Assembly (NCBI GenBank): GCA_964016885.1
Contig: OZ024742.1
Span: forward strand, 355,322,001 to 355,386,000
Source of the DNA: Eledone cirrhosa
Lineage: Eukaryota
Reading direction: 5' to 3'
DNA: 64,000 nt
The translations under genes were made by a program, and so were the position numbers. Positions 1 through 64,000 of the stretch are shown here, in pieces. The notes under the pieces were generated by a model. The model searched no databases, was not told where the DNA came from, and saw only the letters and a list, made by a program, of their open reading frames with translations. Positions within the stretch are counted from its first letter, which is position 1. Every line of letters begins with the position of its first letter.

Positions 1-85
1 TTATGTTAAAAAAGTGGCTCCAGCGGTATTAAAATAAGTTTTGCGCTAATTCGTGTTGCAAAAATTCTTGTGGTCAAAACAATTT

Positions 86-136
86 TGATTGGTCGGTAGA
101 GGTCATGTGAATGTAAAAAATTGATTTTGCGCCAAA
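86..136 (+). promoter_or_regulatory. Possible Pol II promoter motif cluster (reverse CCAAT, M-box/E-box, E2F-like site)
   Basis: TGATTGG at 86-92, GTCATGTGA at 102-110 and TTTTGCGCCAAA at 125-136 occur within 50 bp. A GTAAGT donor-like motif follows at 388-393. Motif evidence only. Confidence 0.3.
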
Positions 137-287
137 TGTAGGTTTGTGTCGGCTGACTGAGAAATGACTCTTTCACAACAAATACGTGTGTGTGTAGTAG
201 TAGTAAAGTGTTCGTTGTTGTGATAATGGTCGGGCAGGGATGTGTGTGCGACCCGCAGCTGGTTGACAGTTCAAATGCCTATTAGGA

Positions 288-290
<3 letters not shown>

Positions 291-342
<52 letters not shown>
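291..342. repeat. (GT)n microsatellite
   Basis: Uninterrupted GT run. Many further (AT)n/(GT)n tracts at about 755-870, 1333-1400, 2805-2840, 3110-3270, 11100-11485, 27955-28110, 28180-28360, 30020-30075 and 32190-32356. Confidence 0.95.
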
Positions 343-344
<2 letters not shown>

Positions 345-1356
345 CAGAGTAATTCATGGTAGAGGGACAGTCAGTAGGAATGTGTCTGTAAGTGAGTGGG
401 GGATATTTTAACATGTTAAAAGATATTTTTCAGCTCTTGTCTTATACGGAGAAGTGTGCGTGTGTGTGTGTGTGTATGCCTCTTTGTATGTTAATGTACG
501 CGTCTGTATGTGTTTGTATATATGTGTGCGTGTGTGTGTGTGAGTCGACCAGTATTTTTTCCTGGTAAAATGGTGTATCTTATTCGATATTTTCAGTAAA
601 ATCGATTCTCTCAATAGAACATCAAAAATCTTAATAATAAAAGGTGTGAAATGATATGTAGTATTGGCATAATACCAAGGTGTGTGTGAGTGTGTGGGTG
701 TGTCCAGATTGTACGTACCGAAAGGCAGATCCCTTAGGCCTTGCCGTATTGGAATATATATATATATATAAATATATGTGTGCATATCTGTGTGTATATA
801 TATATATATTTATATATGTGTATATATATATATATATATATACGTGTGTGTGTGTGTGTGTGTGTGTGTTTATATGGCATGTGAAATCCGACATATTAAA
901 GTAAGAGAAAGTTGAATTAATTAAATATCCGCCTAAGCGTAGATAATTTATTCAAAAGTAAATAGTTATCAGAGACAAAAAAAATATGAGAAAAGTTGGT
1001 TTCATGCTCCAAAAGAATAGAGATATTAATTTTTGGGGATTGAAATTTGACATTACAATAGCTAGTTGAGACAAAGAATGAGAAGGAGACATGAAACTGA
1101 GAGAAATATAGTGGAAGGCTGTAAAGTTAAGTTTTGCCAGCAATATTAGCCTTATGGTAAGTTCCACTGTATTTGGCAACACACAAGGTATCTGCACCGT
1201 TTGACTCGCACTTTTATTTCTCTCGTAGTGTTTCACTTCTTTTTGCTTTTCTGGTGAATTTAGTAAGAAACGTTAAGAGGTTTTTTTAATCTCTTTAACC
1301 GTATTGAATATTCATCAAAGTGTTGTCCTTGTTATATATATATATATATATATACA

Positions 1357-1404
<48 letters not shown>

Positions 1405-1514
1405 AAAACATATGAAATCGAAAATGTAACTGGAGTCTTTTTAAGACGGGTTTCACAGTTATTATGCTTTTCAAAATTAGAATTGAGATGGGGTGTTTGT
1501 GGTTTTTCCCGCAC

Positions 1515-1941
1515 CTATAAATATATATATGTATTTAATTTATATATTAAAAATAGACGGGACCCGACGGTGGAGCTCTTGCCGTATCAACAGCTAGTTC
1601 CAGACGTCAGGAACTACCTGTTGAAAGGGCATGGGCTCCACAGATGGATCCTGGCACTTTATAATATAATAATACTCTACAGCATAATATAAAAATACTC
1701 AAGACATCCATTGAGTAATGGTTTAACAAGCTTCAAACTAAACCCATCCTGATACATATTTATACATATACTAAAATTGGGACAATTTTAGTATATGTAA
1801 CTTATGTAATGAAGATTCCATATGCCAGACACAGTTTATTCCAACGTGTCTCCTTCACCATCCTCCGAGAAAACGCCTTATCTATTCTTTTCACCGGGCC
1901 TTGGGGTAGCCAGTACGTGGGTTTCTGTTTGCTTCTAATAG
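1515..1941 (-). repeat. ~420-bp dispersed repeat attached to a SINE tail; inverted copy at 26778-27190
   Basis: Near-identical reverse-complement copy at ~26778-27190, also visible as matching spurious ORFs 1483..1692(+) and 27023..27226(-). Contains a ~67-nt hairpin at ~1573-1638. Confidence 0.85.
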
Positions 1942-2127
1942 TTGTTTCTACTTTTGGCACAAGGCCAGCAATTTTCACAGTTTATTGCTGGTAATATATT
2001 TTATCGACCCCGTAAGGATGAAAGGCAAAGTTAACCTCGGCGTTATTTGAACTCAGATCGTAAAGGCCCGTAACTACATGCTATAAAGCATGCCGTCCAA
2101 CCTCATAACGATACTGTCAATCCACCG
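1942..2127 (-). mobile_element. tRNA-derived SINE (octopus-type)
   Basis: Minus strand shows an A-box-like TTGACAGTATCG, B-box GAGTTCAAAT, core GCCTTTCATCCTTACGGGGTCGATAAA and tail GGCCTTGTGCCAAAAGTAGAAACAA. More than 10 copies in the window. Confidence 0.85.
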
Positions 2128-2802
2128 TGAGATTTGTAAAGATCAAAAGATTGGAAGAGAGAGAAAATGAACACACACGCGCATTTGATAAGACAACGAT
2201 AGATGTTATATACAACACCTATTTAATGTCTTTACAATTTAGCAGATGTACTAACAAGTGAAACGATAGGAGAGGTTTAATTGTTTATTCTAAACAATGA
2301 GTGCCCACGTGATGGCCGCCCCACGGCCGGAGCGGATTTATTAGCGTACTTATGTGCAGCAAATATGTCAACGAAATGAATACTTGGAAAATATAGAAAC
2401 ATTTAAGGACTTTAGTTGTGTAACTATTTTGTATTAACAGCTAAGGGAATGTAACGTGTCTAAATCCCCTAATCGGCTTATTACATTCTGGAACACCTTT
2501 TCTGTTGCAGTTAGCACGTATTTGATTTGTACTTTCTAAAAGGGTTATTTTCCACATATTCTCAGTTGTACAAATATTAACATCATTTTATTTGTAACAC
2601 CCATTATTACCACAGCATTGTGTATCAGTTGCGAAAATACAGAGAAATGAAAGCAATTCTAGAGAAATTTTACCAGTATCTATATTAGCAGTTGCTAATA
2701 GGAGAGCACGGCGAAGTTTTCTAAGACAGATTGAACTACTGTGATTGGACCGTCGAGAGTGGCATGGCAATTAGTAGCGGCGTAGGTTACGGGAACTTGA
2801 CG

Positions 2803-2840
<38 letters not shown>

Positions 2841-2842
<2 letters not shown>

Positions 2843-3078
2843 GATATTAAATAAATGGAAACTATATTTATAAAACCATATTTATTTCATTATATATATT
2901 TCAGGGATATCATATTAACAATATGTTATGCCTTCTTCAGACAAAATACAATATAAAACTGTCTATATTGTATTTTGTCTGAAGAAGGCATAACATATTG
3001 TTAATATGATATCCCTGAAATATATATAATGAAATAAATATGGTTTTATAAATATAGTTTCCATTTATTTAATATCGT
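2841..3078. mobile_element. Palindromic (foldback) Penelope-derived element, 115-bp arms, in (TA)n
   Basis: 2841-2955 is the reverse complement of 2964-3078 with an 8-nt spacer. Each arm carries a hammerhead motif. Confidence 0.75.
2971..3036 (+). ncRNA. Type I hammerhead ribozyme motif (mirror copy on minus strand at ~2883-2948)
   Basis: TATTTTGT-CTGAAGA-AGG...CCT-GAAA-TATATA-TA-ATGAAATA: core boxes, palindromic stem III, 8-bp stem I with 2 GU pairs. Confidence 0.6.
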
Positions 3079-3107
3079 AAATATACTCCAAATTTAAATA
3101 TAACTTT

Positions 3108-3142
<35 letters not shown>

Positions 3143-3205
3143 AGCGTGAAGCTAATAAACCTTTATTTGTCTACCTGTCTGTTTTTGTTCACGTCCAACT
3201 TTTCG

Positions 3206-3270
<65 letters not shown>

Positions 3271-3272
<2 letters not shown>

Positions 3273-4026
3273 ACGTAAAGTAAGAACATTTCTTAAAAAA
3301 AAAAAAAATCTATTTTTTTTAATTTACTTACTTACTTAAATTTTCACTCCAACTAATTAGTTTCTGCAATGGGATAAAGACAGTTACGTAATGATCCGTT
3401 GAGAATTTCATTGCGTCATCAGCCGAGTCTCCAGGCGATGCGCGGACACTGGGGACTCATATAAAAATAATAATAATTCGGCAACTGGAACAGCTATCGA
3501 GGACTGGATTCCAGCCACTGAAAATTCTCACTGCCACTGATCATATGGCCGATTCTAAAGAATCAATCACGTGACACAGAGGCTAGTCAGTAGGAATGGG
3601 ATGGTAAGATGACAGACGCCTACTAACAACCCCAACAACTTCTAAATTGTTGTGGGGGGTGTTAGTAGGCGTCTGTCATCTTACCATCCCTTTCCTACTG
3701 ACTAGCCTCTGTGTCACGTGATTGATTCTTTAGAATCGGCCATATGATCAGTGGCAGTGAGAATTTTCAGTGGCTGGAATCCAGTCCTCGATAGCTGTTC
3801 CAGTTGCCGAATTATTATTATTTTTATATGAGTCCCCAGTGTCCGCGCATCGCCTGGAGACTCGGCTGAGAATGACCTCCCTGATGACGCAATGAAATTC
3901 TCAACAGTTCATTACGTAACTGTCTTTATCCCATTGCAGAAACTAATTAGTTGGAGTGAAAATTTAAGTAAGTTAATTTAAAAAAAAAAAATTTTTCTTT
4001 TTAGGAAATTTTCTTATTTTACGTCT
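3271..4026. mobile_element. ~755-bp palindromic Penelope-like non-autonomous element
   Basis: Arms 3271-~3638 and ~3648-4026 are near-perfect reverse complements (AGACGTAAA...TTTTACGTCT). (TA)n on the left. Hammerhead in the right arm. Confidence 0.8.
3877..3956 (+). ncRNA. Type I hammerhead ribozyme motif with long stem II
   Basis: CTCC-CTGATGA-CGCAATG...CATTGCA-GAAA-CTAATTAG-TT-GGAG. Stem I CTCC/GGAG; palindromic stem III ACTAATTAGT. Confidence 0.75.
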
Positions 4027-4028
4027 TA

Positions 4029-4532
4029 TATATTATTGTTCTGCATTCTCCTGCATTGAACCACCTAGGTAGTATGACATGACCTGTGTATTTGCTGGCA
4101 TTAGCGTACATCTGTGCGCTTATGTTAGTAGATATATTAAAATATCTATATATATATATATATATATTTATACTCGGTTACTCACTTGCATGTTCCATTG
4201 TCCTATGTTCCCCCACTATCTGGTATGTTTAGCTTTTTTTCTCTTTCTTCCTCTCTCCTCATTACCTTTCCCCCTTTTTTCCTTCCTCCTTTCTTCTTCT
4301 ATTTCCTTCCTTTTTATTTATTTCCCTCCTGGCCTTTTGATTGAGAAAAGGCCTTTGGCGCACCGATGATGGCTTATAGTTGTCATGTAATAACCGCCGA
4401 AACATCTTGATCTCGATTTTACAGCTGACGAAGGATTTATTTTCTTCTTTTATCTTCTTCTCTTCCTTCGTCCATACTACCATCTTAAACTTTGTTTACA
4501 GTAACCACACAGCTTCTTTCATTTCTTATAAT

Positions 4533-4564
<32 letters not shown>

Positions 4565-4678
4565 ATTTAGTATATCTACTAACATATGCGTACAGATGTA
4601 CGCTAATGCCAGCAAATACACAGGTTATGTCATAGTACCTAGGTGGTTCATTGCAGGAGGATGCAGAACAATAATATA
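4029..4678. repeat. Inverted repeat, ~115-bp arms (4029-4143 / 4565-4678), around a pyrimidine-rich core
   Basis: TATTATTGTTCTGCATTCTCCTGCATTGAACCACCTAGGT... versus ...ACCTAGGTGGTTCATTGCAGGAGGATGCAGAACAATAATA. Confidence 0.8.
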
Positions 4679-4680
4679 AA

Positions 4681-5133
4681 AGACGTAAAATAAGAAAATT
4701 TTAAAAAATCTTTAAAAAATTAACTTACTTACTAAAATGTTCACTCCAACTAATTAGTTTCTGCAATGGGATAAAGACAGTTACGTAATAAACTGTCGAG
4801 AATTCATTGCGTCATCAGGGAGTCTATTCTCAGCTAAGTCTCCAGGCAATGCGTGGACACTGGGGACTCATATAAAAATAATAATAATTCGGTAGATGGA
4901 ACAGCTAGCGGGGATTGGATTCCATGTACTGAAAAGCTCGCTGTCGCTGGTCAAATGGCAGATTCTAAAGAATCAATCACGTGACACTGAGGCTAGGCAG
5001 TAGGAGTGGGATGGTAAGATGACAGAAGCCTACTAGCACACCAATAAATTAGTAGTGGTTTTGGCAGGTTTGCTCAACAAATAAGTAATTTGGAGATAAA
5101 TATATAAATTTTTTAAAATGTTCTTATTTTACG

Positions 5134-5136
<3 letters not shown>
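4681..5136 (-). mobile_element. Diverged copy of the 3271-4026 element; hammerhead on minus strand at 4744-4822
   Basis: 4681-5043 aligns to 3271-3635. A short inverted terminus TTCTTATTTTACGTCT ends at 5136. Confidence 0.8.
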
Positions 5137-5169
<33 letters not shown>

Positions 5170-5176
<7 letters not shown>

Positions 5177-6420
5177 TAAATCCACCAATCAATGGTAGGG
5201 TCCAAGCCGTATAAAGAAATCAATGTAATCCGTATGTAGAAGATGTCGTGAAGCAAAGTTTAAAATACAAAATTTCAACGATATATAATTCATTGGAAGC
5301 AGAGTCAAAATAATACAAACAGTGCAAACAATGAAATTAAACAACATACGGGTAATTCATAGTAAAACTCATTATTTTACGATCGTTTCTGGAAGATACT
5401 TCTCCGTATGTTCATTCCATTAGTGATCTATTTATAAATCTATGATAAATTATCAAAATAAGAAAATATACATACGTCTTCCCTAGCTGCCGTCTTCAGA
5501 AATAATGAGTTTTGTTTATTGAAGAATATAACAACATGTATGAACAAGAAACATTTTAGGAACAAGGTTGAGCTTGACCAATAGTAAAAATAGGAAGTGG
5601 CACTATAGATCATTAAGCTCGGAGTAGTAGATGAATAAATTAGCAGTCAGGGGATGAGGTATCGAATGACCTTTAAGAAAAAAAAGAAAGTTGCGAGTGT
5701 AAAGGAATTTAGACAGTGTGTCAAGAAAGATTAAAGTCGGAGGAAAAGGGTGCAGATATCAGTGTGTTATATCTAGTAGAATAGTATAGAACAATCCTAA
5801 ATATTTGTTATCCCTTTGTTCAAGAGGAATAATTTGTTCTAAAAATAGAACAATTAGAGGAATATAGATGGAACCAAAGAAAAGTAAATTTTAGATAAAA
5901 TAATATATAGGTAATAAAAAATAAAATTTGTGTAAGTATTGTATCGTGTTAGAGTGGTCAGAATGGATATTTACTTGTATACCATTTTATTTTCGAATAA
6001 GAAATTTCAATAATAATCTGGTTTTCTTAATAGGTTTAAATGCATGTCTGTTAAAGTTTGGTTAGGGTGTTGAATATAATGTAACATATAGTGCTCATTA
6101 ATAATTAATTATTTAAAACAGGTATAGGAATGGGATATAGGATTAATTCTAATAGCAAAACATATATACGCACATATATTTTTTTTTTCTTTTATATTTT
6201 TTTCTTTATTTATTTAGTTGTATTTATAATACTTGAATGTCTTTCTAATTCTATGGTTACATGCGATAATTAATTCCTGTCTTTTATTTAATAGAATGTA
6301 TTTCGTTTTAGTAATTTCAAAAATGTCTTGGGAACATAGTCCACACTCCTTTCTATTGCCCTGATAAGAAATGGTTCTTTTGAGAATCTTCCAAGCTAGG
6401 TTAAAATTAATTTTCTTCTT
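5170..6420 (-). mobile_element. Penelope-like element 3' fragment (C-terminal endonuclease region plus hammerhead)
   Basis: Minus strand 6408-6241 translates to NFNLAWKILKRTISYQGNRKECGLCSQDIFEITKTKYILLNKRQELIIACNHRIRK, matching the W..L...C.LC..E...LLNKR.EL...C.H tail of Penelope-like GIY-YIG regions. Hammerhead lies downstream. Confidence 0.75.
5364..5513 (-). ncRNA. Type I hammerhead ribozyme motif with 14-bp stem I
   Basis: Minus strand: AAAACTCATTATTT-CTGAAGA-(~100-nt stem II region)-GAAA-CGATCG-TA-AAATAATGAGTTTT. Confidence 0.8.
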
Positions 6421-6593
6421 ATATATTAAATATTAAATCTTCTTATTAATATCTACATTGTTTCTTTCCAGAGACTATGCTGAAAAATAAATCTCATGTT
6501 GTCATTCCTTGAGAGTATCTTTGTCAGCCTATGAAACAGTTATGCTGGAGCTGTGAAATCGTGCAGGCATAATTTCAACTCTTCTTATTAATA

Positions 6594-6775
6594 ATTGTTT
6601 CTATGTTTGGCACAAGGCCAGGAACCATCCCATTACATTAATAGTACTTTATTTTATCGGCCCCTAAGGATGAAAGGCAAAGTTAACCTCGAGGGGATTT
6701 GAACTCAAGCCATAAAGGGCCGTAACTCTTTGCTGCAAACATGGCGTCCGACCCTCTACCGATACTGCCAATCCA
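6594..6775 (-). mobile_element. tRNA-derived SINE
   Basis: Same A/B boxes, core and tail as 1942-2127, with an (ATT)-like tail. Confidence 0.85.
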
Positions 6776-7510
6776 TTAATAATGGTGTTCCTTTTCTCTA
6801 AGGGATATGCTGAGAATAAACTTCATTTGGTTATTCCATGAAACTTTTCAGCCAACACTCATATTTACAATGGCATCTCGGAAGCGTTTTTCTACAAGTA
6901 TTATATTTATCATGAGTTATCGTTTGCCAGGTTAATTCTGTTAGACATTGATTTCCTAAATAAACCGTCATAAACTGATTATGCAAATTGGTATTTTCAA
7001 ATCGAATCATATTTCTCTTAATTCAATAATTTATTTCGCAAATAAATATGATGATCTATTTCATGTTATTTTCTATATTTCCAAAGTTAACAGTACGACA
7101 TGTCCATAGATCTGTAGTGAAACAGATACTTACCTACATGCACAGATACTCAGACAAATAACAACACACTTTCACTCTCGCAGGCACATACCACACACAT
7201 TGCTATGTGTGTGTGTATATATATAGAGATATATCTCCCCCTATCTCTCTTTCAGTCTCTCTCTCTCCCTCCATATATATATATTTATATGTATATATAT
7301 ATGGGCGTGTGCGAGTGTGTATTTTTGTGTATGTGTACATATTTATATGTGTGTGTGTGTGTGTGTCTGCGTGAGAGAGTTATATGTGTGTGCGTGTGTG
7401 GTATGTGTGTGTGTGCATATATATAAATTGTATTTTCTAAGAAATGAATTGCAGATATTGAAGATACAGATGATGGATTGATAAGATCAGACAATTGGAT
7501 GGTTGATAAG

Positions 7511-8045
<535 letters not shown>

Positions 8046-9475
8046 TATGCCCATATATCATGATTTATAGGTATTGGTTGAACTTCTGTATTGTAAATAA
8101 CATTTTTGCACAAAAAAGTTTTCGTCATCGTCGTTTAGACAATCGAAATCGATAAAGACTCTGACATGTTTTTCCATTTTTATTATGTTTTATGGTATTG
8201 TGTTGGTTGTTTACCAAATGTCTGCCTGGTCCAACTGAGTGTACTTATTCTATACAGACTGAGTGAAGATTCATGAAGCAAACCTGAAAATATAGACATT
8301 GTACTGAATCAGTAGACAATCTGGTTTAAATGTGAATTGTATCCTTGTAGTGATGAATGGAAGGTGTGAACAGAACATGCCTTATGTGGGTTTCCGTAAA
8401 TACAGAAGGACACCACACCATTAATGAATATAAATGGAATTTCTTATTCAGTTTGTTAACAAACACAGGAAACTTGCAACTTACTCTTATCCTCCCAACC
8501 AAAATCTGAATAGCTTTTATAAGTTTAAACAATCAAATATATTGATAGAATGAAAAAAGTAAGCTGTTGTCGGAATGAGATTATGCGAAAAAAGGTTTCA
8601 ATCAGTATTTAGACCCGTTAGTAAATTTGATTTACTTTTAGAATTTGTTGGTGGTTATCACTATACCACGTGAGTTACGTTACATGATTAATCGCATGTA
8701 TATTACATTATATATAAACATATAACTTAGAAGTGTATATATGGTCGATTGAGCATATACAGCCTTCTTCATTGGATCAATCACTGCAATGACAAATACA
8801 CATGTTGTCCTTGGCGTGGTGGTGGTTGTGGGCCACGAACTATCTCTGCAATCAAGGAAAATTGAAAAGTTTCCATCTGAGTAGTCAGATATATTTTCAA
8901 CGGGGGAACAAATGAAATCGCTTTAAATATTTCCCCACGCTAACACCGTATATCGGGAAATCGTTGTACGAGTGTGTCAGCAAGATATAGAAATACTCCC
9001 AGAAATAAACCTATCGCAAATCAATACAGAGGGTGAGTGATTTTGAGATAGGCACGTTTACCCGAATGAAAAATAAGTCCTTTCAATAACTAGATTGTTA
9101 TATATCAGTATCCTTCTCAGCACAGTAATTTCATTCCTATTTCTAGATCCAGATGGAGTCACGACAGCCGTCGTAATATAAAATGTTTTTGTGTCGATTT
9201 AAATGTGGCGGAGCCTATTTCCTGCTCAGAATTGATTTCATCTGCAGAGGGCAAGTGAACAGAAGAATGGAGTTATAAAGAATGGATAGGACACTGTACT
9301 AGGTTTGTACATCATTTATCGATCAGAAAAAAGGCAAACATTGTCCTCGACGTGATTCCTAGTTAGAGGACAGGTATCGCCAAACGAATACCACAAAACA
9401 TTTCATCTGACACAAATAATTCGGAGACACAAAGCAGACTTTTTTTAGAAACAGCCAGCGAAATGGAAAATTGTG

Positions 9476-9772
9476 GTAACATGTTCTTACGCCGTATTTG
9501 ATTAAATAGAATTAGTCTGTTAGTTCGGATTTAAAAGAAACCACTGCTTTTGTCTTCCTATTTATATACATATATATACCTGCTTTGGTTATATAGATTC
9601 GAATTGAATGAAAGAAGCATGGGTGGCCTGTTGGTGTAATCATAACGTATGGGTCCGGCAGACCAAAGTTGTGGGTTCGTGTCCCATGTCCGACAATACT
9701 CCTCCTCTTATTTTTAAATCCCAAATAACGTACTAATTTTATTTAGTCAAATACGATGTAAGCCCATGTTAC
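9476..9772. mobile_element. MITE-like element with ~61-bp inverted termini enclosing a tRNA-like sequence
   Basis: 9476-9536 and 9712-9772 are imperfect reverse complements. Internal TGGTGTAATC (A-box-like) and GGGTTCGTGTCCC (B-box/T-arm-like) at ~9625-9695. Confidence 0.6.
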
Positions 9773-9828
9773 TACCTAATTCCATATATATATATATATA
9801 GATATACACACACACACATATATATATA

Positions 9829-10448
9829 CTAGCCGAATTACCTGCGCTTTGCTGCGTTTCACTAATATTTATTGTAAGAATATGATGATTGATTTTAAAT
9901 CAGTGATATAATTTATGGAGAAAAACTCTGCATTTCAATATCACATAATAAATACATGAAAAATATATTTCATAATTTGTCCTAATGAAGAACTTCAGGG
10001 TAAACAACATTTCTTGATTGGCTAAAATGTAGAGATTTTTTGAAGTTCCAGTCCCTGAAACAGCCACATAAAATATGCCATGACTGAAACATGCGTTTGA
10101 CAGATCTATACCAATAGATTTGAAAGTTGGACCTTGACTCTTATTGTTGCTCATGGCAAAGCATGTCCTCACTGGGAACTGCAGCCTCTTAAATGTAAAA
10201 GGCAATTCGCTATTCGTATAAATGGAATCCTTGGAATGAAAAGAGCCTGACCTTTGTAAGCCCCGAATATAATGGTTGCTTCAATCAAGTTCTCATGCAA
10301 TCTTGTTACAACACATCGTGTTCGATTTATTGGTCAAACTTTACACTATAGGGGGGTTTAACCCCCATTAGGTGTCTTAATATTATTGAATGTTGTTGAA
10401 ATATTGTGAATAGGCATCATATCTTTTCATTTACTTTATATATATAGA
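9829..10448 (-). mobile_element. Non-autonomous Helitron with PIF1-helicase C-terminal remnant
   Basis: Minus strand starts TCTATATATATAAAG (10448) and ends with a GC-rich hairpin-like stretch then CTAG (9829), between A and T. ORF 9900..10205 FKRLQFPVRTCFAMSNNKSQG...FSHGIFYVAVS matches the PIF1/RepHel terminal motifs. Confidence 0.85.
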
Positions 10449-11176
10449 TACATATATACATAGAGAGAGAGGGAGGGAGAAAGCGAGAGAGACAGAGATA
10501 ATGATTTTACTACCAGAATGTGGTTTCTATCTTACAATATAGAAGTAGTGATCAACATATTTTTCGTTCATGGATTAACGCGAATGTCATCCAGAGATGT
10601 TAAATAATATTCAATAATTTCAGCGTTTCTTTTTGATTTTGAAATTAACTTTTACTATTAAGTAATTTCTAATTTTATCTCCAATTCTTTACAGCTAATT
10701 CTGCAAAGATATATAAATATATAGATAGTACTTAGATACGTACAGTAATCCCCATTAATGTTTTACAATTTCAGTGCAGATTAAAGTAGATTTTTCAGTT
10801 GTGCTGTCACATCTTTTGATGTTATTTTTCTTGGATTAAGCACTCTATAAGAACTAATGAAGCTAACATTTTTTCCAATCAAAATCACGTTTTACTGCAA
10901 CTACGTATTTCTAACGAACATTATGTTTATTCTAACATTTATTTTTCAATGAACATATTTGTAATGGCAGGAATGTTTTTCCCTTTTATACAAGTGTTAA
11001 CTTCAAACATAAAAAATACGTTTTTCTTTTTTTTTTCTTATATTATAGCGTATGTGATTTAATGCACAGACACATAGACACATAGACAAACAGCCATACA
11101 CATATCTATCTATCTATCTATCTATCTATATATATATTTATCTATATATCTATCTATATATATATGTGTGTGTGTT

Positions 11177-11265
<89 letters not shown>

Positions 11266-11282
11266 CTGTATATATATATACG

Positions 11283-11357
<75 letters not shown>

Positions 11358-11384
11358 GTATGTACGTATATGTGTATATGTATA

Positions 11385-11488
<104 letters not shown>

Positions 11489-11626
11489 CTGCCATTATAG
11501 AAGAAATAATAATGTTTGAAAGAACAGGGAAAGCGCAGGGAATTGTTTATTTTGTTTTCTTAGGGCTTATCATACTATAAAACCAAGTATTTAAGACTGA
11601 AACTTGATTTATGTGACTTTCAATTA

Positions 11627-11797
11627 TTTGTTTCTGATTTAGGCACAAGGTCAACAATATTGGGGGAGGGGAATATCGATTAAATTGATCCCAGTACATT
11701 ACTGGTACTTTATTTTATCGAACTCGTAATGATGAATGGCAAAGCTAACCTGTGCAATGAATCCTGTTGTCGGAATCCCCACCGATACTGCCATTCC
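11627..11797 (-). mobile_element. tRNA-derived SINE (degraded)
   Basis: GGCACAAGG...GGTACTTTATTTTATCGA...GGCAAAG...GATACTGCCATTCCAC. Confidence 0.75.
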
Positions 11798-13399
11798 ACA
11801 GTACTGCGATATTACGAAAAGAGACACGTCACTTTAAAACGCTTTAATCTTGTTATCCACGTTCTCGTTTTCCTAATATTAGTAAAAGCTCGGGTTAATT
11901 ATGTATTTTGCAAAGCAGTTATATTTTGTAAAATCTAAATCAAATTTTAAAATGCAGAAATGTGTCGTTTATGAGCCTGCTAAAATGTTTCTATGTAAAA
12001 CAGTAACAAAGGAAGTTTTCTTTAAATATATATGTAGCAGCATGTTGTATTTATTTGTTTTTCTACATCTTCTTGTTTGTCTCCTTCCTTTTGATAATTA
12101 TCAAGTACATTATGTTCCTTTAAAATATAAACTAAAATATCTATCATTGTTCCTTGAAAACAGCTTCTGTCAATTCCACTATATAACATTATTGACACTG
12201 GAAAATAAAACGTAAGTTTCACACCTGAGGTGAATTGAATTCTGAACACGAAGTTTTAATTACAAATATAGATTTCTATGTATTAATCGCTTCAAAAATA
12301 TTAACGTATCGCTTGCAGTCATCCTATTAGTTCCTCCTGGATAAAAAAAAACGAAACACTAATTCCTGTTCAGCAATTATTCTGGAATAAAGCTGAAATA
12401 TATCTCAATACTTAGGAAGGTATATATGTATGAATGTCGCGTCACTCTTGAGTGCTACTGATAACATGTAACCCAGTACAACCTGTCGCATCGTCGGGTC
12501 GTCAGTGGCTAAACCGGCAACCACACCAAGTTTAATTGGTGAGGAGTGTGATTTTGGACAGCCTGCAGGACATAAACCAAAACCTGACAAAGGGCGGAAG
12601 AACTCATAAAGACAACGGCCATCCAAAAGTGTGTAAATATGTATATACACATGTAAATATATATGTATATGTGTATATACATGGGTGCATGTGTAATTAT
12701 AAGCGCGGAGACATATAAATAGTCGGATGGACACCCGATCGCGCGGTTAAACCACTGGGAGTGAAGCACTCCTAGCCTTTGTCAGGGCATTCTTCTAGGA
12801 GAAGGCAACTCAGGAAATTGGGATAACTCCGATATAAAACCTGAGGCTCAGTTGTTACCAATGATTTTGATTGTTTGTTCTTTTCGGGTTATAGCTACTG
12901 TCGTTCAGAGAGTGGGATTGGCTCAGTTCAGAGTCTTTCCTCACTTTCCAAAATATCTTCAAGCACAGGCATTGCACGATAGAATTAATTAAGAATTATT
13001 AATAATGCTATATCGTGCAATGGCTATACTCGATAACGAGGGAGCAGCCATCATGAATGTATGTATGTATGTATGTTCTGGTTTTATAATTTCACAAATG
13101 TATGCCAATAAGAGAGATTCGGTTTCTAACATAGTTACAATACTCTCTCATTGGAATTTACACATCAACTAGGTAGATATGTATGCATGTATGCACATAT
13201 GTAGGCATACATTGTATCCATTGGACGATGTACGTGTGTGACTTGAAACCCTCGAATGCAGTCGGACTACTCGTATAGTCTCTAATATTTCAGCATCGAT
13301 TATGATGGAGTGGTCATGTAGTGAGAATGGATGTTATTGTATGTGTTGATGTGTATGTTTTGAGTTGTATATGTACATACGTATATGCGTTTATTAGAT

Positions 13400-13780
13400 G
13401 CATCATTTTTTAAATGTTTTACATATTTTTACTGTTCCATTAATGGATTGTACTTGTAATTTCCTAACAAATTGTGTTCTTTCTGTTCCTGTGAAGCCCA
13501 GCTTCTCAATATTTATATTGAGGCAGTTACTAACATACCAAAGTGCCCCAATAATCACAGGCATAAATCTGAAGGTGTAATAAGGGTGGAGTATCTGCAG
13601 ATTTTTAATTAGTCCTGCATAAATATTCTACTTTTCGCTAATCTTTGATATTATATTCGCATCTGCTGGGCATCTAACTTCCACTACTGTGCATGCCTTC
13701 TATTCCCTGTCCCATATCATAATATCTGGTCTCTTATGCCTGCATTTTATGGGAGTGTTTTACTGGAACATTCCACCAGT
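13400..13780 (-). pseudogene. RLE endonuclease C-terminal fragment of an R2-superfamily non-LTR element
   Basis: Minus strand reads HKRPDIMIWDRE*KACTVVEVRCPAD...K*NIY...FMPVIIGALW (PD..E/D-x-x-x-P and PVIIGALG-type motifs), with stops. Confidence 0.75.
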
Positions 13781-13899
13781 ACTCTTTCATATTATGTATA
13801 TGTATGTATTCCACATTGCAGTAGCTTTTAATGCGTGTATTATGTATGTATGTATGTATCTATGTATGTATATATGTAGGTATACATGGTATCCATTGG

Positions 13900-14250
13900 A
13901 AAATGTACGTGTGTGACATGAAATCCTCGAATGCAGTCGGACTACTCGTATAGTCTCTAATATTTCAGCATCGATTAAGATGGAGTGGTCATGTAGTGAG
14001 AATGGATGATAATCACATGCATAGATGGTTCAGGTATGGCGAGCTGGCTGAAGGTAAATGGCCGGGCACAAACGAAGATTAAGATGAGGGGTTTGCGTTA
14101 AAAGTACAGTTGATAAAATGAAAATATCTGAAGATAACTGGAAGAATCGTTCTCTAGATAGACTATCCCGAAGGAAGGCAGTGCATGTTGGGAGGGGAGA
14201 ATTTAAAAGAAACCATGTTGAACATTTACAGCTGAAGCTGTGTACTCAAA
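13900..14250 (+). pseudogene. RTE-clade LINE RT C-terminal remnant
   Basis: LRWSGHVVRMDDNHMHRWFRYGELAEGK (13975-14058) and ISEDNWKNRSLDRLSRRKAV match the RTE/BovB-type C-terminus. Confidence 0.75.
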
Positions 14251-15720
14251 TGTGCCTTGAGTGTGGGTTTCCTGAGTATCTTGGCATACGGGTTGATTTA
14301 ACCTGCAAAGAAGTTGGCCGATTATGTCTAAGTATGGCGGGCCCTGGAAGTAATTGGTGAAGCCACATACACGGGGAAACTGTCAATTGAGCATTGTATG
14401 ATATTTGTGTTAGTGAGGAGTGTGAAGAAGTGTGTGTCTCAGTTGGTGGACTAAAATGGTTTATGAAAGCTCACCAAAACACGTAGAACGAGAGGCCCTA
14501 ATCGTCGCAACAACTGTCCAACTGTAAGGGAGTCCCTTACAGGACTAAACACCCACGTCTGTGCTGCTCAGGCTTAAGAATGAAGTAACATCATTAGTCG
14601 AATTCGAGTTGCAGCCATCAAATATGTGTGTATGTATGTATGGACGAATGACTCCTGACTTCATCTTAGGCAATTTAAATTTATCACAGCTGACCTTCAC
14701 ACCAGTTCTGACCAAAACCAATTTCACCATGAGAAGAAGAAATAGAGGGGGTGAAGGGAAATAAAACGCAATACAGTGGAATAATCACTAGCAGTTAATC
14801 CAGTACATTATTTATCCGACTTAAAAGGATAAATGACAAAATCGACCTAGGAAGGATTTCACCTTAGACAACACACATCCGAGACAAATAATGCAAGTCA
14901 TTATATCCAACGTTACAAGGATTCCTCCAATTATCTGACCACAGTTGTCAATATGAAAATGCCAGAAAACATTGATTGCCAGCTTAATTATTTGTAAAAA
15001 TATTAAAATTTACTGAAGCGAAAACCAAACCATACAGTGAGTTTGTTTTAGGACAACATGATCCTCCACAAATATGATATTATTATGAAATTCAAGAAAG
15101 TTGATGTTTTGTTTTCCAGACACAAGAGAATGTTAATATAAGTAAACATTTGAGAAGCTGTTTCATTCCAATTATACTTCTTTTAAAAATGAAATGATGT
15201 TATTTCACAAGGGAGAATAGGGGAATATGTTCAAATTTCAATTGTAATAACGATGTTAAATCGGTAGTTCTTTCGTAGTAAAATATATACATTAATGCCA
15301 TTGACAAAACTTTATTTCCACCTCTGTTAATGGGTTAATGACCTTATGACACACTAGCATTCTATATATATATATAAACAGTGGCCTACAGGCATAGAAA
15401 CAGCATCAACATATTCTGCCCTAACCTGTATCACAAAACGAAACATTTTTGAGGAAAGTTTTGAATGTTTTTCAGAAGATTTTAAATAATTTGAAATTAT
15501 TCAAGTGATGCTGAAATGTGTTAAATGTCTTTTATCTTCCATCGAGTTCAGGCTAGATGAATTGGTAGAATAACAACTATCTAACTGTACTCCTCAGTGA
15601 AATATGCAGCATGGAAATATACACAACTTCATATACCCTTCCATCTAGTTAGTACAATATATATATATATATATATATTTATTTTGCGAGGTTTTTTATA
15701 TAAAATCGTGTGTCGAATAA

Positions 15721-15899
15721 ATATTGTTATGCTTGGGGAGGGTCATATTGTTGTAATATTTATATTTGAGGACCAAATGAATTAACTGTGGAGATATAAA
15801 AGATACAGAAGCGGAAACCAACCAGACAGTGAGTGTGTTCTGTTATTATTTCTGGCAATAATATTACAACAATATGGCCCTCCCCAAGTATAACAATAT
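15721..15899. mobile_element. Small MITE-like element with 40-bp terminal inverted repeats
   Basis: ATATTGTTATGCTTGGGGAGGGTCATATTGTTGTAATATT versus its reverse complement at 15860-15899 (2 mismatches). A related terminus occurs at ~30132. Confidence 0.65.
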
Positions 15900-15988
15900 A
15901 TATATATATATTTATTAAAATAACAGATTAAAGTTTAAAAAAAGAATCGCTGCTTTCACGCAAATTTATTATTATTACTCTCTCTCTA

Positions 15989-16043
<55 letters not shown>

Positions 16044-16172
16044 ATGTGTGTGTGCGTGTGTGTGTGTGGTTGTGTGTGTGGTTGTGTGTGTCTCTGTGAA
16101 AAAGGTAAACAGAAACGGTACAGTATTTGGAAGTCATATATTAGGTTAACGCGTGATATAGCAGGAAGAGGG

Positions 16173-16208
16173 TCTTAACATTTTGGACGCTAGTCCTTCA
16201 TCAGAAGA
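16173..16208 (-). ncRNA. Decayed minimal hammerhead motif (Penelope type)
   Basis: Minus strand TCTT-CTGATGA-AGGAC-TAGC-GTCC-AAAA-TG-TT-AAGA. Two CpG-type transitions from GTCCGAAACGTT would explain the broken core. Confidence 0.5.
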
Positions 16209-16411
16209 AAGAATCAGAAATAAAATAGATTGAGAGGACGGGGCGTGATGGAATTGAAAAAAATAACTTTGACCTCTCTTGCAAAACTGGTGGTGCTGGC
16301 GTTTTGTGTATGATTTGTTTTTTTAGGAAAGTGGATGATGGAGCGCGTCTACCAGAAATGGAAAAAAACGTTTTGTAAAAAGATACTTGAGCACATGCGT
16401 AAGCATGTGCT

Positions 16412-16449
<38 letters not shown>

Positions 16450-16623
16450 CATATATAACTCAGGGTAGAAACAGTTTAAAATATGTTAGACCATTACTAA
16501 ACAGACTATTCGATACATGGTGTCATTCCAGACTGGAGCAAGCTGTTGAAGTGGCAGCAGCTCAGCCCGAGTCTATAATATATATGAAATTATATGTATA
16601 TATATATATCATTATTATTATTA

Positions 16624-19600
16624 ATTTTTTTTTTTTTTATTTCTTTATTGTTTCTGAGATATATGCCGAGTGTCTTCCTGACACCTAGGGCAAATAAATT
16701 CACCGTTTGCATTGGTAAGCCAGTTAATACAGCATATTGATTATAATAAAAAAAATAAAATAAAAAAAATGTATACATATATACACATGTGCATATGTAT
16801 ATGTAAATACAAGGAGGGATATCAGTCTTACAGAGATAGTGCTCTTCTCAATACGTGTGCAGTACCAATCAAAACAATTTTGTACACCTCGTGCACAGAG
16901 GGTAGGCCAGGAATCATTCGCAAATATTGTTCTGTTCATTTCTTGATCATTCCCAGTCCTCCAATAATCACTGGTATTTCTCAATTTCAATAAGCAGATC
17001 TTTATATTTCCGTAGCCTGTCACATTCTTTTGCCGCGATATTGTGATCACATGGAATACTCATATCTATCAATAAACAGACATTGTTATGTTGATCCATT
17101 ACAATGATGTCAGGTCTATTTGCTTTTAGGGTCCTGTCAGTATGTCCTTGCCCATTTGCTTTTCACAGTGATTTTATGTGCCTAGCAGTATCAGTTGCAA
17201 CAGTTTCTTTAGTCTGTCCATCCTGGGTATCAAGCATGATATCAGTAGCATATGTTTTGCACTCCTTCAAGAAAGAAAGAAGCTTCTTACTTCTCTCATG
17301 ATTTTCAACAAGTTTCAGCATACAGTCGTTAATTGTTTCAAGGTATTTGGCCAGTCCAATGATGGTGGTCCTGTAAGCAAGTTCAAATTGGATCAGGCTA
17401 CGGCCTCTTTGAGTTCTAGGAAGGTAAAGACGATCCACATTTGCTTTTGGGTGGTGCATCCAATTACAGGTCAGTAGCTTACGGACTTTGGTGTTGATTC
17501 TTTGGATTTCACTCATATTCCAGTTCAACACACCGTAGATATAAGTGGCAACTGGCACTGCCAATGAATTTATGGCTAGCACCTTGTTACGAGCGTTTAG
17601 TTCTGATCTCAGAACTGCACGTACTCTCCTGTAACATTCATACTTGCATGCTGTATACCAGAGCCCTCATTAATCCCTAAGTATTTATAGGTTGTTCCTG
17701 CTCAAGTTCCTTTATGATTGTTTCAGCATCCAATTGAACTGTGTCTGAGTTGACAAGCTTCCCATTCTTGAAAGTGGCTTTTGCACACATGTCAAGTCCA
17801 AACTCCATCCTGGTATCATCGCTAAACGTTTTTACTGTCCGCAAAAGGCCTTTCAGTTCGTCATTATCTTTGCAATATAGCTTCAAATCATCCATATAAA
17901 ATAGGTGGCTTATTTTTCTGTTGTCAATTCTATAACCGTACCCTATTCTATTAAGTTCTATTAAGTTCGGATGTAAGGTTCTATTAAGTTCTATTAAGTT
18001 CGGATGTAAGGGGTATTAAAGCTATGCAGAAAAACAAGGGTGAAAGTGAGTCACCCTGGAATATACCAGAGTTGATGTTTATATTCCAAGAGCACAGTAC
18101 CCCAGTGGAATCAGGCAATTGGAGATGTGTGTTCCATAATGACATATTGTGTTTCAGGAAGTTTGAGCTCACAGGTGAGATGTTGAAGATGTCCAGTGGT
18201 TTCAGAATCCATGAGTGTGGTAGGCTGTCAAAGGCTTTTTTTATAATCGATCCATGCTGAACTGAGATTTCTGTGTTTATTATGACAGTTCTCAATGATC
18301 ATACGATTAATCAAATGTTGATCTTTGCAACCATATGAACCTCGTCGGCACCCTTTATGTTCAATGGGGAAAATATTGTTCTCCTCAAAAATCACATATG
18401 CTTTTTCCATGAGAATAGAGGTTAATAGTTTATAAGTGGTGGACAACCATGTTATGGGCCGATAGTTTTTTTGGATCTTTGGTTTCGTTGTTCTTTGGTA
18501 GAAAGTAGGTAATGCCACTTGCTATCCAATCAGGTGTATTTTTTGGATATTTCATAATTCCATTAAACAGTTTGACCAATATATTTTGAGTGTACGGGAG
18601 TGAGGAACGCCAGAAATTTGGCACCCTGTCTCTACCAGGAGATTTCCATTTATGAGATTTATTGAGTGCTGTCCTTAACTCCGCTATAGAGATGTGTTCC
18701 CACGCCTGTTTTTCTAAATTTGTGTAGGAATTTTCCAGGCGACTAATCCAATCTACATTAGCATTATATGTCTTCTCATCACTCCAAATCTTACTCCAGA
18801 AGTTTTCAACTACTTCTATGGACGGGAGTGGGGGATGGGGCTTTAAAAATAATGTTTTTCTTCCCTGCTTCTCTACAAAATGACATTGGATGAGAACAAC
18901 TTATTTTGCCTGTAGATGTTGTTTCGCTTCTCGAATCTACGAATTCGTTGGGGTTTTACTTGGACTTTTTGTTTAAGAGATTATTTTCTTAAAACTATTG
19001 CTTCTCTAGAAGACAGTCCATATTTTATCTTTAGCTTTCTTACCTTCTTGGATTTTATATCATTTCCAGCGGTTAACTCACACAATAAAGATATTTCTCC
19101 TCTCATTACGCCAATCTCCTTTTCGATTCTAGTCCTCCAAATTGGTTTACCTGGAAGGTTTGATATTTTGTTGCATAAATGATTTCATTTAACTCAGTAA
19201 GATCAGGTTCTAGTTCTTCTATGATTTCTTTTGTCACAGAATTACAAATCATTATTTGTTTTCAAATCCCGTCGAGGTTAACTTTGCTTTTCATCCTTAC
19301 GGGGTCGATAAAATAAAGTACCAGTAATGTACAGGGTAATTACTGGCCTTGTGCCAAAAGTAGAAACAATTATTTGTTTTCTATTTTGTATTGTGTTTGG
19401 GAGTTTTTGAAGTGGTTCTCTATCATTTGTACTAGAAAGTCTTACTACTGGAAGCTCATTCAGTATTTTTTTATTTAATTCCTTCATAGTCTCCCTGTCC
19501 TCTTCAGCAGATGTTTGGTTTGCAATTACTGTTTCCAGTCCCTCTCGTGGCTATTTTCAGCGGGTTAAATAGGGCTGACCATTTCGACAAACCTATTTGT

Positions 19601-20236
19601 GATTTGGTCAGATGGAGGTCTTTCAGTAAAGTCTTTTGCCTGGTTACTATCTCCATGAGATTCTTCAGTTCTTTCATCATTTATATGTATGTCATTTTCC
19701 ACAGCCTGCTTGATCGCAGTTAGTTCTGTGTCTGTGAGTCTATTATTTCTGAAGATAAACCTCCTTACATTTGCCAACTTATTTCCATCCACGTCTGCTA
19801 GCTTGATTCCGAGTTTTCCAGATTCTGTAAGAGTTTAAATTGTTTCTGTCTTGTGATGGCTTATCTAATGCATAGTAATATGCATATATTACTTCTTTAT
19901 AATCTTCTCTGCTCCATTTCATCCTTTTAGGTTTTTCCTTTTGAGGTGGTTTGGGTGGTGCAACTGGAGGGTTCGAGTTGGGGCAATCCCCGATCAAGTG
20001 AAAATTCAGGTCCATAATTGTAGAAGAGTTTGTGCCAGAGGAGGAATTTTCGATCTCAGGTTGGCACCTTCCGGAGGGACGCGCTTTCTGATTAACCATA
20101 GGACAACCGATTTGGTATTGTGTATTAATTTTTATTTGTTCATCTCGCAGTACATGCTTGCGTTAAGCATGGTATTGGACGAACATGGAAAGTTGCCCGT
20201 CTCTTTGGGTAGTGCAATTGCTGGCTGGCACTGAGA
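16624..20236 (-). mobile_element. R4/Dong-like RT+RLE retrotransposon, family A, near full length, decayed (ORF remnant ~16828-20099)
   Basis: N-terminal KRMKWSREDYKEVIYAYY; RT motifs [21 protein letters not shown]; RLE NRPDIIV and terminal GTAHVLRRALSL*. CCHC region deleted. ATT-rich flanks. Confidence 0.9.
19260..19370 (+). mobile_element. 5'-truncated SINE inserted into Dong-like family A
   Basis: TTCAAATCCC...TTTCATCCTTACGGGGTCGATAAAATAAAGTACC...GGCCTTGTGCCAAAAGTAGAAACAA. Confidence 0.85.
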
Positions 20237-20249
20237 TCATTATTACTAT

Positions 20250-20506
20250 TCTAACAGTATAGTTATGTCATTGCTGTTGTTGATTGAGGTGTGCTCTGGA
20301 AGCGTCGAGTCCTACAGGATTGGTGGGGTAACTAGGAGAACCATAGGTGGCCATCCCCCCTATTGGGGAATTTTTCTTGTTGTATTTTTCTTGTTACTTT
20401 GTTATTGTTATTCATATTGTTTACTCGATTTTTCTGTAAAACCCCACTGTCCCAGTCTTTTGTATTGTCCCCTATATGTCGGCCCTTGTAGCCAATAAAT
20501 GAAATC
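20250..20506 (+). mobile_element. 3'-UTR fragment of a related Tx1-like element
   Basis: CCCTATTGGGGAATTTTTC...CCCTTGTAGCCAATAAATGAAATC-(ATT)n parallels the 3' UTRs at 26100-26356 and 57486-57734. Confidence 0.65.
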
Positions 20507-20518
20507 ATTATTATTATT

Positions 20519-23500
20519 GGCGACCTATCTAGGAAATCGTATTATCCTCAGCTCCGCAAAGGTTTGTTTTCAGTTGTTTCAAAATACCAGTTATGGAATA
20601 TTTTTGTTGTTAAGTGTTTATAAGTTCACATATATTGCTTTCTGAAAAGTTACAAACAAATATTGGGGCTTTGAGCCCAAAGCTTAAACTTTTTATTTAG
20701 CAAACAATATATTTCTTTGAAAAAAAAACATAGACGACAAATTTAACGTGTCTAACAGACCCCCCCCCCACCACCACCACCAACACCATTGTAAGCCTTG
20801 CTACAGTTCCCAACACTGAAAATATAATTAATAGCAGTCTGAGTTATTTAGAATTGTCGCATAAAGACATGGATTTCCCGCCATTACCAATAACTGCAGG
20901 TGTTCAAGCCGCCACCCCTCCACCGGAATGTCAAAAAGAAGAACCAACATCACTGATACCAGCACCATCACCAGCACCACCACCACCGCAGCGACAACCG
21001 AAACCCCAAAAAAATAATTGAAAATAAATAAACTAAAAATAACAATAACAACAACAGCAACAACAACAACAATGAGAATAACAACATCAACACCATCGCA
21101 AATAAAAATGTGAAGTTTGCTAAAGCAGGCAAGAAAAGCGAAACAATCGAGGTAAGCCAGGATGAATTAAATGAAGCCAAGAGAATGGTAAAAAAAGATG
21201 GTTTCAGGGTCAGAAACACACCTAATAAAATGGAGCATCGGCGCCTATGCACCGTGTCTTATCGGGCGATAAACACACAATCGGGCCGAGTGGAACAGGC
21301 ATCCGAGTCCCAAATATAAAACGCTTTGGTACATGTGTGGGCTAAAAAAAACCACATCAGACGTGGGCAGAAATATGGAACCGTGGACGTGTTCTTTGGA
21401 ACACCACAGGAAGCCAGAGAGTACTCCATGACCCAATTAAGGAGCAACGACTTCTCACTAGTCCCAGTCTATTGTGGTCAGAGACTGGTGAAGATCAGCG
21501 TGACCCACGTTCCACCGGCCATCGAAATCCCTGGCTAATGGCTGCCGTTCTCGCCGGCATCGAGGCCAACACGAAAATAATTGAAATAACAAAAGAAAAG
21601 CAGGAGAACTGGTCCGGATCTGGGATGGAGCTCATGATCCAATCGGACCAAAAAAGCATTGAGGAAAATTCAGAGGTGATACACCTCACTGACGGCAGCC
21701 ACCGCCCCGTAATCGTTGAGGGTAGAAGGCCTAGGTGTGTCGTTTGTGGTGAAGGAACCCACCTAAAGGCGTTCTGCCATCAGGCTAAAATGTTGAGGCC
21801 ATCTCTCTTACGCACCCCATGACTCAACCATCAACACCACCAGCAGCAGAAATGGCAGAAACAAATGTAACAGCAACAACAGAAGCACTGTAGCAGAAAC
21901 AACACCAGCAGCACTAGCAAGATCAACACCACCACCACGCACCGGGCCAGAACTAGCAACGGCGACTCCACCATCCACCACGCCAAAACCAATACCTACG
22001 CCTATGGAGGATTTTCCACTCCCCGACCTATCGCAACTGGAGACAGATTGTGACGACGAGGAGTGGGAAACTGTATCAGGAAAAAAAGAAAAAATGAAAA
22101 AGAACCCCAAAAAGAAAAAAATCCTCTTCCTCCCGCTTCTAAAAACAAAATACAGGGGGAAACAAATAAACTAACAAACAAAAAAGTTAGGAGAGTTTGC
22201 CACCTTCCACACCAGCATCACCCACCTCAGCACCACAAACACCAACCCCATCACCATCATTAAAACCAACACCACCATCACCAACACCACAAAGGTCACG
22301 AAAAAGCGCAACAGAAACAAACCCCAAAACGCAAACAAAAAAAACAACCAAAACGATACACACTATACAGCATTAAATTTGAACAACAACCAATTATTAC
22401 ACTACATCCAAAACAACACCAGCATCACAGAAAAATACTACACACCATCCCAAAAATTCACACCACCTCCACACATACAAATCACTCGCATCACAGAAAA
22501 CGTACACGACACTAAAACAAAAATTCCCCAAGGACATCGGAGACATTCTATAAGCACTCTCCAGGAGGATTTATAAGGACAATCTTTCGGAGGAGGCCAC
22601 AAGCAGTGAGAAGGATGGAGAAACCATCCTTCCTCTACGAGAAGTAAGGGAAGTCGTCTTTCCCATCTTTGCCACTCCTTTTGAACATGACCTCACTCAG
22701 AATAAGTAGCATAAATGCGCGTGGTTTGGTGTCGTCATAGAAACAGGGCCACCTGCTGAACGACCTCAGGTCACTAAACATAGATGTGGTAGCCATCAGC
22801 GAGACCAGAATCTCCGAGGCACGGGCTTTTGCACCGATCTTTGGCCGCTACGATGTGTACGCATCACCCAGCCGCCCTGGATCAGGGGAAGGAGATGCTG
22901 TGCTTTTTCGGAGAGGTTGGACCTCGCCATACGGGCCATCTTCCTGGACGCAGAAGGTAAGTTGGTGCTCCTGGACGTGACCAGTGGAGACGGGCAAGCG
23001 TTCAGGCTAGTGGCTGTCTATGCCCCGACAGGAGCAGGGCAGCCTGATTTCTTCCGGCGTCTTCAGATCTTTCTTGGAACGTCCCGCTCTTTAGTGTTAG
23101 TGGGCAACTGGAACTGGATTTTAGATGCACGCTGGGAGAGTGTGGGTTTAGCGGATAGGGGAGGAGAGTGCAAGAGCCTCGCCAACATGCTCAGGGGTTT
23201 TGAACTGTCTGAGAGGAACCGATTGGATTTCCCGAATGTGCCAATGTGGATTTGGACAAACCGTATCGGGTCATCCAGATCATATCTAGATGGAGTATTT
23301 TGTAGGGAAATAGATATGTCTAGCATAGGATGTCCACAATTCAAGATAGTCAGCTACACGGACCACAAATTCGTGATATGTGTGGTTGACTTAGATAGGC
23401 TTCATGAAATTGGACTCGGCTACTGGAAGCTAAACGCGTCCTTACCAGCGCGCAAGGCCTACAGAGACCGGATAAGCAAACTAGTTAAGCGGGCGTTGAC

Positions 23501-26356
23501 GGGGGCCATCGTCAACAACAAGAGGTGGTTTGCTCTAAAAAGAGCGATTAGAATAGAGTTCATTAGGTTTAGTAAGGATATAGCAATAGAGAAAACATAG
23601 AGCAGAGGGAGAACTATTTAGAAAAATAGACGAGGCGCTTAGCAAAGGCATCGCGACCGACGTACTTGCGGCGAAATTGGCCCTTGACCAATTCTTCAAT
23701 GCAAAGTACGAAGACTGCGTTGTCAGAGCTAGGGAGCGTGCTCTCAGACACGAGGGGACGAAAGCCGTTCAATGAGCCCGAGTGGCAAGGCGCGTCGTGG
23801 CAACAAAGCCTCGATCCGGTCATTGGTGGACCACGACGAGCGCATGCTACACGATCCCGTGCAAATGTGTGAAGCTTTCCAGCGACATTTCGCACAGCTG
23901 TTCGGCGGCAGCGGCGGGCCGGATCGAGGGATGGACTTTAGTGTCTACCTCGACGTACTGCCGCGGCTCTCGGCCACTGAGGCGGAGTGTTGCGAAAAGC
24001 CGTTTACAGACGCTGAAGTACGGGAGGAAATGACTGGCTGCACAATAGGTAAATCGCCTGGTTTGGATAGTCTGCTCTATTAACTTTACGTACATATGGC
24101 AGACTTGTTCAGAGGCCTCTTGGCGGACGTCAACTGCAACTGGCAACAGAACGGGAGAATTCCCAGCTCTGTCAGCCGAGGAGCTGGGGGGCTGCTGAGA
24201 AAGGATCCGAACCAGGGGGATAACATAGATAATTTCAGGCCCATAACTCTGCTAAACACAGAGTTCAAGATTGTTGCCAAGGTGCTAGCAAAGAGTTTGG
24301 CGCTTGTCGTTGGTGGTCTGGTTTGGAGAGGCGCAGATCTGCCCCATTTCCGACAGATCCATCAGGACAATCTCCACCTCATGAGATATATCGTGGTGAG
24401 GGTAGCTAGGGAACCTGGCACGGGTGGGTCCTTGATCAATTTAGATCAGTCGAAAGCTTTCGATAGGGTTGACCATCGTTATCTGGCGGCTGTCTTGACA
24501 GCGGCTGATTTCGGGCCCGTCTTCAGAGACTGGATTGCTGCCATGCACAACGACATTCTGCTCTGTGGTGATAGTGAACGGTCACCTTTCGGAACCGTTC
24601 AACATAATGCGCTCGGTCCGCCAAGGATTTCCGCTCTCGTCCCTCTTGTACGTATTGACTCTCGAGCCATTATTGCACAAACTGGAGACGTTGAAGGGGA
24701 TCCCGCGCGCACTAGGATGCGGAAGATCCGTGTCAGCACATGCGGACGATGTCACCGTAGTGGTGTCGAGCGCCAAACACATCGAGGCGAACGGCACTAC
24801 ACTAACAGAATACGAAGCGGTGCCAGGGGCAATGATCAACCAGGAATAGTCAGTGGTCTTGCAGCTCGGCACCTGGAGAGGCAGGTCCATGCCGTCCAAC
24901 AGCGACATCGATCGCTGGACAGAAGGATCGATTAAATTGCTAGGGGTCTGGTTCGGTCATGACCTCCAGACGGACAAAAACTGGGACGAGGTGACGAGCA
25001 TGGTGGGTTCTCTCACCCAGAAATGGGCGGAGAGGAAGCTATCCCTGAAAGGCCGAGCGGAGATGGCTAACGCGTACATCGCGTCCGTCATCTACTACCT
25101 CCTGACCGTCGTACCTTGTCCTAAGCCCCGCCTGGCTGCGCTGGAGCGTTTGTTCTTTCGCCTTTTGTGGAAGGGACGCGCTCCGATGGTCAGGTGGTCC
25201 ATCTGTTGTCAACACCCGCTATGTGGAGGGCTGGGCATGCCGTGGCTGATGATGCGCAGGTACGCGCTCAGGCTACGACATCTCCACCTCTTCCTCGACG
25301 GTGATCAGGTGTGGTCGCCGTTTGCTAGACACGTATTTCCCCAGCTCGTTTCCTTGACGGAGCTGCAGTCCTGGGTCAAGCGAAGACCGAGAGGGAGTGG
25401 CTGGAGACTGGAATGTCTTCAGGCGCTCACAGCCCTCGACCAATCGGGCAATGTGATCGGTGGAAACTCCAGCTCGGCGTTCTATAGAGGATTAGTGGAG
25501 GGGAAGAGCGACGACGTACTTGGGGAAAAACTAGGCGTCGACGAAAATCAACTAGCCAATCTCTTCGGAAGAACTTTCGGGCCAGGGCCCATGGACAACT
25601 TCCAGAAATATCTGGCCTGGCAGTGCTACCGAGGAGCCTTGCCAGTTCGGGATAAACTCTACAGGCATGGAGGTGCCGTCAGCCGGGCATGTCCGAGATG
25701 CGGGCAGGGCGACGAAACCGTCCTGCACGCACTCGTCCAGTGTCTGAAAATTGCTGACTTGTGGGTTTATGTCGAACACCTGCTGTCGCGTTTAGGACGG
25801 ATCCGGCTATCATCTGAGTCCATCATGAGGATTGCCCCGCCCTCCTCCTTTAGCCGGGAAGGGCAGGCAGTTTTTATCTGTCTGGTGGCCATGGCGAAAG
25901 AGATAGTATGGTGGACACGTTTGAAATGGCTGAAGACGAGCACTTACCTCTTCGGTGATGCTCTGATTGACTATTTCAAATTTCATTTGAAAAGGAAAAT
26001 CAGAGTAGAGAGGGAAGTGCTCTCTTCCCACCATTTCGTTGAAAGATGGGTGAGAGAAACAAGAATGGCCCGAGTGAATGAGCCTACTCTGAGTATATAT
26101 CTGTAAATTAAAGGTGGAAAACTGGGAGAGCGCACTTGCCTTGGTGGTCAGGGTCATTGTGGCCTTTTACTGGGCTTTCTCCACAAATGTCCCTCCGAAG
26201 TCTCCACCCTATTGGGGAATGTTTCATTGTTATTTTTTGTTACATCCTCTGTTTTTGTTTTTTACACGCAGAAATGCCCATTTGTACTGTCCTGTATTGT
26301 CCTGCATTGTCCTTACTGTCTACTTTATGTAAACCCTTGTGGTTAATAACGTAATC
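20519..26356 (+). mobile_element. Tx1/L1-group non-LTR retrotransposon, copy 1, full length, frameshifted
   Basis: Starts GGCGACCTA after (ATT)n. ORF1 remnant with CCHC knuckle CVVCGEGTHLKAFC. ORF2 APE (VAISET, YAP, TDH), RT (FRPITLLN, DQSKAFD, HADD) and C-terminal CPRC..H..C. Ends TAATC-(ATT)n. Confidence 0.92.
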
Positions 26357-26368
26357 ATTATTATTATA

Positions 26369-26551
26369 GGCGCGGATTGGCAGTATCGGTAGAGGGTCTG
26401 ACGCCATGCTTTCCAGCATAGTTACGTCCCTTTGCGATCTGAGTTCAAATCCCGCCGAGGTTGACTTTGCCTTTCATCCTTACGGGGTCGATAAAATAAA
26501 GTACCAGTAATGCACTGGGTAATTGCTGGCCTTGTGCCTAAAGTAGAAACA

Positions 26552-26583
<32 letters not shown>

Positions 26584-27435
26584 ATGTCGGTGGATTGACA
26601 GTATCGCTAGAGCGTCTGACGCCATGCTTTACAGCAAAGAGAAACGGCCCTTTGTGGTCTGAGTTCAAATCCTGCCGAGGTTTACTTTACCTTTCATCCT
26701 TACGGGTTCCACAAATTAAAGCACCATTAATACACTGCGATAATTGCTGGCCTTGTGCCAAAAGTAGAAACAACTATTATACGCAAACAGAAACCCACGT
26801 ACCGGCTGCCCCATGGCCCGGTGAAAAGAATAGATAAGGCGTTTTCCCGGAGGATGGTGAGGGAGACACGTTGGAATAAACTGTGTCTGGCATATGGAAT
26901 CTTCATTACATACGTTACATATACCAAAATTGTCCCAATTTAAGTATATGTATAAATATGTATCAGGATGGGTTTAGTTTGAAGCTTGTTAAAACATTAC
27001 TCAATGGATGTCTTGAGTATTTTTATATTATGCTGTAGAGTATTATTATATTATAAAGTGCCAGGATCCATCTGTGGAGCCCATGCCCTTTCAACAGGTA
27101 GTTCCTGACGTCTGGAACTAGCTGTTGATACGACAAGAGCTCCATCGTCGGGTCCCGACTACTTTTAATATATAAATTATAAATATACTTGTATAATTGC
27201 TGGCTTTGTGCCAAACGTAGAAACAATTATTATTATTATTAAAAAGATAAAAATAATAATGTTTCTACTATTGGCACAAGGCCAACAATTACCTCAGTAC
27301 ATCACTGGTACTTTGTTTTATCGACCCCGTAAGGATGAAAGGCAAAGCTAACCTCGACGGGATTTGAACTGAGAACGTAAAGAGCCATAACGCTATGCCG
27401 CAAAGCATATTATCTGACGCCCTACCGATACTGCC

Positions 27436-27436
<1 letters not shown>
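26369..27436. mobile_element. SINE cluster: 26369-26552(+), 26588-26777(+), duplicated tail ~27194-27227, 27261-27436(-), separated by (ATT)n
   Basis: A-box TGGCAGTATCGG, B-box GAGTTCAAATCC, core and (ATT)n tails. Confidence 0.85.
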
Positions 27437-27526
<90 letters not shown>

Positions 27527-27950
27527 GCTTTAGCAGACTACAAAGCATTGTATCATCTTATTAAATGTTATGTTACAGCCACATCCATATAAATACCAGT
27601 AAACTAGTAAATACATACCATCAACATTATCGAATTATCATCATAACAATTTAATGAACATCAGATTTATTCTGGCTTCCTGTCTCCATATGTGGAGCTC
27701 CTCGTCAGCATTATTGTGATTATATAACGATTAGAGACATTGCCAATTAATTTTATATGTGGAAATTAAGTCGTTCGCGAAATACTAAAACTGATCTGGA
27801 ATGGAAAGATTTTGATAGAAATATAATGAAAATCTCGCAATGATTATTACACAATTTTATGATATTGTAAGTATCATGCACAAGTCTACTGTATATACAT
27901 CTATATATATATAAATGTATACTTAGACATATCTCTCTATATCACTAAAT

Positions 27951-28082
<132 letters not shown>

Positions 28083-28845
28083 ATATCTATCTATCTATCT
28101 CTCTCTCTCTCTATCGATTATCTAACTATCTGTGTATGTATGTGCCGAGAGAGTGTGTGTGTGGGTGTAAGTGTTTGTATGTATGTATGTATATATGTAT
28201 GTGCTTGTATATATGTATATATGTATGTATGTGTGTACGTATGTATGTATGTATGTATATATGTATGTATGTATATATGTATGCATGTGCTTGTATATAT
28301 GTATATATGTATGTATGTACGTATGTATGTATGTATATATGTATGTATGTATGTATGTAGGGGTAGTGTGTTTGCTCTTATCTTAGATTTTACGAGCTAG
28401 AGATTTTGATGGACGCTGTTGTTGGAAATCAATAGCACAATGTATCATGATCATGGAATAATTGGTGGACATGCAGGAACGTATAATTGGGTGTGGAATA
28501 TCTCATAAATCGCAATGACGTCTGTAATAGTTGAAGTTATCAGATTCATGGAATATTGTGATAAGTAATACTATATCAATATTTCGTTTGAACAAATCAA
28601 CAGGTAGTCAGAATATCAATTGAAAATAAAAACGAAACCATCACCTGTCTTTGTTGACACCTTCTCAGTGTATTAACATGTCGTCAATGAAATGTACTAA
28701 TATGAACTTTAAAACCTTCACTGGGCATTTTAAGATCGTGTCAATGTAGGCAGATATTTCATTTTTCTTTTCTTATATCAATGTTTTGATTCCATGCACC
28801 TTACATTTTGATTTTTCTTTTCATCATTATTTAATATAAAGTTAG

Positions 28846-29560
28846 GGCGGTGGATTGGCAGTATTGGTAGAGGGTCGGACGCCATGCTTTGCAACATATA
28901 GATACGGCCCTTTATAATCTCAGTTCAAATCCTGTCGAGGTTAACTTTGCCTTTCACCCATACGGGGTTGATGAAATAAAGTAGCAGTAATACACCGGGT
29001 TAATTGCTGGCCTTGTGCCAAAAGTAGAAACAATTATTTAATATAAAGTGAGGGCGGTGAAATGGCAGTATTGGTAGAGGGTCGGACGCCATGCTTTGCA
29101 GCATTAAGTTACGGCCCTTTATAATCTGAGTTCAAATCCTGTCGAGGTTAACTTTGTCTTTCATCATTACGGGGTCGACGAAATAATGTACCAGTCATGC
29201 ACTGGTTTCGATTTAATCGACTTTCCCCCTCCCCAAAAATTGCTGGTCTCGTGAAGACCAATATTTAATATACACTGTTAAACTTGCCATTCTGAGTTCA
29301 AATCCCGCCGACGTTAACTTTGCCTTTCCTCCTTACGGGGTCGATAAAGTACCAGTAATGCACTGGATATTTGCTGGCCTTTTGCCAAAAAAGTAGAAAC
29401 ATTTATTTAATATAAAGTGTGTTTGTTCAAATCCCGGTGAGGCTAATGTTGTCTTTCATCTTCCTAATGGTCGATAACAGAATGTGTCAACCGAGTACTC
29501 TGGATTGTTTAATCAAATATACTCTTCTTGGACATTTTCTGGTTACGTGCAAAAATTAGT
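28846..29560 (+). mobile_element. Tandem SINE array (28846-29033, 29053-29255, 29291-29402, plus a degraded fourth copy)
   Basis: Head-to-tail copies, each preceded by a TATTTAATATAAAGT-like linker. Confidence 0.85.
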
Positions 29561-29825
29561 AATCATTAATTGTTAGAGATCGTGTTACAACATTATCTAT
29601 TTTATTCAATTTATATATAAAACATCTTTCTATATACCTTACTGTTTCGAATCTCAGCAATCTAATTTTATTTAGAAATATGATTTAATTTGTGAGTGAG
29701 ATAGAGGCTTAAAGGTGAATTAAAGAACAAGAAATATGTTTCATTTGAACATAGATGAGCATACTAATCTTAATAGAATCGTCGATATTGTACACCTGAT
29801 AATAATACTATCTATAACACAGGCA

Positions 29826-29859
<34 letters not shown>

Positions 29860-30018
29860 TCTCTAAATATTTAAATACATAAAAACATATCTATCTATAT
29901 ACGTATATATATATATTTGCTCTACGGTTCTTATATATTTGATATATATTTATCCTTATCGAGCCCTCTTTGGATTCTAGTCTTCAAATTTTTGCTTAAA
30001 CTTTAATCTGTTATTTTA

Positions 30019-30076
<58 letters not shown>

Positions 30077-30535
30077 CGTATTTGAATTTATTTAGTGAGA
30101 TTTATTATCTGAAAACGTGTGATGAAACAGCTATTGTTATACTTCGGAAGGGTCATGCTGCCACCAAAAACACACGCACCTGCGGTTTTTACTTCAATTT
30201 ATTATAGGTTTCCGGTCGCTTGGTTGGTTCGATAACCGGGCAGTTGTTTATATATTGTCAAATATGTGTCGTCAAACATTCTGCGACCTCCTCAGTGCGT
30301 AGGTTTATATTTTGTCTCTTACTCCTTTGTTCTGTCCTATAACATCTTAATTGTTGTGTGTTGTGTGTTACATCCGTGTAACATGTATATGTATGTCACA
30401 TAGAGATAGAACAAACAACTAACTAATGACAAATGAATAAACACATAAATAAATAAACACACACACCCGGATGTGACGCATGCGGAAACTAAGCACATAG
30501 CACACAACACATAATAACCAGATGGTGTCCGACAG

Positions 30536-30568
<33 letters not shown>

Positions 30569-31986
30569 CGGTGTCGAAACTGCCTAAGTCCATCTCAACG
30601 GCTGATGAGTATGGAGTTATCTGTCCTTCGTTTCTATAGAGCAATACGTTTTAAAGGTTATCCCTTAAAATTATGTTTTTCTGTTTTGTTTTCTTAGTTG
30701 CTTTTTTTTTATTTTGGCGGTGTTCATATATAGTTGAAGGCAACATATGTTGGGTAATCCGACAGAATACCTTTGACGTAGGTTGGATATTGCTATCAAA
30801 TAGAATTTCCTCTAGCTATATGGGCAACAACAACGCATTGGGAAGGGAACTTCCCTCAAGCTATATGGACAGTAGCCCCGCTACACTGAGCCCACGGTAA
30901 ACAACCCCTACACCTTCACCACCCCTACCCCTGCCTCGATCGACTCCTATGGCAGCACATACTTATGCATATGTCCATACATAGATCCTGCTATTTAAGA
31001 TTTTACATGCACTGATACATACATATGTGTGTGTGCGCGTATATATATATACCTATATATATATATGGGTGTGTGTGTGTTTGTATAATCTGTGTGTGTG
31101 TGGATGTGTGTCATTATGGGATGCACCTGGGCCCGTCTTGGTGCGTGTGGGCTTGCACCGATGTGGGTTGACATACACACATATGTACTCTATGCCAAAG
31201 TAAAAACTGTAGTCCTCTGCTTTTCCGGATTTTGACACTCAGGTTATGGTGTTTTACACCCCACTCCTGCCTCATTTGCTCTAAAATGCACCACCCATGG
31301 CAGTGTAAATATCGTAACCCTTTGCATTTCCCGATTCTGGCACATAGCCTTTATACTTCAGTCAATATTTTCCAAATCTTTCAAACTTTAATATTGGCTA
31401 TAACACGCACGCACTTTATTCTTCTTTGATATTTGATATTGGCTATAACAAACACGCATTTTATTCTATTTTATTTATTTATTTATTTATTTTTTTAAAT
31501 CTTCATTTTATTGTATCTTATCTTATTATTTTATAATTTTTTTATTTTTTTAATATTTTATTTCTTCATTTTACCTTATTTCATTATCTGTTTGCCCCAC
31601 CCCCACCACCACGTGAAAGGGTGGTAGGATTGATGTCAACCCACATACACTCCTTCTTCTAAAGACAGCAGCAGTAGAACTAAGGCTGACCTGCCAGCTA
31701 ACCCCCGTAACACCAATAACAACAAGGGGGGAGGTCAGCTGTACTTAACAAAGACAACCTCAACAGATTGTCTTGCCTTAGAAAAAGATTTCCTATAGAT
31801 TTTGACTGAGGAATGGTCTCACAACTGACCAATGGGAGGAGAGAGTGTCCTATGATGCCGAAATTCGTTTGTTCTAATTCATATGATTCCAGTTCCACAG
31901 CCCAACCAGGAGCTGGACATATCGGAGTATTGAGGGAGTAAAACACTTTAACAACATGTGTACCATTCTCTACCACACCAATTCGG

Positions 31987-32041
31987 ACTGCCTGAAGAGG
32001 TCACAGCCAATGATGGCTGTCACCGAAATATATATAGCAGT
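31987..32041 (+). ncRNA. Compact type I hammerhead ribozyme
   Basis: ACTGC-CTGAAGA-GGTCACAGCCA-ATGA-TGGCTGTCACC-GAAA-TATATA-TA-GCAGT. All core nucleotides present, 5-bp stem I, 11-bp stem II with 1 mismatch, palindromic stem III. Confidence 0.85.
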
Positions 32042-32204
32042 ACATATTTAATAAACGAGGCCAAATTTTAAATGTTTGACTTAATTACTTTATTTTACAT
32101 TACTCCGGAGTAAACCAACCTGCGTACTTCGTCGAGTGCTCCAATCTGCATACTGAGGTGTCAGTAAACAACCAATCTATACTCAAAATATATAAATATA
32201 TATG

Positions 32205-33848
<1,644 letters not shown>

Positions 33849-34340
33849 TTTTATTACTCCAAGTATAACCTACATAAGAATTACGGCGAACTCGCTGCCT
33901 AAATATGGAAACATCTTGTTGAGTTAAACAAAGCCGTACGTTAAAACTATCCACGGCGCAGAGTACTCACACCCTCTAACTTGTACCCACTTACCAACCT
34001 CTGTAAATTGTAACTTCATAAAATATACGCTTGTAATACTGAGGATTTGTTTGATTTCATTTTTCATTCCCTCCATAGTAATGTTCGGAAAAATAAAATT
34101 AGTAATAAAAGGATGAATGGTTATGCTCAACTTCACTTATTTCACGATCATCACCTAATGTACAAACTTTATTTAAATCCTTTAATGTACGACTATACTT
34201 AAGATATGAAATAATCAAGGACAAGTAATGTAAAGAACGTAATTGCATTTAATAGAGACAACCTACTACACTTCTAAAGCTGTGTCTGTTTGATCTTTAT
34301 TGATCCACTTAAAATTCTCATAAGTATATCTAAATTTCTT

Positions 34341-34515
34341 GTAGATGAGGAAAACTTGTTTCGGAACTGAATGCCAAATCGAACGTTCATTTGTAAAGAA
34401 GAAATAACTGCACCAGAATTCAAACCTTCCAAAGATCGTATAGCTGTGCTACTTTGTCGTAATGATCCAAGGGATCGAAATCTCAGGTCAATGGCTGTTT
34501 ATCATGCTGTAACAA
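34341..34515 (+). pseudogene. Tigger/pogo DDE transposase remnant
   Basis: VDEENLFRN*MPNRTFICKEEITAPEFKPSKDRIAVLLCRN matches the Tigger VDETGLFWK.MP.RTFI.KEE..APGFK..KDR.TLLL motif. Confidence 0.75.
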
Positions 34516-34865
34516 CAATAGCTATGTAAGCATACTTTCAATCCCATCAGTAGATATATTACGGATAATTTCTAACATCTGTAAGAACACTAAGCTAATG
34601 ATTATGACGATGATGAGGATTCTATGAACCTTAATATCTAAAGATTTGTTTAAGATGTCCAGTACTTACTTAATGCTATAGCCATTTTCACTGAAAGTGA
34701 TCTTCAAAGATATTTCGGGTACACAGTCAGAAATGTGCGATTGCAAGAACTATAAATAATCATAGAAACCGACGAAAATATCCATCAATATATTTTCGTA
34801 AGATTTCGTAAGTAAATATATTATTTCCGTTTGTTAACGTTTCTAACAACGCATGCAAAGCAGAC

Positions 34866-34940
34866 TCTTCTTCTTTTCTTTCTCCACTCCTCCTGTCCCT
34901 TCTTCTTCTTCATCTTCTTATTCTTCTTCTTCTTCTTATT

Positions 34941-34982
<42 letters not shown>

Positions 34983-34983
34983 G
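34866..34983. repeat. (CTT)n/(TTA)n tract at the left edge of the retrotransposon array
   Basis: Direct observation. Further (TTA)n spacers at 39530-39569, 40341-40366, 44669-44722, 47120-47149, 51700-51725 and 57735-57803. Confidence 0.95.
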
Positions 34984-34991
34984 TCGCCATT

Positions 34992-37900
34992 CCTTGAATC
35001 TCAGTCATTGATGTTGGTTAACTGGAAAGTCCGTTGGATTGAATATCAAGCCACTACCTGAGGCCTCAGATATTCAGGACGTATCGGAGGGTTCTTGCTG
35101 TTCCAAGCAAGCATGCCTTTTGAAGCGTTCCAAAAAGCGTGAAGGGGCCGATTTTCTTTAACCATCCCTGGAACCTTTTGGAGATAGTCCCCAGTGCGCC
35201 TATGACAATCGGGATCCCTTTGACTTCATGGCAGTTCCAAATCCTTTTCACCTCCCACTTTAGGTCCTGGTATCGGTTAATTTTCTCCCTCTCCTTCTCT
35301 TGCACTCTCGTGTCGAACGGGCAGGCCACATCCACAATCAGACACGATCTTTTTTCTTTGTCCACAACCACCAGGTCAGGTCTATTGTGTTCCAGTTTTT
35401 TGTCCATCTGTATCCTAAAATCCCACAGCACCTTCACCTGACTGTTCTCCATCACCGCCTCTGGCTTATGCTCATACCATTTCTCAGAATGTGGTAAATT
35501 GTTTACTTTGCACAGGTGCCAGTGGATCACCCTGCCCATCACATCGTGTCTCCAGCCCTTATAGTGTGTCTGGGCTAGGTGTTTCCACTCGGACACAATG
35601 TGAGCCACAGTCTCCTCTCTCTCTCCACAGATCCTGCACAGTGGGCTAGCCTCCTCCTTGTAAATATGGTGCTTCAACCACTTCGTTTTGAGGGCCTGCT
35701 CCTGCGCAGCCCTTAGCATTCCTTCTGTAGCCTTTTTGAGGTCTCCTCTTCTCAACCAGTTCCATGTCTGTGGATCTCTAAATTCAGTTTTCTCAAAGAA
35801 GGTACTATGAAGGGATTTTCCCTTAAGGCTGCTCTTCCTCCTTGATGTTATTTCCTCCTTGGACATCCCCTGGCCCACTGTCCCCTCCTTCAGTACAGTT
35901 CTGAGCATTGGCTCCTTACTATAGGTCACGTATTTGTATAGGTTGTTTTTCTCCATCTGAACACAGTCCTCTATGCTGATAAGACCTCTTCCACCCTCAG
36001 ATCTCCTTAGGTAGAGTCTATCGACATCACTCCTCTTGTGGAACATGTTGTAAATAGTCAATAGCTTCCTAGTCTTCCTATCCATTTCTTTTTGTTCAGC
36101 AACATTCCATCTCAGAATTCCCGCACTGTACGTAATAATAGACACAGCTCGGGAATTTACTGCGCTTTGGCATTTCTGCTGTTCAGATGTGACTTCAATA
36201 CGCTCCTTACTCTCCGAATGTATTCAGTTCTTAACAATTCCTTCATTTTTTGTTCTTTATGCCATCAGCCTCCAGAACGCCCAAATACTTGTATCCTTCC
36301 TCAGAGTCAATTTCCTTTATCATCTCACCTGTTGGTATCTGGATCCCGTTACTTCTGCTCAACCTACGCCTCCTCATCACAATGACTCCACATTTACCAA
36401 TACCAAACTGCATACATATATCACTGCTGAAAATACGGACAGTGTCAACAAGCACATCCAACTCCTTCTCACTTTTCCCGAAGAGCTTAAGATCGTCCAT
36501 GAAGAGGAGGTGATTGATGGTAAGCTCTCCCCTTCATAACTTGTATCCTGCTCTCACTTTTCGCAGCATAATGGTCAAGGGCATCAGGGCAAGGACAAAC
36601 AACAGAGGGGACAGGCTATCTCCCTGGAAGATACCTCTTTTGATCTTCACGCTTCCCAAGGGTACTCCAGTTGATGTCAACTCTGTCTCCCAGGACCCCA
36701 TACTCCTGCCTAGCAACTGTCTGATGTTATCTGCCACCCTGAAGATCTCCAGGCTTTTGGTGATCCAAGAATGAGGCACCATGTCAAATGCCTTTCTGTA
36801 GTCTATCCATCTCATGGCAAGATCAGTGTGTCTCCTCCTGCAAATTCCCCATTACCATCTTATCAATAAGTAACTGGTCCTTTGTACCACGTGACTTCTT
36901 TCGGCATCCTTTCTGTTCGTCCGGTAACAAGTTGTTTGTGTGGAGGTGATGGTAGATTTCCTCAGACACAATGCTCGTCAACAGTTTCCACATTACGGAC
37001 AGACATGTGATAGGTCTATAGTTGGTAACATCATTACCCTTGATTCGGTCTTTCATTATCAGAACTGTGGTACCTTTTGTCAACCACTCTGGCACCTCAC
37101 ACGACACCAAGCAGTCATTGAACATGGCCGTCAGCTTCGGGTGGAGGGATGTTAAATGTTTAATCCAATACCCCTGCACACCATCTGGGCCTGGTGATTT
37201 CCAGTTGGTTAGTATTTTGGCCTGCCCCTTAAGAGTTTCAACTGTGATACTCAAATCAGTTTGTTGCTGTGCCTGCTCACCGATCTCCCTCTGTACTGTC
37301 TCAATCCACCCTGCCTGGACATTATGTCTAACATCCTGCTCCCATATTCCTCTCCAGAATGTTTTAGTTTGCTCCGCCTCACGGATCAAGTCGTTGCCTC
37401 TTTCTTTCCCCTCAAGCTGTCCAAACAACATCTTCTGGTTGTTGTCGAACATGCGGTTCTGTTTATACTGACTGACTCTGATCTCGTATCGCCTGATTTT
37501 TGCACTCTTTGCTACAATGCGTTGCTTCAGTTCCTCTATGATAATATTTAGCTTTTTCCTCCTAGTTTTGTATTTTATTTCCAGTCTATTTTTAGTGCCT
37601 ATGTTTTTTAGTGTCCCATTCAGTAGTGACTCAAGCTTTCCTATGTCATTTCTCATTTCCCCGATTTGCCCACTCAGTCGCTTCTTCCACCACGGCTCTG
37701 CTCTTTCTTGTCTGTTGTTTCCTCTCGCTTTTATACCAAGTAGTTTCCTCACCGTATTTGCTGTTGCTTTGAGGATATTGTTGCACTGGTGAAGGCTCCT
37801 CGCCTCAAGGTATGGGATGACTTTGTTTACCTTAGCTGTTGTTTCTTTTAACTTTTTCCTGTCTACAAATATTAGGTTCATAGGTCTCCCACTATCATTG

Positions 37901-39529
37901 TTCAATTCATCTACCACTAAATTTAGGATGTCAACCGAATCTTGTCCTAGCCCGTCAGCATTCATCTCCTCAGTGGCCGTATCTCTGTTCCAGGTATTAT
38001 TTATCTCAGTATTCAGATCATTGTCTGCTTCGGCTGGTTCCTCCGTTCTCAGGACCTCTTCACCTTCATTTCCCACTGGCTCGCTTGTCTGGCATACTAC
38101 ACCCGCCATCTCCAAGTCATTCTCTCTGCTCAGTTCCTCCAGTTCCAGCTCGCTTATACACCCATTAGTTCTTATTACCCGAGCCTGCCCGGCCAATTTT
38201 TGTTCATCTAATTTAAATAAACCAATCTCGTTCCAGATGTTATGCATCCGTCTCCTGTAGCCCCTCTCCTTGGGGATACTTTTCAGGTAACATTGCATAA
38301 CAGTTATATTCAATTTTTTCGTCCAGTTGGTTCTGGCCCCTTTCCTTCTTCTCCTTCCTCCAACATCAGCAGTATTTGGTTGACAGTCAGGTTCCTGCTG
38401 CTGAGCCAGGGGGCACCTGTTGGGTGAGAGTCTGTCACATGACGTTCTAGTCTCCATTTCGCCGTTATTCGAACTGTTTATGTTCGATATTTAAACACTC
38501 TTATCGAGGATTGGCGAATGTATGGTTACATAGCCATCTGTGGATCCGCCATTCCACTTGGCCCTTGTGTGGAATTATCACCACGCTGTATACGAACACA
38601 CATAAACAAACAAACACACAGGCAGAAAGGGCCCCAAAAATGAATAAGCATAAGTTTCATTGTAATGTAGTGTTCGAATGTCTGACTTAGTTTTTGTTTT
38701 TTAAGTTTTAGTTTTTCCCCCCTCTTCTCTGTCCGTCCGCCTGCTTCTCTCTTCATTCTTATTTTCTTTACGTTTTGGGGTTTTTTTTTTTGATTTTGTT
38801 TTTGTTTTTCTCTGTTTTTCTTGTTTTTTGCTGTTGTTGCTGTGCTGCTTTGGTTTTGTTGTTTGTTTTTTCTTTTTTCTTTTGAGTCTATCTATATATT
38901 TTGATGCCTTCCTCTATTTTAGCAGTAGGGATTCTATAATGTGGTGGCAGCAGCCAGCTGATAGAAGTGGTAGACTGGCGGTGGTAGCGATACTGAGACA
39001 GTGTTGGTGGTGATGTCGATACCGAGGCAGTGGTGGCGGTGATGTCACCGTATTACTGTAGTGATGGTGCTGTAGCGGTGGTAACAGTGAAGGAGTGAAG
39101 GGGTGGTGGCGGCGGTGATGGGATAATGGTGGTAATGATGGCCGTAGTGAGCGGTGGTGATGAAAATGCCGTTATCTGGCTGTTGTGTTTAGTGTACACA
39201 AGTGATGGGGTGGGTGGTGTATCTAGTTTCTGGTGTTGGTGAGTTTGGCTGTTCTATATAGTGTAGACAGAGGAGAGGAGGGGGGTTCTTCTTCCATTTA
39301 TAGCCATTTTCTTTTTTGGATATACATTGTACAATACAAAGTTGAATATTTAAATATTTGAGCCTTATAACAATATATTTTGGGTCCGAATTTTGTGTGG
39401 CTCAAGCCGACTGCTTTACGTAGCATTTGTACTAAGAGTTGTTATTTCACAAATGATTTAAATATGTTAAAAATTCAAAACTTACGGGAGCGATTTCATG
39501 ACCTCCGTCACCTCGTGCGTCTTCTTCCC
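34992..39529 (-). mobile_element. R4/Dong-like RT+RLE retrotransposon, family B, copy E1, full length, frameshifted (ORF 38457->35066)
   Basis: N-terminal RTNWTKKLN...GYRRRMHNIW; [25 protein letters not shown]; knuckle CRIC..H..W (last Cys mutated); RLE RPDLVV..DVACP..KINRY. ~1.07-kb 5' UTR. (TTA)n at both sides. Confidence 0.93.
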
Positions 39530-39560
<31 letters not shown>

Positions 39561-39569
39561 GTTGTTATT

Positions 39570-40336
39570 CCTTGAATCTCAGTCATTGATGTTGGTTAAC
39601 TGGAAAGTCCGTTGGATTGAATATCAAGCCACTACCTGCAGCCTCAGATATTCAGGACGTATCGGAGGGTTCTTGCTGTTTCAAGCAAGCATGCCTTTTG
39701 AAGCGTTCCAAAAAGCGTGAAGGGGCCGATTTTCTTTAACCATCCCTGGGAACTTTTGGAGATAGTCCCCAGTGCGCCTATGACAATCGGGATCACTTTG
39801 ACTTCATGGCAGTTCCAAATCCTGTTCACCTCCCACTTTAGGTCCTGGTATCGGTTAATTTTCTCCCTCTCCTTCTCTTGCACTCTCGTGTCGAACAGGC
39901 AGGCCACATCCACAATCAGACACCTTCTTTTTTCTTTGTCCACAACCACCAGGTCTGGTCTATTGTGTACCAGTTTTTTGTCCGTCTGTATCCTAAAATC
40001 CCACAGCACCTTCACCTGATTGTTCTCCATCATCGCCTCTGGCCTATGCTCATACCATTTCTCAGAATGTGGTAAATTGTTTACTTTGCACAGGTGCCAG
40101 TGGATCACCCTGCCCATCACATCGTGTCTCCAGCCCTTATAGTGGGTCTGGGCTAGGTGTTTACACTCGGACACAATGTGAGCCACAGTCTCCTCTCTCT
40201 CTCCACAGATCCTGCACAGTGGGCTAGCCTCCTCCTTGTAGATATGGTGCTTCAACCACTTCGTTTTGAGGGCCTGCTCCTGCGCAGCCATTAGCATTCC
40301 TTCTGTAGCCTTTTTGAGGTCTCCTCTTCTCAACCA
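39570..40336 (-). mobile_element. Dong-like family B copy E2, 5'-truncated (CCHC+RLE+3' UTR)
   Basis: ORF 39644..40333; 3' end matches E1; (TTA)n flanks. Confidence 0.93.
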
Positions 40337-40366
40337 TATATTTTTATTATTATTGTTATTGTTATT

Positions 40367-43300
40367 CCTTGAATCTCAGTCATTGATGTTGGTTAACTGG
40401 AAAGTCCGTTGGATTGAATATCAAGCCACTACCTGCAGCCTCAGATATTCAGGACGTATCGGAGGGTTCTTGCCGTTCCAAGCAAGCATGCCTTTTGAAG
40501 CGTTCCAAAAAGCGTGAAGGGGCCGATTTTCTTTAACCATCCCTGGAAACCTTTGGAGATAGTCCCCAGTGCGCCTATGACAATCGGGATCACTTTGACT
40601 TCATGGCAGTTCCAAATCCTTTTCACCTCCCACTTTAGGTCCTGGTATCGGTTAATTTTCTCCCTCTCCTTCTCTTGCACTCTCGTGTCGAACGGGCAGG
40701 CCACATCCACAATCAGGCACGATCTTTTTTATTTGTCCACAACCACCAGGTCAGGTCTATTGTGCTCCAGTTTTTTGTCCGTCTGTATCCTAAAATCCCA
40801 CAGCACCTCCACCTGATCGTTCTCTATCACCGCCTCTGGCTTATGCTCATACCATTTCTCAGAATGTGGTAAATTGTTTACTTTGCACAGGTGCCAGTGG
40901 ATCACCCTGCCCATCACATCGTGTCTCCAGCCCTTATAGTGTGTCTGGGCTAGGTGTTTCCACTCGGACACAATGTGAGCCACAGTCTCCTCTCTCTCTC
41001 CACAGATCCTGCACAGTGGGCTAGCCTCCTCCTTGTAAATATGGTGCTTCAACCACTTCGTTTTGAGGGCCTGCTCCTGCGCAGCCATTAGCATTCCTTC
41101 TGTAGCCTTTTTGAGGTCTCCTCTTCTCAACCAGTTCCATGTCTGTGGATCTCTAAATTCAGTTTTCTCAAAGAAGGTACTATGAAGGGATTTTCCCTTA
41201 AGGCTGCTCTTCCTCCTTGATGTTATTTCCTCCTTGGGTATCCCCTGGCCTACTGTCCCCTCCTTCAGTACAGCTCTGAGCATTGGCTCCTTACTATAGG
41301 TCACGTATTTGTATAGGTTGTTTTTCTCCATCTGAACACAGTCCTCTATGCTGATAAGACCTCTTCCACCCTCAGATCTCCTTAGGTAGAGTCTATCGAC
41401 ATCACTCCTCTTGTGGAACATGTTGTAGATAGTCAATAGCTTCCTAGTCTTCCTATCCATTTCTCTTTGTTTAGCAACATTCCATCTCAGAATTCCCGCA
41501 CTGTACGTAATAATAGACACAGCTCGGGAATTTACTGCGCTTATGGCATTTCTGCTGTTCAGATGTGACTTCAATACGCTCCTTACTCTCCGAATGTATT
41601 CAGTTCTTAACAATTCCTTCATTTTTTTGTTCTTTATGCCATCAGCCTCCAGAACGCCCAAATACTTGTATCCTTCCTCAGAGTCAATTTCCTTTATCAT
41701 CTCACCTGTTGGTATCTGGATCCCGTTACTTCTGCTCAACCTACCCCTCCTCATCACAATGACTCCACATTTACCAATACCAAACTGCATACATATATCA
41801 CTGCTGAAAATACGGACAGTGTCAACAAGCACATCCAACTCCTTCTCACTTTTCCCGAAGAGCTTAAGATCGTCCATGAAGAGGAGGTGATTGATGGTAA
41901 GCTCTCCCCTTCCCAACTTGTATCCTGCTCTCACTTTTCGCAGCATAATGGTCAAGGGCATCAGGGCAAGGACAAACAACAGAGGGGACAGGCTATCTCC
42001 CTGGAAGATACCTCTCTTGATCTTCACGCTTCCCAAGGATACTCCAGTTGATGTCAACTCTGTCTCCCAGGACCCCATACTCCTGCCCAGCAACTGTCTG
42101 ATGTTATCTGCCACCCTGAAGATCTCCAGGCTTTTGGTGATCCAGGAATGAGGCACCATGTCAAATGCCTTTCTGTAGTCTATCCATCCCATGGCAAGAT
42201 CAGTGTGTCTCCTCCTGCAATTCCCCATTACCATCTTATCAATAAGCAACTGGTCCTTTGTACCACGTGACTTCTTTCAGCATCCTTTCTGTTCGTCCGG
42301 CAACAAGTTGTTTGTGTGGAGGTGATGGTAGATTTCCTCAGACACAATGCTCGTCAACAGTTTCCACATTACGGGCAGACATGTGATAGGTCTATAGTTG
42401 GTAACATCATTACCCTTGATTCGGTCTTTCATTATCAGAACTGTGGTACCTTTTGTCAACTACTCTGGCACCTCACCCGACACCAAGCAGTCATTGAACA
42501 TGGCCGTCAGCTTCGGGTGGAGGGATGTTAAATGTTTAATCCAATACCCCTGCACACCATCTGGGCCTGGTGATTTCCAGTTGGTTAGTATTTTGGCCTG
42601 CCCCTTAAGAGTTTCAACTGTGATACTCAAATCAGTATGTTGCTGTGCCTGCTCACCGATCTCCCTCTGTACTGTCTCAATCCACCCTGCCTGGGCATTG
42701 TGTCTAACATCCTGCTCCCATATTCTTCTCCAGAATGTCTTAGCTTGTTCCGCCCCAGGGATCAAGTCGTTGCCTCTTTCTTTCCCCTCAAGCTGTCCAA
42801 ATAGCATCTTCTGGTTGTTGTCGAACATGCGGTTCTGTTTATACTGACTGACTCTGTTCTCGTATCGCCTGATTTTGGCACTCTTTGCTACAATGCGTTG
42901 CTTCAATTCCTCTATGATAATATTTAGCTTTTTACTCCTAGTTTTGTATTTTATTTCCAGTCTATTTTTAGTGCCTATGTTTTTTAGTGTCCCATTCAGT
43001 AGTGACTCAAGCTTTCCTATGTCATTTCTCATTTCCCCGATTTGCCCACTCAGTCGCTTCTTCCACCACGGCTCTGCTCTTTCTTGTCTGTTGTTTCCTC
43101 TCGCTTTTATACCAAGTAGTTTCCTCACCGTATTTGCTGTTGCTTTGAGGATATTGTTGCACTGGTGAAGACTCCTCGCCTCAAGGTATGGGATGACTTT
43201 GTTTACCTTAGCTGTTGTTTCTTTTAACTTTTTCCTGTCTACAAATCTTAGGTTCATAGGTATCCCACTATCATTGTTCAACTCATCTACCACTAAATTT

Positions 43301-44668
43301 AGGATGTCAACCGAATCTTGTCCTAGCCCGTCAGCATTCATCTCCTCAGTGGCCGTTTCTCTGTTCCAGGTATTATTTATCTCAGTATTCAGATCATTGT
43401 CTGCTTCGGGTGGTTCCTCCGTTCTCAGGACCTCCTCACCTTCATTTCCCGCCGGGTCGCTTGTCTGGCATACTACACCCGCCATCTCCAAGCCATTCTC
43501 TCTGCTCAGTTCCTCCAGTTCCAGCTCGCTTATCCACCCATTAGTTCTTATTACCCGAGCCTGCCCGGCCAATTTTTGTTCATCTAATTTAAATAAACCA
43601 ATCTCGTTCCAGATGCTATGCATCCGTCTCCTGTAGCCCCTCTCCTTGGGGTTACTTTTCAGGTAGCATTGCATAACAGTTCTATTCAATTCTTTCGTCC
43701 AGTTGGTTCTGGCCCCTTTCCTTCTTCTTCTTCCTCCAACATCAGCAGTATTTGGTTGACAGTCAGGTTCCTGCTGCTGAGCCAGGGGGCACCTGTTGGG
43801 TGAGAGTCTGTCACATGACGTTCTAGTCTCCATTTCACCGTTATTCGAACTGTTTATGTTCGATATTTAAACACTCTTATCGAGGATTGGCGAATGTATG
43901 TTTACATAGCCATCTGTGGATCCGCCATCCCACTTGGCCCTTGTGTGGCATTATCACCACGCTGTATACGGACACACATAAACAAACAAACACACGGGCA
44001 GAAAGGGCCCCAAAAATGAATAAGCATAAGTTTCATTGTAATGTAGTATTCGAATGTCTGACTTAGTTTTTGTTTTTTAAGTTTTACTTTTCCCCCCCTC
44101 TTCTCTGTCCGTCCGCCTGCTTCTCTCTTCATTCTTATTTTCTTTACGTTTTGGGGGTTTCTTTTTTGTTTTTGTTTTTCTCTGTTTTTCTCGTTTTTTA
44201 CTGTTGTTGCTGTGCTGCTTTTGTTGTTTGTTTTTTCTTTTTTCTTTTGAGTCTATCTATATATTTTGATGCCTTCCTCTTTGTTAGTAGTAGGAATTCT
44301 ATAATGTGGAAGTGGTAGCTAGCAGAGACTGGCGGCGTTGGCGATACTGAGACAGTGGTGGTGGTGATGTCGATACCGAGGCAGTGGTGGCGGTGATGCG
44401 ACCGTATTACTGTAGTGATGGTGCTGTAGCGGTGGCAGCAGCAGTGAAGGAGTCAGGGGGATGGTGGCGGCGGTGATGGGATAGTGGTGGTAATGATGGC
44501 CGTAGTGAGCGGTGGCGGTGAAGGTGAAAATGCTGTTGTGTTTAGTGTACACAGATGATGGGGTGGGTGGTGTATCTAGTTTCTGGTGTTGGTGAGTTTC
44601 GCTGTCCTATATAGTGTAGCCAGAGGAGATGAGGGGAGGGTTCTTCTTCTTCCATTTATAGCCATTTT
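40367..44668 (-). mobile_element. Dong-like family B copy E3, near full length, three nonsense codons (ORF 43833->40441)
   Basis: ORF pieces 42460..43833, 42277..42459, 40729..42249 and 40441..40710 are in one frame. The 5' end is truncated at the A-run before ATGGCT. Confidence 0.93.
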
Positions 44669-44669
44669 A

Positions 44670-44722
<53 letters not shown>

Positions 44723-44724
<2 letters not shown>

Positions 44725-47119
44725 AGTTGCATTTATCTCGCTTTTTGTTCATACGAGTTCTCACCAAGTCACAACCAGTGACCTCAAGAGACAACAAGGT
44801 CCGCCATGGTCAAGAAAGAATATACATATTCACACATGCATCTTTAGTGTTTAGACTTGTGATGTACTTATGTTGACAGAATCTTCCTTAGTATATGGGC
44901 AGTTCCCATCAGTACTATCTTTTGTATTTCTCCTATACGCGGGTTTCCTGGGATCTGCGATAAGTAATCGTTAGACCCCTTAGGTATCATTCCCAGAGCG
45001 CCTACAACCACTGGTATTGTTTTAGTTCTCAATTTCCACATGTTTCCAATTTCTATCTCCAGGTCCTTATACTTGCTAAATTTTTCAAATGTTTTTATAG
45101 ATACATTCTTGTCTATTGGAACAGACATATCAATTAGGAGGCATACTCTCTTTTGAAAGTCCTTCAATATTATATCAGGTCTATTTGCATCTATTTTTCG
45201 GTCTGTTTGGATGCTAAAGTTCCACAAGATTGAGATGTGATATTTTTCAAGTATGGGAGGTGGTTGATGCTCACACCAATTCATTTGATGGGGCAGGTCA
45301 AAATGCTTACACATTATCCAATGTATGTATTGTGCAGCTCTGTCATGCCTGTTTAGGTATTCGATTGAAATTATATGGTCAATGGTCTCTGGTCGTTTTT
45401 TGCATACACGGCATGATGGGCTGCACCCATTTTTTATTATGTTGGCTTGGTAATTTTTTGTTGGCAGACACTGATCTTGTGCCGATATAATCAGTCCTAC
45501 AGTCTCCGATTTCAGTCCAGAGGATGCCAACCACTGATGGGTTAAAGTTTTGTCAACATCAGGATTGTTAGCTCGCTCTGGGTATTTTCCATACAGAGGC
45601 TTTTCTTGCCATTTCTTAGCCAGTTACTCTAGCAGTTCTTTCTTTGCAGTTACTTTTACCTGCTTTGCTTTTTCTTTGTTTTCCATTTCAGCAGTAAATG
45701 GGACTTCTGAAATGTGTAGTCCATTACTGTATCTTTGTGCATCTTTTGTAATGGAATATGATCTTTTGATGCTTTCGTGTTTCAAAACGAGTTTGATCAT
45801 CCAATCATGTGATTCCCTTAGATATGTAGATAATCCAATTGTTGCAGTTTTCACCGCAATGTCTAACTGGATTAACCCACGTCCTCCTTCTTTCTTAGGG
45901 AGATATATTATATCTATATCTGCCCTAGGGTGATGCATTCTGTGCATGGTTAGAAATTTTCGAATTTTTGTATCGAGCCTACGGATCTCTGTGCTTGACC
46001 AGTTGATGACATTGTAACTGTAGGTTACTACTGGTATGGCAAGCGTGTTTATGGCATCGATCCTATTCTTTGCATTCAATTCCGTTCATAAGATTGCTCT
46101 TACTCTGCGGTAACATTCCTTCCTTATCCTTTCCCTCATTGTCGAGTGCTTGATTCCGTCTCCTTCACAATCACCTAGATATTTGTATGTTTTTTCTTGA
46201 TCAAGTTCTCTAATCACGTTCCCCCGATCAAGATTAATGTCTGAACTCTTCAGCAGCTTTCCTCTGGTGAACGTTGCTTTGGCGCATTTATCTAGTCCAA
46301 ACTCCATTTTAATGTCATCACTGAACTGCTTCACAGTGGATAATAGCCCTTGCAATTGTTCATCATTTTTTGCAAATAGTTTCAGGTCATCCATGTAGAA
46401 CAGGTGATTAATGGTTTTGTCATAGACTTTATATTCATGTTTTGTTTCATTGAGCATTTTACTTAATGGTATAAGTGCGATGCAGAATAAAAGCGGTGAT
46501 AAAGAGTCACCCCGAAATATTCCACAATTAATATTAACTTCTCCAGCTTCCAGTCATTTTGTTTCACTATTCAAAAGGAGTGTCGTGTTCCATGTCTTCA
46601 TACTGAATGACAAACCCTCCTGACAACGGGGGATATTTTGAAAATCTCTAAACATTTTTCAATCCAACTGTGTGGCAAACTATCGAATGTTTTTTTATAA
46701 TCTATCCAAGCAATCGATAGATTGTTGTGTCTATTATGACAATCTTCCAGTATCATTTTGTTAACCAGAAGCTGATCCTTACAGCCATATGAGCCTCGTT
46801 TACACCCTTTCTGCTCAATGGGAAATAGGTCATTTGTTATCAGGTGGTCATATGTGTATTCAGCTAGGACTGATGTTAAAATGTCATACATTGTGGTCAA
46901 GCAAGTTATCGGTCTGTAATTTTGGGGATTGTTTGTCTCATCATTCTTCGGAAGCAGGAATGTGATGCCGTTAACTAGCCATGATGGTATCTTTTCTGGC
47001 TCCTTAACTATTTCATTGTAAAGTTGGGCTAACAGCTCATGAGACTCTGTGAAGGCATTTATCCAAAAGTTTTGTATTTTGTCTTTTCCTGGGGATTTCC
47101 ATTTGCTGGTTTTTCTTAG
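44723..47119 (-). mobile_element. R4/Dong-like family C, 5'-truncated, decayed
   Basis: RT EQKGC, WIDYKK, YMDD; CRVC..H; RLE NRPDIILKD..IDMSVP..KYKDL; terminal GTAHILRKILST*. Distinct 3' UTR. (TTA)n flanks. Confidence 0.9.
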
Positions 47120-47149
47120 ATTATTATTATTATTATTGTTATTGTTATT

Positions 47150-50100
47150 CCTTGAATCTCAGTCATTGATGTTGGTTAACTGGAAAGTCCGTTGGATTGA
47201 ATATCAAGCCACTACCTGCAGCCTCAGATATTCAGGACGTATCGGAGGGTTCTTGCTGTTCCAAGCAAGCATGCCTTTTGAAGCGTTCCAAAAAGCGTGA
47301 AGGGGCCGATTTTCTTTAACCATCCCTGGAAACTTTTGGAGATAGTCCCCAGTGCGCCTATGACAACCGGGATCACTTTGACTTCATGGCAGTTCCAGAT
47401 CCTTTTCACCTCCCACTTTAGGTCCTGGTATCGGTTAATTTTCTCCCTCTCCTTCTCTTGCACTCTCGTGTCGAACGGGCAGGCCACATCCACAATCAGG
47501 CACGATCTTTTTTATTTGTCCACAACCACCAGGTCAGGTCTATTGTGTTCCAGTTTTTTGTCCGTCTGTATCCTAAAATCCCACAGCACCTTCACCTGAT
47601 TGTTCTCCATCACCGCCTCTGGCCTATGCTCATACCATTTCTCAGAATGTGGTGGATTGTTTACTTTGCACAGGTGCCAGTGGATCACCCTGCCCATCAC
47701 ATCGTGTCTCCAGCCCTTATAGTGGGTCTGGGCTAGGTGTTTACACTCGGACACAATGTGAGCCACAGTCTCCTCTCTCTCTCCACAGATCCTGCACAGT
47801 GGGCTGGCCTCCTCCTTGTAGATATGGTGCTTCAACCACTTCGTTTTGAGGGCCTGCTCCTGCGCAGCCATTAGCATTCCTTCTGTAGCCTTTTTGAGGT
47901 CTCCTCTTCTCAACCAGTTCCATGTCTGTTGATCTCTAAATTCAGTTTTCTCAAAGAAGGTACTATGAAGGGGTTTTCCCTTAAGGCTGCTCTTCCTCCT
48001 TGATGTTATTTCCTCCCTGGACATCCCCTGGCCTACTGTCCCCTCCTTCAGTACAGCTCTGAGCATTGGCTCCTTACTATAGGTCACGTATTTGTATAGG
48101 TTGTTTTTCTCCATCTGAACACAGTCCTCTATGCTGATAAGACCTCTTCCACCCTCAGATCTCCTAAGGTAGAGTCTATCGACATCACTCCTCTTGTGGA
48201 ACATGTTGTAGATAGTCAATAGCTTCCTAGTCTTCCTATCCATTTCTTTCTGTTCAGCAACATTCCATCTCAGAATTCCCGCACTGTACCTAATAATAGA
48301 CACAGCTCGGGAATTTACTGCGCTTATGGCATTTCTGCTGTTCAGATGTGACTTCAATACGCTCCTTACACTCCGAATGTATTCAGTTCTTAACAATTCC
48401 TTCATTTTTTTGTTCTTTATGCCATCAGCCTCCAGAACGCCCAAATACTTGTATCCTTCCTCAGAGTCAATTTCCTTTATCATCTCACCTGTTGGTATCT
48501 GGATCCCGTTACTTCTGCTCAACCTACCCCTCTTCATCACAATGACTCCACATTTACCAATACCAAACTGCATACATATATCACTGCTGAAAATACGGAC
48601 AGTGTCAACAAGCACATCCAACTCCTTCTCACTTTTCCCGAAGAGCTTAAGATCGTCCATGAAGAGGAGGTGATTGATGGTAAGCTCTCCCCTTCCCAAC
48701 TTGTATCCTGCTCTCACTTTTCGCAGCATAATGGTCAAGGGCATCAGGGCAAGGACAAACAACAGAGGGGACAGGCTATCTCCCTGGAAGATACCTCTCT
48801 TGATCTTCACGCTTCCCAAGGATACTCCAGTTGATGTCAACTCTGTCTCCCAGGACCCCATACTCCTGCCTAGCAACTGTCTGATGTTATCCGCCACCCT
48901 GAAGATCTCCAGGCTTTTGGTGATCCAGGAATGAGGCACCATGTCAAATGCCTTTCTGTAGTCTATCCATCCCATGGCAAGATCAGTGTGTCTCCTCCTG
49001 CAATTCCCCATTACCATCTTATCAATAAGCAACTGGTCCTTTGTACCACGTGACTTCTTTCGGCATCCTTTCTGTTCGTCCGGTAACAAGTTGTTTGTGT
49101 GGAGGTGATGGTAGATTTCCTCAGACACAATGCTCGTCAACAGTTTCCACATTACGGGCAGACATGTGATAGGTCTATAGTTGGTAGCATCATTACCCTT
49201 GATTCGGTCTTTCATTATCAGAACTGTGGTACCTTTTGTCAACCACTCTGGCACCTCACCCGACACCAAACAGTCATTGAACATGGCCGTCAGCTTCGGG
49301 TGGAGGGATGTTAGATGTTTAATCCAATACCCCTGCACACCATCTGTGCCTGGCGATTTCCAGTTGGTTAGTTTTTTGGCTTGTCCCTTAAGAGTTTCAA
49401 CTGTGATACTCAAATCAGTCTGTTGCTGTGCCTGCTCACCGATCTCCCTCTGTACGGTCTCAATCCACCCTGCCTGGGCATTGTGTCTAACATGCTGCTC
49501 CCATATTCCTCTCCAGAATGTTTTAGTTTGCTCCGCCCCAGGGATCAAGTCGTTGCCTCTTTCTTTGCCCTCAAGCTGTCCAAACAGCATCTTCTGGTTG
49601 TTGTCGAACATGCGGTTCTGTTTACACTGACTGACTCTGTTCTCGTATCGCCTGATTTTTGCACTCTTTGCTACAATGCGTTGCTTCAATTCCTCTATGA
49701 TAATATTTAGCTTTTTACTCCTAGTTTTGTATTTTATTTCCAGTCTATTTTTAGTGCCTACGTTTTTTAGTGTCCCATTCAGTAGTGACTCAAGCTTTCC
49801 TATGTCATTTCTCATTTCCCCGATTTGCCCACTCAGTCGCTTCTTCCACCACGGCTCTGCTCTTTCTTGTCTGTTGTTTCCTCTCGCTTTTATACCAAGT
49901 AGTTTCCTCACCGTATTTGCTGTTGCTCTGAGGATATTGTTGCACTGGTGAAGGCTCCTCGCCTCAAGGTATGGGATGACTTTGTTTACCTTAGCTGTTG
50001 TTTCTTTTAACTTTTTCCTGTCTACAAATCTTAGGTTCATAGGTCTCCCACTATCATTGTTCAATTCATCTACCACTAAATTTAGGATGTCAACCGAATC

Positions 50101-50176
50101 TTGTCCTAGCCCGTCAGCATTCATCCCCTCAGTGGCCGTATCTCTGTTCCAGGTATTATTTATCTCAGTACTCAGA
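47150..50176 (-). mobile_element. Dong-like family B copy E4, 3' non-inverted part (870-aa open RT/CCHC frame, stop inside RLE)
   Basis: ORF 47512..50124 plus 47224..47493. Confidence 0.93.
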
Positions 50177-50177
50177 A

Positions 50178-51700
50178 GGGAAGAAGACGCACGAGGTGAC
50201 GGAGGTCATGAAATCGCTCCCGTAAGTTTTGAATTTTTAACATATTTAAACCATTTGTGAAATAACAACTCTTAGCACAAATGCTACGTAAAGCACCCGG
50301 CTTGAGCCCCAAAAAATTCGGACCCCAAATATATTGTTATAAGGCTCAAATATTCAAATATTCAACTTTGTATTGTACACTGTATATCCAAAAAAAAAAA
50401 AATGGCTATAAATGGAAGAAGAACCCCTCCCCTCCTCTCCTCTGGCTACACTATATAGGACAGCTAAACTCACCAACACCAGAAACTAGATACACCACCC
50501 ACCCCATCATATGTGTACACTAAACACAACAGCCAGATAACAACACATTTTCACCTTCACCGCCACCGCTCACTACGGCCATCATTACCACCACTATCCC
50601 ATCACCGCCGCCACCACCCCTTGACTCCGCTACAGCACCATCACTACAGTAATACGGTCACATCACCGACACCACTGCCTCGGTATCGACATCACCACCA
50701 CCACTGTCTCAGTATCGCTAACGCCGCCAGTCTCCCACTTCCCTGCTGGCTGCTACTCCCACATTATAGAATTCCTACTACTAACAAAGAGGAAGGCATC
50801 AAAATATATAGATAGACCCAAAAGAAAAAAGAAAAAACAAACAACAAAACCAAAGCAGCACAGCAACAACAGCAAAAAACGAGAAAAACAAACAGAGAAA
50901 AACAAAAACAAAAAAAAGAAACCCCAAAAACGTAAAGAAAATAAGAATGAAGAGAGAAGCAGGCGGACGGACAGAGAAGAGGGGGGAAAAAGTAAAACTT
51001 AAAAAACTAAAACTAAATCAGACATTCGAACACTACATTACAATGAAACTTATGCTTATTCATTTCTGGGGCCCTTTCTGCCTGTGTGTTTGTTTGTTTA
51101 TGTGTGTTCGTATACAGCGTGGTGATAATGCCACACAAGGGCCAAGTGGGATGTCGGATCCACAGATGGCTATGTAAACATACATTCGCCAATCCTCGAT
51201 AAGAGTGTTTAAATATCGAACATAAACAGTTCGAATAACGGTGAAATGGAGACTAGAACGTCATGTGACAGACTCTCACCCAACAGGTGCCTCCTGGCTC
51301 AGCAGCAGGAACCTGACTGTCAACCAAATACTGCTGATGTTGGAGGAAGGAGAAGAAGGAAAGGGACCAGAACCAACTGGACGAAAGAATTGAATAGAAC
51401 TGTTATGCAATGCTACCTGAAAAGTAACCCCAAGGAGAGGGGCTACAGGAGACGGATGCATAACATCTGGAACGAGATTGGTTTATTTAAATTAGATGAA
51501 CAAAAATTGGCCGGGCAGGCTCGGGTAATAAGAACTAATGGGTGGATAAGCGAGCTGGAACTGGAGGAACTGAGCAGAGAGAATGGCTTGGAGATGGCGG
51601 GTGTAGTATGCCAGACAAGCGAGCCGGTGGGAAATGAAGGTGAGGAGGTCCTGAGAACGGAGGAACCACCCGAAGCAGACAATGATCTGAGTACTGAGAT
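50178..51700 (+). mobile_element. Inverted 5' part of Dong-like copy E4 (5' UTR plus first ~150 codons)
   Basis: Starts at the exact element 5' end GGGAAGAAGACGCACGAGG (same as E1 at 39529). ORF from 51246 (METRTSCDRL...) runs into (ATT)n at 51700. Confidence 0.92.
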
Positions 51701-51940
51701 TATTATTATTATTATTATTATTATTGAATGCCATGGTTGACGGAGGCTCGGCTCTGTAAGGTATAGTAATTTTTAACCGTTAAAACAATTGTAAATTGTT
51801 TAAAACTTGAACCAAATTGTTGATAAAGACACCCTCCTCCTCGTGAGAGGGGTCTTTCTGTCCGTTATTTGGCCCTTCGGGGTTAAATAACAGCTTATTG
51901 GGGTTTTGTACCCAAAATTTCATTTTAAACAAAAAGGAAC

Positions 51941-54032
51941 ATGGCTACGAAAAAGAAATTTCATACGTCACTCCCACTCATTCCGTCTTCTTCTTCCTCA
52001 ATCATCACTACAGCAGAGAGAAGATTGTCTCTCTCCCTCCCTTCTTTAAATGTGTCTCTCTCCCTCCCTTCTCTTTCGCAAGCGACGAAAGAAAAGAAAA
52101 GTCTCGTGCAAAGCGTGCAAGGTTTCTCCACGACGACGACGACAGCGACGAAACAGGTGTGCGGGAAATACGAAAACCCAGTTCAGTCGTCTGACGTCAG
52201 GAATAATAGCAGTAGCAGCCGTAATAACAACAGCAACAGTGGCAATGAAAACAACAGTAGCAGCCGCAACAGCATCACCAGCAGCATAAACAACAACAGC
52301 ATTAGCAGCAGCAACACCAACAACAACCACAGCAACAGCGGCGGAGGCAGTAGTCGTAGTACCTGCAGCAACAACAAAAATAGCAGCAGCTCTGACGACA
52401 ACAACAACAGCAGAGAAAAACCAATCTCATTTGCAGGTATTGCAGATTGGAAACAATCCTCATAACAAATGAGGAATTAGAGGAAGCGAAGAAGATGGTG
52501 ACAAAGAACGGACACCGAGCAATCTGCAAGGCAGCGAAAAATTTTTTCGAAACCCAACAGCACTGTACGGTCACGTACCGTACAGTAAGTACAAAATCCC
52601 GTAGGGTGGAAAGAGCCACAGAGGCCCAAATACAAAAAGCCTTGGGGTCTGTGTGGCAGAGGAAAACGCACATCACCCGAGGCAAAAAATACGCCACCGT
52701 AGACGTACTTTTTGCCACACCCCAGGAGGCAAAGGCCCAATCAGTAGTGACCCTAAGGAGCGAGGAAATGGTGTTGGTGCCCTCCTACTGCGGGCAAAAA
52801 ATTGTGAGGGTCAAACTGACCCACGTCCCCCCCGGAATGACCCCTTCTTGGCTGGCCGCGTCTGTCCTCGTCGGAATCGAGGACAAAAAAACTGTACTGC
52901 AAGTACAGAAAAAAGTAAGAGAAGATTGGGTCGGCTCCTCCATTGAGATGCTAATCCAAACCAACCAGGAGTGCATCGAAGCTATCCCGGATGTGATAGA
53001 CTTCGATAACGGCACTCAACTGCCCATAAGTGTTGAGGGCAAACGCCCGAAATGCTTTCGCTGTGGATCGAAGACTCACCTCAGGGCCTTCCGCAACGAG
53101 AAGACCCTGAGAAAGGAGAAAACCCCCCTCCTTCCGAATCCGGCTCCACGGCTACCAGCAACAGGACAAGCGGCAACCAGGAACGATAGGTCCGTGGCAC
53201 CCATACCCACTCCACGGAAATCAAAGACAGCAGCAGCAGTGGAAATATTAACAACAACAACAGCAATACCAAATGCAGCTGCAACAGAGACTCCAGTGCA
53301 AACATCACCAACAACAACAAGTGAAAGAGTGGAGCTGGTACCCCTCCCCGACCTTACAGAATCAGACATGGAGTGTGAGGTGGGAGAGGGATGGCAAAAG
53401 GTCGCAAGAAGGCACAAACGCAGAAGCAGCGCATCGTCGCCTTTGAAAAGGGAGGAAAGAAATGAGAAAAGGGTAAAGTCTACTGCAAAGAGACCCACAG
53501 CAGCAACACCACCAACACCATCACCACCCACACCAGCACCACCATCGCCACCGGCGACAACCCCACCGCCAACAACACCTTCAACACCACCACCACAAGC
53601 ACCAACATCGCAAACACAACAACAAAACACACACACCCAGCAACAACGACAAGAAAATAGCAGAACCACACCCCACCCCCAGAAAAACAAATGCACGGCA
53701 ATAAACACACACAACAAGAAACTAATGACTTACATAATTGAACACACAGACATTTCACAACAGGACTACATAATACCAGCACCAATCAAAACGCCAACTA
53801 ACATAAGACTGCTAAAAATAGCACATAAACAATACACAAACACTAAAACGAAATTCCCCAACGCAGTTGGTGATTTCAGGGACCTAGGAGGAACCATCAA
53901 TCGAAGAGTATATTCAGACATTCTCTAGAAGAGCCGACGACCAGCCGAAGGGACGATTCAACGGTCCCTTCACCAGACGATCAAGTGAAAAGGGATGTAA
54001 AAACCATCCCTCCTCTACCAAAAGTACGGTAA
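51941..54032 (+). pseudogene. Tx1 ORF1 (low-complexity N-terminus, RRM-like region, CCHC knuckle, Pro/Thr-rich tail), frameshifted
   Basis: ORFs 51941..52465 and 52447..53928; KCFRCGSKTHLRAF(R). Probable true end PPLPKVR* at the position equivalent to copy 3 QEVR*. Confidence 0.8.
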
Positions 54033-54067
54033 GTGGTCTTTCCCATCTTTTCCACTCTATTTTAAAC

Positions 54068-57000
54068 ATGACCTCACTCAGAATAGGCAGCATAAATGCG
54101 CGTGGCTTGGGGTCGTCATGGAAGCAGGGTCACCTGCTCAACGACCTCAGGTCACTAAACATAGATGTAGTGGCCATCAGCGAGACCAGAATCTCCGAAG
54201 CACGGGCCTTCGCACCGATCTTCGGCGGCTACGATGTGTACGCATCTCCCAGCCGTCCTGGATCGGGTGGAGGAGTTGCTGTGCTTTTTCGGAGAGGTTT
54301 GGATCTCGCCATACGGGCCATCTTCCTGGACCCAGAGGGTAAGCTGGTGGTGCTGGACGTGACCAGCGGAGACGGGCAAGCTTTCAGGCTAGTGGCCGTC
54401 TATGCCCCGACAGGAGCAGGGCGGCCTGATTTCTTCCGGCGTCTGGAGACCTTTCTTGGAACGTCCCGCTCTTTAGTGTTAGTGGGCGACTGGAACGGGA
54501 TCTTAGATGCACGCTGGGACTGTGTGGGATTAGCGGATAGGGGTGGAGGGTGCAAGAGCCTCACCAACCTGCTCAGGCGTTTTGAACTGTCTGACAGGTA
54601 CCGATTGGATTTCCCGAATGTGCCAATGTGGACTTGGACAAACCGCATAGGGTCATCCAGATCATATCTAGATAGAGTATTTTGTAGGGAAATAGATAGG
54701 TCTAGCATAGGCTGTCCACAATTCAAGATAGTCAGCTACACGGACCACAAATTCGTGACCTGTGTGCTTGACTTAGATAGGCTTCATAGACGAGGACCCG
54801 GCTACTGGAAGCTAAACGCGTCCTTACCAGCGCGCAAGGCCTACAGAGACCGGATTAGCGAACTAGTTAAGCGGGCGTTGACGGGGGCCATCGTCAACAA
54901 CAAGTGGTGGTTTGATCTGAAAAGAGCGATTAGAATAGAATCGATTAGATTTAGTAAGGCTTAGCAATAGAGAAAAATAGAGCAGAGGGAGAACTAGTTA
55001 GACAATTAGACGAGGCGCTTAGCAAAGGCATTGCGACCGACGTGCTTGCGGCGAAATTGGCCCTTGACCAATTCTTCAATGCAAAGCACGAAGGCTGCAT
55101 TGTCAGAGCAAGGGTGCGTGCTCTCAGACACGAGGGGACGAAAGCCGTTCAATGGGCCCGAGTGGCGGAGGCGCGTCGTGGCAACAAAGCCACGATCCGG
55201 TCTTTGGTGGACCACGACGGGCGCATGCTACTCGATCCCGGGCAAATGTTTGAAGCTTTTCAGCGACACTTCGCTCAGCTGTTCGGGGGCAGCGGTGGGC
55301 CGGGTAGAGGGATGGACTTTAGTGTCTACCTCGACGGACTGCCGCGGCTCTCGGCCACTGAGGCGAGGTGTTGCGAAAAGCCGATAACAGCCGCTGAAGT
55401 AAGGGAGGTAATGACTGGCTGCACAAGGGGTAAATCGCCTGGTTTGGATGGTCTGCCCTATGAACTTTACGTACAGATGCCAGACTTGTTCGGAGGCCTC
55501 TTGGCGGACGTCTACTGCAACTGGCAACAGAACGGGAGAATTCCCAGTTCTGTGAGCCGAGGAGCGGTGGCACTGCTGAGAAAGGATCCGAACAAGGGGG
55601 ATAACATAGACAATTTCCGGCCCATAACTCTGCTAAACACAGAGTTTAAGATTTTGGCCAAGGTGCTATCAAAGAGGTTGGCGCTTGTCGTTGGTGGTCT
55701 GGTGGGAGAGGCGCAGACATGCGCCATTCCCGACAGATCCATCCACGACAACCTCCACCTCATGCGATACATCGTAGAGAGGGTAGCTAGGGAACCTGGC
55801 ACGGGTGGGTCCTTGATCAATTTAGATCAGTCGAAAGCTTTCGATAGGGTCGACCATCGTTACCTAGCGGCAGTCCTGAGGGCGGCTGGCTTTGGGCCCG
55901 TCTTCAGAGGCTGGATCGCTGCCATGCACAGCGACATCTGCTCTGTGGTGAGAGTGAACGGTCACCTGTCGGAACCGTTCAACATCATGCGCTCGGTCCG
56001 CCAAGGATGTCCCCTCTCGTCCCTCTTGTACGTATTGACTCTCGAGCCATTACTGCACAAACTGGAGAGGTTGAGGGGGTCTCGCGCGAACTAGGATGCG
56101 GAAGATCCGTATCAGCATATGCGGACGATGTCACCGTAGTGGTGTCGAACGCCAAACACATCGAGGCGATCGGCACTACACTAAGAGAATACGAAGCGGT
56201 GACAGGAGCAATGATCAACCAGGAAAAGTCAGTGGGCCTGCAGCTCGGCACCTGGAGAGGCAGGTCCATGCCGTCCAACAGCGTCGTCGGACGCTGGACG
56301 GACGGACCGGTTAAATTGCTAGGGGTCTGGTTCGGTCCGGACCTCCAGACGGACAAATACTGGGACGAGGTGACGAGCAGGGTGGCTTCTCTCACCCAGA
56401 AATGGGCCGAGAGGAAGCTATCCCTGAAAGGTCGAGCGGAGGTGGCTAACGCGTACATCGCGTCCGTCATCTGCTACCGCCTGACCGTCGTACCTTGTCC
56501 TAAGCCTCGCCTGACTGTGCTGGAGCGTTTGCTCTTTCGCTTTTTGTGGAAGGGACGCGCTCCGATGGTCAGGCGTTCCATCTGTTGTCAACACCCGCTA
56601 CGTGGAGGGCTGGGCATGCCGTGGCTGATGATGCGCAGGCACGCGCTCAGGCTACGACATCTCCACCTCTTCCTCGACGGTGATCAGGTGTGGTCGCCGT
56701 TTGCTAGACGCTTGTTTCCCCAGCTCGTTTCCTTGACGGAGCTGCAGTCCTGGGTCAAGCGAAGACCGAGAGGGAGCGCCTGGAGACTGGAATGTCATCA
56801 GGCGCTCACAGCCCTCGACCAATCGGGCAATGTGATCGGTGGAAACTCCAGCTCGGCGTTCTATAGAGGATTAGTGGAGGGGAAGAGCGACGACGTACTT
56901 GGGGAAACTCTAGGCGTCGACGAAAATCAACTAGCCAATCTCTTCGGAAGAACTTTCGGGCCAGGGCCTATGGACAACTTCCAGAAATCTCTGGCCTGGC

Positions 57001-57485
57001 AGTGCTACCGAGGAGCCTTGCCAGTTCGGGATAAACTCTACAGGCATGGAGGTGCCGTCAGCCGGGCATGTCCGAGATGCGCGCAGGGCGACGAAACCGT
57101 CCTGCACGCACTCGTCCAGTGTCCGAAAATTGCTGACTTGTGGGTTTATGTCGAACACCTGCTGTCGCGTTTAGGACGGATCCGGCTATCATCTGAGTCC
57201 ATCGTGAGGATTGCCCCGCCCTCCTCCTTTAGCCGGGAAGGGCAGACAGTTTTTATCTGCCTGGTGGCCATGGCGAAAGAGATAGTATGGTGGACACGTT
57301 TGAAAGGGCTGAAGACGAGCACTTACCTCTTCGGTGATGCTCTGATTGACTTTTTCAAATTTCATTTGAAAAGGAAAATCAGAGTAGAGAGGGAAGTGCT
57401 CTCTTCCCAGCATTTTGTTGAAAGATGGGTGAGAGAAGCAAGAATGGCCCGAGTGAATGGGCCTACTCTGAGCATATATCTGTAA
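54068..57485 (+). pseudogene. Tx1 ORF2 (APE endonuclease, RT, CCHC zinc finger), two frameshifts
   Basis: INARG, VAISET, YAP, GDWN, YLDR, TDH; KSPGLDG, FRPITLLN, DQSKAFD, RQGCPLS, YADD; CPRCAQGDETVLHALVQC. Confidence 0.92.
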
Positions 57486-57750
57486 ATTAAAGGTGGAAAA
57501 CTGGGAGAGGGCACTTGCCTTGGTGGTCAGGGTCATTGTGGCTTTTTACTGGGCTTTCTCCACAAATGTCCCTCCGAAGTCTACCCGCTATTGGGGAATT
57601 TTTCATTGTTATTTTTGTTACATCCTCTGTTTTTGTTTTTTACACGCAGAAATGCCCATTTGTACCGTCCTGCATTGTCCTGCACTGTCCTTAATGTCTA
57701 CTTTATGTAAACCCTTGTGGTTAATAAAGAAATCATTATTATTATTATTA

Positions 57751-57785
<35 letters not shown>

Positions 57786-57803
57786 TTGATTATTATTATT
57801 ATT

Positions 57804-60800
57804 GGCGACCTACGTAGTAAATCGTATCATCGTGAGCTCCGCAAAGGTTTGTTATTTCCGTTTGTTAAAAATTGCCATTTATGGAAAATTTTATTGTTAA
57901 CTGTTTATAAGCACACATACATTGTTTTCCGAAAAGGACACCCAAAAAGATTGGGGCCTTGTGCCCAAAATTTTAACTTTTATTATTATCCAAAAATTTC
58001 TTTGAAAAAAAATGGCTAATTCCCCTCTGCACGAAGCAGCTGAAAGCCTTCCTCACAAAATAACACCTCACACCGACACCACCATTGTAAATGTTACTAC
58101 GTTTGCCAACACAAAAAAAAATATAAGCAGTAGCAATATTTTAAATTTGTCTCAGGCAGACATTCATTTCCCGCCATTACCAATGACTGCAGGTGTTAAA
58201 CCCTCCACCGCCACCACCACCGCGACAACCACCACAACCACCACCACCACCGCGACAACAGAAACAAAAGAAGAAAAAAATAAATTAACTCGTGACGTCG
58301 AAATGAAATCAAGCAAAATGGACTCTTCCCCACCAAAGACGACTGACGTCACCACCACCACAACTGAAAATAAAATTAATATTAACGATAGCAACAACAA
58401 CAACAATGACATTATAAAACCGACCCTCAGTTTCGCCATCGTAGCAAAACAATTCGAAGCGTTCACGGTAACTCAAGAAGATTTAGAAAATGCCAAACAA
58501 ATGGTAAAGAAAGATGGGTACAGGGTCAGCCTCACCCCCCCCCCCAGCCACCCCCCACCCCCACCTAATAAAATGGAGCATCGGCGCCTGTGCACCGTGT
58601 CGTATAGAACAATAAATGTAAAATCGCGCCGAGTGGAACGGGCATCCGAGTCCCAAATCCAAAAAGCTTTAGGACATGTGTGGGCAAGAAAATCCCACAT
58701 CAGACGTGGGCAAAAGTATGGAACCGTGGATGTGTTCTTTGAAACACCAGAGGAGGCTAGAGAACACTCCATGGCTCCATTAAAAAGTGACGACTTCACA
58801 CTCGTCCCAAGCTATTGTGGACAGAGACTCGTAAAGATCAGGGTGACCCACGTTCCACCGGCCATCGAAATTCCCTGGCTAATAGCGGCTGTCATCGCCG
58901 GCATCGAGGCCAACACGAAAATAATAACAATAGCAAAAGAAAAGCAGGAAAACTGGTCCGGATCTGGGATGGAGCTCCTGATCCAAGCGGACCAAAAAAG
59001 CATTGAGGAGATCCCAGAGGTAATAGACCTCACTGACGGCAGCCACCTCACGGTAATTGTCGAGGGCAGAAGACCTAGGTGTGTCGTTTGTGGTGAAGGA
59101 ACCCACCTAAGGGCTTTCTGACCTCAGACTAAAAGGTTGAGGCCACCTCTCCTACCCACCCCAGTGACACAACCATCAACACCAGCAGTAGCAGAGATGC
59201 CAGCAACAACTGTAGCAGCAACAACAGAAGCAACTATAACAGCAACAACCCCAGCAACAGTAGCAAAACCAACACCACTACCACCACCAGCAAAACCAAC
59301 ACCACCACCACCCAACGCTTCAGAACTAGCACCAGCGCCTACACCATCCACCACACCACAACCAAAACTAACGGCTGTGGAGGATTTTCCACACCCGGCC
59401 TATCACAACTGGAGACAGATTGCGACGACGAGGAGTGGGAAACGATATCCGGAAAAAAAAAAGAAACCAAAAAAGAAAAAAATTCTCTTCCTTTCCCCTC
59501 CAAAAACAAAATACAGAGGGAAACAAATAAACTAAGAAACAAAAAAGTTAGGACAGATATGCCACCATCCACACCAGCATCACCAACCCCATCAACCCAA
59601 ACACCAACACCATCACCATCATTAACTCCAACACCACCATCACCTACACCACAAAAGTCACCAAAATTCGAAACAGAAACAAACCCACAACAAACGCAAA
59701 CAAAACAAAACAACCAAAACGATACACACTACACAGCATTAAATTTGAACAACAAGCAATTATTACACTACATCCAACACAACACCAGCATCACAGAAAA
59801 AGACTACACAACAACCCCAAAATTCACACCACCTCCACACATACAAATCACTCGCATCACACAGAAAACGTACATGACACTAAAACAAAAATTCCCCAAA
59901 GACATCGGAGACTTCCGACAAGCACTCTCCAGGAGGATTTATAAGGACATCCTTCCTGAGGAGGCCACAAGCAGTGAAAAGGATGGAAAAGCCGTCCTTC
60001 CCCTACAAGAAGTAAGGTAAGTGGTCTTTCCCATCTTTTCCACTCCTTTTCAACATGACCTCACTCAGAATAGGCAGCATACATGCGCGTGGCTTGGGGT
60101 CGTCATGGAAGCAGGGCCACCTGCTCAACGACCTCAGGTCACTAAACATAGATGTAGTGGCCATCAGCGAGACCAGAATCTCCGAAGCACAGCCTTTCGC
60201 ACCGATCTTCGGCGGCTACGATGTGTACGCATCTCCCAGCCGTCCGGGATCGGGGGAGGAGTTGCTGTGCTTTTTCGGAGAGGTTTGGATCTTGCCATAC
60301 GGGCCAACTTCCTGGACCCAGAAGGTAAGTTGGTGGTGCAGGACGTGACCAGCGGAGACGGGCAAGCTTTCAGGTTAGTGGCCGTCTATGCCCCGACAGG
60401 AGCAGGGCGGCCTGATTTCTTCCGGCGTCTGGAGACCTTTCTTGGAACGTCCCGCTCTTTAGTGTTAGTGGGCGACTGGAACGGGATCTTAGATGCACGC
60501 TGGGGTTGTGTGGGATTAGTGGATAGGGAAGGAGGGTGCAAGAGTCTCACCAACCTGCTCAGACGTTTTGAACTGTCTGACAGGTACCGAATGGATTTCC
60601 CGAATGTACCAATGTGGACTTGGACAAATCGCATAGGGTCATCCAGATCATATCTAGATAGAGTATTTTGTAGGGAAATAGATAGGTCTAGCATAGGCTG
60701 TCCACAATTCAAGATAGTCAGCTACACGGACCACAAATTCGTGATCTGTGTGCTTGACTTAGATAGGCTTCATAGACGAGGACCCAGCTACTGGAAGCTA

Positions 60801-62519
60801 AACGCGTCCTTACCTGCGCGCAAGGCCTACAGAGACCGGATTAGCGAACTAGTTAAGCGGGCGTTGACGGGGGCCATCGTCAACAACAAGTGGTGCTTTG
60901 CTCTGAAAAGAGCAATTAGAATAGAGTCCATTAGGTTTAGTAAGACTTTAGTAATAGAGAAACATAGAGCAGAGGGAGAATTAGTTAGAAAATTAGATGA
61001 GGCGCTTAGCAAAGGGTCTTTGATCAATTTAGATCAGTCGAAAGCCTTCGATAGGGTCGACCATCGTTACCTAACGGCAGTCCTGAGGGCGGCTGGCTTT
61101 GGGCCCATCTTCAGAGGCTGGATCGCTGCCATGCACAGCGACATCTGCTCTGTAGTGAGAGTGAACGGTCACCTTTCGGAACCGTTCAACATCATGCGCT
61201 CGGTCCGCCAAGGATGTCCCCTCTCGTCCCTATTGTACGTATTGACTCTCGAGCCATTACTGCACAAACTGGAGACGTTGAGGGGGGTCCCGCGCGAACT
61301 AGGATGCGGAAGATCCGTGTCAGCATATGCCGACTATGTCACCGTAGTGGTGTCGAACGCCAAACACATCGAGGCGATCGGCACTACACTAAGAGAATAC
61401 GAAGCGGTGACAGGAGCAATGATCAACCAGGAAATGTCAGTGGGCCTGCAGCTCGGCACCTGGAGAGGCAGGTCCATGCCGTCCAACAGCGTCGTCGGGC
61501 GCTGGACGGACGGACCGGTTAAATTGCTAGGGGTCTGGTTCGGTCCAGACCTCCAGACGGACAAAAACTGAGACGAGGTGACGAGCAGGGTGGCTTCTCT
61601 CACCCAGAAATGGGCCGAGAGGAAGCTATCCCTGAAAGGTCGAGCGGAGGTGGCGAATGCGTACATCGCATCCGTCATCTACTACCGCCTGACCGTCGTA
61701 CCTTGTCCTAAGCCCCGCCTGACTGCGCTGGAGCGTTTGCTCTTTCGCTTCTTGTGGAAGGGACGCGCTCCGATGGTCAGGCGGTCCATCTGCTGTCAAC
61801 ACCCGCTACGTGGAGGGCTGGGCATGCCGTGGCTGATGATGCGCAGACACGCTCTCAGGCTACGACATCTCCACCTCTTCCTCGACGGTGATCAGGTGTG
61901 GTCGCCGTTTGCAAGACACGTTTTTCCCCAGCTCGTCTCCTTGACGGAGCTGCAGTCCTGGGTCAAGCGAAGACCGAGAGGGAGCGCTTGGAGACTGGAA
62001 TGTCTTCAGGCGCTCACAGCCCTCGACCAATCGGGCAATGTGATCGGTGGAAACTCCACCTTGGCGTTCTATAGGGGATTAGTGGAGGGGAAGAGCGACG
62101 ACGTACTTGGAGAAACTCTAGGCGTCGACGAAAATCAACTAGCCAATCTCTTCGGAAGAACTTTCGGGCCGGGGCCTATGGACAACTTCCAGAAATCCCT
62201 GGCCTGGCAGTGCTACCGAGGAGCTTTGCCAGTTCGGGATAAACTCTACAGGCATGGAGGTGCCGTCAGCCGGGCATGTCCGAGATGCGCGCAGGGCGAC
62301 GAAACCGTCCTGCACGCACTCGTCCAGTGTCCGAGCATTGCTGACTTGTGGGTTTATGTCGAACACCTGCTGTCACGTGTAGGACGGATCCAGCTATCAG
62401 CTGAGTCCATCGTGAGGATTGCCCCGCCCCCTTCCTTTAGCCTGGAAGGGCGGGCAGTTTTTATCTGTCTGGTGGCCATGGAGAAAGAGATAGTATGGTG
62501 GACACGTTTGAAAGGGCTG
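57804..62519 (+). mobile_element. Tx1 copy 3 (ORF1 58012-60020; ORF2 with internal deletion; 3' end interrupted)
   Basis: Starts GGCGACCTA after (ATT)n. ORF1 of the copy-1 type. APE joined directly to GSLINLDQSKAFD at ~61015. Confidence 0.92.
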
Positions 62520-64000
62520 TTTTCCACTCCTCGACCTATCGCAACTGGAGACAGATTGTGACGACGAGGAGTGGGAAACTGTATCAGGAGAAAAGTAAAA
62601 AAAGAAAAAGCAGTCAAAAAAGAAAAAATCCGCTTCCCTCCACCTCCAAAAACAAAATACAGAGGGAAACAAAAAAACTATCAAACAAAAAAGTTAGGAC
62701 AGCTATGCCGCCATCTACACCTGCATCACCAACCCCATCACCACAAACACCAACACCAACGCCATCATTAACCCCAACACCACCATCACCAACACCAAAA
62801 AAGTCACCAAAAAGCGACCCAAAAACAAATCCACAACAAACGCAAACAAAACAAAACAACCAAAACGATACAGATTACACAGCATTAATTTTGAACAACA
62901 ACCAATTATTACACTACATCCAACACAACACCAGCATCACAGAAAAATACTACACAACAACCCAAAAGTTCACACCACCTCCACACATACAAATCACTCG
63001 CATCATACAGACAATGTACACGACACTGAAACAAAAATTCCCCAAAGACATCGGAGACTTGCGACAAGCACTCTCCAGGAGGATTTATAAGAACATCCTT
63101 CCGGAGGAGGCCACAAGCTGTGAAAAGGATGGAGAAACTGTCTTTCCTCTAGAAGTAAGGTAAATGGTCTTTCCCATCTGTTCCACTCTATTTCAACATG
63201 ACCTCACTCAGAATAGGCAGCATAAAGGCGCGTGGCTTGGGGTCGTTATAGAAGCAGGGTCACCTGCTCAACGACCTCAGGTCACTAAATATAGATGTAG
63301 TGGCCATCAGCGAGACCTGAATCTCCGAAGCACGGGCCTTCGCACCGATCTTAGGCGGCTACGATGTGTACGCATCTCCCAGCTGTCCTGGATCGGGGGT
63401 AGGAGTTTCTGTGCTTTTTCGGAGAGGTTTGGATCTCGCCATACAGGCCATCTTCCTGGATCCAGAATGTAAGTTGGTGGTGCTGGACGTGACCAGCGGA
63501 GACGGGCAAGCTTTCAGGCTGTGGCCGTCTATGCCCCGACAGGAGCAGGGCGGCCTGATTTCTTCCGGCGTCTGGAGACCTTTCTTGGAACGTCCCGCTC
63601 CTTAGTGTTAGTGGGCGACTGGAAGGGGATCTTAGATGCACGCTGGGACTGTATGGGATTAGCGGATAGGGGAGGAGGGTGCACGAGCCTCACCAACCTG
63701 CTCAGGCGTTTTGAACTGTCTGACAAGTACCGATTGGATTTCCCGAATGTGCCAATGTAGACTTGGACAAATCGCATAGTTTCATCCAGATCATATCTAG
63801 ATAGAGTATTTTGTAGGGAAATAGATAGGTCTAGCATAGGTTGTCCACAATTCAAGATAGTCAGCTACATGGACCACAAATTCGTGATCTGTGTGCTTGA
63901 CTTAGATAGGCCTCATAGAGGAGGACCCGGCTACTAGAAGCTAAACGCGTCTTTACACGCGCACAAGGCCTACAGAGACCGGATTAGCGAACTAGTTAAG
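62520..64000 (+). mobile_element. Tx1 copy 4, starting mid-ORF1 and running off the window
   Basis: From 62520 the sequence matches copy 1 from ~22012. ORF1 tail ends at 63163, followed by decayed APE. Confidence 0.9.

Follow-up and report, generated by a model that had tools for sequence, protein, structure and literature searches.

The window analysed here, a 64-kb stretch of DNA, contains between positions 34,866 and 64,000 (coordinates are those of the whole window) LINE insertions of two classes packed back to back at (TTA)n tracts, and raises the question of why each class keeps to one direction in the same trinucleotide repeat. Eight insertions were counted in this region, comprising four RLE_B, one RLE_C, and three Tx1-like copies (Table 1); the five R4/Dong-like RLE copies point left and the three Tx1-like APE copies point right. 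The preliminary description had counted at least nine, a number reached once a copy past the window edge is included; with it the array ends near 72,243 (continued window coordinates) and measures about 37.3 kb.

Composition of the array and its elements

The strict polarity claimed for this region was borne out, as was the presence of (TTA)n at almost every junction: of the eight element boundaries within the window, counting the left edge, seven have a tract. The sole plus-strand RLE stretch (50,177–51,698) was rejected both as a separate element and as a breach of polarity, as it is the 5' third of the fifth RLE copy in inverted form. Two joints fall within elements and not between them: the inversion at 50,177 and, at 61,014, an internal deletion that removed about 780 bp. 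The tract is missing at 62,520, where the adjoining Tx1b copies are 91.6% identical; this boundary looks like a deletion between the two copies, and a tandem duplication was rejected because they are merely 91.6% identical. The array consists of four families, with copy identities of 96–98% (RLE_B) and 78–96% (Tx1), and the truncation points are all different. Its unique flank, up to 34,890, was present in contigs from two runs. The same rule had been claimed for 16.6–26.6 kb, and there too RLE_D lies on the minus strand and a Tx1 fragment, a Tx1b copy, and two SINEs on the plus strand.

Table 1. Features of the array and of the second region, in window coordinates
Feature	Position	Strand	Description
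(ATT)4	16611..16622	+	at RLE_D 3' end
RLE_D	16623..20290	-	older RLE family; 5' boundary approximate
SINE within RLE_D	19261..19368	+	5'-truncated; 13-bp target duplication beginning ATTATT
3' fragment of another Tx1-like subfamily	20291..20506	+	left boundary approximate; then (ATT)4 at 20507-20518
Tx1b copy	20519..26356	+	full length; then (ATT)3
Two tandem tRNA-like SINEs	26367..26772	+	(ATT)10 between them
Left-edge compound microsatellite	34866..34981	+	(TTC)n-rich stretch, then (TTA)9, (TAT)6
RLE_B copy 1	34982..39529	-	full length, 4,548 bp; ORF broken
(TAT)10 tract	39530..39559	+	
RLE_B copy 2	39560..40336	-	5'-truncated, ~780 bp
Short imperfect tract	40337..40352	+	(TTA)3 plus one interruption
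RLE_B copy 3	40353..44672	-	first 213 bp missing
(TTA)17 tract	44673..44723	+	
RLE_C copy	44724..47119	-	5'-truncated at RT start
(ATT)6 tract	47120..47137	+	
RLE_B copy 4, 3' two thirds	47138..50176	-	from element position 1513 to the end; RT within an 897-aa open frame
RLE_B copy 4, inverted 5' third	50177..51698	+	element positions 1 to ~1525; 12-bp overlap
(ATT)9 tract	51699..51725	+	common to RLE 5' junction and Tx1a 5' junction
Tx1a	51726..57734	+	full length, 6,009 bp; frameshifted
Interrupted (ATT)n tract	57735..57803	+	6+10+5 units
Tx1b copy	57804..62519	+	internal deletion at 61,014; 3' end lost
Next Tx1b copy	62520..66,820 (past window end 64000)	+	first 1.5 kb missing; joint without a tract
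Tract and last array copy	beyond 66,820 to ~72,243		

The RLE elements have one long ORF with RT, a CCHC finger, and a PD-(D/E)xK nuclease but no APE, a layout matching R4/Dong. RLE_B copy 1 retains RT, the CCHC-type finger with its last Cys lost, and a PD..D..K nuclease motif; RLE_C showed 34–47% protein identity with RLE_B. Among solved structures the best RLE relatives were R2 (E = 3e-24) versus L1 (7e-13), and the 120 RLE homologues listed included no named member of R4, Dong, or Rex6. ORF2 of the Tx1-like elements contained Exo_endo_phos, RVT_1, and zf-RVT domains (APE, RT, and zf-RVT in Tx1a), and its RT was closest to L1 ORF2p (2e-31 versus 5e-20 for R2). ORF1 of the Tx1 clade carries a gag-like CCHC knuckle. 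A Cx2Cx4H motif, zinc-knuckle-like in Tx1a, was present in both ORF1 types; the window copies have lost its last Cys to mutation, and ORF1 had no Pfam match. Tx1b differs from Tx1a in its 5' leader and ORF1, and the ORF2 sequences are about 95% alike. The homologues of the Tx1-like proteins were unnamed except for hypothetical proteins of Argonauta and Branchiostoma. The names R4/Dong-like and Tx1-like are putative, given on the basis of domains and known motifs.

A 5' leader of 220 nt is alike in the RLE and Tx1 classes. Both leaders end in an A-run followed by ATGG(C/T)T, a start that in RLE opens only a remnant of 17–40 codons; the profile search for a common leader gave a weak match (best E = 0.024). 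No HDV-like ribozyme was found at the 5' end of either class using Rfam and a descriptor of our own applied to seven leaders without a positive control. We raise as a tentative and rather doubtful possibility that the RLE leader is homologous to the Tx1 leader, the shared niche having let the two classes trade parts. If so, a promoter would have been captured between the RLE and APE classes within mixed arrays that renew themselves and also supply some 150,000 SINE copies.

Flanks, polarity, and target duplications across the genome

Tx1a ends were counted by pattern searches of the genome. The Tx1a 5' flank was (ATT)n in 100 of 100 among the matches listed (of 2,573), of which 99 end exactly in ATT; in a separate set, the Tx1a 3' flank began with ATT in 29 of 30. 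The Tx1b 5' flank was (ATT)n at 29 of 30 loci and, in a search in which AAT was equally allowed, ATT in 100 of 100 among the matches listed (of 2,619); a Tx1b copy without a tract (L007) directly adjoins a truncated RLE_B. For RLE_B, the 5' flank was (AAT)n in 29 of 30 and the 3' flank (TAA)n in 30 of 30, the 3' ends finishing in degenerate AAC/AAT units; for RLE_C, the 3' flank was (TAA)n in 100 of 100 among the matches listed (of 5,025). The RLE and Tx1 flanks are complementary strands, at interstitial loci on many contigs. (TTC)n is only an occasional neighbor of Tx1, whose target is ATT and not the (TC)n/(TTC)n of Kibi and Koshi.

Truncated 5' ends of RLE adjoined (AAT)n at 61 of 78, and those of Tx1 adjoined (ATT)n at 8 of 14 by script and 10 by eye. 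None of the 122 5' junctions traced across the fetched loci had a wrong-strand tract, and a single apparent breach among the sampled tracts (L260) proved, like that in the window, to be a 5' inversion. The rule also holds in single, unclustered copies, and more than 11,000 raw reads from another sample pass from an RLE 5' end into (AAT)n. Neither the 5' flanks lacking tracts nor the random orientation that the preliminary description had set against its own reading was found genome-wide: tracts were present at 5' flanks, truncated copies included, and orientation was fixed. The polarity rule at the traced junctions is not chance, and the window array is one instance of a rule that holds throughout the genome.

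A SINE with 152,640 matches in the genome has the same polarity as Tx1, a common 3' hairpin, and a 9–21 bp duplication beginning with ATTAT, and was likely moved by the Tx1-like LINE. We take its head to be tRNA-like; it had no match in Rfam. In both, the hairpin loop is CTTGT; the Tx1 stems are AACC/GGTT or GGCC/GGCC, and that of the SINE is TGGC/GCCA. Minimum-energy folding of the SINE fragment did not pick the hairpin. Target duplications of 10–21 bp were found at 37 of 96 SINE ends. The base preceding them was C in 22, T in 12, A in 3, and G in none, against a background of 15% C; this preference for C/T (34/37) suggests that the APE nicks at 5'-AATAAT^R. Three ATT units followed the SINE end in only 5 of 39. 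Of 15 short Tx1 copies whose 3' tract is broken, 5 had the same signature (Y|ATTAT start), as did one further locus (L105), and C/T preceded the duplication at 6 of 6 Tx1 sites; 7 of the 15 had no duplication and 3 had just 6–8 bases. The APE targets a short motif rather than the microsatellite itself. Full-length Tx1a copies with a non-repeat 3' flank had upstream (ATT)n and no duplication in 3 of 3, which agrees with the upstream-RNA model described for R2 (PMC3774820). The preliminary description had mentioned neither the SINE, nor the inversion, nor the role of local duplication.

Explanation of the opposite orientations and growth of the arrays

The flanks, the polarity, the phase, and the duplications starting with ATTAT are direct observations. 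Throughout the genome RLE elements lie in (TAA)n and Tx1-like elements in (ATT)n, in opposite directions in one repeat, quite probably because each endonuclease cuts a different strand and reverse transcription is primed from that cut. The proposal that the two nucleases have converged on opposite strands was directly supported by sequence for the APE; for the RLE the nick, on the (TTA)n strand, was inferred. Interruptions in the 3' tract were absent from the 5' tract in all three informative RLE_C copies, and one RLE copy in the window was compatible with a 13-bp duplication. Twin-priming-like 5' inversions were seen in RLE copies, among them RLE_B copy 4, which had the geometry of twin priming.

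On the (AAT)n strand the Tx1 APE would cut at 5'-AATAAT^R-3', and another nick 9–21 bp away would yield the target duplication; the same enzyme would mobilize the SINE through the common 3' hairpin. A full-length Tx1 RNA may begin with several AUU units from upstream, whose in-register annealing would make the 5' joint uniformly ATT|G. For its part, the RLE would nick the (TTA)n strand and require a longer run, its 5' end being joined by microhomology and at times by twin priming. With a tract left on both sides of every insertion, a used site would remain a target for both classes, and unequal exchange and deletion might later lengthen and trim the arrays. That each insertion regenerates its target, as had been proposed, held for Tx1 and the SINE, and may hold for RLE.

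Alternatively, either strand might be nicked and the RNA itself set the polarity, a (UAA)n or (AUU)n tail annealing to one strand only, so that orientation would be inherited from the template. Every 3' end passes straight into the repeat, including the degenerate ends of RLE_B, the twin-priming-like inversions indicate that the second strand, too, is cut early, and tail-target annealing has been described for SART1 and R1Bm (PMC7265360). However, the preferred C/T is located on the other side of the nick, beyond tail pairing, and indicates that sequence on one strand is read by the APE. For RLE, pairing of the RNA tail could by itself set the polarity, but as an account of both classes we consider it unlikely.

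Target regeneration does not by itself account for the length of the arrays. The other side of the tract was another LINE in 93 of 143 element-anchored cases (65%) versus 15 of 54 tract sides in a baseline of 27 tracts only, drawn from 700 kb at round-number positions; 17 of these 27 tracts had no recognized neighbor, and these LINEs made up about 3% of the sampled DNA. An urn model in which all tracts are used equally predicts 28% and was rejected, with the reservation that its baseline is those 27 tracts; clustering above this expectation indicates that regeneration alone is insufficient. Some arrays are plain duplications, such as that at C2:188.05 Mb, whose units are 99.75–100% identical with identical linkers; units at C1:441.1 Mb are 98.3–99.9% identical, and at C1:55.44 Mb a Tx1a + RLE_C unit is present twice, truncated at one and the same point. 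The claim that regeneration builds long arrays has to be supplemented by local duplication. That arrays arise chiefly by unequal exchange or assembly error from a few insertions is nevertheless very improbable: the window array is not spanned by any read or contig (RAD reads and contigs being unable to do so), but it mixes four families with copies 2–22% apart and truncation points of their own, raw reads confirm the junction type, and single copies obey the rule.

Least probable, and largely refuted already, is insertion without target specificity, the tracts being tails and leaders of the elements, which the constant phase at the 5' end in full-length Tx1 (suggesting a partly RNA-borne 5' tract) and the TAA tails known from the I element (PMC3747384) might favor, since tracts flank 5'-truncated copies that cannot carry a leader, the inverted RLE_B copy exposes a 5' end without attached (TAA)n, and the duplications continue from ATTAT into unique sequence.

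Comparison with known systems

The arrays offer a high-copy natural test of how strand and orientation are controlled in target-primed reverse transcription, with two unrelated nucleases in one three-base repeat and junctions in the thousands, and the imperfect sites of the SINE expose the APE consensus (AATAAT^R). For a SINE of very high abundance in what is probably an octopod genome, the proposed mechanism would name both the partner LINE and the target. It would also account for the accumulation of LINEs over tens of kilobases at microsatellites and extend the known site-specific endonucleases by an APE specific for ATT. In the literature searched we found neither a Tx1 element targeting ATT nor mixed arrays of opposite polarity.

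The SINE described here, with a presumed tRNA-like head and a short ATTAT target, differs from SINEU of crocodilians. SINEU has an snRNA head and a transposon target and was likely moved by Tx1-Mar, with which it shares its target preference (PMC4494074). Kibi, Koshi, and crocodilian Tx1 elements are likewise Tx1-type and microsatellite-specific, with TC, TTC, TTCC, and TTTC as targets; ATT is absent from the targets named in the running text of that paper (PMC4494074). Dong of the R4 clade (Bombyx, Anopheles, and Biomphalaria) targets TAA microsatellites (PMC3812793), as the RLE here do in the element sense, with the same RT and PD..D..K nuclease layout, and for Octopus vulgaris Dong-R4 is listed among the recently active elements (PMC13282606). 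Unlike Dong, which has an HDV-like 5' ribozyme (PMC3774820), the RLE here showed none in our searches, and they comprise several co-existing families with a Tx1-resembling leader and 5' inversions.

The principle itself has precedents, so the novelty had been overrated and the surprise is moderate. Keno (Tx1, APE) and Utopia (RLE) evolved in parallel on U2 snRNA genes, with tandem insertions (PMC4640811); they use the same site of a low-copy gene with an identical 3' flank and the same orientation, whereas here opposite strands of a microsatellite are used in one genome, in mixed arrays. The opposite orientation in one simple repeat is shared with TRAS and SART, two site-specific LINE families in which the endonuclease is the main determinant (PMC7265360). 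Both of these, however, are R1-clade APE elements in the telomeric (TTAGG)n of Bombyx, whereas here an RLE and an APE class meet in an interstitial trinucleotide at thousands of loci.

LINE array in the window and its two classes of element

The right part of the window was a LINE array with copies placed back to back (see table). Against the at least nine insertions claimed in the preliminary description, eight lay within the window and a ninth in the neighbouring 50 kb; the array ended at approximately 72,243 of the continued window (coordinates past the right edge), a total of about 37.3 kb, its final copy being truncated and its right edge lacking a tract. The (TTA)n tract described at almost every junction was present at seven of the eight boundaries in the window and absent at 62,520, where a copy without its 3' end abutted a copy without its 5' 1.5 kb. 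Because these truncated partners showed 91.6% mutual identity, we read this joint as a probable deletion across the junction between two copies. The same polarity rule was seen at 16.6–26.6 kb, as had been stated, and with these small corrections the array and its polarity were confirmed. No read spanning the array was found in the reads and contigs checked. A second array, 14 kb beyond the first, ran in the opposite direction; it comprised five RLE copies and had (AAT)n tracts.

The minus-strand families (RLE_B and RLE_C) had an RT, a CCHC-type finger, and an RPD..D.P.D..K...Y motif, and R2 proteins were their best solved relatives. The plus-strand families (Tx1a and Tx1b) had two ORFs, with APE, RT, and zf-RVT in ORF2, which was closest to L1 ORF2p. 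The labels R4/Dong-like and Tx1-like are putative assignments based on domains, target, and motifs typical of these clades. Homologue searches for both classes yielded no named clade member with which to build a tree; the nearest named protein belonged to Argonauta hians (75%, covering 53% of the query). For octopuses, Dong-R4 and L1-Tx1 are reported to be abundant or to have been active recently (PMC13282606, PMC8967140), in passages that do not mention target sites. On these grounds the DNA probably comes from an octopod. Tx1a and Tx1b had ORF2 in common and differed in leader and ORF1. The first 377 bp of full RLE_C copies were RLE_B-like, and a C-type 5' region occurred on one RLE_B ORF. 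In several RLE_C copies the 5' region contained, at the same place, the 3' fragment of a SINE with ATTATT after it; this piece seems to have become fixed in that family.

Features of the window, the continued window, and other loci (L-numbers) of the genome
Feature	Position in window	Other loci
LINE array; from left, (TTC)n/(TTA)n microsatellite, four RLE_B and one RLE_C (minus), three Tx1-like (plus)	34866-64000	
Second array, RLE only, 5' piece duplicated	continued, 86,290-99,662	L093, L094
Similar leaders	39300-39529 (-), 51726-51955, 57804-58033	
RLE 5' inversions, twin-priming geometry	50177-51698	L065, L081, L260, L089
RLE 5' inversion, more complex		L044
RLE_B first bases briefly duplicated at full-length 5' junctions		L033, L037, L059
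(TTC)n/(GAA)n, often beside ATT tracts at insertion sites	34866-34935	L109/L153, L116/L187, L183, L074, L324
5' modules swapped between RLE_B and RLE_C		L203-L205, L144, L209, L212, L215
SINE fragment in RLE_C 5' region	continued, 86,587-86,664	L093, L209, L210, L212
Fold-back SINEs (two pieces, opposite orientation)	27187-27436	L103, L341
Pure Tx1a tandem arrays, at least 8 copies, identical imperfect linkers		L326-L331 (C1:441.09-441.15 Mb), L332-L334, L200-L202
Nested inverted repeats, perhaps MITE-like	2805-5060, 32356-33849	
Palindromic segment	3264-4033	
Inverted pair	32356-32701, 33499-33849	
Inverted copy	1526-2127 of 26588-27187	

Flanking repeats and 5' joints

Upstream of Tx1a 5' ends, (ATT)n was found in all 100 listed of 2,573 matches (here and below, listed matches are those that come first on contig C1 and do not form a random sample), 99 of which ended exactly ATT, the pattern constraining the flank solely by excluding G at position -15. 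Tx1b 5' ends had a tract at 29 of 30 loci with a query containing no flank, and when AAT was equally allowed, ATT was present in all 100 listed of 2,619 matches. Tx1a 3' ends (3,818 matches) were followed by an ATT start in 29 of 30 and by at least three units in 25. RLE_B had (AAT)n upstream of the 5' end in 29 of 30, with variable last bases, and a tract at the 3' end in 30 of 30, the window copy being included in each set; RLE_C 3' ends had a tract in all 100 listed of 5,025 matches. The totals for RLE_C and Tx1a came from slightly different patterns; the repeat was broken after two units in 15 RLE_C matches, resuming in 14, versus 157 for Tx1a. RLE_C was stricter than Tx1 in its repeat flank.

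When copies with an intact 3' end were followed back to the 5' junction (overlapping loci merged by flank sequence, a few perhaps counted twice), (AAT)n was present at 65 of 85 RLE junctions and (ATT)n at 30 of 37 Tx1 junctions, and none had a tract of the wrong strand, in agreement with a fixed orientation. Truncated copies alone also carried the 5' tract (RLE, 61/78; Tx1, 8/14, or 10 by eye). The 20 RLE misses comprised seven library gaps, one A-run after the tract, five inversion rows from four loci, two copies abutting (AAG)n, two in which a short additional piece preceded the tract, and three without a tract. In another sample bearing the same species label, more than 11,000 raw reads continued from the 5' end of the RLE into (AAT)n, and a contig of another organism did likewise. 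The proposed convergence of RLE and APE endonucleases on opposite strands of one trinucleotide was supported by the flanks and by the polarity fixed genome-wide; for the RLE, the choice of strand is a prediction.

In the R2 model, upstream target sequence in the RNA anneals to give precise joints, and an RNA starting at the element gives variable ones (PMC3774820). All three full-length Tx1a copies whose 3' flank was not a repeat had 7–23 upstream ATT units and no duplication; taken with the uniform phase of Tx1a 5' ends, this fits the former case. The RLE joints fit the latter. An inverted RLE copy in the window had its 5' end exposed with no tract attached. The RLE 5' inversions of twin-priming geometry had 0–3 bases of microhomology, read by eye. 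The literature listed for twin priming was mostly on L1; the paper that came up for twin priming with a restriction-like endonuclease, PMC6895275, mentions it for L1 only in the passage covered.

The predicted APE nick and similar leaders

The 185-bp SINE, whose head we take to be tRNA-like (Rfam gave no match), had 152,640 exact 3'-end matches. At 39 ends in 700 kb sampled at round-number positions, ATTAT came next in 33, three units in only 5, and AAT in none. Exact non-repeat duplications of 10–21 bp, with no SINE directly upstream, were found at 37 of 96 distinct ends, preceded by C in 22, T in 12, A in 3, and G in none, against a background of 15% C before ATTAT. As this base lies across the nick, its preference would be best explained as that of the nuclease, with a predicted nick at bottom-strand 5'-AATAAT^R. 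This would be a pyrimidine–purine step, like the L1 nick. So is the TRAS1 nick, TT^AGG (PMC7265360). Of 30 Tx1 loci selected because the repeat at the 3' end breaks off after the second unit, 15 had copies short enough for a duplication to be seen; five had duplications of 9–18 bp after C or T, three a match of only 6–8 bases, and seven none, and a further duplication of 11 bp was found at L105. A CTTGT loop with stems changing in pairs was common to SINE and Tx1 3' ends; together with the shared duplication signature, this suggested that the SINE was likely moved by Tx1. The 3' ATT would then be target, and the Tx1 end (C then ATTATT) would rebuild the preferred site.

RLE_B and Tx1a aligned colinearly over their first 230 nt (z 4.7–6.1 against dinucleotide and position-keeping shuffles), and none of 1,500 genomic 230-mers scored as high. 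Pairs with the Tx1b leader were weaker (z 1.7–4.6), the reverse strands showed no similarity, and a profile search was marginal (E 0.024). All three leaders ended with an A-run and ATGG(C/T)T at +208 to +229 (one at +243), which in RLE opened just 17–40 codons. Either common origin or convergent promoter motifs may explain the similarity.

Array growth and known systems

In 93 of 143 cases, the tract at a LINE end had a further LINE on its far side, compared with 15 of 54 sides of 27 sampled tracts. The orientation rule was violated on two far sides, once by an inverted piece of RLE and once by a fold-back SINE. If regeneration used all tracts equally, 28% of far sides would be LINEs; therefore, either tracts already used are preferred or the arrays undergo amplification. 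Duplication was visible at C2:188.05 Mb (four units, 99.75–100% identical) and C1:441.1 Mb (eight units, 98.3–99.9%); units at C1:57.08 Mb were 96–98% identical. At all three sites an imperfect linker of 42–54 bp recurred, outer flank included, and variant linkers began at other Y|RTTAT sites, which suggested that whole tracts are sometimes copied at insertion. Since the window array was of mixed families and diverged copies, independent insertion dominates there. We consider the proposed mechanism as a whole to be quite probable.

Neither an ATT-targeting Tx1 nor a mixed array of opposite polarity was found in the paper listings and passages covered; such a Tx1 family may be on file in Repbase, in Kojima and Fujiwara 2004, or in the supplements and phylogeny figure of PMC4494074. 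The separate parts are known: opposite orientation in one repeat from TRAS/SART (PMC7265360), APE/RLE convergence on one site from Keno/Utopia (PMC4640811), the TAA target from Dong (PMC3812793), and microsatellite-targeting Tx1 from Kibi and Koshi, with TC and TTC targets (PMC4494074).
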